Assembly: GCA_024137785.1 (NCBI GenBank)
Contig: JAHRHZ010000013.1
Coordinates: 58,418,051-58,482,050 of the forward strand
Source: Ginglymostoma cirratum
Lineage: Eukaryota
DNA: 64,000 bases
Direction of reading: 5' to 3'
In this document: piece by piece, positions 1 to 64,000 of the stretch
Layout: each line of letters opens with the position of its first letter
Numbering within the stretch: position 1 is the first letter of the stretch
The notes under the pieces: model-generated
Databases searched by the model: none
What the model was told of the DNA's origin: nothing
The model's input: only the letters and a program-made list of their open reading frames with translations
Position numbers and translations under genes: made by a program

Positions 1-317
1 TGAGAGTGATAAACAGTTAGTTGCCAGTTAGTTTGTTTTAATTTTAAATCAGGTAGGTAAACTTTGACTCATTAAGGAATTGCCCTGGAAAATGATGCAG
101 CAAATAGTTTCTATTTTGTTGACTTAAAACAGGTGCATTGTGTATACATGTTCACAGGGCCCTATGTCTTAATATATGTAGCTCCCAGTCCAAGTAAGTA
201 CACTACACTGTGACTCCAACTGACAATCATAAAATAGTCATCGTAATGCTTCACACACTGAGGAATATCCAGAAAATGCTGTCCAATTACACAATCATAT
301 ACAATATTGGTCACTGT

Positions 318-1990
318 GGGCAGAATCTTGTGCTTTATTGGCTAAGGATCAGTTTTGTTGTGTTTCATGGAGGGTTTCTCTTTGTAAATGCTAATTTTTT
401 TTCTCACCACATCTTACCAAACCCATCCCATTAGCTACTACCCCTGCCCCTCTGGTGGCCTTCTTGTCTGATTCTAACGCTATTTAAACATTTGCCATCC
501 CCAGAACTGACCACCACTTCCAAGATATCTGTAATGGACTGGAATTCTTGGTCTTTAAAAGGCCATTGTGCACCTGGACAAACACTATTAGTCTGGAGCT
601 ACCCTGCAGAATTCCTGATATTTGTCCCAGACATGGTAAACAAGGGAAATTTAGCACCTCACTGTATTTGCAGGGTCCCAGAGGTCCTGGTAGATGGGGC
701 AGAGCAGAAACTGGAAGTAATCTTCCATCAGGCAGTGAAGGCCACTACACAAGACCATACCAGCCTGGTTCAGGATTACCACCTGAGTCAACGCAATCTC
801 AGCTGTCTGGAAGAATGGTCAGCACAGTAGGAAGAAGGTCAATGACCTTCTCCACCCCACCGGCATAAGTGCCACCATCTTCTTCTCTTCAATACCTCAC
901 ACTCACTCTACCTCTGCTACGGCATTTATCTCCCACTAAAGCACATGGTCTACTACTCTCACTATTGTGTGCAACATTTTCCCTCTATCACCGTCAGCCA
1001 GCCCAGTCCCCAAAAGCACTAACCCTATATTTGTTTCTGCTCTGCCTACTCACTCAGACATCACCCCTCCTGCACCAAAAGTGTGCCACTGTCTTCTCCC
1101 AAAATACCTGCCTCAGTCTTGTTCCTGGAAGAAATCAGCCCACATAGGCCAACAATAGTCCAGACAGGTGGTGTGCTGCCCAACATTTGGCTTGTCTCAC
1201 CTTATGAGAACGGCATTCTGACTCTGATCACTGCAAGTTGCTGACTGACTGTGTCAAACCCCTGGGCTGGTATTGGAGTCTGATCTTGACTTACTGCGCC
1301 CTGTCTGAAGGCTAACTCCCTTGACTTGAATGAAGACTGTGGACAAATGTGACAAGTTTTCTGGCTTTGTATCTACGCTGAATGGGAAAGTAATACAATA
1401 TTAATGTGAGTCTGATATCTCTGATTGAGGAGCAAAGTACAAGAAAGTGAGGCAGTGATGCTGTCAGCATTCAGTAAGGTCACAGTAAGTGGGAGGAAGT
1501 GGCTAAACATGCAGCCTGGTCCAGTCCATGAACTGGGTGTTTGTTCCTGAGCTCAATATGTCCTTGGTGCAACATTATAATGATAATTGTCATTGCGACT
1601 CGAGCTGCAACATTGAAGTGCAGAAGCAGAAGCATAATGTAAGTGGATCAGAGATATGCCACGAGGGTTCTTAGAAGCTACTGCGTGTTGAATACCGTAG
1701 AGGCAGGGTGTATATGGCTGGTGCCCATGGAGTGTACCCTGAGATGATGTTGCCCGGTGTCCAACACGGAAGTCATTTGGAAGTAGTAAATTGAAGTCAC
1801 CAGGTACCCACTCCAACTTCTATTTTAAACATTCTACGTTTCCAGTTTGCTAGCAGTGGGGGTTACAATAAAAAGCTGCATATTAATGTGGCAAGATGTG
1901 CGGTTGATAAGCTCATTAACAAAAGATGGTCCACCATAATAGGCAACTGGCCAGTGGCGTAGTACAAATAGCTGGCTTCATCTATTGCTC
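318..1990 (+). mobile_element. Decayed PIF/Harbinger-type DNA transposon derivative with Myb/SANT-like remnant
   Basis: 650-860 reads, across frameshifts, AP...EVLVDGAEQKLEVIF...AWFRITT*VNAISAVWKNGQHSRKKVNDLL, resembling the Myb/SANT-like ORF of Harbingers. Homologous in reverse orientation to 62480-63790. Boundaries approximate. Confidence 0.55.
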
Positions 1991-2059
1991 AAATCTTTGA
2001 GATCTCCTTTGAAAATGTAATAGTTTCGGTGCCACTGTGATGCCGAGTATATAAACTGC

Positions 2060-3790
2060 TGGATCATTATCCCTAAAGAATTGAGAAGAGAGATGCAAAA
2101 GCATGTTCACAAAAGCTAGCAGGGAATTGAGTCAAGTTTAAGGAAAGCAAGCAACGTCCTCCATGAGCCAAACATGCAGGTGATGAAATCAAGGGCCACA
2201 TCAGCTCGTAGAGAGCTTGTAATGTGGACCAGGCCAAGCAAAGTAAAGAGTTGCTGAAGACATTTGACATTCCAGCCTGACCCTGGAGGCAGATGGCAAT
2301 AGACTTTGCACTCTCACTGGATCCGATTATCTGGTCACCGGAAATTGCTATTCTGAAGACTGGAAGCTGGGTGGACCAGCTGACATCATGGACTAACACT
2401 GAGATTGCTGAATGCCTAAAAGGACATCCACAGCATTCCCACCATTGTCATGAGTTACAATAGTCCTCTGTTCACGAACGAGGAATTCAGCCGCTTCCGA
2501 TTGGATGGTGAAATTCAACAACGCGCATTATCTCCACGCAATTCCAAGTTAAATGGAAAGGCTGAGGCGGCAGTGGAAATCAATGAAAGAATCTTAATGA
2601 AGTCAAGGAAATCCAGCACGGAGATATTCAAGACAATTCCTGGTCGAGAAACACGCCTACTCTCGCATAGAGAGTTGTCCTGTACAAAGACTAATGTCAC
2701 ACTGCATCAGAGCTGTTTTTTCTGATAGCAAAGAAGCTGGTGAAACCAGATGTAGTAACAGATGTAAGTGATAAAATTAAGGTGAAATGACAGCAAGCTG
2801 AATTTCATTTTGACAAGACTGCCAAACTATTGCAAGAGTTGAATACAGCAAACTTTTGTTTTCACTGATACCTTATGAACCAGCATTTTTGACAAACTGG
2901 CAAAAAATTAAAATACCTCCAATACCATGAAGTTTACTGTATTATTCTGTCCATTTGTTCTAGTTTTTTAATTTATTTACTTCATTGTAAATATATTTGT
3001 TGTTCAACCAGATGGCCATATGAAATATCAACAGTTGATTCAATTTCAAGTCAATTTCACCTCAAATTCAAAGATCTCTACAATGTCCAAATAGCCAGTT
3101 GATGGTACCTGTCAGAAGGCTCTATGCTGGTAAGTTTAATATAAGGCAAAGCTTGTATTATAATTTAAATTATTAGTGCTGTAAATATAACAGTAATGTA
3201 TACACCCTCTGTGTTATGTTTCTCTTACTTAGTGTGTGTTTTTACTTTGTTTATGAAGACCTGTTGATTGTTCAGAGTATTTGATCAATCAGCACATTCC
3301 TGGTTCCATAGGTGCTGGATAATAAAAAGTTTGCTCTTTTAAAAATCCAGTCAAGGTACAATCCTTCAACGCTTATAACAAAAGTCAGCCAGGAGGCAAC
3401 TTGGACCTCTGAAGTTGTCAACTTGATTGCATGCATGGTGGTGAAGGACCAGATATATCACTGCGACTACAGACACATACCTACAACTGGAGAAGTTGCT
3501 GCTCAACAACAAGTAGCTGATCAGGAAGATATAAACTCACCACCTGCACAGAACGCAAATCAATGGCAGGCCAAAATATCCATAGCATGCCAGCAACATA
3601 AATAGAAAAATAACAGGTACCAGAACCACAGCAAATGACACAGGAACAACACTCCCTGGGGAAGGATTATCAGCCAAATAAACAGTCAACAAAAACATGC
3701 TTTTAAGAGACCAGCATGACTTAAAGACTGTGTGCATATGGAGGGACTGACAAAACTAATATGCGCATATTTGATAACATGGGCAACTCA
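2060..3790 (+). mobile_element. Decayed Gypsy-type integrase/3' end fragment, interrupted at about 2855-3380
   Basis: ORF 2450-2725 contains NSPLFTNEEF...SPRNSKLNGKAEAAVEI (integrase DNGPQF/SNG.AE motifs). A P..LKD.V-like C-terminal remnant lies near 3712-3735. Confidence 0.65.
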
Positions 3791-4049
3791 AAATGTACAA
3801 AGTGGTGTATGCAAATTATTTTTGTTCATTTTGTGCAAAAAGATGTATGTTCAGCTTGAAATGGAAGCATATCCAAATGTCTTTTGTGATTTGCTGTAGT
3901 CACATGTCGCTTTATGCAATAGATATGTTGTATATTGGAGGCACTTTACAAACTCTATTTTTAATCAGACTGTTGCTTTGTGAACAGTGAACATTTCTGC
4001 TGTGTGGTCATGAAGCTATTGACTGCTTAACTTCCCTTCCTGAATCCCA

Positions 4050-5010
4050 TATTTAACATTGTAAATAATTCACTCTTCTTGTGCTTTGTCCTTCTCAATG
4101 AAATCCACAATCATTACTCTCAGCTCAAGGAAATAGCCTCGGTCTCTGCAAACGACAGCCCTATCTCTAACTTTCCTTTCAAAATCTTGAGTGTACTGAA
4201 TGATAGAAATCTCTTTGAATTAAATATCATGAGGATTGAAATCATTAACTTCAGTCCCTGCCACACATTCCACTCTCTTGTTTTGGACTCCATCTCTCTC
4301 CCTGGTAACTGGCTGAGACCAAAGTAGACTGCTTGTAACCTCAGTGTCCCGTCTGACCCCAAGATGACCTTCCAACCATAAATCCACACAATCACTATTT
4401 CCAGCTCCATGACATTGCCCGTCTCCACCCAATCTCAGATCATCTGCTGCTAAAACCTAATTTCTGCATTTATTATCTGTAGATTTAACATTTCTAATGC
4501 ACATCTAGCCAGCCTCCAACATTCTTCTCTTATAACCTTAATGTTAGCCAAAGTAGTACTGTTTATTCCCTAACACCAAATCCTGTTCACTCATCATCAC
4601 TTTGTTCACTGACCTATATTTGTCCCCAGTTGAAAAATACTACAGTTTAAAAACCTCTCATCCTTGTTATCAAATCCATCCATAGCCTATCATTTTCGTG
4701 GACTCTAATTCCTCACAGTGCTACAAACCTCTGACATATCTGTTCTCCTCTGTTTTGACTTTGAGATCTCGAATTTTAATTGTTCCATCATTGGTGACAT
4801 CTATCAGTTTCCTATGAGTAAAGCACTGGAGTTCCTTCTCTACACCTCTCTGACTCTCTATCTCATTTACCTCCTTAAAACACACCTCCTTTAAGAAGCC
4901 TAATGTTACCTGTCCTTACATCTCCTTACATTTCCAACCATCATATTCTATTTCATCATACCGTTGTGACATGCCTTGAATTTTAAAAATGTAAATTAAA
5001 TTCAAGCTGT
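4050..5010 (+). mobile_element. L2-type LINE 3' fragment
   Basis: C/T-rich sequence with remnants resembling L2 ORF2 C-terminal motifs (NL.V..DP.MTF...I; LI.AFI..R....NA.LA.L) and an L2-like 3'UTR. Confidence 0.65.
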
Positions 5011-6059
5011 TCAAACAGTTTTTGTGTCAATTGACTGAATCATCCAGACTTTGATCATTTTCAGTCATCAGGACTATTTTCAGGTCTTGACCCAAAGCAA
5101 CAGCTTACATCCAGGATCACAGGCAAATTAGGGATGGTGAACGGGTTGTGAAGTTGGGAAGGGGAGCCAATGCATGACGCTGCAATGTTGGTTGTGTATG
5201 TGATGAGAGTTCTGCTGGTGTACATAATACATGAGAGGGCTGGAAAACACAGAGGAATTAAATAATAGAAGTTAATTGCTGCCATATCCTCACTACTTGC
5301 ACTAGTTTTTAGTGTAGTCTGCAGGAGATTGGAAGGAAATCGCATGCCATTCTGTTTATATGGTTCCCAGATGGCTCAATTATGAATGCTTGGCTGAGCA
5401 TCAATCCTTATTTATGAGTTTGCTCAGCAAGGGCTCTGTTTACACAATCTAAAGTGGAATCTTAGCCTTGATTGACATTTTTTTGGACTTACAGGGAGCC
5501 ATTTTTCTTTGCTCTGCTATTTTCAAAGTTAACATCTTTACTTGAAGAAGAGTAAGAGCTGTGAGTGAGGTAAAGCTTTTGAGATTGAAATTGTGAATGG
5601 TTCTGTCTGATTCTCACTTTTATGACATTGGATAAGCAGCAGGCTTTTTTCCAACATTTTTGAATATGTGTTTTTAAGTCAATTTCAAGACTTGCCATTA
5701 TATGGTACAATACGTCTTTAATCATACTGGATGTTTAGGTATGGAACAGGCCTGGGGCATGTAGAGCTGACATAGGAAGTGGTTAAGTGTGAGAAAAAAG
5801 CTAGATGGGCGAAGAAAAGAAGACTTGAAAGAGACAAAGTCCCAAAGAACCAAGGTAGGCTTTCTAACCAGTCTTCAGTGGCACTCATTCCCTTCCAAGC
5901 TATATCTGAACTGCCCCTGGGATCAGTTGGCACACCTCCTGCAACCCTGAATGATAAGTAATGATGCAGAACTCAGTTATGTAAGACTAGTCTGCTGAGT
6001 CAGGATTTTTCTTAAATCAAGCTTCTTACCTCAGCGGTGAAAACGTACTCTGTCGTACC

Positions 6060-6149
6060 TGATGAAGGGTTTAGGCCGGAAACGTCAAGTTTTCCTGCTC
6101 CTATGATGCTGCTTGACCTGCTGTGTTCATCCAGCCCCATGCTTGTTAT
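6060..6149 (+). mobile_element. Short Penelope-like (family A) insertion starting at a hammerhead core
   Basis: Perfect 12-bp TSD ctctgtcgtacc (6048-6059, 6150-6161). Core CTGATGA-A-GGGTTTAGGCCG-GAAA-CG-TC at 6059-6086. Confidence 0.8.
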
Positions 6150-8152
6150 CTCTGTCGTACCCTCTTCTTTTCCAAGCATCTTATATCTATGCTATCCTGC
6201 TGTTGATTCTTCAGCCATTGGAAACCATTTTCTTTATTTAATCTGTCTGAACTGTTCAACATTTTACACTTTTCTATCAAATCTCCTCTTAATCTTATCC
6301 CCTCTAAAGAAAACAATCCAGACTATTCAACTATTTAATAACTGGGGTTCTGAAGAAGTCATAAACAGATTCAAATCATTAAAGCTCTCCACGGATGCTG
6401 CCAAACTTGCTGAGTTTCTCCAGCACCTGCTCTGTTATCTGCATAAATACATGCCTATTCCTGGAATTATTCCAGGACGATACCCTTCTGTACACTGTCC
6501 AAAACCTTCATGCCTTCCTAATGCATGTTGCAGAGAATTGGGTGCAGCACTCCAGATGGAGTCAGTCTAGTGTTTTATGGATGTTTGGCTTTTCCTGGCT
6601 TTTAAACTTTGTGTTTATATTCATCAACACCAGGATCCCTGATGCTTTGTTAACTAGTCGGACTTTCTTCAAAGGTTTGTGCACAAATACCTCAGATATC
6701 TTTGTTCTTCTATCCCCTTTAAAATTACACCATTTAGCATATATTCTCTTTCCCTTTTCATCCTCTCACAATATGTCACCTCCTACTTCTACATAAATTT
6801 ATTCTTCATATTTTTCACTCATTCCAAAAGCCTATTTAGGTCTGCTTGAAGCCTATTAGCATCTTCCTCACTGTTCTTCACTGTTTTTTTCAGTTCCTGA
6901 CACTTCAGCTTACTTCTAGCTTCTTTTGGCACTTGATGTACAGTCCATAACAAGGTTATCACCCTGATGATGTCTCTGATCCAACCACTTGCCTAACTGC
7001 TTCTGGAGGTCTGTTCAGTTAGGGATACTAGTCAGGCAGGAGGACCAATTAAAGAAGCTGAGGCAGTGGGCAGCCAGCAACCCCACTAGGAGAGGTTAAA
7101 GCTGTCAATGTAGATGTGGTCTGTAAGGACATTTCAAGATGAAGGTACCCTCTGAAGAGTTCTTGAATTACTAAAAGCGTACCCACAACTGCCAGGCCAT
7201 CAATGTAGACCAAGAAATCTTTAGGTCACAGTTGTGGCCACTAGTCACCAAGCTTGTGGGTTTGGGAGGCTGGAATTAAAGGAACTGTCAATGGTCCCTT
7301 GATGTGACATTGGGAGGCCATCACTAGAAAGCTGGTGAGTGCCACACAATACAAGGGTGGGGGGGCACCACTTGATGTCAGGACAATCTTATGTCCATCA
7401 AAAATGAACATAAATTGAAGACTTAAAGTGCATAATTGGTTGCTTGCCTCATTGAGGAGCCTGACAAAATCCTTTCCCTCCCACTACTGGAAAATTCTTC
7501 CAAAGGTCAGAATGAATGTGGGAGCTATCCAGACCTATTTTCCCAGACCCCTTTCAGCCTCCAACCCTGTCTCCATTGGGCAGGGAAAGTCCAGTCCTTT
7601 GTGTCATCTGCAAGTTTTAAAATTATGCCTGTACTTTCAAGGCCAAGCCATTAATGAATATCACAAAGCTCTGGTTCTAAGGCTGAACCATTGGCAACTG
7701 TGTATCTTTCAGTGGTTTGAAAAATAGTCATCATTAAAACCCTATTTTCTATGCCTTAGCTAATTTTCTACACATGCTGCTACTGTCCTTTTAATCCTAT
7801 GCCTTTCAATTTTGCGAGTAAGACAGATGTATGCGCTTTGTCAATTACATTTTGAAAGTCCATGTTCATAATGACTGCATTGTTCACATTTACCCTGGCT
7901 GTTCCCTTATCAAAAAACTTAATCATGTTAATCAAACACAATCTGCCCTTAATAAATCCGTGCTCACATTTTATTAATCCATGCTTGTCCAAGTGGCTTT
8001 TGATTTTCTTCTCGATCACAACGTCTGAAGTTTCCCATTACTGATTTTAATCTGTCTGGCCAGTAATTACAAGGTTTATCCTTCTGTCCTTTTTTGTACA
8101 AGGGAGTAAGTTATAAAACTCGCCAGTCCTTTGGCACAGCCTCTGTATCTAA

Positions 8153-9466
8153 TGTTGCGACCAGACCCTGGGTGAGGTTTCCCAATCCATTACCATACCA
8201 GAAAGCATAAACCAAACTGTAAATCTACTGGATAGGGGGAGATAAACTGGCTCCCCTTCTTTATTCACCAACACTTTGATTGATTGCAACTAGATTAATG
8301 TAGAAAATGATCATTTTCCCTTATCTCTCTCCCAGAGACAATGAGATTATATTTTAAGAGGAACCAATTTAACCAGGTTTCGTGAATCAAAAAAAGTTTA
8401 TTAGTTACTACATGTGAGAAGAAATACTACAGCAACACATATGCACAAGGATTACAAATAAAGGATGAGTTGAAAATGACAGAAGTAAGAGAAAAGGATC
8501 AGTTTGAATTGTTTGTGAAGAATGGATAGTTGAATGTTGTAGCTATTGCAGTGGAGGTTACAAATAGCATTGACATTGGCACTAGTCAGACCACAACTGG
8601 AATACTTAAACAATTTTGGGTCCCTTACCTAAGGAAAGATATACCAACATTGGAGGCCGTCCAGGAGAAGGTTCACTATGCTAATTCCTGGTATAGAAGG
8701 TCTGTCTTAGGACAGACTGTCCTACTGCCTAAGTAGGTTGGGTCTGTATTCTTTGGAGTTTGAAAGAATGAGGGCCGGCATTATTGAAATATATAAGATT
8801 TGTATAAGATATATATATATAAGATATATATATAAGATGCAGAGAGGTCAGTGCCCCTAGTGGGAGAGTCTAGGATGAGGTCACATAACCACAGAATAAG
8901 CAAGTTGCCTATTTAGGACATTTAGAGATGAGGCGGAATTTCTTCTCTTAGTGGGTAGTGAGTTATTTACCACAAAGAGCTGTAGAGACTGGATCGTTAA
9001 GTATATCCGAGGCTGAGATGGACAGATTTTTAATCAGTAAGACAATCAAGGGTTAAGGCGAAAAGTGGAGTCGAGGATTATCAGATCAGCCATGATCTCA
9101 TTGAATGGTGGAACTAATTCAATGGGCTGAATGGCCTGCTTCTGCTCCTACATCTTATGATCTTATGGGAAAATCACAAAGTGTGTTTGTAGTTTGGGAC
9201 ATAAACTACAGAGGGTGCCATGCTATTTGTTATCTTTCAATTTTTATTTGCTCTGCCCCCACCACCGTTTGAAGAGCTGTTGATTGAAGTTCTCTTCACA
9301 TCCTAGGTGTGAAATTCTGTTGGCCTCACTCTCCGGATAGTCACTTAACTTACATCTGCAGCCATTTCTGATTGTGCAGCCCTCATTTTAAAAAAAAAAT
9401 CACATTTTGGAATTACAAGTTTAAAATGTCGACAGTACTTTGGGATAGTGACCTGTGACCATGACA
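8153..9466 (-). mobile_element. Solo LTR, itself interrupted by a CR1 3' end
   Basis: TGTTGCGA...CATGACA termini, 4-bp flanks ctaa/caaa (1 mismatch), minus-strand AATAAA near 8397-8402, and it splits a collinear CR1. Confidence 0.6.
8570..9166 (+). mobile_element. CR1 LINE 3' end
   Basis: QFWVPYLRKDIPTLEAVQ motif and 3' tail gaatggcctgcttctgctcctacatcttatgatcttatg. Confidence 0.85.
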
Positions 9467-9699
9467 CAAAGGAGGACTGTTAGCTTCTGACCAGCACCTC
9501 CATTACTTCTACCTTTACTTCCCTCAGCAACTGAGGATGCATCCCTTCTGGATAGAATCCACTTTGAATGCCAGCATTTTTAATGCCTAACTGCGTTTGC
9601 TATCTTAGCATTTTTTTTTTGTTTACCATAGATTTGCCAAAGTCATCTTTGCTCTTTTACTTGTTTGTCCTTCAAGCTGAATATTACCATATTCATCTG

Positions 9700-10930
9700 C
9701 TATTTTTGGCTGGCAGATCTGCACCCAGAATGTTCTGCTGCAAAGAAGAGATTCTGCAGATGATTGAGTTTTGAACAATTTACTAGCTTAGGAATTCTTC
9801 TGCTTCCATCTTCTCTATGTTTCTGACATGTACTTGCTTTCAAAAGTAGTCTGCACTGTTTTTGTTGTTTGGTTCACCAGGCAGAATGATCATAGACATC
9901 TTTCCTGCGGGAGTCAAATCAATGTCAAACTCGTGTGTGAAGCCTTCCAAATGTCTTTGTGGTGCTTCCCTTAACCTTCACTAGAGCTCACTCAGACTTA
10001 AGCTGTCCATAGAAGATCCACTTTAGGAAGCAAATGTCAAGCATTTTGGCTATATGGCCAGCCCAGCTGAGTTGTCACTGTCTCAGAACCGTATGGCATG
10101 TCATCTGAGGTGAATACCTCAGTGTCTGGCATTTTATACTGTAATCTGAGCTTCAAAAGTTTTCAAAGGCAGCTTTAGTGAAATGGTGAAGACTATGCTG
10201 GTACCCAGTGCAAGTTTGGTGTGTAGATCAGAGTGGCTATTGTGTTATAGATTCTCAGTCTGGTGGGCAGACTGAGTCGTCTTCATTCTCACAGTAATAG
10301 CAATGGCAAAGGCTAAACTGCTTTTGCAATTCCTACAGATGTCTTGTCAGTATCGAGAGTTAGACAGAGTGTGCTGCAAGAGCTGACAGGTTGTGGTCAT
10401 GTACTGAAACGTTGGCTCAAGATCGAGCTTTCCACCAGTAGCGCGGTACATTACTTCCGTTTTGTTTCATGCAGATGGAAAGGCCAAAGTTGCCACGTGC
10501 ATTAGAGGGGAGGTGCATGCTATATTGTTCACCCAACTGTACACCATCAGCTATAGCACAGTCACTGCCGAATAGGTAACTATGAAGTATCTCTTCCAAG
10601 ATCTTATCTTTGCCTGCAGCTATCTCAGCTTCAGCAGCTTTCTGTCCATGTGATAGCTTATTTTGATGTTGGGATCGTCAACATATAAAGCATCCGACAA
10701 CATTGCCACAGAAGTACCTGAAGAGGTGTGGCACTAGCACACAGTCTTTCTCAACTGCCGGAAACGAGATTCCCCCGCCTTGTCAGACTTATTTTTGTTG
10801 AGTCTTTTTAAATTCATCAGAATACCTGAGAAGGTCAACAGCTTTGAATATTGTGTTCTCCATTCCCAAAGGGATTGATCTTTTAACAATAGTGTGGCAA
10901 CCCTTCTGCGCATCGTTCGAGTGGTTAGCC
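9700..10930 (-). mobile_element. RTE-clade LINE fragment (decayed)
   Basis: Minus strand around 10000-10085 reads RQLSWAGHIAKMLD...KWIFYGQL, resembling the RTE C-terminal LRWAGHV.RM.D...K..YGEL motif. Boundaries approximate. Confidence 0.65.
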
Positions 10931-11614
10931 AATCTTAAAGCATTTCTCTTTCATCCCGCCGATCATCCGTCTGAAACGATTGACTGTATGGCATGAAGTG
11001 ACAATTTTAATACTTTCCATTAATAGCTTTAGATATTCGTTATTCAACATGCGGCCACGATTTACGATCTATAGAATAAACGCTACAGCTGGTGATCACA
11101 GTTGTCCCTGCTCCCCATTTGGTAAAATGTACAAATCTTCATGATTTATAGAGCAGTGTGCACTTTTTTTTATCAAGGTGAATGACTGAGAGTCATCTCC
11201 AGCACTGTAACAACTTTGCCTTCCACACTTGCTAAATTAGGTGTCAGTAATTCGTCAGGCTGCATGCGTTAGGCTTTCTCACTGACAGGAAATCCCAGGG
11301 GACTGCTACATACACTTTCCAGTCAGCACAGCCAACTGCAAGTTGAGATAATGGCGATGAGTGTCAATGTTAATAGGGCCATCTCCTGAGAAAGGACTAC
11401 ACCAAACATAACTGGATACATTCCTGGTCTGGTCAAATCCTAGTGGTGCCGGATCTGTGCTGGACACTCATATTTCCACTCCTCTGGCTCAGCTTTGTGT
11501 GACATTCCCTCCCCTTTTCGCTCCTGCTCCCTGGTTCTCTCTGATTAGTGGTGATCTCTCTCCGCTGTTCCTCGTCGTGACTGGCGTGTTCTCTCCCCAG
11601 CCTGGTTGCGCTTG

Positions 11615-11705
11615 TTTGTGTGTGTGTGTGAGTGAGAGAGAGGCGCTGCTCTTTCTCTCTGTCTGTCTCTCTCCTCCTCCTCCTCCTCCAGCCCCGGCTC
11701 TCTCG
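11615..11705. repeat. Compound microsatellite (TG)n-(AG)n-(CT)n-(CCT)n
   Basis: tgtgtgtgtgtgtgagtgagagagagg ... ctctctctgtctgtctctctcctcctcctcctcctcc read directly. Confidence 0.9.
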
Positions 11706-11828
11706 CTGTGACTGGAAGGTGCATTCATTGAGCAGGAGCTTCTTTCTGACCCCTCTGATCTCTCCCTCGCTCAGTGCTCTAACACAGCCGCGCAAGTTTG
11801 ATGGGGAATTTCACACCGCTCCGGAAAA

Positions 11829-11904
11829 ATGCCTGTTATGAAAGGATTATTAGCGCCACAAAACACTTTCTTGGATACCATAGCAACGCGCTTTGATGGG
11901 ACAC
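11829..11904 (+). CDS. KCNH8: Coding exon 1 of an Elk-subfamily (Kv12) voltage-gated K+ channel, N-terminal PAS-cap
   Basis: aaaATG at 11829 translates to [25 protein letters not shown]+C (76 nt, phase 1), followed by a perfect GTAAGT donor at 11905. This matches the known Elk N-terminus shared by KCNH8 and KCNH4. KCNH8 is preferred because no exon 2 is seen in the next 52 kb. Family call is near-certain; paralog call about 0.75. Confidence 0.93.
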
Positions 11905-12459
11905 GTAAGTTTCTTTTCCTGTCTCCGGTCTGTTTTGCACGTGAAGAGTTCTAAAGGTGCAGGGATGCAGCAATGAAGAGGAAACGCTGCTTGGGGGGAC
12001 TGGGCCAAGTTAGTCTAAGTCCCGGGTCTCAGTGGCGCTGAGAGATGGGTGTGAACAGCTCGTTCTGGGCGATGCTTGTCAAGCGCGTCGCTGGGAGCAT
12101 TTCTCCAAATGAATGGGGGGAGCGTTTCGTGAAAGAAGCGGCCAGATGATCAGATGTGAGGGACATTTGCCAGTGTTCACCGGTTTCAAGGTTTAAACCT
12201 TCAGTTCTTTGACAACCGAGTGTGGATGATTAACTGTCCCGAGTCCCCGGGAGTTGTTCTGTTAGACCCAATTGTAATCCAGACTCAGGTTCCATGAGGC
12301 ACACGCTAACTTAATTGGTGTAAAGGTTTGACACTTTGAGAAAGGGGTTTTAATGAGACTGGAGAGATTGACACACTCCCCACTGGTTTGGGCTGGGATG
12401 TAATGTCGATTGATTTCGGCGATCTGGTTTAACTGTAGTTTCGAAACTCCTTACATTAA

Positions 12460-13741
12460 TTGCTGGGAATACATAACAAGAATTCACAGATAAAATGTCC
12501 ATGATATTTAGCCTTTTCATTTAAATTGTCACACATTTTAAAAGCCTTCATTATCTCTTTCAAATTTCTTTTCTGAAGCTATCATGTAACATTCCTTCTC
12601 GATGTTGTTGAATATACTTCTAGCGGTGAGTTGTCTACCTCTGGCCGACTTTCTAAAATTAGCCTGGAATGCTCAGAGATCGTTCATTGGCTACTCTGTC
12701 GGATTGATGAATCTGTTAAACTGCTGTTATATGATATTTGTTAAAGGGGTAGTGCTGCTGAAGAGTGCAGGAGAAAGTTGGTGAGTTTGATACCGCTAGA
12801 AACCTGGCGTTCCTCGGGTCTGCACCTTACAACCTAATAATTTTGAACCATAATATTTTTCGCAGTGTGCGCCTTTCATCATAGCTTCTTATAACGGATT
12901 TAAGGTTCTTTGTAAAAAAAGAACTCAACGAGGTGAACCCCAGGTTTTGTGTGTTCGAAAGTTAATTTAAATGTTAGGTAACGGGTAGATTTTGCCATCC
13001 GGCCTTCCAAATTGCTGTCCGATTTGATAACCGAATATACTGAGACTTACGAATCAGATTTAGACCTGCAAAGCATTTATTCAGCTCCCAAGGACGGAAT
13101 ACTTTCTGAGTGAGAAATGGAATGGAATTAGCACATCTATTAATGCAGAAACCTTGCGTCAAATACTGCCTTAGGATACACTTATTTACTGCAATTAGGT
13201 TCTATAATCTTAAATAAAGCGAATAAGTTTAATGTTATGACACCCGACTCAGCAAAATAATGCATTGTACATTATGTGACTTCACATCTGGGTGTATAAA
13301 ATTGTGCATTTTTCAACGAACAAGAAATATGCCAATAAACGTCATAGGCGACATAAAGTTAAAACAAAATCAGGCATATTCGAATATCAGAGGTGTATTA
13401 TAAAGTAATAAAATAGTATTATGTTAGGAACTCGAAGTTCATAAACTTTTAAATCACTTTACAATTAGAATATTAGATTAAGTGGTATGGAAACAATTTA
13501 TAGATATTCTGTTGATACAAGGTATTAAACCATTTGTTTCACACTACAGTACACTACTGTACGGTCTGCCACAGCTGAATGACTCTTGTGAAGCTTCCTT
13601 TAACCTATTGGCAAAGGGCAGATTACAACAGAGGGCTGACTTTTCCAAATGTATAGCTGCCAAAATGAAGGCCTCTTGCTGGGAATACATAACAAGAAAT
13701 CGCAGATAAAATGTCCATGATATTTAGCCTTTTCATTTAAA
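12460..13741 (+). repeat. 66-bp direct repeat pair (12460-12525 and 13676-13741)
   Basis: ttgctgggaatacataacaagaa(t/a)tc(a/g)cagataaaatgtccatgatatttagccttttcatttaaa, 64/66 identical. Confidence 0.95.
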
Positions 13742-14006
13742 ACTTGTGAAAGCAAATTTGATACTTCTCAATATAATATTTGGTAGGAAAAAAATGCTGA
13801 TAGCATTTACTTGAATAATAATTCCATACATGCATCAAATAATATCCTGATATAATCATACTCACTAAAGTTCACTAGATGGTGTATTGGAAATTCAGTC
13901 CTCTGTATTAACTCTAGAACCCATCAAGTCTCTCCACTTTGAGAAACATAAGGAAGAAAATTTCCTGCTGACTATTTATCGTCCTATTTCAGGTTAGGTT
14001 TGGTAA

Positions 14007-14565
14007 TCATGGAGTCATAAAGTCGTAGAGATGTACAGCACAGAAACAGACCCTTTGGTCCAACTCATTCATGCTGACCAGATATCCTAAATTAATCTAT
14101 TTATATTTGCCAGCATTTGGCCCATATCGCTCTAAACCCTTTCTAATGATATACCCATGCAGATCACTTTTAAATTTTGTCATTGTACCAGCCTCTATTA
14201 TCTCCTCTGGCAACTCATTCCATACACGCACCACCCTCTTCATGAAAAAGTTGCTCCTTGGGTCCCTTTTAAATCTTTCCTGTCTCACCTTAAGCCTATG
14301 CCCTCTAGTTTTGGACTCCCCTACTCTGGAAAAAGACCTTGATTATTCAAACTTTCCATGCCCCTCATGAATTTATAAACTTCTATAAGGTCACCCCATC
14401 ATCCTCTGATGCTCCAGGGAAAATATCTCCAGTCTATTCAGCCTCTCCCGACAGCTCAAACCCTCCAACCCTGGCAATATCCTCGTGAATCTTTTTTCTG
14501 CACCCTTTCAAGTTTCAAAACACCTTTCTTATAGGGAGACCAGAATTGAACACAGTATTGCAACA
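14007..14565 (-). mobile_element. CR1/HER-type LINE 3' end
   Basis: ORF 14097-14288 FFMKRVVRVWNELPEEIIEAGTMTKFK is the CR1 ORF2 C-terminus; ends in a ctatgact-type tail. Confidence 0.9.
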
Positions 14566-16088
14566 GTACCCCTGTACTGAATTATAATGTCTATTACTAA
14601 GATTAGTCCGTGATATTTAACCTTAAACTCATGAACCTTTAATAGATGTGTCTGTCCATGATAATGTTAGTAGGAGTGACTACTGCACAGTATTTGTGCA
14701 AAGAATATCTTCCATTATGTCATATGGCAAGAACATTTTGCTAAATGGGATAGGTTAAGAATAGATCTACCAGGTCAATACTGGGTATCCAGGGCATGAT
14801 GGGAGCCACTGGCAGCAGCAGAATCTATAATGATAATCTGGAACAGCATGGCTTGACATATTTCTCAGATTTCCAGCACCCTCAAACCATGGGAGATCAC
14901 ACCTGGCACAGAACCTGGTGCATTTGAAAATCAGGTACCAACCTGGTGAAACTATGGCACCGGACTCCACGCTAAACAGTGAAAGCAGCATTCTCTAGAC
15001 TGAGCTAAGCAATCACACAACCAGAAGTTTTGGTCATCACCCTGCCAGTGTTCAACCTATCCAATTTACTGCATGTTGTATCAAGAAGTGACAAAATAAA
15101 GCCTTTAGGAACCAACAACATTGCAGCTTTCATGTTGAAGATTGTATGGTACTGAGCTATCGGCACATTTAGCTAAGCTGTTTGCTTGCTGCTACAACAT
15201 GGGCATCTATCTGGCAATGTGGAAATAGAATCATAAAATGAATACAGAATTAAAGAAGCCCCAAGTCCAGCTCTCTGCAAGAACCACCCAGCTAATACCA
15301 CTGCCCTGCATTTCATCACAGATCTGCAATTTTTTTCTCTTCAGATGCTTATCAAATGCAGTTTGAAAGCTCTAATTTAACCATCCTCCATTAGACAATT
15401 GGTACAGCATTCCACTTCCTAACAAATTGCTGCATGACAGAAAAGTAAACCCAAAAAGTTGAAAATAAACTGTTCTGCCAATTGTCACCTTATTGGCCAA
15501 TACCCAATCACTAGCAGAGTGATAGAATGAATAATCAACAGTGCTTTAAGGCAACAATTAGTCACTAATACAGAAATTGGTGGAAAACTCAGCAGGTTTA
15601 GCAGCTTCTTTGGAAAGAAAACAGAGTCAACATTTTGGGTCCAGTAATCCTTCTTCAGAACTGACTTTTTTGGTTTGCTTACTCACTAATAATCGTCTCT
15701 CCAAAGTTCAATTTAGATTCTGCCAAAATCACTTGGATTTAGTAGAAATCAAATTCATGGTGTATACACAGACACAGGAGCTAAATTTGAGAGGTGAGAT
15801 GACCGTAATAGCTCTTGACATTAAAGCAGCATTTTAATAAATGGAGAAAATCCTCTTGTGGCTGAAATTATTTATGTGATTGTGTGAGATCAAAGACCTC
15901 AATATATGGTTATTGCTGTAGAATTTCTCAGGACATTGACGTTTTTAATCAACCTGTTCATATGTCTTACAATATAATCTGGAGTAGGTGGGAGGAGTAG
16001 GGATTCTAACATTGCACCACAAGGGCCCTAATTCTCAGAACATATTTTTTAAATTAAAAAAATTTGAACCCAGGCCTCCTGGCTCAGA

Positions 16089-16704
16089 TAAAAACTGAAA
16101 GAACTGCGGATGCTGTAAATCAGGAACAAAAACAAAGTTGCTGGAAAAGCACAGCAGGTCTGGCAGCATCTGTGAAGGACAAAACAGAGTTAACGTTTCA
16201 GGTCTGGTGACCCTTCTGAGAAGGGTCACCAGACCCAAAACATTAACTCTGTTTTTTCCTTCACANNNNNNNNNNNNNNNNNNNNNNNNNNNNNNNNNNN
16301 NNNNNNNNNNNNNNNNNNNNNNNNNNNNNNNNNNNNNNNNNNNNNNNNNNNNNNNNNNNNNNNNNNNNNNNNNNNNNNNNNNNNNNNNNNNNNNNNNNNN
16401 NNNNNNNNNNNNNNNNNNNNNNNNNNNNNNNNNNNNNNNNNNNNNNNNNNNNNNNNNNNNNNNNNNNNNNNNNNNNNNNNNNNNNNNNNNNNNNNNNNNN
16501 NNNNNNNNNNNNNNNNNNNNNNNNNNNNNNNNNNNNNNNNNNNNNNNNNNNNNNNNNNNNNNNNNNNNNNNNNNNNNNNNNNNNNNNNNNNNNNNNNNNN
16601 NNNNNNNNNNNNNNNNNNNNNNNNNNNNNNNNNNNNNNNNNNNNNNNNNNNNNNNNNNNNNNNNNGCTTTTCCAGCAACTTTGTTTTTGTTCTGTGTTTT
16701 TATT
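16089..16704. mobile_element. Penelope-like family B fold-back (inverted) insertion spanning an assembly gap
   Basis: Palindromic centre ggtctggtgacccttct-g-agaagggtcaccagacc. TSD cct(c/t)ctggctcaga at about 16075 and 16705. Confidence 0.8.
16266..16665. other. Assembly gap (400 N); identical-size gaps at 38073-38472 and 52793-53192
   Basis: Counted directly. Confidence 0.99.
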
Positions 16705-17559
16705 CCTTCTGGCTCAGAGGTAGAGACTCTACCATTATGCCGCAAGGATCCCCATATTTCTCAGGACAGCATTGTAGGCCAAACTTTATTCAGCTGCTTC
16801 ATTAAGGACCTCCCCTTCATTGCAAGTTCCAAAGTGAGGTTCCCTGCTAATGACTTACACAATATTCAGTTTTATTTGCAATTTCTCAGATAATGAATAA
16901 TAATTCTAAGCAAGCCTGGATAACATTAGGGATTGTTCTGATAAATGGCAAATTACAAGCTGTGCAAACATCGACCAATGACCATTTCTAACATGAAAGA
17001 GCTTAACTAGGTCACTTTGACATTTAGTAACGTTGTCATCATTAAATAGGCTCCTGGCTGCTTGGAGCTCTCCACCACAAGGTACAAGGGAAAAGTGTGT
17101 TGGAAGAGACCCCATTTGGTTGACAGGGTTTATGTGTAACAACACTCAATAGCTCTACACAATCCAGAACAAAGTCGTATGGTTGATAAAGACCTCATAA
17201 CATTGACTCTTCCACCATTGGAGTACTGTGACTATGAATAAAGTGTTCTGCAACAAGTTGCCAAAACATTTTTTGCAGCATTGCCAAAGTCAAAAACCTC
17301 CATTACTTAGGAAGACATAGATAATAGTTGCAAGAGAATATAATCAGCTTCAAGTCGTACATAATTCTGCGAGAACATATATCACCATGCTGGGTCACAA
17401 TTTGAGAGCTTCCTATCTATCAGCATTATTGGATTACCTTCACCCATATTAACTAGACCAATTCAAAAAGAAGGCAAATCACCACTCTCATATGGCAACC
17501 AGGATGGACAATAAGAGTTGATCTTGCCAGTGGTGCCTACAAACTAAAAATACTCATAA

Positions 17560-18330
17560 AATTAGAGTATGAAGGAATATTGAGATCAACGTGGAAGAAT
17601 TACTTGGTAAACTAAAGTGACTTAAAACTTCAAATTCCCTTAGCCAAACAGTATGCATTTTAGGATGATAAAGGATAAAACTGGAAAATTTGTGATCACC
17701 TATTGTCACTCTAAAGGAATCTTTGGCCATTGTTGACTTTATGTAGGACTGGAAGAAAACAAATACAATATATTTAAAAATGGATACCACTATAACCTGG
17801 CCAATTACATTTGAATTGACTTAACATCAGTAAAAGGATAAATTCATTAAAACTATTCTGAGAGATTGATGACATCAGCGTAAATAGATTTAGCTTATAC
17901 AAATTATGCCTCATATAGTTTGCTGCCTTCTTTGAAGATCTGATAGATATACATAGATAGTAAAACTCTTTATGACAGTTTATTTAGACTTTCAAAGTCT
18001 TTGACAAAGTTCCACTAAAGACTAAACACTTTTAAAAATAATGATATGTAGAATGCAGAAATGGGTAAAAACTAGTTCAGAGCAGAAAAACAGAGAACAC
18101 TAGTGAGGAATGAAACATAGCCCAAATGAGTCAGCACTTGAATCTCTTTTGTTTTGAATCTACATTAATGTTCTAGACGGTAAAATCGAAAGTAAATTTC
18201 TAAAACTTTCTGACAAGAATAGAAACAGACCATACAGTTAAAATTTATAGAAGAGTTTTAAATCAGCTGGGCAGACAAAGCAGCAAAGTAATCCATCACT
18301 TCTCATGCCTTGAAAGAAATGGTACAGCAA
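17560..18330 (+). mobile_element. Old CR1 RT remnant
   Basis: Remnants of VYLDF..FDKVP (17979-18014) and YIN.L motifs; many stops. Confidence 0.55.
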
Positions 18331-18354
18331 ACTCTAGGATATATAATGAGAACA

Positions 18355-18495
18355 GGTTTAGTGGGTGGCTATCTTAGATGTAGCATGACGCCACCAATAG
18401 GGGTTCAATTCTTGCACCGGCTGAAGTTACCATGAAGGACTGTTTACCTCTTCACTTGTGGTGTGGTGACCTTTAGATTGAATCACCACTAGTGC
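18355..18495 (+). mobile_element. tRNA-derived SINE fragment (third family; minus copy at 44605-44822)
   Basis: B-box ggttcaattc followed by gaagttaccatgaagga...gtggtgacctttagattgaatcaccac; reverse-complement similarity to 44650-44822. Confidence 0.55.
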
Positions 18496-18771
18496 AAATT
18501 TACCTTTTGTAATTAAAACAAGCAAATGCAGATCTACTGAAATTTTGTGAAATCTACATGAAGAATTGGTTAAACCACACTTAGGGCATAGGCTGTACTT
18601 TCCTGTATTGGACAGTACTTTGTTGGCTGCCTGATAAATATAGGAATTTGGGAACGGGAGTCGGCCATTCAATCTCTCAAGCCTGTTCCATCGATTGCAT
18701 CAGGTCAAGACTGATCTGTATCTTAAATCCATCCATTTGCCTTGAATCTGGTTCCTCCTCACTAAGCAAAA

Positions 18772-19055
18772 GCCTAGTGATATTGTCATTAGATGATTAA
18801 TCCAGAGATCCCAGGCAATGTTCTGGGAACCTGGGTTCAAATTCCGTCACGGCCAACGCCGGAGTTTGAATTTAAAAAAAAGGCTGTGCTAATTGTCGAG
18901 GGTAAAAAGTCACTAATACCCTTTGGGGAAGGAAATCTGCTGTCTTTACCTGGTCTGGCCAACATGAGTCTTCAGGCTCGCAGCAAGTTAGTCAGTTAGG
19001 GATGGACAATAAATGATGGTTCAGCCAGTTGTGCCAACATCCTGTGAATAAATAA
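18772..19055 (+). mobile_element. tRNA-SINE family M (decayed)
   Basis: A-box ctagtgat, B-box ggttcaaattcc, central ggaaggaaatctgctgtctttacctggtctggcc, tail gggatggacaataaatg. Confidence 0.75.
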
Positions 19056-19722
19056 ATGTTGAAAAAAGGACTTTAATAGATTGTTATTGAGATACTACCC
19101 ATTTTGCTGCACTGCCCAAAATGAATTTCTACCCCACTGTGCTCAATGCTTGTCACAGAATGACAAATTGAACTTTTTGTAAGGGCAATATTGGAAGGCA
19201 CTGTTAATTGAATGGGAGTTTGCATAAATTAGCTTCATCTCACAACAATCATGTGAAATGTCCACAAAATCCTCTATATCCATAATCGTAGCTTCCCCGA
19301 TGGAAAACTGCAGAACCGACAGGATATATAATGGGACATGGGTTGTGGATATCACCTTTGATTGGGTTGGCAGTGTAGGAGTTTGCTTGTTGCTCTTAAT
19401 TGTGCAGTAGACCTGCACACAGCCAATTAGGATAAAGTGCAATAAAATGTTACCGACAAATAGAGGTTGAGGACCCACTTATTGTCTGTCATCAGGGTTC
19501 TGAAGCCTGCAGTAAAATTCAGCCTGTTTAAGATAGCATATACAGGCACTTTGAAATGGTTAGCTGCGAAACACGAATGAAATTTCAGAGGAGATGCCTA
19601 GAGAGGAGACTTTATGAACTCATATCTTCACTTCTTATTTCTTTAGCAGATCAGTGGCTCGCTCTGTAGTCTTTTGATCTGATGATGCGTGTGTGTGTGT
19701 TACTTGCAGTGTAACTGAAATC

Positions 19723-19957
19723 AGAGCGATCATCTGTGAAATTGACAATGATGGTAACTATAAAAGAGATACTCTTGTAGATTGTTAAACTGAGGCTTTT
19801 AATTACCTTTTGATAGACATCAACAGGGGGTCATTGAGGATCTATCAGCTCCCCTGTAGGTAGCCATCAATAGGTAATTAAAGAGCTGGCATTTAGCAAT
19901 CAACACAACAACCACTGGCCAGATTCCATTTTTGTCAATTTCACAGATGGTGGCTCT
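19723..19957. repeat. 235-bp nested imperfect palindrome
   Basis: Outer arms 19723-19754 and 19926-19957 match 28/32. Inner arms gattgttaaa/tttagcaatc, gcttttaattacct/aggtaattaaagagc, ttgat/atcaa and acagggg/cccctgt are all symmetric about ~19840. Confidence 0.88.
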
Positions 19958-20214
19958 ACATTTTGATACATGGAATCAAGTACTGTACTTTTCCTCACCA
20001 TAGCAGACACGTATTCAGATTATTTTTAAAGCAAACTGTGGATCTACCTTCAATTCTCTGAAGAAGAAAACCCAATCTTTTAGCTGAATAGTAGTTGAAA
20101 AAAAAATCTGGTGACTGAATTATTAACCAGAGAGATGGTGAACATCCCTCCTATTCAATTCATTGACAGTTAAGTTTCTTGAGTAATTTGAGTGAATATG
20201 TTTTTAGTCATTGA

Positions 20215-20558
20215 TGGGATGAGGGTTTCGCTGGTTAAGCAGCATTTATTGTCCATCCCTAATTGCCCAGAGGGAAGTTAAGAGTCAACCACATTGCTGA
20301 GGGACTGGAGTCACATGTAGGCTAGACCAGGTAAGGATGGCAGTTTCCTTCCCTAAAGGACGTTAGTGAACCAGATGGGTTTTTTCCTGACAATCAGCAA
20401 TGGATTCAGAGTCATCATTAGAGTCTTAATTCCAGATATTTATTGAATTCAAATTCCACCATCTGCCGTGGTGGGATTCAAACGCTGGTCTTCAGAACGT
20501 TGTCTGTGTCTCTGGATTAACAGTCCAGTGATAATACCACTAGACCATCACCTCCCCA
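20215..20558 (-). mobile_element. tRNA-SINE family M, near full length (possibly MetaSINE-type; family name tentative)
   Basis: Reverse complement of 24921-25256: A-box ggtctagtgg, B-box-like, central aaaacccatctggttcactaa...gggaaggaaactgccatccttacctggtct, LINE-like tail. Confidence 0.85.
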
Positions 20559-20569
20559 CTTCTTGATAC

Positions 20570-21065
20570 AAAAGCAAAATATTGCAGAATTAAAAAAAAG
20601 ATACTGCAAATACTCAACAGGTCTGCTAGGATCAATGGGAAGTGAAACAGTTCATATTTCAGATCTATGACTTTTGTCAGGAGTAGGAGAAATTGGAAAC
20701 AAAATCAGAAATTGTTGGAAAAAGTCTCAGCAGGTCTGGCAGCATCTGTGGAGAGAAAGGATAAATCAACGTTTAGGGTCGAGTGACCCTTCTTCATAAC
20801 AGGAGAAACCAGAAATACTAGAGGTTATATAGAAGTAAATGAAAGATGAGACACCTTGGGAAAAGGAACAAAAGGGAAGATCAAAAATGATAGAATAGAG
20901 AGTAGGTGAGATTAAATGTCAGAAGTTTCCAAGAGGGTTTGATTTTACAAAACACTGGATGCTAGAAATCTGAATTCTAAACAGCAAATGGTGGAAACAA
21001 CCAGCAGATCTTTTTAGCATCTGTAGAGGGAAATAATTTGACATTTTATATCGAAGACCTTTTCA
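20570..21065. mobile_element. Cluster of three decayed Penelope-like family B copies
   Basis: Repeated ctcagcaggtctggcagcatctgt...aacgttt.gggtc..gtgacccttcttca motif and degraded versions at about 20570, 20695 and 20945. Confidence 0.7.
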
Positions 21066-24000
21066 TTGTAAAAAGAGCAGCAAATATCTTCCATCATAGC
21101 TGATCCCAGAATTAAGGGAAAAGTGCCATAAGGACAATTGGATCTGTAGTCTACAAAGAAAATGATTGAGGATTAGGAAACTCCTTGAGCTTTATTGAAT
21201 TGTAAATGGCACTAGTTGATGTGGAGTGGATTTAGTCATGGAAAAGTGTAAAATAATCATGTATATCTTGGTGTAATTGTCACTCTGCTTGTCTCCCATT
21301 CTTTCATTCTTTTTGCCTTCCTCTTTTTGTTTGTTTTTCTGCCTCTGATTCTCATTCAGTTTCTCTTCTTGTCATTTCTCTATCTTTTAGCCTGTACTGT
21401 ACTTCCCAGATCAGTGTTGTTATAGCAACAGCTGTGAGTATTGTTGTAAAGATTTCTTGGACCAATAATCACACAGAACCACGAATGTTAGATTTCTAAT
21501 AATAACATAGTAACATTTTCAGGCTGGAGAAGACTTTCAGTCCAACTAGTCCAACTATTGCAGTAAATGAATACTGTGATACTAACCCTGAGTCTCATAT
21601 GTTACGAAGAACTTTTTCCCACTACCCACTACTTTCTTGTTAAAACTTTCCTCCCAATGTCCTAATGGTAACATTGTATGAGTTAAATGTTGTTCACATT
21701 GATTTAATTTTTGAATGTTTTATATCAGCATCATGGGGAGTTTGTTGCCAAAAGGGCTATCAGAGCATTTGAAAATGTATGTTATTTATTTTATTTTCCC
21801 AGAAAGGAATGTGTTCAGCCATGGACTAAAGGCCAGTGTGAGCTTTTGTGATTTAGTGAGATAAAGTGGTTCATTTTCATTGTTTTGCGCAGCATTGAGA
21901 GGGTGCTACTGGCTGTAAAATTGGAAACGATCACCATAGCAATATGATGGCTTCATTTTGAAAGAGGTTTACCTCTACATGTCCAAAGCACCCACCTGCT
22001 TTGAATACACTTGCCAGTTTGATACCTATTGTTTACCTGCCAAATCTTTATGAATCTGGAGAGTCAAAAATCTTTCACTGCCAGAATTGGTGGCTGATCC
22101 GTACACTCTGTCAGTCAGTCTCTTAAGAATCATAATCAACCCCAAACTGTTAGCCTGTCATTTCTTTTATTCCTCATTATCAGTCAGAGACACTACCTAT
22201 AGCTTAGAGAATGGAATCATCATACTAAACTCCCTTTCTGTTTGTTACTATATTCCGTTATCACATAAATGCTATATTGTGTTGCTGTGAGTCATAACCT
22301 CTCTTATTGCTGTATCTGTGCCACTACATTAAGCACATTCACAATGTAAAGTGTGCATATACCTTTCCAAAATTACTTTTGTTGGAAACATCCTTCAGGA
22401 AAATCAGTGAATCCAGTCCAGAGTACTGATATTATCACTGGGTATCTCACATTTAATAGACCAAAATATTTATTTACTATCATCTAAGAAATTCATTGCA
22501 GGGAGATGCAGGCTTATTGCACTACTTTTAAGCCTTTCAGTGGCATTCTGTCAACATTTATATGCCACATGTTATACTGCATAGTGCACCTGAAGATATT
22601 TGATACCTAGGTTTGATTAACTAAAAAAAATTGATTTTGTAAACTGTCGGTATTGGCAATCTCTGAGGTTATACCACTACTATGCAGTATATTCCCTGAA
22701 TTTACCAGTAATCTTGAAAATGAGTGTTTAAATTTGTGTACGCTATGGCTGTTATGTGACATTATACAATTGTATGCCCTATGACATTTCAGTTTCATGG
22801 TGTCTGCACTCTTTGTCATCAGTGTTCATTGTATAATCCTACTCCACCTGTTTGCCACAAGGTAGTTGGAAACTTTGGAAACAAATGCTATTGAATTGTT
22901 AAGCATAAAGTAATAGTTGAAGAAATGCTCTGCAATCTGATTTTTGGGGCAGAACTTTTTGTTGGAACTTCTAGTAACAACCACTGCATGAAGGTATAAA
23001 ACTGAATTCAATCTTAACGTTCCATTGAAGGTCATTTTGGAACTGAATTACAAATCTAAAACTCACTGCCAAATTTCAGTGACTACATGTAATAACCTCT
23101 TCATGTACCTCACAATATGATTAATGAGCATTGTGTATGTATAGTTGTAAGAGTGTAATGGGTCCTTGTCTTGATTTTACTGTTTGCTGGCATATGTGCT
23201 GCATGAATCAAATGGATATTCCATTCAGGGTCAGAAACATTATTAATACCCCAACTGGATTGAAACATATTCACTTACCTTTAGATACCTTCTGCACTGC
23301 AAGCTCATGAACAGAGGCCTCCTGTTAATAACCTTTCCAGGAATTCAGCAGCAAAGGGGATCCACATGGAAACCAGCAGTTATTGTGCAATATTTTGTAA
23401 TTTAACTGTTCAGCAGCACAGCCAGACATTTTGCCAGTTGACATGAAAAAGTAATAATGTAGGGCAACTAAGGTGCCAGGTGGGTGAGGTAGGATGTCAA
23501 AAATGTGGAATGCCACATAAATGATGGTGTGCTTAGAATGGATGTGATTCGGATCCGGAAGAGGATTAGGCCATTGTAGGGGGAAGTTTTGGATCTGAGG
23601 CGGGGATGGGAGCGACCTTACTATGTTGTGTCCTCAGGGTATTAGACTGGCCTCTGGGAGTGTTAAATGCAACTGGAAAAGGGCATTAGCTGTGTTAGGT
23701 CTGGGTTGCTCAGACTCGCAACTGGGATTGTTGGGTCTGAGTGGGTCAGATTCAAACAGGATTGGTTGGGGGTTGGGAATCGTGTTGGGTTGGAATTGGG
23801 ATCTGGTGTGGATGGTTGTCAGGAGTCGAAGATGTCTAAGGATTTAGGGAAGGTGTAATGGGCAGGGAGATCAGTGGTGAGTCAGTTATGAGGTGAGGAG
23901 GTAGGGAGGGGATCAGCTTAACAGTTATCGTGAGTAACTTTTAACTTAGACAAGGTGGATGCATCTAAATTCTCCTCTTTGGGATTAGGGGTTACAGGAA

Positions 24001-24920
24001 AAAGGCAGGAAGATGAGTTTGAGAAACATATCAACTATGATCAAATAGTGGAACAAATCTCCTCCTATATGTTATGGTATTATGGTCTTTGGGAATGTTC
24101 TAGATGTAGGGGAATTGCCCATTGGAAAATTCAATTTCATCAGCAATTTCCATAGAATCAGCAATGTCTGGGACTCTGCATGGTTGCAACTCACCACTCC
24201 AGTCTACACAGCTCTGACTCTGGCCATCAGAATATCAATAAGTGTTGATAAACCCTGTAGTTCAATATCAAGTGAGTGGTGGAATAACATTGTGCATTTC
24301 TCCCTGTTGTATATCACAATGATCTCATGAATATTTCAGGTTATTTAGCAGTGAAATAGACAAATTTGAACTGACAACGTAGAAGCATAAGCAAGTCTAG
24401 TATGAAAAAAAATCTAGCTATTGTTTTTGTAAGCTTGCACTCTCCAATGTACCATGTGCAATTGTTTCACATTTGTGAAAACATTGCTTATAATTGTGGG
24501 TAAATGCCAAATTGCTAAGTTTTTTACTTTCTGTCCTTTGTTTTTGTGTTTTTGTTTTTAATCCTCTTTTGTAATGATTCCATAACTATATAACTCGATG
24601 TAATCCCTATTTTGAAAAAAAATCACAATTCAATTTTCTGAGGCATAAAAGCCAACAGTAGAATTCTGAGATGGAAAAAACACAGCATAATTTTTAGTAT
24701 GACTAAATCCACGTGGGTTGGAGCAGAGCCGTAAAGCAGAGAACATGAATAGAAAAATCAGGTATAGCCTTGCCACCAAATCACATTCTTGTCCCACATG
24801 TTTTGGGAATGTATTATCACTAAATTTGTTGTAATCTGTCATAAAGCCAAAAAACAATTTATATTGTGTAACTCTGCCTTGTTGCATAATTCAAGGGGCA
24901 TTTTCATTTTGCCAACAGTA

Positions 24921-25256
24921 GGGGAGGCAATGACCTAGTGGTATTATTGCTGGACTGTTAATCAAGAAACCCAGATAATGATCGAATCCTGTCCCGCCAG
25001 ATGGTGGAACTTGAATTCAATAAATACCTGGAATTAAGAATCTAATGATGACAGTGAATCCACTGTCAATTGTCGGGAAAAACCCATTTGGTTCATTAAT
25101 GCCCTTTAGGAAGGAAGCTGCCATTCTTACCTGGTCTGGCCTACATGTGACTCCGGACCGACAGCAATGTGGTTGCCCTCTGGGCAATTAGGGGTGGGCA
25201 TTAAATGCTGCCTGGTCAGTGATGCTCTCATCCCGTGAATTAATAAAGGAAAAAAA
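24921..25256 (+). mobile_element. tRNA-SINE family M, near full length
   Basis: gggaggcaatgacctagtgg head, conserved central block, tail gggcaattaggggtgggcattaaatgctgcctggtcagtgatgctctcatcccgtgaat plus A-rich end. Confidence 0.85.
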
Positions 25257-26864
25257 GAATAAAGGTAAGAAGCAATAACAGCAGCTTGCATTTATGTTGC
25301 CACATTAAGGTGGTAAAATATCTCAGCCAATTCTCAGGACAAAAATGAGATAAAATGTGACACCATACCCAAGACCAGTTAGGATATTTGCCTGGAAGCT
25401 TCAGCAAAGAGGTAGATTTAAAGATGGATATAAAAGGAGGAGAGAAAGGTGGAGAGGCAGAGAGGACTGGGGAAGGAATTACAGAGCTTCGGGTGAAGAT
25501 CCTTATGGACTATTGAGAGTTTGATGATTCACATATTGTTCACATACCAATAGAAAACTTTTAGAATGAGATGTTAATTTGGGCGCTTTTTAAAGAGTTA
25601 AGGGTACATCTAGTCAATGCAGCTACTACTCAACAAGTAAAAAAAAATGCAGGTCTTGTTTGAGCCTTGTTGATTTTGTTCTTACCTTCTGATATGATCA
25701 TGGCTGAAATGAAATACTCTTTGGTTGCATTGAAATTATCAGCATTTTACGTGGCCGTACTATGCTTCACAGAATGCTTTATGCTTTTATTTGGTCAGCG
25801 CAAAGTTCAGTCCTGTGAGCCAACACCAAATAGTGTTGAGAATAAGGATTCTTGCCAGTTCAATGTTAATTTGAGAAAGGCACATTAATGATAAGGTAAC
25901 CTTACCATTAAATTATGTTGTATAAAAATAATGTTTATTGTATTAAAAATAATGTTTTTACGCCTACAATAAATATACTCATAATGCATTCCCGTACTTG
26001 ATTCTATGGTACAGGTACAAATTGCATCTCCGATATTAATCAGACAGACGTTTTCGTTGTTTTCATAAAGAATGCTTATATATTTTTATTAGGCATTAAT
26101 ATTGCCTATTTTGCCAATCAGATAATTTGTTTGTGCAGTCGATTTGTCTAATAATCGGCTAATATATGTCCTGTAAACATTCTGAAATACATGAGTATTT
26201 TGAGTTACATTTTTAATGTAAATTTTACAGTCTTCTGTAATATTGCTCATTATAATTCTTCCTGAAATGTTTAGTCATAATAACGCAAATTGTATTTTAA
26301 TGCTAGTCAATTTAACACATTTTCATTTAACATTCAAACTTGAAATGTAATATTAAAATGCCTGAGCACTAAGCAATTAGCATTTCTCTTCCCATTAAAG
26401 ATCCAGATAGGGAATTATTAAAATAATAGCCTTAATCACAGCTCATATGCTTTTATGGTAAATAATGTGTGTGTTTTTCTATTAGCTTGCCATTTCTCTT
26501 TGCTGATTTTATTCATGATATTGAGCTTACAATGTGACTTATAGAAAATAACTCATAACTTAAAGTTATGTAGGTATGAATGTGTTTTGTACTTGAATGA
26601 AATACTAAATTGTATAAATCACTTTCTGTAACCAAAGGAACTCATTTTAAGAAAGTAGATTTGAATAGTCGTGCAATATAATTGTCAGTAGACCAACTTG
26701 TATTGAATTCCTGGTGTTCTCATTTAATTTAACATGTTTCCTAATTTTACAGCAAGAAGATAAACATTGATGAACTATTAAAATGCACTCTCAGCTTTCT
26801 GATGTTTTGACCTAAGAACATTTCTGGGGGGAAAACAAGCAAATGCAACTATGCAACTAAACCC

Positions 26865-27500
26865 TGAAATGTATAATATTCTTAGGTGACTTAATAGGGT
26901 AGATATTGAGGGGTTATTTCCCGTTGTGAGAGAAACCAGAGAACATTATCTCAGAGTGAAGGGTTGTTCATTTAAGAGAGAGATGAGGGGAAATTTCTGC
27001 TCTCGGAGGGTAGTCAATCTGTGAAATTCTTCACCACAAAGAGCTGTAGAGGTTCAGTTGTTAAGTGTATTCAAGGCTAAGACAGACAAATTTTTAATCA
27101 GTAAGGAAATCAATGATTGTGGGGAAAAAAACAATATAATACAGTTGAGGTAACAAAGTGTGGAGTTGGAGGAGCACAGCAGGCCAGACAGCATTAGAGG
27201 AACAGGAAAGCTGACGTTTTGGGTCAGGACCCATCTTCAGAAATCTGAAATCAGAAATTCTTCAGATTCCTGAAGAAGGGTCCCGACCTGAAACGTCAAC
27301 TTTTCTGTTCTTCTGATGCTGCCTGGCCTGCTGTGCTCCTCCAGCTCCACACTTTGTTATCTCTGACTCCAGCATCTGCAGTTCTTGCTATCTCAATAAT
27401 ACAGTTGAGGATTGTCCGATCAGCCATGATCTCATTGAATAGCAGAGCAGATCAATGGGCTGAACGGCTTACCTCTGCTGCTATGCCTAAGGTCTCATAG
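26865..27500 (+). mobile_element. CR1 3' end interrupted by an inverted Penelope-like pair
   Basis: CR1 C-terminal/3'UTR sequence like 8850-9166; resumes after 27395. Confidence 0.8.
27151..27395. mobile_element. Penelope-like family A inverted pair with hammerhead cores
   Basis: Two ~95-bp arms in inverted orientation. TSD ataatacagttgagg on both sides. Plus-strand core CTGAAGA-A-GGGTC-CC-GACCT-GAAA-CG-TC at 27270-27297. Confidence 0.85.
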
Positions 27501-28421
27501 GTACATTTTATGCCTGTACAGATTTATTTCAAACTCCTTAGAAGTTGACGCTTGATGTTCTCTATGCAATGTGATTGGCCTAAGATATCATTTTGATTTA
27601 TAATTTAGAATGACAGCTACTCCTGAATATATAAAGTAAAACAATAATGCTGTCATAACAATTTATGTTCAGGTTGAAGAATGTGATAAAGTGGTAAGGT
27701 AATAAATGCTTCACTATGTTATTAGAAGCATTGGTCCTCATTCATGAATACATATCAAAAAGCAACTGTGAATAAAATTTCTGTGATTTATTTATCTTAG
27801 AATACAAATGGTTTTTAAGCCACTGGTAACTAGCACTTGAAAAAGAAAGTTTATGATTTTCAATAACATATATGAACAACGGAGCTGGAATTTTCATCCC
27901 TGCTATGCCCCATAGATGTCTGCCATTAGGGGTAACAGTGAAATATTGCATAAGTCTACAACTTGATCTCTTCTTTTACTGCACATGACATGTAATTCAG
28001 AATGTCAAATCAACATCCAGAAATCTCCAGATGGTGAGAAGGGGGAACTTCATTAAATATAGAAATGGAGTTTCAGATGACACCAAATAGATGTGTCCTT
28101 TGATTCTTGGCTGCTGCCCCAGATCTGGAGTCATTCATCAATAATTTCACACTACAGCATTGCTAATTAACAGTTGTAGATGCTTAGAAGGCCAGAAGGA
28201 AACAAAATATTAGCTTTGATGCTTTGTAAGTGTCTTTGTATTTTGTATCAAGCTTCTATATCAGTTTGTTATTGGAAAGGTTTCTTCACATACCATCTTC
28301 CGTATATGTTCCTGAAGTATCGACTATGGGTTTCCCTCTGGAAATCGAGTTATTATTACACTTTTGGGAGGAAGAAAAGAGGATCACTTGAAGATTGCCA
28401 AATTAAGGCAGCATCATGGAA

Positions 28422-28782
28422 GGCACGTATTGGCTCAGCGGTTAACACTGCTGTCTCACAGCCCCAGGGGCACGGGTTCAATTCCAGCCTAGAGTGACTG
28501 TTTGGAGTTTGCACATTTTTCTCCTCGTGTCTGCGTGTGTTTTCACCGGGTGCTCCAGTTTCCTCCCACAGCCCAAAGATGTGCAGGTTAGGTGGATCAA
28601 CTGTGCTTAATTGCCTATAATCCCCAGGGCTGTGCAGATTATCTGGATTAGCCATGGGAAATGCGGGGTTACAGGGACGGGGTTGGGGGCTGGGGCTGGA
28701 TCTGGATAGAATCCTCTTCGGACGGTCGGTTCATTCTTAATGGGTTGAATGGTCCCTTTCCACACTGTAGGGAATCTATGAT
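28422..28782 (+). mobile_element. HE1-like V-SINE
   Basis: tRNA head (tggctcagcggtt / ggttcaattcc), V-domain ggagtttgcacatt...tttcctcccaca.ccaaaga, CR1-like tail ctgtagggaatctatgat. Confidence 0.88.
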
Positions 28783-29299
28783 TTGATTGGACTTACTGAA
28801 CCTTTCTACCTAGCAACCTAGACAGTGGTGGACTTAGCTGAATTGTCATGAGGAATCCTGGGTGCATCCATACAGTACTTAATCTCAGATTTGGCCTGTC
28901 ACTGCTAGTGCCAATGAAGCTAATTTCACTCCTTTCATTTCTTGTCTCAAGTTAATTGCAGGCATGGGGAGGAAACCTAAAAAAGCCAAAAATGGAAAAA
29001 TTCTCTCATGTCCATTCTCTGTTGCATTGTATCTACTTCATCAACCATAAAGTGGAGTGTTGCTAGAGGAATGCCATTCTATCACGTACCCCAGACTCCA
29101 CTTGCTACACCCTGTTTGGTTCTCCATTTTGTTTGATTTTGACAACTTTCATCACCGTCCCTGTTCAACCTTGAGGAAAACTCAAAACAGATCTAAATGC
29201 TTTACAAAACTTATCAAAAATGTGGAAGAACCTATCACTCCCCACCCCTCAATTCAACCACTTAGTTTTTAGTCATCCAAGTCCTATAATCTCCACCAT

Positions 29300-29437
29300 A
29301 CAGTTTTGAGGAAGGGTCATCAGACCTGAAACGTTAACTCTGTTTTTTCCTTCACAGATGCTGCCAGACCTGCTGAACTTTTTCAGCAGTTTTGTTTTTG
29401 TTCCTGATTCACAGCATCCGCAGTTCTTTCAGTTCTT
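29300..29437 (+). mobile_element. Penelope-like family B copy
   Basis: cagtt-TTGAGGA-A-GGGTC-ATCA-GACCT-GAAA-CG-TT-aactctg (core C3 mutated) followed by the family tail. Confidence 0.8.
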
Positions 29438-29966
29438 GTAACTTCCATGTTCCTTCATGAAGTAACGGCAATGAGAGCTGCAAAATCGTTACGGAAATTA
29501 GTTGACCCAGAAAACGTTATGCTCAGTCAGCACAGTACAATTCTGTTAGATTTCCAATGTACCTTAAACACTTTGGACTAGTATCTTTCGGATCTGAGAA
29601 TCTACTCATATAAATTAATCAGAGGCAATTTTCTTTCTCTCAGATGGAGAATCTATATAAACTGAGGATTGGTACATTTTAATTATTGTTTGATTCTAAG
29701 ATACATTCTGGAATAAGGTGGCAGATTTTTAAGGTAGTGATACTCATGGACCTATTTCTGAACCTTGAATATGGCATCCTAATTTCCATAGGGTTAAATT
29801 GGTCAGGAGCCCTCCTTATATAAACTAATCTGCCTGCTGGAGGTAGCCCAACTGGTGAGGCTGGAAGAGGAATCCTTTGGCATTTTTGGCTTTTAAACTC
29901 TGTTGCTTTTCATTTAAGAGGTAAAGGAAGTCATGGCAGCTTCTCCTAGAAGTCAGTAGTCCAAAG

Positions 29967-30135
29967 CAAAAACAGAAATTGCTGGAGAAGCTCAGCAAGT
30001 GTGGCATAATCCGTGAGGAAAAAACAGAGTTAACATTTTGAGTCCAGTGACCCTTCTTCAGAACAAATGAAGAGTTTCTCCAGCAATTTCTGTTTTTGTT
30101 TCAGATCTCCAGCATCTTCAGTGTTTTGTTTTATA
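29967..30135. mobile_element. Penelope-like family B inverted insertion
   Basis: 14-bp TSD tcagtagtc(c/t)aaag; arms in opposite orientation. Confidence 0.82.
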
Positions 30136-30831
30136 TCAGTAGTCTAAAGGTTTTGTACTTTCAAAATCAAGTAAAACTCAGCCGAAGCAATCGGTAACAC
30201 AGATCCAAAATATTCCCTTTGCCAAATCTGACATGACATTAATGAATGTGGCTTTCCTATAGATAACATTGCTTCAACAAGCTTTCTGACTGTTAGCACC
30301 CTGTGTTGCCCTGCAAGTATATGAATGACTGAATATAATATTTACAGATATCAGGATCTTACATCAAACGCAGGAACCCACTGACACATTAATGAGGAGA
30401 TATTCATCCTTGACAGCTACTCAGGATGCCTCGTGCATCTTAAGCACATTATGCCAGTGATCACCTTTTTAATTCACTTGATGAGTTGTATTTCCTCAAT
30501 TTAATTGTTTAGTGGAACCTTGATTCTGTACTCAAAATTAAGTTTGTGCTTCTTTCTATCCTATGATTTGATATAAAACACATTAATAGCATGGATATTT
30601 GGCAATTTCACAAATAGTCTACATTTTTTTTCCTTTAAAAATGGGAGGCCATGTAGCTCAAGAAATGGCAGTGCTGCCTCTGGGTTCAATCCCACTCCAC
30701 AACTTGTTTGTGTTTGTAAGTGCTCATAAAGCAGGTTGGTAAAGAGCTTGCTAATTCTTTAAAAATTCCCCACTATTACTCAAATTAGGAGAAAAATTAT
30801 GTATATAGACATGAAATTTTTTTTTTAAATA

Positions 30832-31123
30832 TTAGAATCCCTATGGTATGGAAACAGGACCTTCAGCCCAACAAGTCCACACCAACCCTTGGAGCATCCC
30901 ACCCAGACCCATCCCCTGATAACCCACACACCCCTGAACACTATGGGCAATTTAGCACAGCCAATCCATCTAGCCTGCACATCTTTGGACTGTGGGAGGA
31001 AACCCATGCAGACACAGGGAGAATACACAAACTCTGCCCAGACAGTCACCTGGTGCTGGAATCAAACCCAGGTCCCTGGTGCTGCAAGGCTGCAGTGCTA
31101 ACCACTGAGCCACTGTGCCACCC
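30832..31123 (-). mobile_element. HE1-like V-SINE
   Basis: Reverse complement of the 35729-36052 type element. Confidence 0.88.
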
Positions 31124-31194
31124 TGTTGCATTGTTAAAATATGATTCCACCTCTATAAATTGTTTGCCATCATTTTCATTTTATTCATAGTCTA

Positions 31195-31460
31195 CATGCA
31201 ATCCAAAATAATTAGCTTGCATAAAATATTTCCTGAGCAGAGAAATACAATTGCTGCTGCAATTTTCACTAATAAAACTGTTCAGATGGCAGTTGATTCA
31301 TTCTGTCCACCTGAAAAATTGAGTTTGGGCTTTGGTTTAATCTCTCATCCAAGAGGCGGTACCTCCAATAGCACAGTATTAGCTTAATGCGTTCAAGTGT
31401 CAGTCTAGATTGAGATTTGAAATCACAATGTTCTAGCCTGGAGACAAACTGACTTATCTC
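31195..31460 (-). mobile_element. Old DeuSINE-like remnant
   Basis: ggtttaatctctcatccaagaggcggtacctccaatagcacagta...agtgtcagtctagatt resembles the AmnSINE1/SacSINE1-type body as recalled; not verified by search. Confidence 0.5.
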
Positions 31461-32276
31461 ATAAAAAGCACAAGTGTTTTCCTGGATACTTTGACCCAAG
31501 GAGAATTAAACCAAAGTAAGCAGATTGCAGCTTCCAAAGAATTCACAATGCATCATATTTCAGATTAGGAAATGTGGTCAATATTCACACTGAATAAATG
31601 TATATAATTCTACTTGAATTCAGCTGTAATTTGGATTCATTTGATAACTACAAATTAACAATTTAAATTTGGTAAAGACAAAGGCTAAATGTTTTTGCAG
31701 ATTGAAGCAAGATAAGACTTAGGAATAAAGTCAGCTATGCAAAACATAAATGATATAGATGTGAGTGTGTTTAAAAAAAATTGAATGAGAAAGAATTGTC
31801 AGAAAGACACCACATTTCGTCAGTTGTAGCATCTAATTATTTCTTTTGATCTGGTGTTGACTCTTCCGCCACACTATTTTCAAGCCCCTTCCATATATTT
31901 ATCCCTTTTATTTTAGAATCAGTGCCTCTTTCCCTCCTTATCTCATTTTCTCACTATAATCTAAACTAATATCCCATATTTGCCTTTTCTATTCTTGCCA
32001 TAGTATGTGCTATTTTTTATGATTCTGTGAGATATCTCTTTCCCAGACTGATTTACTGAAGTCTCAATATCTTTCATTGACGCTCATATCCTTGATGAAA
32101 AGATTAGCCTTCTGGTTTTTCTCTGCATTTGATATTTCATTCGTTTGCTACCAGACCTGCTGAGCTTTTCCAGCAATTTCTATTTTTGTTTTTGTTTCTG
32201 ATTATCAGCATCTACAGTTCTTTTGGTTTTCTGACCATTCTAATCTTGTCCTGTAACTCCTCTTTCCATTTCATAA

Positions 32277-33340
32277 AACATAGAACATAGAACAGTACAG
32301 CACAGGAACAGGCCTTCAGCCCACGATGTTGTGCTGAATGTGACGCCAAACTAAACTAATCCCTTCTGCCTGCTCTTGGTCCATATCCCTCCAACCTTGC
32401 ATATTCAATTGCTTATCACAAGTCCCCTAAACACCCCTATTCTATCTGCTTCCACCACCACCCCTAGCAGTGTGTTCCAGATTCCTACCACTCTCTGTAT
32501 AAACAATTTGCCCCTCACATCTCCTTTGAACTATCCCCTCTCACCTTAATAGCATGCCCCCTAGTTTTAAGCAATTCAACTCTGGGAAAAAGATTCTGAC
32601 CGTCAACCCTATCTGTGCATTGCAAAATTTTATAGACTTCTATCAGGTCTCCCCCCAGCCTCTGCCTTTCAGAGAAAACAACCTGAGTTTTTCTAGCCCC
32701 TCCTTATAGCTCATACCCTATAATCCAGGCAGCATCCTGGTGAACCTCTTCTGTACCCTCTCCAAAGCCCCCACATCCTTCCTATAATGTGGCAACCAGA
32801 ATTGAATGTAATACTTGAACTGTGGCCTAACCAAAGCCTTACAAAGTTGCAACATGACATCCTGACTCTTGTTCTCAGTGCCCCGACCAATAAAGGCAAG
32901 CATGCCATGCGCCTTCTTTACCATCCTATCTACTTGCATGGTCACTTTCAGGGAGCTATGGACTTGAATCCCAAGATGCCTCAGTATATCAATGCTGTTC
33001 AGGGTCCTGCCATTAACTGTATACTTTTCCTAAACATTTGATCTCCTAAAGTGCAGCACCTCACACTTATCTGAGTTAAACTTCATCTGCCATGTCTCCA
33101 CCCATAGCTGCAACTGATCTATATCCCACTGTATTCTTTGACAATCTTCCACACTATCCATAACTCCACTGATCATTGTATCATCTGCAAACTTACAAAC
33201 CCACCCATCTTCATTTTCATCCAAGTCATTTATATATATCACAAACAGCAGAGGTCCCAGTACGAATCCCCGTGGAGCACCTCTAGCCATAGACCTCCAG
33301 CCTGAAAAACACACCTCCATCACTACTCTCTGCCTTCTAT
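32277..33340 (-). mobile_element. CR1 LINE RT + 3' end
   Basis: GFVLGPLLFVIYINDLD...KFADDT (ORF 33030-33392) and LVRPQFKYYIQFWLPHYRKD; (ctatgtt)n tail. Confidence 0.93.
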
Positions 33341-33769
33341 GTTCGCTCTTCATATTGTTTGATTCCAAAAATCGCAAAATGCCTGTCTCCATGAACCATA
33401 ATTAAATTTCATAATGTCACATTCACAATCTTCTCAGGTGGAAAATTCCAAAGGTTAACAGTGTTTGATTGAATAAGTTTCTTCACATCTTTGTCTTCAA
33501 TAAATATCCACTTGTTCCCCTTGCTCTGGATTCTCCAGTCAGGGGAAACAATGTCTCAGCATCTATCTTATCAAATCACTTTATAATCATGAATATTTTC
33601 ATGAGATGCCATGAGAGTTAGCTCAACGCCACTCGTCGGATAAATCCTGTTGTTTAGGAAGTCTTTCTTATAACATTCTGCTTGTCCAACAGAACCATCT
33701 GAGATGTCTTGGATATAATCACTGGCATAAATCCTTCTTCTTGGTCTTAGTCTAAGTTACTATACTCGA

Positions 33770-34286
33770 TGGGATAGTGGTGGTCTTGTGGTATCATCGC
33801 TGGACTGTTAATCCAGTGACCATGGCAATGTTCCAGGGACCTGGGTTTGAATTCTGCTGCAGCAGATAGTGGAATTTGGATTCTGGAATTAAGAATCTAA
33901 TGATGATCGTGAGTCAATTGTCTGAAAGCCCATCTGGTTTGTTAATGACCTTCAGGGGAGGATATCCACCATCCTTGGGTCTGGTAGCATCTGTGAAGGA
34001 AAAAACTGAGGAAGGGTACGGACCTGAAATATTAACTCTGTTTTTTTCCCTTTACAGATGCTGCCAGACCTGCTGAGCTTTTCCAGCAACTTCTGTTTTT
34101 GTTCTTGATTTACAGCATCCACAGTTCTTTTGGTTTTTATCTGCCGTCCTTACCTGGCCTGGATTACATGTGACTCCAGACTCCAGCAATGTGGTTGACT
34201 CTTAACTGTCCTCAGGGCAATTAGGGATGGGCAATAAATACTGCCTAGCCAGTGGCACCCTCATTCTGTAAATGAATAAAGAAAAA
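33770..34286 (+). mobile_element. tRNA-SINE family M interrupted at about 33978-34138 by a Penelope-like family B insertion
   Basis: SINE is collinear across the insertion; degenerate TSD atccaccatcctt / atctgccgtcctt. Confidence 0.82.
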
Positions 34287-35728
34287 TAACTAATGGAAAA
34301 TTAGGAAGAATGCCCACACAAACTCTTTGATGAAGTTAGATTAAATCTTAATGAACAGAATTAATTTATTACGTAAGACTTAATAGTTAATTTCATTACA
34401 TCTGAGAGACATGACAGCCTCTTGTGAGACATCGAGCTATACTCAAGAATACAGCTCAACTTAGAGACATTTGAACACCACCTACCAAGAACAGTCCTTT
34501 GTATCCTGATGGTGGATTTTATTTGTGATATGAGTTAATCTTTTCTGGTACTAACTGCTTATATCAAAGTTTCAATGTTGTATTTGGAAAAGCATAGTAT
34601 AGTTAGAGGCTAACTGGCCTTCATTCCTTGTTTTCTCTTTCCCTCCTTTCTTGAATAACAGTGTTATACTTGCTGACCTTTTCAAAACCAGAGCAAGCAC
34701 AATCTCAGCAATTACCTGTTTTAAACTGTCACTTCCTAGGGATTTGTTGGATTTTAGTTACGAGTTTCTTCAGTTGTTCACATTATTTGGGTTCTTTTAA
34801 CTGTTGCTCATCATTGGTTGGATAAGTCAGTCATCAATTCTATCTAAACCCCTAGGGCTGTTTAGCTTTTGTTCTTAGTCCACAAATTACGCATGAAAAA
34901 GCTATATAGATTTAAGGGTTTACGTAGGAAGATTAATTTATATATCTTCAGTTTGTGTCTAATTTTTACACTTTCTTTATATTTGAAGCGTATTTGCAGC
35001 TCTCAATTCAGTAACAATGTTTATTTAAAGCCGTATGGTTTAGATATAAATTTGTAATTTCAAAACCTTGAAGATAAAAATCACCCGTATTAGTGGAATT
35101 TGCATTTCAGTTAATACAGTTCACATTCTATTTACCAGTTTTGTTAGATTTTAAGCAATGAGTAAATCAAGTTTCATGGTTTGCACATTGTTGCAGTATA
35201 TAAAATTCTGAATATGTTTTGTATATTTTATGTCCAAATATATAAACACGTTACTTCTGTAAAAACCTTTTGACAGTCTTATGATTCATGGCTTTGCACA
35301 GTTGTGAGGTACCCTTTTTTGTGAGCAATGTTATTTTAACCTTATTCATAGACAGATCATTAGCTTGACTTTACCATTATTTGCAAACATGTATTCAGCA
35401 TTTGCCTTTAAACTCAAAACAGTGACGCTTAGCAGCTTTTGGTGTGGTAGCTCCTGATAGTTTCCAATGGTATTTTTTGCAGCTAATAGATAGTTTTGAG
35501 AGATGGTTTCATATATACAAATGAAAGACTGTTTTTTCTTGGATGGTGTTGGCCTCAATGAAGGGCAACACTGACTTGCTCTGACGCCAAATTCTATGCC
35601 ATCCTAGCAACTAATGAATGGCTGTCGGGGCTCACATCCCTTTTAGGGTCAGAGCCGCTTCCAAGAGTTGAAAGTCAATCAGAGGGCTGGCAGCTCCAAA
35701 GTCCCAACACCATCACCAGCAGTGATCT

Positions 35729-36052
35729 GGGTGGCACGGTGGCACAGTGGTTAGCACTGCTGCCTCACAGCGCCAGGGACCTGGGTTCGATTCCACCCTC
35801 AGGCGACTGTCTGTGTGGAGTTTGCACATTCTCCCCGTGTCTGCGTTGGTTTCCTCCGGGTGCTCTGGTTTCCTCCCACAGTCCAAAGATGTGCAGGTTA
35901 GGTTGTTTGGCTGTGCTAAATTGCCCGTAGTGTTCAGGGAGGTGTAGATTAGGTGTGTGTTATAGGGGGATGGGTCTGGGTGGGATGCTCTGAGGTTTGA
36001 CGTGGGTTTGTTGGGCCGAAGGGCCTGTTTCCACACTGTAGAGATTCTATGA
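35729..36052 (+). mobile_element. HE1-like V-SINE, full length
   Basis: gggtggcacggtggcacagtggttagcactgctgcctcacagcgccagggacctgggttcgattcc head, V-domain, gattctatgat tail. Confidence 0.92.
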
Positions 36053-37117
36053 TCTCTGCTTGAACTGACCTAGTTGCGAGACTCACTGATGGACTCCAGC
36101 CTTGCAGAAAGATAATTGGAGCTGGAGGTTACCATGAATAGTCAGTCACACCCAGCCAGCAGTTTGGTTGGTATAACCAGGCAAGTGAAGTATTACTACA
36201 TAACTGGACCCGGCCGCTCCTCTGTGGGACACAGGGTTACTGAAATTGGACAGGCCTGTCCGAAACACACAGAGTGCTGATCAGGGACTGTCATGAAGTC
36301 TCCCCACAGGATGCAAGGTCCATTTAATGCTGGTAAAATGTCAGTCATTACAACAAGAGGCCACTTAAGCCATCTTCTCAAAGGCAATTAGAGGTTGTAA
36401 TAGATATTGACCGTGACAAGTGATGCTTACAACATGGAATACAGTGGAGAATTTGTTGGTTGGGGACACTTAAACAGGGTGGTGGGCAGGCATTACCTTC
36501 CTATTGTTTTCTTGTGGTGTCCCGGGGAGGAGGGTTGGGTTTGGGTATTGGGAAATGAGCCAGTCAGTGGATAACTCTTTCACTATCCAGCAGTTTTAAG
36601 CAGGCAGGAGATCTGCCTTGGGTAAGCCTGTTGATTACTTGCCTGACTGGATGTCTTTTTCAAAGAGAGGTAATGAGGCTTTCATCGACACTCCTGTCAC
36701 CTCCACAAGATTCCATCTGTGATCTCTAATGGTTATTTTATAATGATGAATCCATGTTCTCGAGTCATTTGAATTAAATAATAACTAATATTAAAGCCTG
36801 TCTTTCATTCAGAGAGCTATACAATGGCTATTATAATGAGCTGTGTTGTAAGTTATGCTCATTTAAAAATTCTGGAGTAATTCCTCCTGTCTCTGGGAGT
36901 CCCCACCATTGGAAACATCTCTCCGAAATGTGCAAATAGAATGCTAACAATTTTTTTGACCATTATTTTAAATTATTAGAAAAAATATGTGCAGTGGGCA
37001 GGAATTCTAGTTTGATCTCTTAAGAAGTGAATGTCCCCATGCAGAGCATCAAGTGATAACCTTTTTTCTCAGTTTATTGTTTAATTAGTAGAAATGGTCA
37101 ATAATAATGACCCTTGT

Positions 37118-37258
37118 ATCAGAGATAATAGGTACTGCAGATGCTGGAGAATCCGAGATAACAAGGTGTGGAGCTGGATGAGCACAGCAGGCCAAGCAGC
37201 ATCACAGGAGCAGGAAAGCTTGACGTTTCGGGCCTAGACCCTTCATCAGAAATGATCA
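37118..37258 (-). mobile_element. Penelope-like family A copy with intact hammerhead core
   Basis: Perfect 20-bp TSD tcaataataatgacccttgt (37098-37117, 37259-37278). Minus strand attt-CTGATGA-A-GGGT-CTAG-GCCC-GAAA-CG-TC-aag. Confidence 0.87.
37218..37253 (-). ncRNA. Putative minimal type-I hammerhead ribozyme
   Basis: All core nucleotides present (CUGAUGA, GAAA, GUC triplet), 4-bp stem II, palindromic ACGU in place of helix III, weak 3-bp helix I. Activity untested. Confidence 0.65.
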
Positions 37259-37489
37259 TCAATAATAATGACCCTTGTTGCTTGTTAATCGTAAATCTCA
37301 CCCAGATGATTTGAGATCTCTTCAGATGTTTTCCCTTTAGGTTCCCCTTGAATTATAAATCACTTGTCACATCCCAACTGGAAGGATAGATGAATGTCAA
37401 TGCCCTGGGTGGAGCAGAGGAGATTTACTGAAAAAGTGCCAGGAATTCAGGAAATTTAGTTACATGGAGAAACTAGGGATATTTGGGTT

Positions 37490-37680
37490 AGCAAGATGTA
37501 GAGCTGGATGAACACAGCCAAGCAGTATCAGAGGAGCAGGAAAGCTGATGTTTTGCGTCTGGACCCTTCTTCAGAAATGGGGGAGGGGAAGGGATTTCTG
37601 AAATAAATAGAGAGGGGGGAGGCAGATGGAAGATGGATAAAGGAGCAGATAGGTGGAGAGGAGACGGACAGCTCAAAGCT
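37490..37680 (-). mobile_element. Penelope-like family A copy with longer purine-rich pLTR segment
   Basis: Flanked by tatttgggtta repeats; core degenerate (GAAA>AAAA). Confidence 0.75.
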
Positions 37681-37755
37681 ATTTGGGTTATTTGGGTTGT
37701 TATGTTATCATGTTATTATTTATCACAAAGGGAGTTGAGTACAAACGTAAGTACA

Positions 37756-38763
37756 AAAACAGAAGTTGCTGGAAATGCTCAGCAGGTCTGGCAGCTTTTG
37801 TGAAGAAAAAAATCAGAGTTAACGTTTCAGGTCCGGCAACCCTTCCTCAGAAATGATGGTAGCAGGAAAACGTCAGTTTATATGCAGAAAATAGGGAGGG
37901 GAATGGAATAGGGCAAAAAATGATAGGAAGAAGTATAGAGCCCAAAGGAGTTGATAACGATCTGGCTAGGAGGGTGAATAGCTGTTAATGGGGACTGTTA
38001 GTGACTAACGATAGGTGGTGTGTAATGGCAGGCTATGTGATAACAAGGCCTGGTGTGTGGGGTAGGGGCTGGNNNNNNNNNNNNNNNNNNNNNNNNNNNN
38101 NNNNNNNNNNNNNNNNNNNNNNNNNNNNNNNNNNNNNNNNNNNNNNNNNNNNNNNNNNNNNNNNNNNNNNNNNNNNNNNNNNNNNNNNNNNNNNNNNNNN
38201 NNNNNNNNNNNNNNNNNNNNNNNNNNNNNNNNNNNNNNNNNNNNNNNNNNNNNNNNNNNNNNNNNNNNNNNNNNNNNNNNNNNNNNNNNNNNNNNNNNNN
38301 NNNNNNNNNNNNNNNNNNNNNNNNNNNNNNNNNNNNNNNNNNNNNNNNNNNNNNNNNNNNNNNNNNNNNNNNNNNNNNNNNNNNNNNNNNNNNNNNNNNN
38401 NNNNNNNNNNNNNNNNNNNNNNNNNNNNNNNNNNNNNNNNNNNNNNNNNNNNNNNNNNNNNNNNNNNNNNNNTCCATTCCCCTCCCTATTTTCTGCATAT
38501 AAACTGACGTTTTCCTGCTACCATCATTTCTGAGGAAGGGTTGCCGGACCTGAAACGTTAACTCTGATTTTTTTCTATTGTTACCTCATCCCCCTTTCTA
38601 TTTTCTGCAGATCAAACAACTACCATCAGTTCGGAGGAAGGGTCACCAGACCCGAAACGTTATCTTTGATTTTTTCTTCACAGATGCTGCCAGACCTGCT
38701 GAGCATTTCCAGCAACTTCTGTTTTTGTTCCTAATTAACAGGATCTGCAGCTCTTTCAGTTTT
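37756..38763. mobile_element. Composite Penelope-like family B insertion (one inverted plus two tandem pLTR-like units) spanning a gap, inside a CR1
   Basis: 16-bp TSD tacaaa(c/t)gtaagtaca (37740-37755, 38764-38779). Hammerhead cores at 37821-37850 (-), 38530-38559 (+), 38632-38661 (+). Confidence 0.85.
38530..38559 (+). ncRNA. Putative minimal type-I hammerhead ribozyme in channel pre-mRNA sense orientation
   Basis: CTGAGGA-A-GGGTT-GCCG-GACCT-GAAA-CG-TT; 5-bp stem II with G-U pairs; helix I weak. Confidence 0.55.
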
Positions 38764-39500
38764 TACAAATGTAAGTACACTTGTGGAATCACATCTGGAG
38801 TACTCTTCACAGTATCGGTCTTCTTACTTAAGCAAGACTGCAAATGCATTGGAAGCATTTCAGAGAAGGTTTACCAGACTAATACCTGGAATAGGGAGAG
38901 GTAGTAGGAACTGCAGATGCTGGAGAATCTGAGATAACAAGGTGTAGAGTGGATAGTCAAGGCCCGAAACGTCAGCCTTCCTGCTCCTCTGATGCTGCTT
39001 GGCCTGCTGTGTTCATCCAGCTCTACACCTTGTTATCCTTGGAATAGGGAGTTGTCTTATGAAACAAGACTGGACAGTTTAGACTTGTAACCATTGGAGT
39101 TTAGAAGAGTAAGAGATAACTTGATTAAAGCAGGCTCTTGTATAATGTATAGAATCCTGAAGTGTCTTGATAGGATAGATGTGGAAAGGAAGATTTCCTG
39201 TAATAAGAAAATCAAGAATTGGGGGTCACCCATTTAAAATAGAGATAAGGAATCTTTCTTTCTCAAGGGTTCACGAGTCTTTGGAACTCTGCTTACAACA
39301 ATTTTTCAGGAAGAATATCCTTGAATATATGTAAGACAGAGCTAGATAGATTCTTGTTAAGAAAGAGGGTAAAAGATTATCAGGGTTGGCAGTAATGTGC
39401 ATTTGAGGTTATAATCAGATTAGCTGTGATCTTATTGAATGGTAGAGCAGGCTGAAAGCATTAAATGACCTACTACTGCTCTGAAGTTTTATGTTCATAT
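38764..39500 (+). mobile_element. CR1 3' end with a nested family A insertion (about 38897-39037)
   Basis: CR1 C-terminal motifs; TSD c(c/t)tggaataggga around the nested element. Confidence 0.8.
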
Positions 39501-39594
39501 GTTTGTTCCAGGAAAATTTAGCACCGGAGGCACAATGATGAAGAATTTAATTTTTATCTGTGAAGAGAGGTTGGATAAGCTTGGGATGTTTCAA

Positions 39595-40355
39595 AAGATC
39601 AAAAGAACAAAAGAGAAGTAAGGCACAGGAACAGGGCCTTGTGGGGATCATCATGCCCTGACTAAACTAAAAAACAAACCTTCTGCTCTAATTCAGTCCG
39701 TATCCCTCTCTTCCCCTCCCTATTAATGTAACCATCCAGATGCCTCTTAAATGTCACCAATGTGCCCGCTTCCACCACCTCCTCTGGCAGTGCATTGCAG
39801 GTCCCTGCCACTCTCTGTGTGAAAAACTTTCCTCGCACATCTCCCTTAAACTTTTGCCCCCTTACCTTGAACCTGCGCTCCCTTGTAATTGGAACTTCAA
39901 CCCTGGGTAAAAGCCTCTGACTATCCATCTAATCTATGCTTTAGCTTCTGACTATCCACCCTATCTCTGCCTACTTTTCAAAGCAAAGATGCTGAGAAAG
40001 TACCTGATAGAGGTATATAAGGAAATGAAGTGCATGGACAGGGTGGATAGAAAGCAGGTTGAAAGGTCAATAACACAGGTGCATAATTTTAAGGTGAAAG
40101 ACAGGAGGTTAGAGGGGATTTTATGAAAAATATTTTTACCCAGAAGGTGGTGGGAATCTGGAATACACCATCTAGGAGTGCAGATGAGATGGGAATCCTT
40201 ACAATCTTTGGATGAATACCTGAAGTGTCATAACATTCAAGGCTATGGCCTTGAGCTGACAAGTAAGACTAGTGTAGATTTACAGTAACATTTGTCAGTG
40301 CAGTCTCGATGGGCCAAAGGGCACTTTCTCTCTTCAGTATTGTATGATTCTATGA
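39595..40355. mobile_element. Two CR1-type 3' ends in opposite orientation (39595-39965 minus; 39985-40355 plus)
   Basis: ORF 39662-39928 FFTQRVAGTCNALPEEVVEAGTL; the plus-strand piece has the FTQKVVGIWN motif and a tgtatgattctatga tail. Confidence 0.8.
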
Positions 40356-41149
40356 ATTCAGTTGAGTAAGTAAGAAAAAGTTGTTTACTGTGGCAGAAGA
40401 ACCAATATCCAGAGAACACAGATTTAAGGAAATTGAGAAATAGTCACATTGATATGAGGTAATATATTTTACAATAGTGAGTTGTTCTGTTCTGGAATGT
40501 GCTGCCCGAATGTTTGATGGAAGCAGGTTCAATAATTTTCAAATAGGAGCTGGAAAAATACTCGAGGGAGGAAAGTTTCCAGAGGATAGATGAACATTGT
40601 GAGAGTAATTTTAGAGCACAACCTATATGTGGCATTGATTTAGTGTTCTCTACCTTTCTAAGATTCTACAATTAGAAAATGAAGGAAAACACCAGTTGCC
40701 ATCTGAAAACAGGTAGTAATTGCTAATAACAAGACTAACATTAGAGTAGATGTCCTTGAACATATTGCTGTTTTGTATATAAAGTATCTGTGGAGCCCTT
40801 TAACAGAACCACATATTTTGTATAAAAATGAATTATACAACTACAAAACTATGAAATTATTTTAAGTTTCTTATTTCATACTGCATATTTTAATGGGTCG
40901 ATAATTTTTGGGGTTTCTAAAGGTACATTGGACATTCAATAACTCATCCTCACTCAGTATTTATTGTATGAGCCTGCAATGATGTCTCCAGTTGATTTGA
41001 GAAGAGGTTCTGCCTTATTCTGTTATGGCACAAATCTGTTACTTCGAGGTCTGCGCTTGACAGCTGCTTCCACAAGCGGAAGCCAATGCATTATTACGCC
41101 GATCGACATGAGTTGGAACCTTTGAACAGCCGCAGTCGTTGTCCCCTGC

Positions 41150-41600
41150 CCTCTGAAGCAGGGAATTCCAAAAATTGCATAATCCTCTGAAAGAAAAAAC
41201 ATTCTCTTGTCCTGAATAAGTGACCCCTAATGTTATAGCAGTGCGCCCTTGTTCTGGACTCACCCACAAGCAGAAACATCCTTTCCGCATCTACTTAATT
41301 AAGAACTTTCAGGATCCTATGCATTTGAATTAATTCACAACCTTGCTTTTCTGAATTCCAGCAGAACCAAACCCAGCCTGTCTAACTTACTATAAGACAG
41401 CCCCCTCATTCCATGTCTCAATCCAGTAATCCCCTCAAACTGTGTCCAGTGCATTTACATCCTTCCTCAAGTAAGGAGAGCAAAGCTGCACTCAGTATTC
41501 AAGGTGCGGTCTCATCCATGCCCTGTATAACCAAAGCATAACCCTCCTTAGTTTTATGTTGAGTTCCTCTTGTAATAAAGAATAACATCACAAAAGAAAT
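41150..41600 (-). mobile_element. CR1 3' fragment
   Basis: Minus strand encodes RPHLEY*VQLCSPYLRKDVNAL and LVGESRTR motifs. Confidence 0.75.
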
Positions 41601-41609
41601 TTAGAGATA

Positions 41610-41923
41610 AGTGGCATGATGGCTCAGTGGTTAGCACTGCTCCCTCACAGCGCCAGAGACCTGGGTTCAATCCCACCCTTGGGTGACTGTGTGGAGTTTG
41701 CACGTTCTCCCCGTGTCTGCATGGGTTTCCTCCAGGTGCTTCAGTTTCTTCCCACAGTCCAAAGATGTGCAGGCTAGGTGGATTGGCCAGGCTAAATTGC
41801 CCATAGTTTTCAGGGATGTGCAGATTAGGTGGGTTATAGGGGAATGGGTCTGAGTGGGATGCTCTGTGGGTCAGTGTGGACTTGTTGGGCTGAAGGGAAT
41901 CCACACTGTAGGGATTCTATGAT
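41610..41923 (+). mobile_element. HE1-like V-SINE, followed by a family A fragment (41940-42045)
   Basis: Same head, V-domain and tail as 35729-36052. Confidence 0.9.
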
Positions 41924-44900
41924 CTTTGAACTGCCAATGTTGGAGTCTGAGATAACACAGTGTGGAGCTGGAGGAACACAGCAGGCCACGCAGGATCAGA
42001 GGAGCATGAAAGTTGATGTTCTGGGTTGGGACCTTTCTTCAGAAAAAAGAAATTTAAACATGTTAGTGATCCAATTGCAAACTAACATCTTGTCATTCTA
42101 CTGGGGACAAGCTGTACTCTCAGCATCTAAATATTATAAATGAACATATTGCACTATTAGCTTATCAGTCAGCAAACACCATTGTTCATTACTTTAAATG
42201 GTGCATTGAAATAGGCATGGTTGATTTTCCAGTGTAATTTATTATAATGCTGATTGATCATCCATGTTAGACTATAACTTATTTCCTTGTGACCCTAACT
42301 TTAATTGATTTTTGCCATTTCAAAATTAGTCACTCATTGTGTTTTACTCATCATATTGTCAGGATCAACAAATGTCCAGATTGAACAAGGCTTTTTCGGA
42401 AACAGCCCACACCCTTAGTTTTTCACCACATCTCTTTCAGTTGTGAACATTGTAAAAGCTGGCATTGTATGAGTTTCCTTTGTTCTGCCTACGCACACTG
42501 AATAAGCGCTGTCAGGTTTTACACGAGGCATGAGAAAGATGAATGCTTCAAAGTGTCACACATCATCACCTCTAATTGCTGTTGGACAGCTATTATTTTT
42601 ATTTAAATAAAAGATGTTGTATGTGGTTCTTACGATCTGCTTAAACACACTAACATAATGTGATTCCAGTTCTTGCTGTTGCTATTATACACAATGATGG
42701 GCAGGGGAAATGCTCTTGTGTTTTCTGCACGCTATCCTCCAATTTGAATATTTGAATTTTTAGCTTATAGCTTTCAATGTTTCTTATAAATCATTGAAGA
42801 TAGCCTTGTTTGTATTTTTGAACTGCTATGAATTTGGTCATACTAATTCTCGGCTCGGCAGCAAGTATTTTTTGCTACTTTTTTTTATGTGACTTCTATT
42901 TAAAAGATTGCCAGAAATATGCAAACATACAAAGAGGTAAAGAAGGAATAAAATAAATGGATTGTCACAGCAAAGTGTATTCTTATCCTGATTTTTGTTC
43001 ATATTTTGCAGGAGGATTTTTTTGAGGATAGAAATTGATACATATTTTATCTATTATTCAGGCATGAAAGGGAAGCAGTGGGTACTAAATTCTGTGTGAG
43101 ACTTACAGCCTCATTATTCCTGTAGAAACAGTGAATGATTTTTATTTCCCACCTAGAGAATGGAAGCTGATTGTACATTCATTGCTCCCTGGTTGGTATC
43201 AGCTAACTCAATACAGATCAAAGATTGAACCTGGGATTTTGCTGGTCTGGAAGGAATTGGTCAGTAGTCAGAACTTTCCCACTAACCAATAACCAAATGC
43301 CATTATAATTTAATGCTATGAGGGTTAGCTTGTCGAAATAAATACAAAGTAGGAAATTTCACTACATTGGGAAAAGGGTCATTTCGGTTACTGGGTAGAT
43401 AACAATCGTATAGTTTAACACCTGAACTGCATCCTCTTGTCCTTGGGAGATGAGAGTGAATGGGTAGTAATGGGAGCAGGGGAACGGTGTTGGTTCAGGA
43501 CCTGAATCAAGTAGAAGGTAAAAGAAAGGATGATTATCCCTCTTCTTGGAGCAGTATATATTCATGTAGCATTGGCAATCAATCCTTCTGAAACTGATTC
43601 GCCATGTGTGGCTATTCGTGGTCAAAATGTTTTATGTTTAGACCCCACCTAGTACTGAGATGGCCTAAAAGAGGTACTGAAGGCAAAATCCCTGAAACTG
43701 CCCCGGAATTATGGTGTAGGGAGCAGTGTACATTGATGATAGCTGGTATGGGTGCCAATGGTAGTTCGCAGGCACAACAAATGGTGCTTCTTGCTGGAAA
43801 TTTATGAATGAAATAAGTACTTCACAAGATTTTGGTACATTCTGGATTCCGCCCAGAGCTATAAAATTCTTGCAATCTGTTGGGTGGATTTGCATTCCTG
43901 GGATTCTTGCAGTTTATGAACTGCAGTATTTTGCTTTAAATGTTTTGGCTTAGTCAACGATGCAACACCATGTTTTCTGAGATTGGAAGATGAGGAGGTG
44001 CAGTATGTTTTCGTTAAAACACATCTAAAGGTCCCCTCAGGTCATGAAAAGTCATAAATGCAAGTTCTTTCTCACCATTCTGTGCTAAGGACAACTAAAT
44101 ACAATCTTCAGACACTGCTACTCCCTGCAGTCATTTGCAAACAAGGGAAGAAATAATTGATCCCTTTTCAACAGCTTCAGCTTTCCAGTGATTAGAGTTC
44201 CAGTCAAACCTGATGAGGGTGAATTTGACATAATTTCTCGGGTTGCATTGGAGCTTCCAAGCCATTATTTTTCATGCATAGAAAGCAACAACAAATGGAA
44301 GATCCACTGAAAAATAATAAAAGATAAAGCATATTTCATCCATATTTTCTAATTCCTTGTCTGGAAATCCATGGGCTCTGATCACAATATTGGTTCGATA
44401 GACCGTGGTTAAACATTCTGTAAAAACACTTTTTGTCACAGCCTTACCTTGGATAATTAGATAATTGCATAATTATGAAATTACATTATTATGAAACTCA
44501 TAGGTTCGTGTAGTTAGGTTATAGGTAGTTGTATTTTTAAGCAAACTTGCTGAACTTTAACTGTTAGTAGCTGATCATAGCCTTAATTTCTTTTCCTAGA
44601 TTAAAAGTTATCATAGTCCTCCCAGATCACAGAACAGCTCTCTCATTAGAGAGAGATGACTGATGGTGGTTTAACCTGAGAATCATCACACCTCAAGTCA
44701 GAATAAAGAGGTTGAGAAAGAGAATCCTTCATAGTAAACTCAACTATGTACGGGCATTGAACCCAGGCAGTTTCTGTTAGGATGTATTGTAAACTAGCTC
44801 TCCAGCCAACTGCACTAACCAACCTCCTATTGCCAGGTACCAAAATGTTGGGAAGTACTTATTTCATCAGGAAAGATCCTGCCTAAAGTTCAGTTTAAGC

Positions 44901-45169
44901 CTTCAATATATTTAAACCCGACTGACTTGCTTTATTTTTGCCAAATTACTTTGACATTGACGAAGACAGAAAACATCCAATGGGAAAAGACACAGGATTG
45001 ATTTGTTTTCTCTGTACTTCAGGTAGATATAAAAGTTCTCAAGGCATGGTTAAAAGGATGGGATAGGGATAGGATGAGGGCATCCTATCCCAAGGGTATC
45101 CCTTTGGGTCAATTTCCATTCATTCCCTCAAACAATACCATTAAAAAAATGTCTAGTTATTTATTTTGG

Positions 45170-48037
45170 TGGGGCTGAAGGTGTTATATTTGAATGCATA
45201 CAGTATAAGAAAGAAGATAAATGAACTTGTGGCACAGGACGAAATTGACAGATAATGATGTGGTGGGCATCACGGAGATGTGGCTGCAAGGGGATCAGGA
45301 TTGGGAGCTAAATATCCAAGGATATACAACTTATCGAAAAGAACGGCAGGTGGGCATTGGGGTTGGGGTTTCCTCATTAGTAAGAAAGGAAAGACAGTGG
45401 AACAGCAATAGCAGGAGTTTCTAGGAGTAATTCAGGAAACACAGCAAAAAAACATCCCCTGGAAAAAGAAGCATGGTACAGGGAGGTTGAGGTGACCATG
45501 ACTGACTAAGCAAGTCAGGGATAGTGTAAAAGTAAAAGAGAAAGCATATAACGTGGCGAAAAGCAGTGGGAAACCAGAGGATTGGGATGCTCAGAAAGAC
45601 AAACAGAGGTCAACAACAAAAAGAAATAAGGAGGGAGAAGATTAAATATGAGGGTAAGCTAGCAAGTAATATAAAGAGGACAGTAAGAGCTTCTTTAGAT
45701 ATGTAAAGGGCAAAAGAAAGGCAAAAGTGGACATTGGACCACTGGAAAATGACGCTGGAGAGATAGTAGTGGAGAATAAGGAAATGGCTGAAGAACTGAA
45801 TAATTGCTTTGCATCAGTCTTCACAGTGGAAGACATAAGTAATATCCTAAAAATTCAAGAAAGTCAGGGGGCAGAGCTGAGTATGTGGCCATCACCAAGG
45901 AGAAGGTGCTAGAAAAACTGAATGGATTGAAGGTGGATAAATCACCTGGACCAGATGGACTATACACCCCAAGGTTCCTAAGGAGTTAGCTGAAGGGATA
46001 GTGGAGGCGTTAATGATGATCTTCGGGAATCGCTAGAGTCAGGGAGGGTCCCAGAAGACTGGAAAATCGCTAACGTGACACCCCTGCTTAAAAAGGGAGT
46101 AAGGCAAAAGACTGAAAACTACAGGCTGATTAGCCTAACCTCAGTCTTGGGTAAGATTTTAGAGTCCATTGTGAAGGATGAGATTTCTGAATACTTGGAA
46201 GTGCATGGTAAAATAGGGCAAAGTCAGCACAGCTTCATCAAGGGGAGGTCATGCCTGACAAATCTGTTAGAATTCTTTGAAGAAGTAATGAGCAGGGTAG
46301 ACCAAGGAGAGCCAATGGGTGTTATCTACCTGGACTTCAAGAAGTCCTTTGACAAAGGGCTGCACAGGAGGATGCTGAGTAAGATAAGGGTCCATGGTGT
46401 TAGAGGAAAGGTGCTATCATGGATAGAAGATTGGCTGTCTGGTAGAAAGCAGAGAGTGGGGATAAAAGGGTTCTTCTCAGGATGGCAGCCAGTGACAAGT
46501 TGTGTTCCACAAGGGTCAGAGTTGGGACCACAACTTTTCACTTTATACATTAATGATCTAGATGAAGGAACTGCGGGCATTCTGGCTAAGTTTGCAGACG
46601 ATACAAAGACAGGTGGAGGGACAGGTAGTCTTGAGGATGTGGGGAAGTTGCTGAAGGGTTTGGACAGGTTAGGAGAGTGGGCAAAGAAGTGGCAGGTGGA
46701 GTCCAACGTGGGAAAGTGTGAGGTCATACACTTTGGTAAGAAGACTAGAAGCGTGGACTATGTTCTAAATGGGGAGAAAATTCAGAAGTCTGAAGTGCAA
46801 AGAGACTTGGGAGTTCTAGTCCAGGATTCGCTCACGGTAAAAACCAAAAGAACTGCAGATGCTGTAAATCAGGAACAAAAACAGGAGTTGCTGGAAAAGC
46901 TCAGCAGGTCTGGCAGCATCTGTGAAGAAAAAAATCAAAGTTAATGTTTTGGGCCCAGTGACCCTTCCTGAGAATTGATAGTAGCTGGGGAAACGTCGGT
47001 TCAGAAACAGAAAATAGAGAGGGGGATGGGGGAGGAAGTAAATGATGGGATAGAGCCCATAGAGAGAGAAGAGCAGTTGGATAGACAAAGGAGTTGATAA
47101 CAACATGGCTAAGATTAATGTAGTGCTGTTACACACTACTTATTGTTAGTTGCTAACCATCCCCATTAATACCTATTCACCCTCTTAGCCAGATCATTAT
47201 CATCTCCTGTGTCTATCCAACTGCTCTTCTCTCTCTCAACTTTTTCCCAGCTACCATCAGTTCTAAGGAAGGGTCATCAGAACCTAAACGTTAACTCTGA
47301 TTTTTTTCTTCACAGATGCTGCCAGACCTGCTGAGCTTTTCCAGCAACTTCTGTTTTTGTTCTCTCAAGGTAAACATGCAAGTTAAGTCAGTAGTTAGGA
47401 AGGCAAATGCCACTTTGGCATTTATTTCGAGAGAACTTGAATATAAAAGCAGGGATATACTTCTGAGTCTTTTTAACGCTCTGATCAGGCCACTTTTGGA
47501 GTATTGTGTGCAGTTTTGGGCCCAATATCTCAGGAAGGATGTACTGGCACTGGACTGGGTTCAGAGGAGGTTCACGAAAATGGTACCAGGAATGAAAAGC
47601 TTAACATATGAGGAACGTTTGAGGACTCTGGGTCTATATTTGATGGAGGGGGTAATCTAATTGAAACTTACAGAATACTGAATGGTCTGGACAGAGTGGG
47701 TGTTGGAAGATGTTTCCATTTGTAGGAGAGCCTAGGACCCAAGGACAAAGCTTTAGAGTAAAGGGAAGACCTTTTAGAATGGAGATAAGGATAAACTTCT
47801 TCAGCCAGAGAGTGGTGAATCTATGGAATTCACGTCCACAGAAGGCTGTGGAGGCCAGGTCATTGAGTATATTTAAGATAGAGATTTAGATAGGTTCTTG
47901 GTTATCAAGGGGATCAAGGGTTATGGAGAGAAAGTGGGAGAATGGTGTTGAGAAACTTATCAGCCATGATTGAATGGCGGAGCAGAATTGATGGGCGGAA
48001 TGGCCTAGTTTCTGCTCTTATGTCTTATGGTCTTATG
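45170..48037 (+). mobile_element. CR1 LINE ORF2 (APE endonuclease start, internal deletion, RT, 3'UTR), pseudogenised
   Basis: VVGITEMWL (EN); ORF 46075-46944 NYRLISLTS...YLDFKKSFDK...VPQGSELGP...KFADDTK; tail tcttatggtcttatgg. Frameshifts and a nested insertion present. Confidence 0.95.
46842..47359. mobile_element. Penelope-like family B inverted insertion inside the CR1 RT
   Basis: 15-bp TSD ttcgctcacggtaaa / ttctctcaaggtaaa (46827-46841, 47360-47374); CR1 reading (QDSL.V) resumes after it. Confidence 0.87.
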
Positions 48038-48638
48038 GGATGTTACTGTGCATTAAATAGATTCTTTTCCTCTTACAAAATTCTTACAAAATGGGATGCT
48101 CTTCCAAAGTACTAAACGGGCTGTGAAGTGTTTGGAGAAGTTGTAAGGTTATGAAAGATGCTTTAAATTGCAAACACTCTCTGATTTTATTTTAAACAAC
48201 TCCTTACCTCAGACTGTTCATAAGGATGGTGGTGGACTTCCATAGGAAGGACCCATTGCCATTGTAACCTGCTGAGTTGCTTAGCTGTATCTCACTTGTC
48301 AAAAAGCTTACCAGCTGTCAAAGGCAAGCAGTTCTTGTTTCATGCACAAAATTAATTTTAAATTTCTTTCAGTAATCTAATTTAAAATGCCCAGCATTTC
48401 TGCCAATTGATTTCTGATTTTAGAAGCTGACAGATGGTGCTGCTTGGCTTAATGATGTTCATTACAAATCCACAGAACCCCAAAGCTTGACTACACTTCT
48501 TCACACCTTGCTGTCTGTAAAGACTACATTCCATTCTCCTGGTGTCTACATCTTGATCACTTCTATACTAATGGTGTTACCTTCCACAACAACGCTCCTC
48601 ATCCAGCATGGTCAGCAGAATCTATTCCACACACCTCT

Positions 48639-48855
48639 TAGAACATAGAACATAGAACATAGAACAATACAGCGCAGAACAGGCCCTTCGGCCCTCGATG
48701 TTGCGCCGACCTGTGAACTAATCTAAGCCCATTCCCCTACACTGTCCCATCATCATCCATATGCTTATCCAAGGACTGTTTAAATGCCCCTAGTGTGGCT
48801 GAGTTAACTACATTGGCAGGCAGGGCATTCCACACCCTTACCACTCTCTGAGGAA
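48639..48855 (-). mobile_element. Young CR1 3' tail with (agaacat)n repeat
   Basis: agaacat x3 + agaaca, then CpG-intact aggcccttcggccctcgatgttgcgccgacc. Confidence 0.85.
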
Positions 48856-48890
48856 AGAAGAAGTCTTGAAGTAAAGTAAAGAAGTCTTGT

Positions 48891-49225
48891 CTGCCTATTT
48901 CATAGAGAACAGCTGTCCCTGTCTAAAACATGGAGAACATCAGTTTCTGCCTATATCATAGAGAAGATCACTCCCTGGTTTATCAGAGAGAACACCAGGC
49001 CCTTTCAATATCATAGAAAAGAATAGTGCCTCCCTGTATCACAGAGAACCACAGCCCATCCGTATAACACAGAGAACAGAGGCTCCTCCCTATATCTCAG
49101 AGAACAGCAGTCCATGTCTATGTTGTAGAGAACAGCAGTCCCTGCCAATGTCAGAGAGAAGATCAGACCCTGTTTACAGCATGGAAAACATCAGTTTCTG
49201 CCTACATTATAGAGATCAGCAGTCC
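48891..49225. repeat. Diverged 28-bp minisatellite, 12 units
   Basis: Consensus about ctgcctatatcatagagaacagcagtcc; 11 units of 28 bp and one of 27 bp. Confidence 0.9.
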
Positions 49226-49649
49226 CAGCACAATGATAGGATTCAACTTGTTCTCTTCTCACCTGCAGAATATTCAGCAGACGATAATCTGTTTCCATCA
49301 GTTCCAGCTTGAAGTAAACATCAAACATGCATTCTCCTGCTGTCCCCTTTCACCATTTCATAAGGATCAGTCTCGGGGGCACCCTTGTCCTCTCCTCAGT
49401 CACCTCAACATCTTCTCCCCTCCTCACACCATCTTTCTGTGTAAGTTGGGAAATGTGGCACCTGTCCTTTTACCATGTTGCTCTCACAAAACAGGGATGT
49501 CCTTCTTTCAATTTAGTGTCATGTATTGACTGTGCATCATGGGGCCTTCTTTACAGTGGAAGACCAATGCAGCTTGGACTTCTTTGCAGGAAGTCTCCAA
49601 TCCTTCCACGAGCAAGCTGCCATTTCCCACCAGTCTTTTCTGTCCATGA

Positions 49650-50715
49650 CGACAGAACAAAGGAGCAAAAATAGACTACTCAACCCATCAAGTCTGCTCT
49701 GCCAATCAATGAGATCCTGGCTGATTTGATAATTCTCAACTCCACTTCCCTACATTTTTCCCTATAACCCTTCATTCTCTTACTGATTAAAATTCAGCCT
49801 TGAATATATTTAATGATGCAGCCTCTTCAGCCCTCTACAGTAAAGAATTCCACAGATTCACTGCCCTCTGAGGGAAGAAAAGAACCCTCTCATCTCTGTC
49901 CTAAATGGGTAACCATTTATTTGGAGATTATGTCCTCTGATCCTAGGCTCTCCCACAAGGGGAAGCAACCATTCTGCATCCACCCTGTCAAGTCCCCTAT
50001 GAATCTTGCATGTTTCAATAATGTCACCCTCATTCTTCCAAGCTTCAATGAGTACAGATCCAACCTTGCTCTTTAAGACAGATTCTCCATACCTGGGATC
50101 ACCATAGTGAACATTCTCTGCACTGCGTCCAATGCCAGTACATCTTTCTTCAAATAAACTGTTCACAGTATACCAGCTGTGGTCTGCCTAGTGCCTTGTA
50201 TAATTTTACCAAGAATGTCCTACTTTTATACTCCATTCCCTTTGAAATAAAGGCCAACATCAAACGTCTTCTAAAAATGCAAACTTGTTCTATCCACTGC
50301 TTCCCCATTATTTATCCTGCTTGTCCTCTTCAAAGAATGTGAATTTTTTTTAGGTGGACTTCCCCTTCATGGAGCCATGCTGACTCTGTTTGATTATGCA
50401 TTTCTAAATTCCCCACTATTACATCTTTAATGACAGACTGTGACATTTTCCCAATAACAGGCATTCAGCTAACTGGTCTACAGTTATCATGTTTTTTTGT
50501 CTCCCCTTTTTAACAAAGGTATTACATTCATAGTTTTCCATCCTCTTGGACTTTTCCAAAATATAAGAATTCTTGGAAGATTACTACCAGTGCATCCACT
50601 ATCTTGGGAGCTACCTCTTCTGATATCCTTAGGGTGCATCCCACCAGATCCAGAGGACTAATCAGTCTTTAGCCCATTAGTTTCTTGAGCTCTTCTTCTC
50701 CAGTGATAGTTAGTG
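49650..50715 (-). mobile_element. CR1 LINE (3' end joined to RT N-terminal part, internal deletion)
   Basis: ORF 49858-50166 GDIIETCKIHRGLDRVDAE..PLVGEPRIRGHNL; upstream CR1 RT remnants. Confidence 0.85.
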
Positions 50716-52062
50716 TATCTATTTCCTCTGCTTCTTTGGACTCCTGCTCCTTTCCATTTGTTCTTTCTGCTTTGCATCCTCCCCCTTTCCACTCCCTCCA
50801 ATCTCTTCCATTTCTTTCCTCATGTCAGTTATCGAGGTGGCTTCTCTTCACAAATTCTTCCTGATCTGCTGAGGTTTTCCAGTTTACTTTGTTTTCCTTT
50901 CAGATTCAAGCATCCGCTGTGCTTTCTTTCAAATTGGCATTTACATCTTCGTTGCTTTCAGTTGTCAGAGAGAATGTTAAGAGAAGAATCAATGGTCTTA
51001 GACACTAGAGGTCACTGTTGCAGCCGCACAGTAAACAATTATCACAGCACTGTTGCTGTGTGGAGTCTTGCTTTCATCCACAATTGGTTCCGGTAACAAC
51101 ATCTTTATAGCAATAATTGGCCTTGACATGTTTATGGATTGGCGTTTCATTGCTCAATATTAATATTGAGTATATTAATGCATTTGGTGGAAGTTCCTTT
51201 GCTTTCATACAAGAGGTGTTGACATTTTAAAATTTTGAATATTGAACAAAAGAATTTGGGGACCAGACACTAATTGTTTGTTACCAGTATTGCTGAGTTT
51301 GAATTCATTGATTAGAGAACTATTCGCTCGTGCAATCCTCTTCCATACAGTTTGCCAAATAATTAAGAGGTACATAAATAAAACTAGGGCCATTGGAAAG
51401 CACGAAAGGTCTTTCATTTATTAGTACTGTTCTGGGTTATGCATCTGAACTAATTGATGACAGAAATGTGCAAAAAAAAATTTCTGCTTGCTAAGGATTT
51501 CTAAGGGTCTTATTAGCAGTGAATTTGGGCAGCATTACATCGGAGAAGTGTACAGTGGCTCTGGCCCACTACTTTGCAAAGTGCAACATAAAACTGAACA
51601 TACTGTGTTCAGTTGTCAAGGTGATCAATCAAATACCTTGTGTACATCAGATTGTAAAAATAGAACTTATCAACCAAGTTTCATAATAAACACAATTAAG
51701 GGTTTATTGTCAAAAGAAAATTTACTTTGCAAGATACTAGATGCAATGATTGGTTAACACGATCAGTAATATGGTACTATAGATGTTTACCCCGCTAAAT
51801 ATCCCTAAAGCACTCACATTAACACATGAAAACTCTTCAGGAATTAAAGGGAAAATTTTCTTTGCAGAGATTGGCTTTCTGAAAAGAAAACACTTTGGCC
51901 AAGGGGGTTTCTTGAAAGCTAAATAATAAAGGAAACGATATTTCGGAGTCTGTGGCTCTCATGTACTGCGTATGTGGGCAAGTCAGTAAAGCCTCACGGT
52001 CACAGTGTGCTCAGGATGTACAATGTTGAGGTGTTCTTTCAACCATTTCAAAAAGACAAATA

Positions 52063-52722
52063 GAATAATAGAGTCATAGAGATTACAGCATGGAAACAGG
52101 CCCTTTGGTCCAACTTGCCCATACTGGCCAGATATTCTCAATAAATCTAGTCCCATTTGCCAGTATTTGGCCCATAACCCTCTAAACCTTTCCTATTCAT
52201 ATAGCCATCCAGATGCCTTTTAAATGTTATAATTGTACCAGCCTCCACCACTTCCTCTGGCAGCTCATTACCAACACACACTACCCTCTGCATGAAAATG
52301 TTGCCCCTTAGGTCCCTTTTAAATCTTTCACCTCTCAACTAAAACCTATGCCCTCTAGTTTTGGACTCTGCTACCCTGGGGAAAAGAACTTGACTATTCA
52401 CGCTATCCGTGTCCCCTCATGATTTTATAAACCTCTATAAGGTCACCCCTCAGCCTTCGACACTCCAGGGAAAATAACCCCAGCCTATTCAGCCTCTCCC
52501 TATAGCTCAAACCCTCTAACCTTGGCAACATCCTTGTAAGTCTTTTCTGAACCCTTTCAAGTTTCACAATATCTTTCTTACAGCAGGCAGACCAGAACTG
52601 CACACAGTATTCCAAACATGGCCTAACCAATATCCTATACAGCACAACATGACATCCCAACTTCTACACTCAATGCACTGACCAATAAAGGCAAGTGTAC
52701 TAAACACCTTCTTCATTACTCT
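52063..52722 (-). mobile_element. CR1/HER-type LINE 3' end
   Basis: [14 protein letters not shown]...[14 protein letters not shown] and RVVCVGNELPEEVVEAG. Confidence 0.92.
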
Positions 52723-52724
52723 GA

Positions 52725-53223
52725 GATAACAAGGTGTGGGGCTGGATGAACACAGCAGGCCAAGCAGCATCATAGGAGCAGGAAAGCTTGACNNNNNNNN
52801 NNNNNNNNNNNNNNNNNNNNNNNNNNNNNNNNNNNNNNNNNNNNNNNNNNNNNNNNNNNNNNNNNNNNNNNNNNNNNNNNNNNNNNNNNNNNNNNNNNNN
52901 NNNNNNNNNNNNNNNNNNNNNNNNNNNNNNNNNNNNNNNNNNNNNNNNNNNNNNNNNNNNNNNNNNNNNNNNNNNNNNNNNNNNNNNNNNNNNNNNNNNN
53001 NNNNNNNNNNNNNNNNNNNNNNNNNNNNNNNNNNNNNNNNNNNNNNNNNNNNNNNNNNNNNNNNNNNNNNNNNNNNNNNNNNNNNNNNNNNNNNNNNNNN
53101 NNNNNNNNNNNNNNNNNNNNNNNNNNNNNNNNNNNNNNNNNNNNNNNNNNNNNNNNNNNNNNNNNNNNNNNNNNNNNNNNNNNNNNNNNNNNGATTCTCT
53201 AGCATCTGCAGTACCTTTTATCT
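52725..53223. mobile_element. Penelope-like family A inverted insertion spanning a gap
   Basis: TSD cttcttcattactctga on both sides; arms in opposite orientation either side of the Ns. Confidence 0.8.
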
Positions 53224-53532
53224 CTTCTTCATTACTCTGATAGGTTTCACTGATGTCATGGGTTTCCTTTTCAGAAATGAGAGAGATCAGCTGGGCAGAT
53301 AGTGTGCAACAAGCTTTCTTCCGATTTATCTTATTTGTAGACTTTTTGTTCAAGATGAACAAGATAAAATCAAGAACATCTTCAAGCCAGTCACTATACA
53401 AAATAGCCCCAGCAGGGTAAACAGCAAAACAAACAGTTATCACCAGAAAAGTTGTCATGTAATTTCTACAAAGCCTTGTTAAAAAAGATTTTCAATATCG
53501 ACAGTGAACTTTCAATGACCATTTTTAAAGAT

Positions 53533-55727
53533 GCCGCTCCAGGTATTTCAACAAAACCTGATATAAATTCTTTCTTCCGCAAGCCTTCAAAACATATGAC
53601 CTCAAATCAATGTTCGTTTTAAAGTATCTGTAACACTATACATTAGTCACGAGAGCTGAACTGACATTATCAACAGCTGTTAGTTAAATAGAGATTTCAA
53701 AATATCACCAGAAAGCTGACAAAGATAAATAATAATGATGAGTTTTCAGCACTAATACATCACGACCACAGCCATGATCAGTTATCACTTTGTAAAGCAG
53801 ATGCATAGGGCAACTTGGGAGCCTAAGTGCATTGGCAGGCTTGATGCACAGTTTCACCGACAAGTTCACAGTGAGCTTGAGGCTCATGAGGCATAGTGGT
53901 AATGTTCCTATCTTTGAACCAGAAGACCTGAGAAGAAGTCCCACCTTCTACAGAGGTGTGGCATAACCAATCTAACCAGATTGTTTAAAATTATCGACAG
54001 TGCTGTGTTTCTGTGCCCGTGGATGCTTAGACTCAACAGGAGGCTGAAGACCAAATTGTGCTACCTGATCCATAATAACTACAGACAGGCTGCTATATCA
54101 GTGACAGGGACAAGAGCTACTGCCTTCAACTTGAATGACTTATGAAGCTTTCCTCCACTCAGGAGAGGGAATGTGAAAATCAGTCACTTTATTGCTCACT
54201 GTTTTGTAAAGAAGATAATTGTTGATTCATCACTAATGCACCCACATGTACTTTAGCAGCAATTGGCAGCAACCAAGGCAAATTCCCACAACTCTTTCAA
54301 GGATTGTCACCCCTTTCCTCAGGACTGGGTGCTATGAAGCTTGTATTTTGCTGGTGTTACTGCACAATACCTAGGGACTTTAACAGAGATATCATACGAA
54401 AGGGAACCAGGGCCAATTTGAAGCAGTTGCTGCGTTCCTACAGCAACACCACAGATGTTTGAACTGACAAGCGGTATCTTACAATATCCCCTCAGAAAAT
54501 CAGCAGGAATTTCTTTGGTTTTTTTTCACCTGACTACTGCAGCAACAGTGCAAGATTGGTGGAAACCCATTTACATCTTCATCTAAAGTCTCTTCTCTTC
54601 TGCCGAGGATAACATGTTCTCTTGTTCACCCACCTTGAAACGATGCACAATGAATTATATAAAACTAAAATTACTGCAGTGATACATTATGGGCAATGAC
54701 CCTCACCATGGACTAGAAAGGTACTAGCAACAAGTCATAGAAACAAAGAGGTGGAAGAAGCAGGACAGATACCAAGAAAAGACCAGATGCTGCATCCAGA
54801 CTGTTATTAGGAAGGCTAATGGATGGTCAGCCGTTATCACAAGAGGATTTCAACATAGGAGTTGTCAATTGCATAGAAGCTTATTGAGACTCCACCCAGA
54901 GAACTGTATGCAGTTCTGGTCTCCTTATCTCAGAAAAGATGTTATTGCCATTGAGGGAGTGCAATAGAGGTTCACCAGACTAGTTCCCGGGAGGGTAGGA
55001 CTGTCCAATGAAGAGGAAATTAGACAAACTGCACTTGTATTCTCTAGAGTTTCAGGTTACTTGCATCCATTGGTTGAGGAGTCCCGTTCCAGGGGACACA
55101 ATGTGAAAATAAGGGGATGCCATTTAGGACACAGATAAAAAGAAATTCTTTTACTCAGAACATTATGAATCTTTAGAATTCTTTGCTCCAGAGGGTGTGG
55201 AAGCTCAGACTTTGTGTATGTTTAAAACAGAGATTAATAGATTTCTGATTACCCGTGGCTTGTTTAAAGGGTGTTGGGTATAGTGTTGGTAAAAGGCACT
55301 GAATTGTTTGATCAGCCATGAACATATTGAATGGCAGAGCAGGCTTAACAGGTTGAATAGCCTGGTCCAGTTCCTATGTTCCTAAAGTATGTGTGAGGAT
55401 TGAACGTTCTGTGTTGGGATGTGAGTGTTGCACTTAGGCTCCCAAGTTGCCCTATGCATCTGCTTTACAAAGTGATAACTGATCATGGCTGTGGTCGTGA
55501 TGTATTAGTGCTGAAAACTCATCATTATTATTTATCTTTGTCAGCTTTCTGGTGATATTTTGAAATCTCTATTTAACTAACAGCTGTTGACAATGTCAGT
55601 TCAGCTCTTGTGACTAATGTATAGTGTTACGAATACTTTAAAACAAATAGTGATTTGAGGACATATGTTTTGAAGGCTTGTGGAAGAAAGAATTTATGTC
55701 AGGTTTTGTTGAAATACCTGGAGCGGC
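53533..55727. repeat. 299-bp inverted repeat (53533-53831 / 55429-55727) with 1.6-kb spacer
   Basis: Direct reverse-complement alignment: 53670-53831 identical to its partner; outer part carries about ten differences. Confidence 0.96.
54800..55385 (+). mobile_element. Decayed CR1 3' end within the inverted-repeat spacer
   Basis: QFWSPYLRKDVIAIEGVQ*RFTRLVPG motif; tail gttcctatgttccta. Confidence 0.85.
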
Positions 55728-56180
55728 TGGGCCAACATTGATTGCCCATTCTTAGTTGCCCTTGGGTAAGTGGTAGTGAGCTATCTTCTGGAACCACTGC
55801 AATCCATTTGGTGTAGGTGAACTTACAATGCGTTCCAGGAATTTGATCCAGGAACTCTGAAGGAATGGTGATATATTTCCAAGTCAGGATGGTGAGTGGC
55901 TTGAAGGATAACTTGCAAGTGGTGGTGTTTCCATGTATCTGCTGCCCTCGTCGTTCTAGTTAGTAGTGGAAGTGTTGTCCAAGGAGCCTTGTTTATGCAG
56001 TGTATCTGAGATGGTAAACTGTTGCCACTGAACGTTGGTGTTGGAGGGGTCAATGTTTGTGAATGTGGTGCCAATCAAGTGGGCTGCTTCACCCTGGATG
56101 TTCCCAAACTTCTGAAGTGTTGTTGGAGCTGCATTCATCCAAGCAAATGGGGACTATTCCATTACATTCCTGACTTGTCC
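55728..56180 (-). mobile_element. LINE 3' end whose tail resembles that of SINE family M
   Basis: Minus strand WMNAAPTTLQKFGNIQGEAAHLIG... and tail aagggcaactaagaatgggcaatcaatgttggccc. Confidence 0.75.
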
Positions 56181-58244
56181 CTCGGGGAGTAGGAGGAGAG
56201 TCACACGTATAAAGCCAATATTTTTATTTCACTTCTTTTGTCTGTGGACTAAAAGAGAAAGGTACTACTATATACCAAGGCGACTGTGCCAAGAGTAGGC
56301 TGCCTTTAAAAAGTACTGTTTACCAGAGTACATTGAGAGTAGTAAACAATGTTGCATTCCCCTGGAGAAGTGAGAGCAAAAGCAGATATCATGGACCCAA
56401 TGGGATTTGAACTATGGGGGTCAATGGCTTGACAATAACATTTTGATGGGCTCCTGACCAGCTGATCATGGCTTGTGTGGACTCGGTGCAGCAAAGAACC
56501 ACCCAGACTGCAAAGAGAAAGCGTTAAGAGATATCTCTATGTGGTTCTCTCTTGCTCCTGTGTGGAGCTACCAGAAAGTCTCCAACAACAGGCAGCTATC
56601 TTCAACACTTTTGTCTATAAATCTCCTATTGAAGAGGAACTAAATAGCTTTAAAGGTAGAGAAAAGGTTAAGCTGATTTTATGACATTCCTCAAAGCACT
56701 CCCCACCCCAATGGATTGGAAATAACGGCATAGAGGCTGGTGTCCTATCACCAAATCACCCTTTATTTACTTATGCACAGTACACTAGCCGGGACCAGCC
56801 AGCTTGGAGTCAGTCCTCAGCTGATGAGATTCTAATCCCCTGGTTATATTCGTCAGCCACGGCTTTCCTGATCAACCCAGATTAACAAACCCAATCCAGA
56901 ACCTTGTAGTCAATGAGGTCTACCTGGTCCCAATCACTACATTCCCTCCCAAGTCGGGGGATGTAGGCCTGGTCTTTCGCTTGTGGCTTTTCTTGCAACG
57001 TCTTCACCCCAGATCTGGTTCCTCTGACTCGGACTCAGACACAGGCAATATGTACCAGACCGAAGCCTGTCTCTTGCATACGGAATGCCCAGTAGAGTGT
57101 CCTCCTCTTCTTCTGGCAGAAATGGTATCGAGGCTACCTCCATTTCGGACTCTGAAGTTCCTCGCCAAGTTTCCATGCCATCTGGAGTCAGTCAAGACAT
57201 TATATGGAGGGGCAGCACCTATGGTTTCTGCCAGGCCTTCGGGCTGTTCTGAAGGGCCAGGTATGTTTTCCTCCTGCCCCGTTTGCGAGACAGGTGATCC
57301 ATGTGTTTGTTCAGGATTGCATCACTGACACAAACTTTGTAAGTGACGGGACCTGACCTCACATCAACCTAACCTTGTACCCGTACAGGGCCATTCTCAT
57401 GGTTCCAGCACCAAACTTCATCAGATTAAATTGTCTCTGTTGCTCAGAGGATTTATTTAGCCAGCATTGGCATTCCTGATGCTGTTTCACCCATCCCCCT
57501 CAATGTCTGGAAATATCAGGTTTAACCTGGTGTAGAGTCTTCTACCTAGCAGTAACACTGCTGGAGCTATCCCTGTTGTTGTGTGTGGGGCCGTTCTATA
57601 ATCAAACATGAACCAGGACAGTTTGGTATCAATTGATGCTGCGGGCTGCTTCTTTAAACCTGCCTTCAACGTTTGGACCATTCTTTCCACCAGACCATTG
57701 GATGACGGATGTTATAGATCTGTCTTGATCTGGTTAATAAAGTCCCATTGTCTGTGACCAATAATTCTGGGAGTCTGTGTATCACGAATGATGCTCACAG
57801 CTTCTCAGTCGTCACTCCTGAGTTGGCTGAATGAACCTTATGCACTTCCAACCAGTTTGTATGGACATCCACAATGACCAGGAACATTGAGCCCATGAAA
57901 GGACCGGCATGGTCGACATGCAACCGAGTCCAGGGTTTACCCAGCCATTCCCAAGCATGTGGGGTGCTCCTGGGAGTGATTTTTGCCCTTGTTGGCACTC
58001 TGGGAACTGACTCACCAATGCAGCCCTGGCCACCAGACAATGCTTCTTGCCAACATCTTCATTCTGGAAAATCCTGGATGACTCTTCTTGGGTTTGGCCA
58101 GTATCTAGAGGTGACTTCTACGTGGGGCAATCACCCTCACTCTCCACAGTATAATGCTGTCCTCTATGATAATCTGGTCTCGCTGGGATCAAAAAGGTTC
58201 CAATCCCAGTTGTGAAGGCCCTTTTTCTCTCCCATCACCACGAG

Positions 58245-58409
58245 CCCTTAGCCAAGGCTTTCCTGTTTGGCCCGGGTTAACAACCCCAATCAAATATCTT
58301 GTAGTGAATGAGGTCCACCTGGTCCCAATCACTACATCCTTTCCCCACTAAGTCTGGGGATGCAGGCCTGGTCCTTAGCTTGTAGCTTCTCTTGCTGTTT
58401 CAGCTGAAA
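58245..58409 (-). repeat. Internal third copy of the 3'UTR-PPT-LTR-start junction inside pol
   Basis: Aligns to about 56857-56997 and, for the LTR part, to 61527-61614 (ggctttcctg...cctggtcccaatcactaca). Confidence 0.9.
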
Positions 58410-60109
58410 CAGCTGTTTCAGTTTTGCTAGGACAGGATCTTTCTGTGTCCACAGTCAGATATTGTCCGGGGTGACTGGAAGGGTGTCCAGAAAGTTTAAA
58501 ACCAGAATGGGACGAACCATCACTGGAGTATCTGCCAGTGGGAGGTGGCTCAAGGCATCTGCATTAGCCACTTGGCTTCCTGGACGGTGTTCTAGCTTGT
58601 AATTGTACGCGCTGAGAATAAGGGCCCAATGCTGAACTCTACCGGAAGCTATGGGCGCCTTGTCTTCCTTCATCAGCCCTAGCAAGGGTTTGTGATCTGT
58701 TACTCTGACAAATTTCCACCCATAAAGGCACTGGTGGAACTTCTTCACACCAAAGATGACCACCAAACCTTCCTTCTCTATCTGGGAATACTTCCGTTCA
58801 GCATCAGCCAAAGTCTGGGAAGCATACACTGTTGGGAGGTCCTCTCTGTTGGGTCACCGGTAAGCCAACACCACCCCAATACTGTACAGGGAGGCATCAC
58901 ATGTCAGTAGTACCTGTCATGTCAAGTCATAGTAGGCCAACATCGTAGATGACAATAGTTTCCTTCTTCCCGTCCCCAAAGGCTACTTCTTGGCTCTATG
59001 ACCATTTCCAAGGCTGACTGTTTTTCAATTCCAGGTGTAAGGGTGCCAAGGTGGAGGCCAGGTTATGTATGAATTTTTCATAATAATTCATGAACCCAAT
59101 GAAAGACCTAAGCTCCCGTACAGATCTGGGAGCTGGGGCTCTTCTGATTGCCTCCACCTTCTCTTCGAGCGGGTGTAGCCCGTTTTTGTCAACTCTTTAA
59201 CCCTAGTAGTTCACTTCGGGTGCCTGGAACACACTTTTTTTCCCTCCTAAGACGCATGCCCGCCTATGAGAAATGTTTAAGCACTATGTCCAAGTTCTCC
59301 AAGTGCTCTTTATTTCTTGCATATTGGTACAAACCATTATGGGTATTACTTCTAGCACTCTTCATCCAGTCGCAATTGCAAGTAGGTGTGGCTCATGCAC
59401 AGCTTCATAAAGGACAGCCGCCTCCACCACCCCCCCCCCCACCCCCAACCCCACCAACTTTGCGTACAAGTCCTCTGTGCAAGGGACCGGGTATTTATCC
59501 AGCTGTGAGAAATGGTTTACCGTTTGCTTAAAATCCCCACAAAGGCAAACTGAGCTGTTCGGCTTCACAATCAGTACGACCAGTCCATTCTGCAAACTGC
59601 ACTGGTTTGATGACTCCTCTGCTGTCCTGCCTCCTGATTTCTGCATCTACTTTTGCCCACAAGGCAAATGGCACCAGGCGGGCCTTGCAAAATCTCGGAA
59701 TTGCCTCCTGGTCAACATGTAAACTGGCTTTGGTCCCTTTGATCTGCCTAAGTGCTTCTTGAAGAACTCCTGGGTATTTCACTAGGACTTCACTAAAGCA
59801 GCCAGTTTCCAACCGAAAAAGTTTGAGCCAATCAAGGTGAATCTTTCTCAACCAATTCCGTCTCAAAAGGTCTGGGCCTGAGCCTTTTACTACCACCAGT
59901 GGTATCTGCACAAACTGCTTCTCATAGGATGCTGGAACCGAAGTCACACCCTATAACTTGCACCGCTTCCCCAGTGTATGTTCTCAGTGAGGCTGAGGGT
60001 TTGTGCAAGCTCAAAGTTTGGAGTCCCAAATGAATCTTATTTAAGACAGATTCTGCAACCAGAGATACAGGAACTGAATGACCTTTTAACCAAACATGAA
60101 TTTTAATTG

Positions 60110-60355
60110 GAACTAGCAAGACCTGCAGATGCTGGAGTAGAGTCAACGCAGTGTGGAGCTGGAGGAACACAGCAGGTCAGGCAGCATCAGAGGAGCAGGG
60201 GATGAGTCGGCTGTGTAGGCGGGTGCTGCGAAAGGAGGCATGGCTGTAGTACTGCGTTTGTTTCAGTATGTGGTTGAAGTCCTGATGAAGGATCTAGGCT
60301 CAAAATGTTGACTCTCCTGCTCCTCTGACGCTGCTTCCAGCTCCACACTGTACTA
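60110..60355. mobile_element. Penelope-like family A inverted insertion inside the Gypsy gag/protease junction
   Basis: Flanking repeat aattttaatt(g/t)g; inverted arms around a ~78-bp unrelated middle; degenerate core CTGATGA-AGGATCTAGGCTC-AAAA at 60281. Confidence 0.78.
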
Positions 60356-62479
60356 ATTTTAATTTGTTCTGATTTGGGTGTTACTAAGCAATTTAATTGT
60401 TCCAACCCGCATGTAGGGGAACTTTCCAGGGTGTGTACCCTCCTGTGTACTGCTCTGAAGGTTTTCCTCCTCAAGTCAGGCCTTGTAGGACTCCTTTGCT
60501 GTCCCGAGTCCACATACCAGCAGCAACTACAATGGCTCACCAGCCCAAATCCTAAAGAGCCGTTTAGTCGCTTGGCCGAGGCTTGTCTTTGTTGTGGGGT
60601 TCTGCGTTGGGTTGGCCTAGGTACCCTCTGCCCAGGATATGCCCTGCATGAGGCTCTGTGATTGCCTACACTCAAGTGGTATTTCCCAAGCTCAGTTGGA
60701 CAGATGAAGGTGTCCACTTCCATTGGAATGCCCTGTAGCTCCCATGCTTCAGTTTCAGCATTTTGTAATGATAAGGCCAGCTGCAGTGCTTGTTTGAAAT
60801 CCAGTTAGACTTCAACCACGAGGCACTTCTCCATGATTATGTCATTAATCCCATATACCAAATGGTTCCTCAGCATTTCATTCAGGGTTAACCCAAAATC
60901 ACATGACTACCAGTCATAGTAAACTCATCAAGAATCTTGATACAGATTACCCCGGCTCTCTGCAAGCCAAATAAAATCGATAGCTTCTCAGGATTAGGGG
61001 AGGTTTTGGGAACATAATTTTCCCTAACCAACTCTGTCAACTCCTGGGAGGTTTTCATGTCTGGTGACTGTGGGAAAGTTAAGCCCCTTATAACTAAAAA
61101 TGCTGCAGGTCCACATGCAATTAGAAGGACTACTCGTTGCTTTTCATCTGCCCCAATTTCATTTGCCCAGAAAAAGTATCGTATTCTTTCCACATACTGG
61201 GCCCAGACTTTGACAGTAGGATCAAATTAGTCAGGCTTCCCAACTAGAGGCATGATGCCAGAAATGCTTACCCCAATTCCAAGATGACAGTTGCAAACGA
61301 ATCTTGTTCAGGCACATCTTGTTTTCTCCCATTACCACTGAAATAACTGCACAGAGGCCAGATGCCATCACTAAGTCACCCTCCATGCCAGCTTGGAATC
61401 AGTCGTCAACTGAGGAGTTTCTAATCCCCTAGTTTTATTTTTTTTCTCAGTGCACTGGCTGTGGCCGATCAGCTCAGAGTCGGTCGCCTGAACTGATGAG
61501 ATTCCAATCTCCTGGTTATATTGGTCAGCCCAGGGCTTTCCTGTTTGGCCCAGGTTAACAACCCCGATCAAATATCTCACAGTTAACAAGGTCTACCTGG
61601 TCCCAATCACTACAGGGATCTTCCTTCTCTTACTTCTATTCTGAAGCTATGGTGCTGTCCGAAATACCTTATACAAGGAGAATATTTAACATGTTACATT
61701 CTTAGCCCCTAGTTCTTGTTATCAATTTTGGAGGCAGGAGAGAAAATGGAAAATAAATTGGTGTTCATTAACTGAAAACTGGCTCCAAAATGTTTTTCAG
61801 CCAATTTAGTCAGAGACAGTATCACTGCAGACATTACCACATCAATTTTGATGGGGTTAGTTTTGCATTAACGGGATGAGCAATCTTGCCCATGTCAGCA
61901 CTGAGATTACACCTGAAGGAGATTACTCACCCATTGCACAATGTTACCTTACAATTGAAATATCCCCACTCCCATCAATGAAATGCGCAGGAGAATAGAT
62001 TCAGTAAACTTATAAAATCACTGTTTTAAGGCACTGAAAGGCACTATATGCAAGCAAGTTTTTTTCTTCTTTTGCTTTGTGTAAAATAGGGAATCTTCAT
62101 AATATTGTATCTGGTAGCTGCTACACCTTTAATCTTAGTTTTTAGCTGAATTTCGAGGTAAAATGTATGAAGAGTACTGTTAATGTGCCAGCCACTGCGC
62201 AATGGTCACATTGCACAGAAGCTGTTCCAATTTCGACTTGGAGAGTAGGTAATCTTTGATCTCTGTGCAATTCAGATTCTCTGAACTGCAGTTTTTGAAA
62301 CTCTTCACTCTAATTATGTTTCTTTGTTGGAAAGTAGACTCATTCATGATGCCAAAAAAGCAGCAGATTTTTGGATTTAAAGAGTAGAATCTTGCAGGAT
62401 TCTGAGCAATATTAAGGTTAAGGTGAGACATGTGGCAGAACCAGAAGGGAAGCCCTATTGTGATGTCTTTACTGCTTCC

Positions 62480-63790
62480 AACAAGTGACAAGGCAAATAT
62501 GTCGCGAGACAATGGCAAGTTGCCGACTAAAGGGGATTATTGCTTGTTAATCACCTCGTTGGTGGTCCAACTTGACTCATTCCTGTTGAGCTTCTTATCC
62601 TGACCAACTGTAGTAAACATGCTAGACACCAAGAACCCTTGATATGGAAATCAGCTGGATTCAGCTCACTGCTTGCTCTGTAGCAACTCCACATTGGACA
62701 CCAGGCACTGGAGCATGCATCATGGGCACCAGGCAACACCAGCCTACATTCACAGACATTGGCTTCCAAAATGTGCCAGCCTTAAGAACCCTTGTGGCAC
62801 ATATCCGCCCCACTTGCTTAAATGCTTCTGCATTTCAATATGGCACCTCAGGATGCAAATGACAACTATTATTATATTGCTGTTGGAAGATACTATGCAC
62901 TCAAGCAATGCTCCCAATCATGGACTGGACCATGCTGCATCTCTGAGCTCTTTTCTCACCGTCTTACACTCACTCGCTCTGAGCCTACCCAGGATGCCAA
63001 CCGCATCCCTTCCTTGCCTTTACCTTTTTGAGCTTTGCACCTCAAGCAGAGACATGAGGAGCTTATTATTTCTGTATTGCCTTGCCACTGAGCACAGACA
63101 CAAAGCCAGGAAACCTGTCGTGGTTGTCAGCAGGTCTCAGTAGTCAAGTGGGATTGCCTTTGGTAATGGGGTTCCAGTACAATAAGTCAATAGCAGCCTC
63201 CGAGGCTAGTCCACGGCTTGCAGTGACTCGGGATGTTCAGAGAGAAGATGCTCCCCACTTAAGGGCTGAGGAGCTGAATGACAGGTAGTCCATCACCTGT
63301 CTTGAGTCTTTCAGATCTATCAGATGGTGCCTTCCTCCTAGAATGAGTGAGCAGTAGATATAATGGATGATGAAACTGGGTGTCAGAGTTATTACTTCTG
63401 GTGTAAGTACAGCAGTATCTTGAGTGAATGAGTAGGCAGTGTAGAGGGGGTGTAGGGTTAATGATGTCAGGCATTGGGGTGGGTGACAGCGAGTGAGTGA
63501 AGTTGTTGTAGGCCATAGTGAAGTGGCAGAGCATGAGTCTTGATGGGCGGTGGCTAATAGTATTAGAGATAGTGAGGGTGAGGTGGTGGAGAGAAACATG
63601 TGGTCACTCAGCTGATAGAGTAGAGAAGGTCATTAGCTTTCTTCTTGCAGTGCTGGGCATTCCTTCAGATGGTTGGGCTGGGCTGGGTGGTGAGCTGGGT
63701 GACAACCTTGGACAAAGCTGGCAAGGTCTTGTGTTATGGCTTCCATGGCTGGTTCGGCAGGAGGAGGGAGACTTGTATCAGCACCACCTT
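62480..63790 (-). mobile_element. Decayed Harbinger-type derivative with Myb/SANT-like remnant
   Basis: Minus strand near 63620-63740 reads TLPALSKVVTQL...RNAQHCKKKANDLL; shares ttggacacc.ggca, catgggcaccag and aatgacaa.tat.attata blocks with the reverse complement of 1570-1770. Confidence 0.55.
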
Positions 63791-63814
63791 TTCAGCGGGT
63801 CCTCCAGAAGTCAT

Positions 63815-63945
63815 AAAGCCATAAAACATAGAAGCAGAATTAGTCCATTCAGCTCATCCAGTATGGACTGCCATTTGATCATGGGTGATAATTTTTCAAT
63901 CACATTATCCTGCCTTCTCTCTGTAACTCTTGATCCCCTCACTAT
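63815..63945 (-). mobile_element. CR1 3' tail fragment
   Basis: cataaaacatagaagcagaattagtccattcagctcatc matches the reverse complement of other CR1 tails in the window. Confidence 0.7.
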
Positions 63946-64000
63946 TCTGTGGTGCTTATTTCCCCCTGTCTGCCATGTCTGGGGCAAATATCAGGGCAGG

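Follow-up and report, generated by a model that had tools for sequence, protein, structure and literature searches.

Two Families of Decaying, Hammerhead-Bearing Repeats in a Shark Locus Are Probable 3' Ends of Penelope-Like Elements

Introduction

Two related families of short repeats, here called A and B, recur through a 64,000-nt stretch of shark DNA (the window), and both carry a sequence that resembles the hammerhead ribozyme. What these repeats are, and how they came to be inserted, is the question raised by the locus. Minimal type-I hammerheads are carried by the pLTRs of metazoan Penelope-like elements (PLEs), according to portions of Cervera and de la Pena (2014; PMC4209133), and each unit of the tandemly repeated animal retrozymes contains a hammerhead (PMC7229834). 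Sections of two papers (PMC8557442; PMC3846280) describe PLE insertions as showing 5' truncation, an adjacent inverted copy, a 30-40 bp tail that is often one-ended, target-site duplications (TSDs), and assembly problems. The tail is the distance between two RT start sites, and the PLE enzyme cuts and extends both strands, with uncleaved RNA as its main substrate (PMC11167929). An initial annotation of the window read the repeats as Penelope-mobilised and retrozyme-like. We find that A and B are very probably the pLTR 3' ends of two related endonuclease-bearing PLE families, inserted through target-primed reverse transcription of the PLE type and now in decay.

Repeat Census and Genomic Setting

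The window contains 21 insertion sites of A and B, spanning 6059..60354 (Table 1); 17 are clear, in agreement with the approximate count of the initial annotation, and four more are decayed. The kinship of the two families, also proposed there, is borne out by their consensus 3' modules, which are identical at 91 of 129 aligned positions. Other parts of that description need revision. The locus is not saturated, the insertions making up 3,732 non-N bases (5.9% of the sequenced bases in the window), nor are the copies young: they stand a median of 11.6% (A) and 9.0% (B) from the local consensus, median pairwise identity is 82%, and CpG decay is heavy. Arms within single insertions match each other at 379 of 418 positions. 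The copies are old, decaying, and mostly catalytically dead.

Sites downstream of 11904 probably lie in the first intron of an EAG/KCNH gene, the first coding exon of which is listed in Table 1. No strand bias against sense-strand hammerheads is seen in this host intron (eight plus, ten minus).

Table 1. Sites of repeat families A and B in the window, with the neighbouring channel exon
Feature	Position	Strand	3' end	TSD	Remarks
A solo	6059..6149	+	short	12 bp, 6048-6059 / 6150-6161	5' start at core; 11 core residues intact; G10.1/11.1 mismatched; lacks helix I
Decayed B-like copy	6348..6435	+		none found	
First coding exon, EAG/KCNH-family potassium channel gene	11829..11904	+			GT donor follows
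B copy	15571..15678	-	short	13 bp, 15558-15570 / 15679-15691	Core dead (G12A); ~12-nt 5' stub resembles inverted tail end (9-nt match only, not significant)
B head-to-head pair	16089..16704		minus long, plus short	14 bp, 16075-16088 / 16705-16718	Palindromic junction near 16216; N run in interior
Decayed B-like copy	20595..20682	-			
B solo	20693..20800	-	short	8 bp, abutting (borderline)	Core dead
Decayed 3'-module fragment	20956..21033	-			
A head-to-head pair	27151..27395		minus short, plus long	15 bp, 27136-27150 / 27396-27410	Minus arm G12A; plus arm core intact, lacks helix I
B solo	29300..29438	+	long	none found	C3U; full 4-bp helix I
B head-to-head pair	29967..30135		minus short, plus long	14 bp, 29953-29966 / 30136-30149	Plus arm 5'-truncated
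B 3' fragment	32146..32230	+	long	none found	Lacks hammerhead
B head-to-head pair	33977..34140		plus long	none found	Minus arm cut short; plus arm core present, 15.2/16.2 = U/A, lacks 5' helix I strand
A solo	37118..37258	-	long	20 bp, 37098-37117 / 37259-37278	Core 37249-37222; helix II 4-5 bp; helix I 3 bp; best-preserved minimal hammerhead
A copy	37490..37684	-	short	14 bp, 37476-37489 / 37685-37698	Core dead; ~110 nt pyrimidine-rich sequence upstream
B head-to-head pair	37756..38763		minus short, plus long	16 bp, 37740-37755 / 38764-38779	Long upstream arms; central N run; minus arm core intact (37850-37821); plus arm holds a partial tandem, with hammerheads at 38530 (intact) and 38632 (U4G), spacing 102 nt
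A head-to-head pair	38899..39039		minus long, plus short	12 bp, 38887-38898 / 39040-39051	Both arms 5'-truncated
A solo	41927..42045	-	intermediate	none found	Adjoins SINE-like repeat; core dead
B head-to-head pair	46842..47359		minus long, plus short	15 bp, abutting, 2 mismatches (borderline)	In LINE RT remnant; 130-160 nt upstream arms; both cores dead
Decayed 3'-module fragment	50842..50927	+		none found	
A head-to-head pair	52725..53223		minus short, plus long	17 bp, 52708-52724 / 53224-53240	Central N run
A head-to-head pair	60109..60354		minus long, plus short	10 bp, 60099-60108 / 60355-60364	Plus arm dead; ~78 nt unique sequence separates arms

Insertion Anatomy

TSDs scoring at least 10 flank 11 of the 19 sites tested (the decayed copies at 20595..20682 and 20956..21033 stand outside the test), whereas 14 of 2,000 random site pairs reach this score; two further sites have borderline abutting TSDs and six have none. 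TSD length ranges from 8 to 20 bp with a median of 14. Candidates at 32146 and 50842 (score 8) were discarded because they do not abut the element. The 3' ends adjoin the TSD directly, with neither poly(A) nor a tandem or simple-repeat tail, and no target preference for AT is evident (62% AT versus 59% in the background).

Of 25 informative arms, 24 have a 3' end that belongs to one of two classes about 36 nt apart, at +89..94 or +126..131 in A and at +90..103 or +130..135 in B. Nine head-to-head inverted pairs are present, eight of them inside a single TSD, and each of these eight carries the tail on exactly one arm, one short and one long (p ~0.004 if the pairs are independent). Palindromic junctions occur at 16216 and at 27243-27268. 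Three N runs cover the centres of three pairs.

Variable TSDs, 5' ends of differing extent, head-to-head inverted arms, and a tail of about 36 nt on one arm match the published anatomy of PLEs, and the Penelope-mobilised reading, which holds, is thereby placed on stronger grounds. In the parts of their descriptions used here, endonuclease-bearing PLEs (Penelope/Poseidon and Neptune, with Anolis Poseidon, PMC11167929, and Adineta Penelopes, PMC3846280, as comparison systems) have in common with the shark repeats 5' truncation, head-to-head inverted copies, a 30-40 bp tail on one end, TSDs, partial tandems, a pLTR hammerhead, and palindromic junctions; they differ in their TSDs, the examples given there being 8-10 bp and thus shorter than the shark median, and in that the shark families are known here without an ORF.

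Each PLE end would consist of a pLTR-type minimal type-I hammerhead followed by a 3' module of about 100 nt. If insertion proceeds as it does for the anole PLE in vitro, a PLE RT/GIY-YIG protein may bind the 3' module, cut both target strands, and prime cDNA at two internal start sites. Two cDNAs joined 5'-to-5' would yield an inverted pair, and a single cDNA would yield a solo copy. Uncleaved RNA would serve as the template; putative hammerhead cleavage would probably be weak, taking place as a dimer or with help from protein.

The Hammerhead and Its 3' Module

The consensus of both families reads CUGANGA-A-[G..C helix II]-GAAA-CG-U-H in type-I order, and the hammerhead core recognised in the initial annotation stands up to a test against chance. 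Descriptor searches returned six core strings in the window (mean 0.43, maximum 2 in 200 dinucleotide shuffles), five of them with a helix II of at least 4 bp (mean 0.02, maximum 1) and three that also have a helix I of at least 2 bp (mean 0.005, maximum 1). Several predicted details are present: the AGUU/AACU helix I of family B; an extra base after A9 in all 16 aligned complete cores, A in 15; and the self-complementary ACGU in place of helix III, with CG at 15.2/16.2 in 10 of 16 cores, no helix III loop, and C>T or G>A transitions in the other six. The 10.1/11.1 pair is G-C in ten, G-U in three, and broken in two of 15 distinct rows. Free positions vary, N7 being U, A, or G in 3, 7, and 6 copies and H17 being C or U in 6 and 10, never G.

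Intact cores are a minority and not, as had been stated, a feature of many copies. All 11 catalytic residues are kept in 5 of the 16 aligned complete cores, an alignment from which a sixth intact core (34006, plus strand) was omitted since it lacks the 5' strand of helix I, and only the core at 37249 (minus strand) combines an intact core, G10.1-C11.1, and helix I. CpG positions are altered in 20 of 64 cells (17 by C>T or G>A) versus 14 of 272 at non-CpG positions; this decay leaves most copies dead, so that counts of hammerhead strings overstate the number of active ribozymes. Non-CpG core cells depart from consensus less often (7/190) than the rest of the module (178/1856; p=0.005), and this lower divergence suggests that selection acted on the hammerhead in the source elements.

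Support from base-pair covariation was dropped. The initial annotation held that stem II usually stays paired; it does so only by way of one-sided transitions with no excess over shuffles, none of the five pairs is changed on both sides, and no covariation measure beats shuffles in 15 related rows. In helix I two of four pairs are changed on both sides, again nothing beyond shuffles in the same number of rows. A stem-loop common to A and B is predicted in the 3' module of about 100 nt that follows each hammerhead, and none of its 15 pairs is altered on both sides. An Rfam scan of the window returned no hammerhead at E<=10. The miRNA-like Rfam matches are hairpins, four of which are inverted pairs.

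Nearest-neighbour folding, a model that leaves out tertiary contacts and protein, gives helix I a probability of at most 0.003 in monomers and places the double-hammerhead fold 15-31 kcal/mol above the dimer minimum. By these energies the active fold would not be favoured, which counts against the PLE reading. Also counting against it are the lack of two-sided changes in helix II and in the 3' stem-loop, the negative Rfam scan, the six tested sites where no TSD was found, and the absence of a PLE RT or GIY-YIG match from the window and from the protein searches; the arms, moreover, are non-independent samples, and HMM seeds were taken from core-bearing copies.

The minimal hammerheads of PLEs, in the part of PMC4209133 that lists them, share with the shark sequences CUGANGA, an extra base before helix II, G10.1-C11.1, GAAA, a self-complementary 15.2/16.2 without a helix III loop, and a helix I of 3-4 bp; they too are mostly dispersed singles, with opposite-strand neighbours 100-700 bp apart. 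The shark helix II of 4-5 bp differs in lying at the short end of the range listed. Chondrichthyans are absent from the part of Fig. S3 covered and, by search terms, from two supplementary files of that study.

Search for a Linked PLE Protein

As the initial annotation had observed, neither a Penelope RT nor a GIY-YIG ORF is visible: none of 158 stop-free frames of at least 70 aa in the window matches GIY-YIG, and the two RVT_1 matches there lack PLE motifs. The RT remnants in the window are presumably of the LINE class, on the basis of Pfam and known motifs. Since the copies are truncated, the absence of a PLE ORF from the window is expected. A word-index search of longer proteins for a link between the module and a PLE protein left none of 24 candidates significant, and a profile search with the module found five short or unrelated proteins, none with an RT or GIY-YIG family. 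Family B sequence is present in a whale shark gene model (P0002). Two other hits (P0005 and P0006) proved to be chance matches with no likeness to the window. No reading frame is open across both A and B, unlike Anolis Poseidon, whose ORF starts inside the hammerhead (PMC11167929).

5' Ends and Alternative Origins

The 5' ends are less easily accommodated. Fifteen of 26 visible ends fall within -7..+9 of C3 in the catalytic core. The downstream truncation rate would place about 1.1 ends there, and the excess persists at ten times that rate; in this tally several ends are fixed by 2-4 matching bases, and the six downstream ends are manual readings. The cluster coincides with a hexamer that resembles an initiator and also forms helix I, and we found no published description of such a hexamer or of 5' ends clustered at the core. 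This pattern is unlike random truncation of a long RNA and counts against the reading of A and B as PLE 3' ends.

The cluster is one argument that most short copies derive from a discrete, non-coding, SINE-like pLTR derivative of about 100-140 nt, whose 5' end lies a few bases upstream of the core and which PLEs mobilise in trans. The starts of TSD-bounded solos, at 0, -3, and about -7, and the absence of a linked ORF agree with such a master, which could coexist with PLE 3' ends; it corresponds to the non-autonomous origin proposed in the initial annotation, but involves no circles. We consider it rather unlikely. Five arms reach from 57 to at least 222 nt upstream, with sequence common to two independent long B insertions; moreover, the same cluster would follow from an autonomous mRNA with its start at this point, if RT primed on the 5' pLTR, or from RT stalling and fold-back at the self-complementary start of the core (as at the two palindromic junctions), and the short matches and hand-read ends weaken the tally itself.

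Non-LTR retrozymes, whose hammerhead units would be cut from tandem transcripts, circularised, and re-inserted, are improbable here. Animal retrozymes (PMC7229834; bioRxiv 10.64898/2026.07.22.740005) resemble A and B in being short and non-coding, with a type-I hammerhead and kinship to PLE pLTRs; the 2026 preprint reports them from one chondrichthyan, tied to PLE pLTRs, and the partial tandem at 38530/38632 has two hammerheads. The animal elements, however, consist of tandem units in head-to-tail order, which are processed into monomers and circles, whereas the shark copies occur as scattered solos or as head-to-head pairs; these have TSDs, fixed 3' ends with tails, and uncut cores, and show no circular permutation. 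No tandem array occurs in the window, where the single partial tandem has two units, one with a mutated core, and the six neighbours that share a strand and lie within 600 nt represent separate insertions, the exceptions being that tandem and a decayed neighbour (20682/20797). None of the 26 visible 5' ends lies at the cleavage site near +28, the nearest starts being about +34 and +38, and the hammerhead here is minimal where characterised animal retrozymes have canonical type-I motifs. With no arrays and no copy starting at the cleavage site, the term retrozyme-like used in the initial annotation does not fit.

It is highly improbable that A and B are MITE-like DNA transposons or LINE-dependent SINEs with an incidental hammerhead match, for although inverted pairs inside a TSD resemble TIR elements and neither covariation nor an Rfam hammerhead was found, the arms end about 36 nt out of register around variable centres, TSDs are not of fixed length and bound solos too, no tRNA gene was called (a weak test for decayed heads), 3' ends have no poly(A) or tandem tail, and the motif exceeds chance and fits the published PLE consensus.

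Returning to PLE 3' ends, we tentatively offer, as a possible but doubtful elaboration, a joint reading of both ends. Transcription of these shark PLEs would begin about 4 nt before C3, and the initiator there would double as the 5' strand of helix I, placing the ribozyme at the extreme 5' end of the transcript; two long copies have a TATA-like box about 30 nt upstream of this start. Short copies would arise when cDNA synthesis primed on that 5' pLTR runs off at the cap, the single tail of each pair would record a dimeric RT that primes the two target strands from different start sites, and family B would also have an upstream anti-core strand that holds the ribozyme off.

Implications

Families A and B are shark members of an already known kind: the association of PLEs with hammerheads, the tail, and the inverted copies have all been published, so the finding mainly adds shark examples. 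Shark genomes seem rich in short, TSD-bounded PLE insertions in which both ends can be read exactly, and such insertions would form a natural dataset on how inverted pairs and tails are formed and on where PLE RNA starts relative to the ribozyme.

Repeat Families and Insertion Architecture

Motif scanning, self-comparison, and profile searches seeded with copies from within the window identified 21 sites, spread from position 6059 to 60354, that belong to two related repeats (17 clear sites and four decayed fragments), which occupy 3,732 non-N bases, or 5.9% of the sequenced window. This agrees with the initial annotation, which had described two related families in about 17 insertions; the consensus 3′ modules (the ~100 nt after the hammerhead) of families A and B are identical at 91 of 129 positions. 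Its description of the elements as recent is not supported by the median divergence from local consensus, 11.6% in A (12 arms, or single repeat copies) and 9.0% in B (15 arms), or by the median pairwise identity among arms of 82%; subfamily mixing makes these values overstate the divergence. Paired arms within single insertions match at 379 of 418 positions (eight pairs), which is a cleaner clock than consensus divergence if both arms were copied from one template.

A search for target-site duplications (TSDs) covered 19 of the 21 sites. Eleven scored at least 10 (null: 14 of 2,000), two further sites have borderline TSDs but abut an element, and none was found at the other six; TSD lengths range from 8 to 20 bp (median 14). 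Head-to-head pairs of inverted arms occur at nine sites, eight of them enclosed by one TSD, and each of these eight is therefore a single event. After arms were trimmed at the TSD or at the end of the profile, the 3′ ends of all but one of the 25 informative arms (24) fall into two classes ~36 nt apart, the long class carrying this extra tail, and every TSD-enclosed pair (8/8) combines one short-end with one long-end arm (p about 0.004 if independent). A predicted 3′ stem-loop can be folded in A and B alike, its outer stem closing within the tail; covariation was not found in this shared structure. Five arms extend upstream by 57 to at least 222 nt of pyrimidine-rich sequence, such sequence being common to the two long B insertions, one arm carries two hammerheads 102 nt apart, and three pairs contain a central run of 400 N bases.

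The pair at 37756–38763 has one hammerhead in its minus arm and two in its plus arm, the first identical between arms, and the 3′ modules carry a common private variant. This pattern suggests that the template jumped at the T-run, that gene conversion took place, or that assembly produced the difference. The identity of the two arms across 103 nt may reflect youth, conversion, or assembly. Another TSD-bounded pair encloses ~78 nt between its arms (60200–60277) that match nothing else in the window, possibly captured sequence.

The Hammerhead Motif

The window motif shares the extra base, the G10.1-C11.1 pair, and the palindrome that define the minimal hammerhead in PMC4209133. A minimal type-I descriptor found six core strings in the window, five with helix II of at least 4 bp and three of these also with helix I of at least 2 bp, compared with means of 0.43, 0.02, and 0.005 in 200 dinucleotide shuffles; an Rfam scan of the window returned no hammerhead at E ≤ 10. 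We aligned the 16 arms in which the motif is complete and its 5′ flank present, excluding 6350+, 16216+, 16217-, 20682-, 34006+, and 38955+, in which the 5′ part is junction-cut or too decayed. All 11 core residues are kept in five arms (6059+, 27270+, 37249-, and the two arms 37850- and 38530+, which belong to the same insertion), and only 37249- among these also has G10.1-C11.1 and helix I.

At the four CpG positions, 20 of 64 cells are changed, and C>T or G>A makes up 17 of these changes; non-CpG positions show 14 changes in 272 cells. The initial annotation had held that stem II usually stays paired; this impression arises from the CpG-decay pattern, since none of the five helix II pairs is altered on both sides and no covariation measure exceeds shuffles. 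Selection is indicated by another comparison: at non-CpG core positions 7 of 190 cells depart from consensus, whereas elsewhere in the module 178 of 1,856 do (p = 0.005, although the copies are not independent samples). Position N7, which is unconstrained, is U in three, A in seven, and G in six copies, and H17 is C or U in every one. This pattern fits a hammerhead that was maintained in source elements and has decayed in the inserted copies.

Nearest-neighbour folding predicts a helix I probability of at most 0.003 and places the double-hammerhead fold 15–31 kcal/mol above the dimer minimum (six copies tested), so that the active fold is disfavoured by these model energies. Long B arms carry, ~20 nt upstream of the core, a segment that can pair with the GAAACGU stretch of the hammerhead, and the core is sequestered in the predicted fold. 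This anti-core segment is present in two independent B insertions and absent from 38632 and 47263; it may serve as an off-switch or be left over from an old inversion.

5′ Ends near the Core

Relative to the first core residue (C3), 15 of 26 visible 5′ ends lie within -7 to +9, where the rate of truncation downstream would give ~1.1, in a tally in which several ends rest on 2–4 bases and short arms escape detection. Because none of the 26 lies at the cleavage site, near +28, the template RNA was probably uncut. The six bases preceding C3, which also form helix I, fit the initiator pattern TCAKTY in six of the nine arms having that flank (background 0.2% of sites). Both the 37574 arm and the 37850/38530 insertion have a TATA-like box ~30 nt upstream, which is absent from 38632, 46972, and 47263. 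The cluster, of which a literature search found no description, may correspond to the start of transcription, to a discrete short master, or to a point of reverse transcriptase (RT) stalling and fold-back. About 25 nt past the cleavage site, family B shows a polypyrimidine tract that ends in CAG and is followed by ATG (29345–29365 and equivalent B positions), which resembles a 3′ splice site; family A has no such tract.

Protein Matches, Host Gene, and Other Repeats

No GIY-YIG match was found among 158 stop-free frames of at least 70 aa in the window, and two protein searches found no Penelope-like element (PLE) protein linked to the repeat module. Both RVT_1 matches lack PLE motifs and look LINE-type; one of the two is interrupted by the 46842–47359 pair. 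Family B sequence occurs in a gene model of the whale shark (up to 85% identity across 26 residues), and a further protein record, P0003, has matches to the two arms of one pair, which supports a shark-wide family.

A KCNH-family (EAG/KCNH potassium channel) exon, which we take to be of the ELK subfamily, precedes eight plus and ten minus hammerhead arms. Intron 1 of this gene probably makes up the remainder of the window; a short motif search of the window found no second exon. Among other repeats, the inverted repeat is possibly a young TIR element or an inversion, the SINE-like repeats resemble shark tRNA-derived SINEs, and the 60109–60354 pair lies in or beside the LTR-retrotransposon-like remnant.

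Anti-core segments and other features of the window
Feature	Position	Strand	Remarks
Anti-core segment	37865-37875	-	Long B arm
Anti-core segment	38505-38515	+	Long B arm
Anti-core segment	46987-46997	-	Long B arm
LINE-type RT remnant (presumed)	33033-33401	-	RVT_1; in 15-member repeat group
LINE-type RT remnant (presumed)	45994-46941	+	RVT_1; in 15-member repeat group
KCNH-family first coding exon	11829-11904	+	GT donor follows; best PDB matches KCNH2/KCNH7
Inverted repeat	53533-53831, 55429-55727		299 bp, 96.7% identical, ~1.6 kb apart
Imperfect palindrome	19723-19957		235 bp (69%), outer ends better matched; MITE-like, outside families A/B
LTR-retrotransposon-like remnant	57490-60804	-	Decayed; RNase H and weak integrase remnants at 57490-58853
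SINE-like repeats	35729-36067, 41611-41926, 33777-33976 and similar		200-350 bp; two PLE ends abut them
Minisatellite	48891-49226		Degenerate, 28 bp, 12 copies
Repeat, two copies	741-1673, 62783-63740		~950 bp

Comparison with Known Elements

Animal retrozymes are defined as tandem units (PMC7229834; bioRxiv 10.64898/2026.07.22.740005) and are reported in one chondrichthyan (bioRxiv 10.64898/2026.07.22.740005). The elements fail in those retrozyme features that could be tested. The initial annotation had proposed Penelope-mobilised, retrozyme-like elements; the retrozyme part falls on these tests, and the Penelope part stands on the TSDs, inverted pairs, and one-arm tail.

PLE insertions are described as 5′-truncated, frequently with an adjacent inverted copy, have a 30–40 bp tail often on one end only, and are troublesome for assemblies (PMC8557442). 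Inverted pLTRs lie within 8–10 bp TSDs, one with a 31-bp tail; their junctions are palindromic, and the pLTR contains a TATA together with an initiator-like sequence (PMC3846280). The anole PLE protein, a predicted dimer, cuts and extends both strands of its target, begins reverse transcription at either of two internal positions, by which the tail is defined, and uses uncleaved RNA as substrate; its hammerhead cleaves only with protein (PMC11167929). Minimal hammerheads occur singly and as opposite-strand neighbours, with low dimer activity (PMC4209133). A full-text search found no paper describing shark PLE hammerheads; Repbase or Dfam may already contain these families, and shark repeats of this kind are commonly annotated as Penelope.

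We propose that the 3′ module would be bound by the PLE RT/endonuclease, which would cut the target with a stagger and start cDNA synthesis at one or the other of two sites; where both strands were primed and the products joined 5′-to-5′, pairs with one tail each would result. Alternatively, one cDNA may fold back and then re-prime. The elements behave like the ends of endonuclease-bearing PLEs with the known minimal hammerhead, and very probably are such ends.
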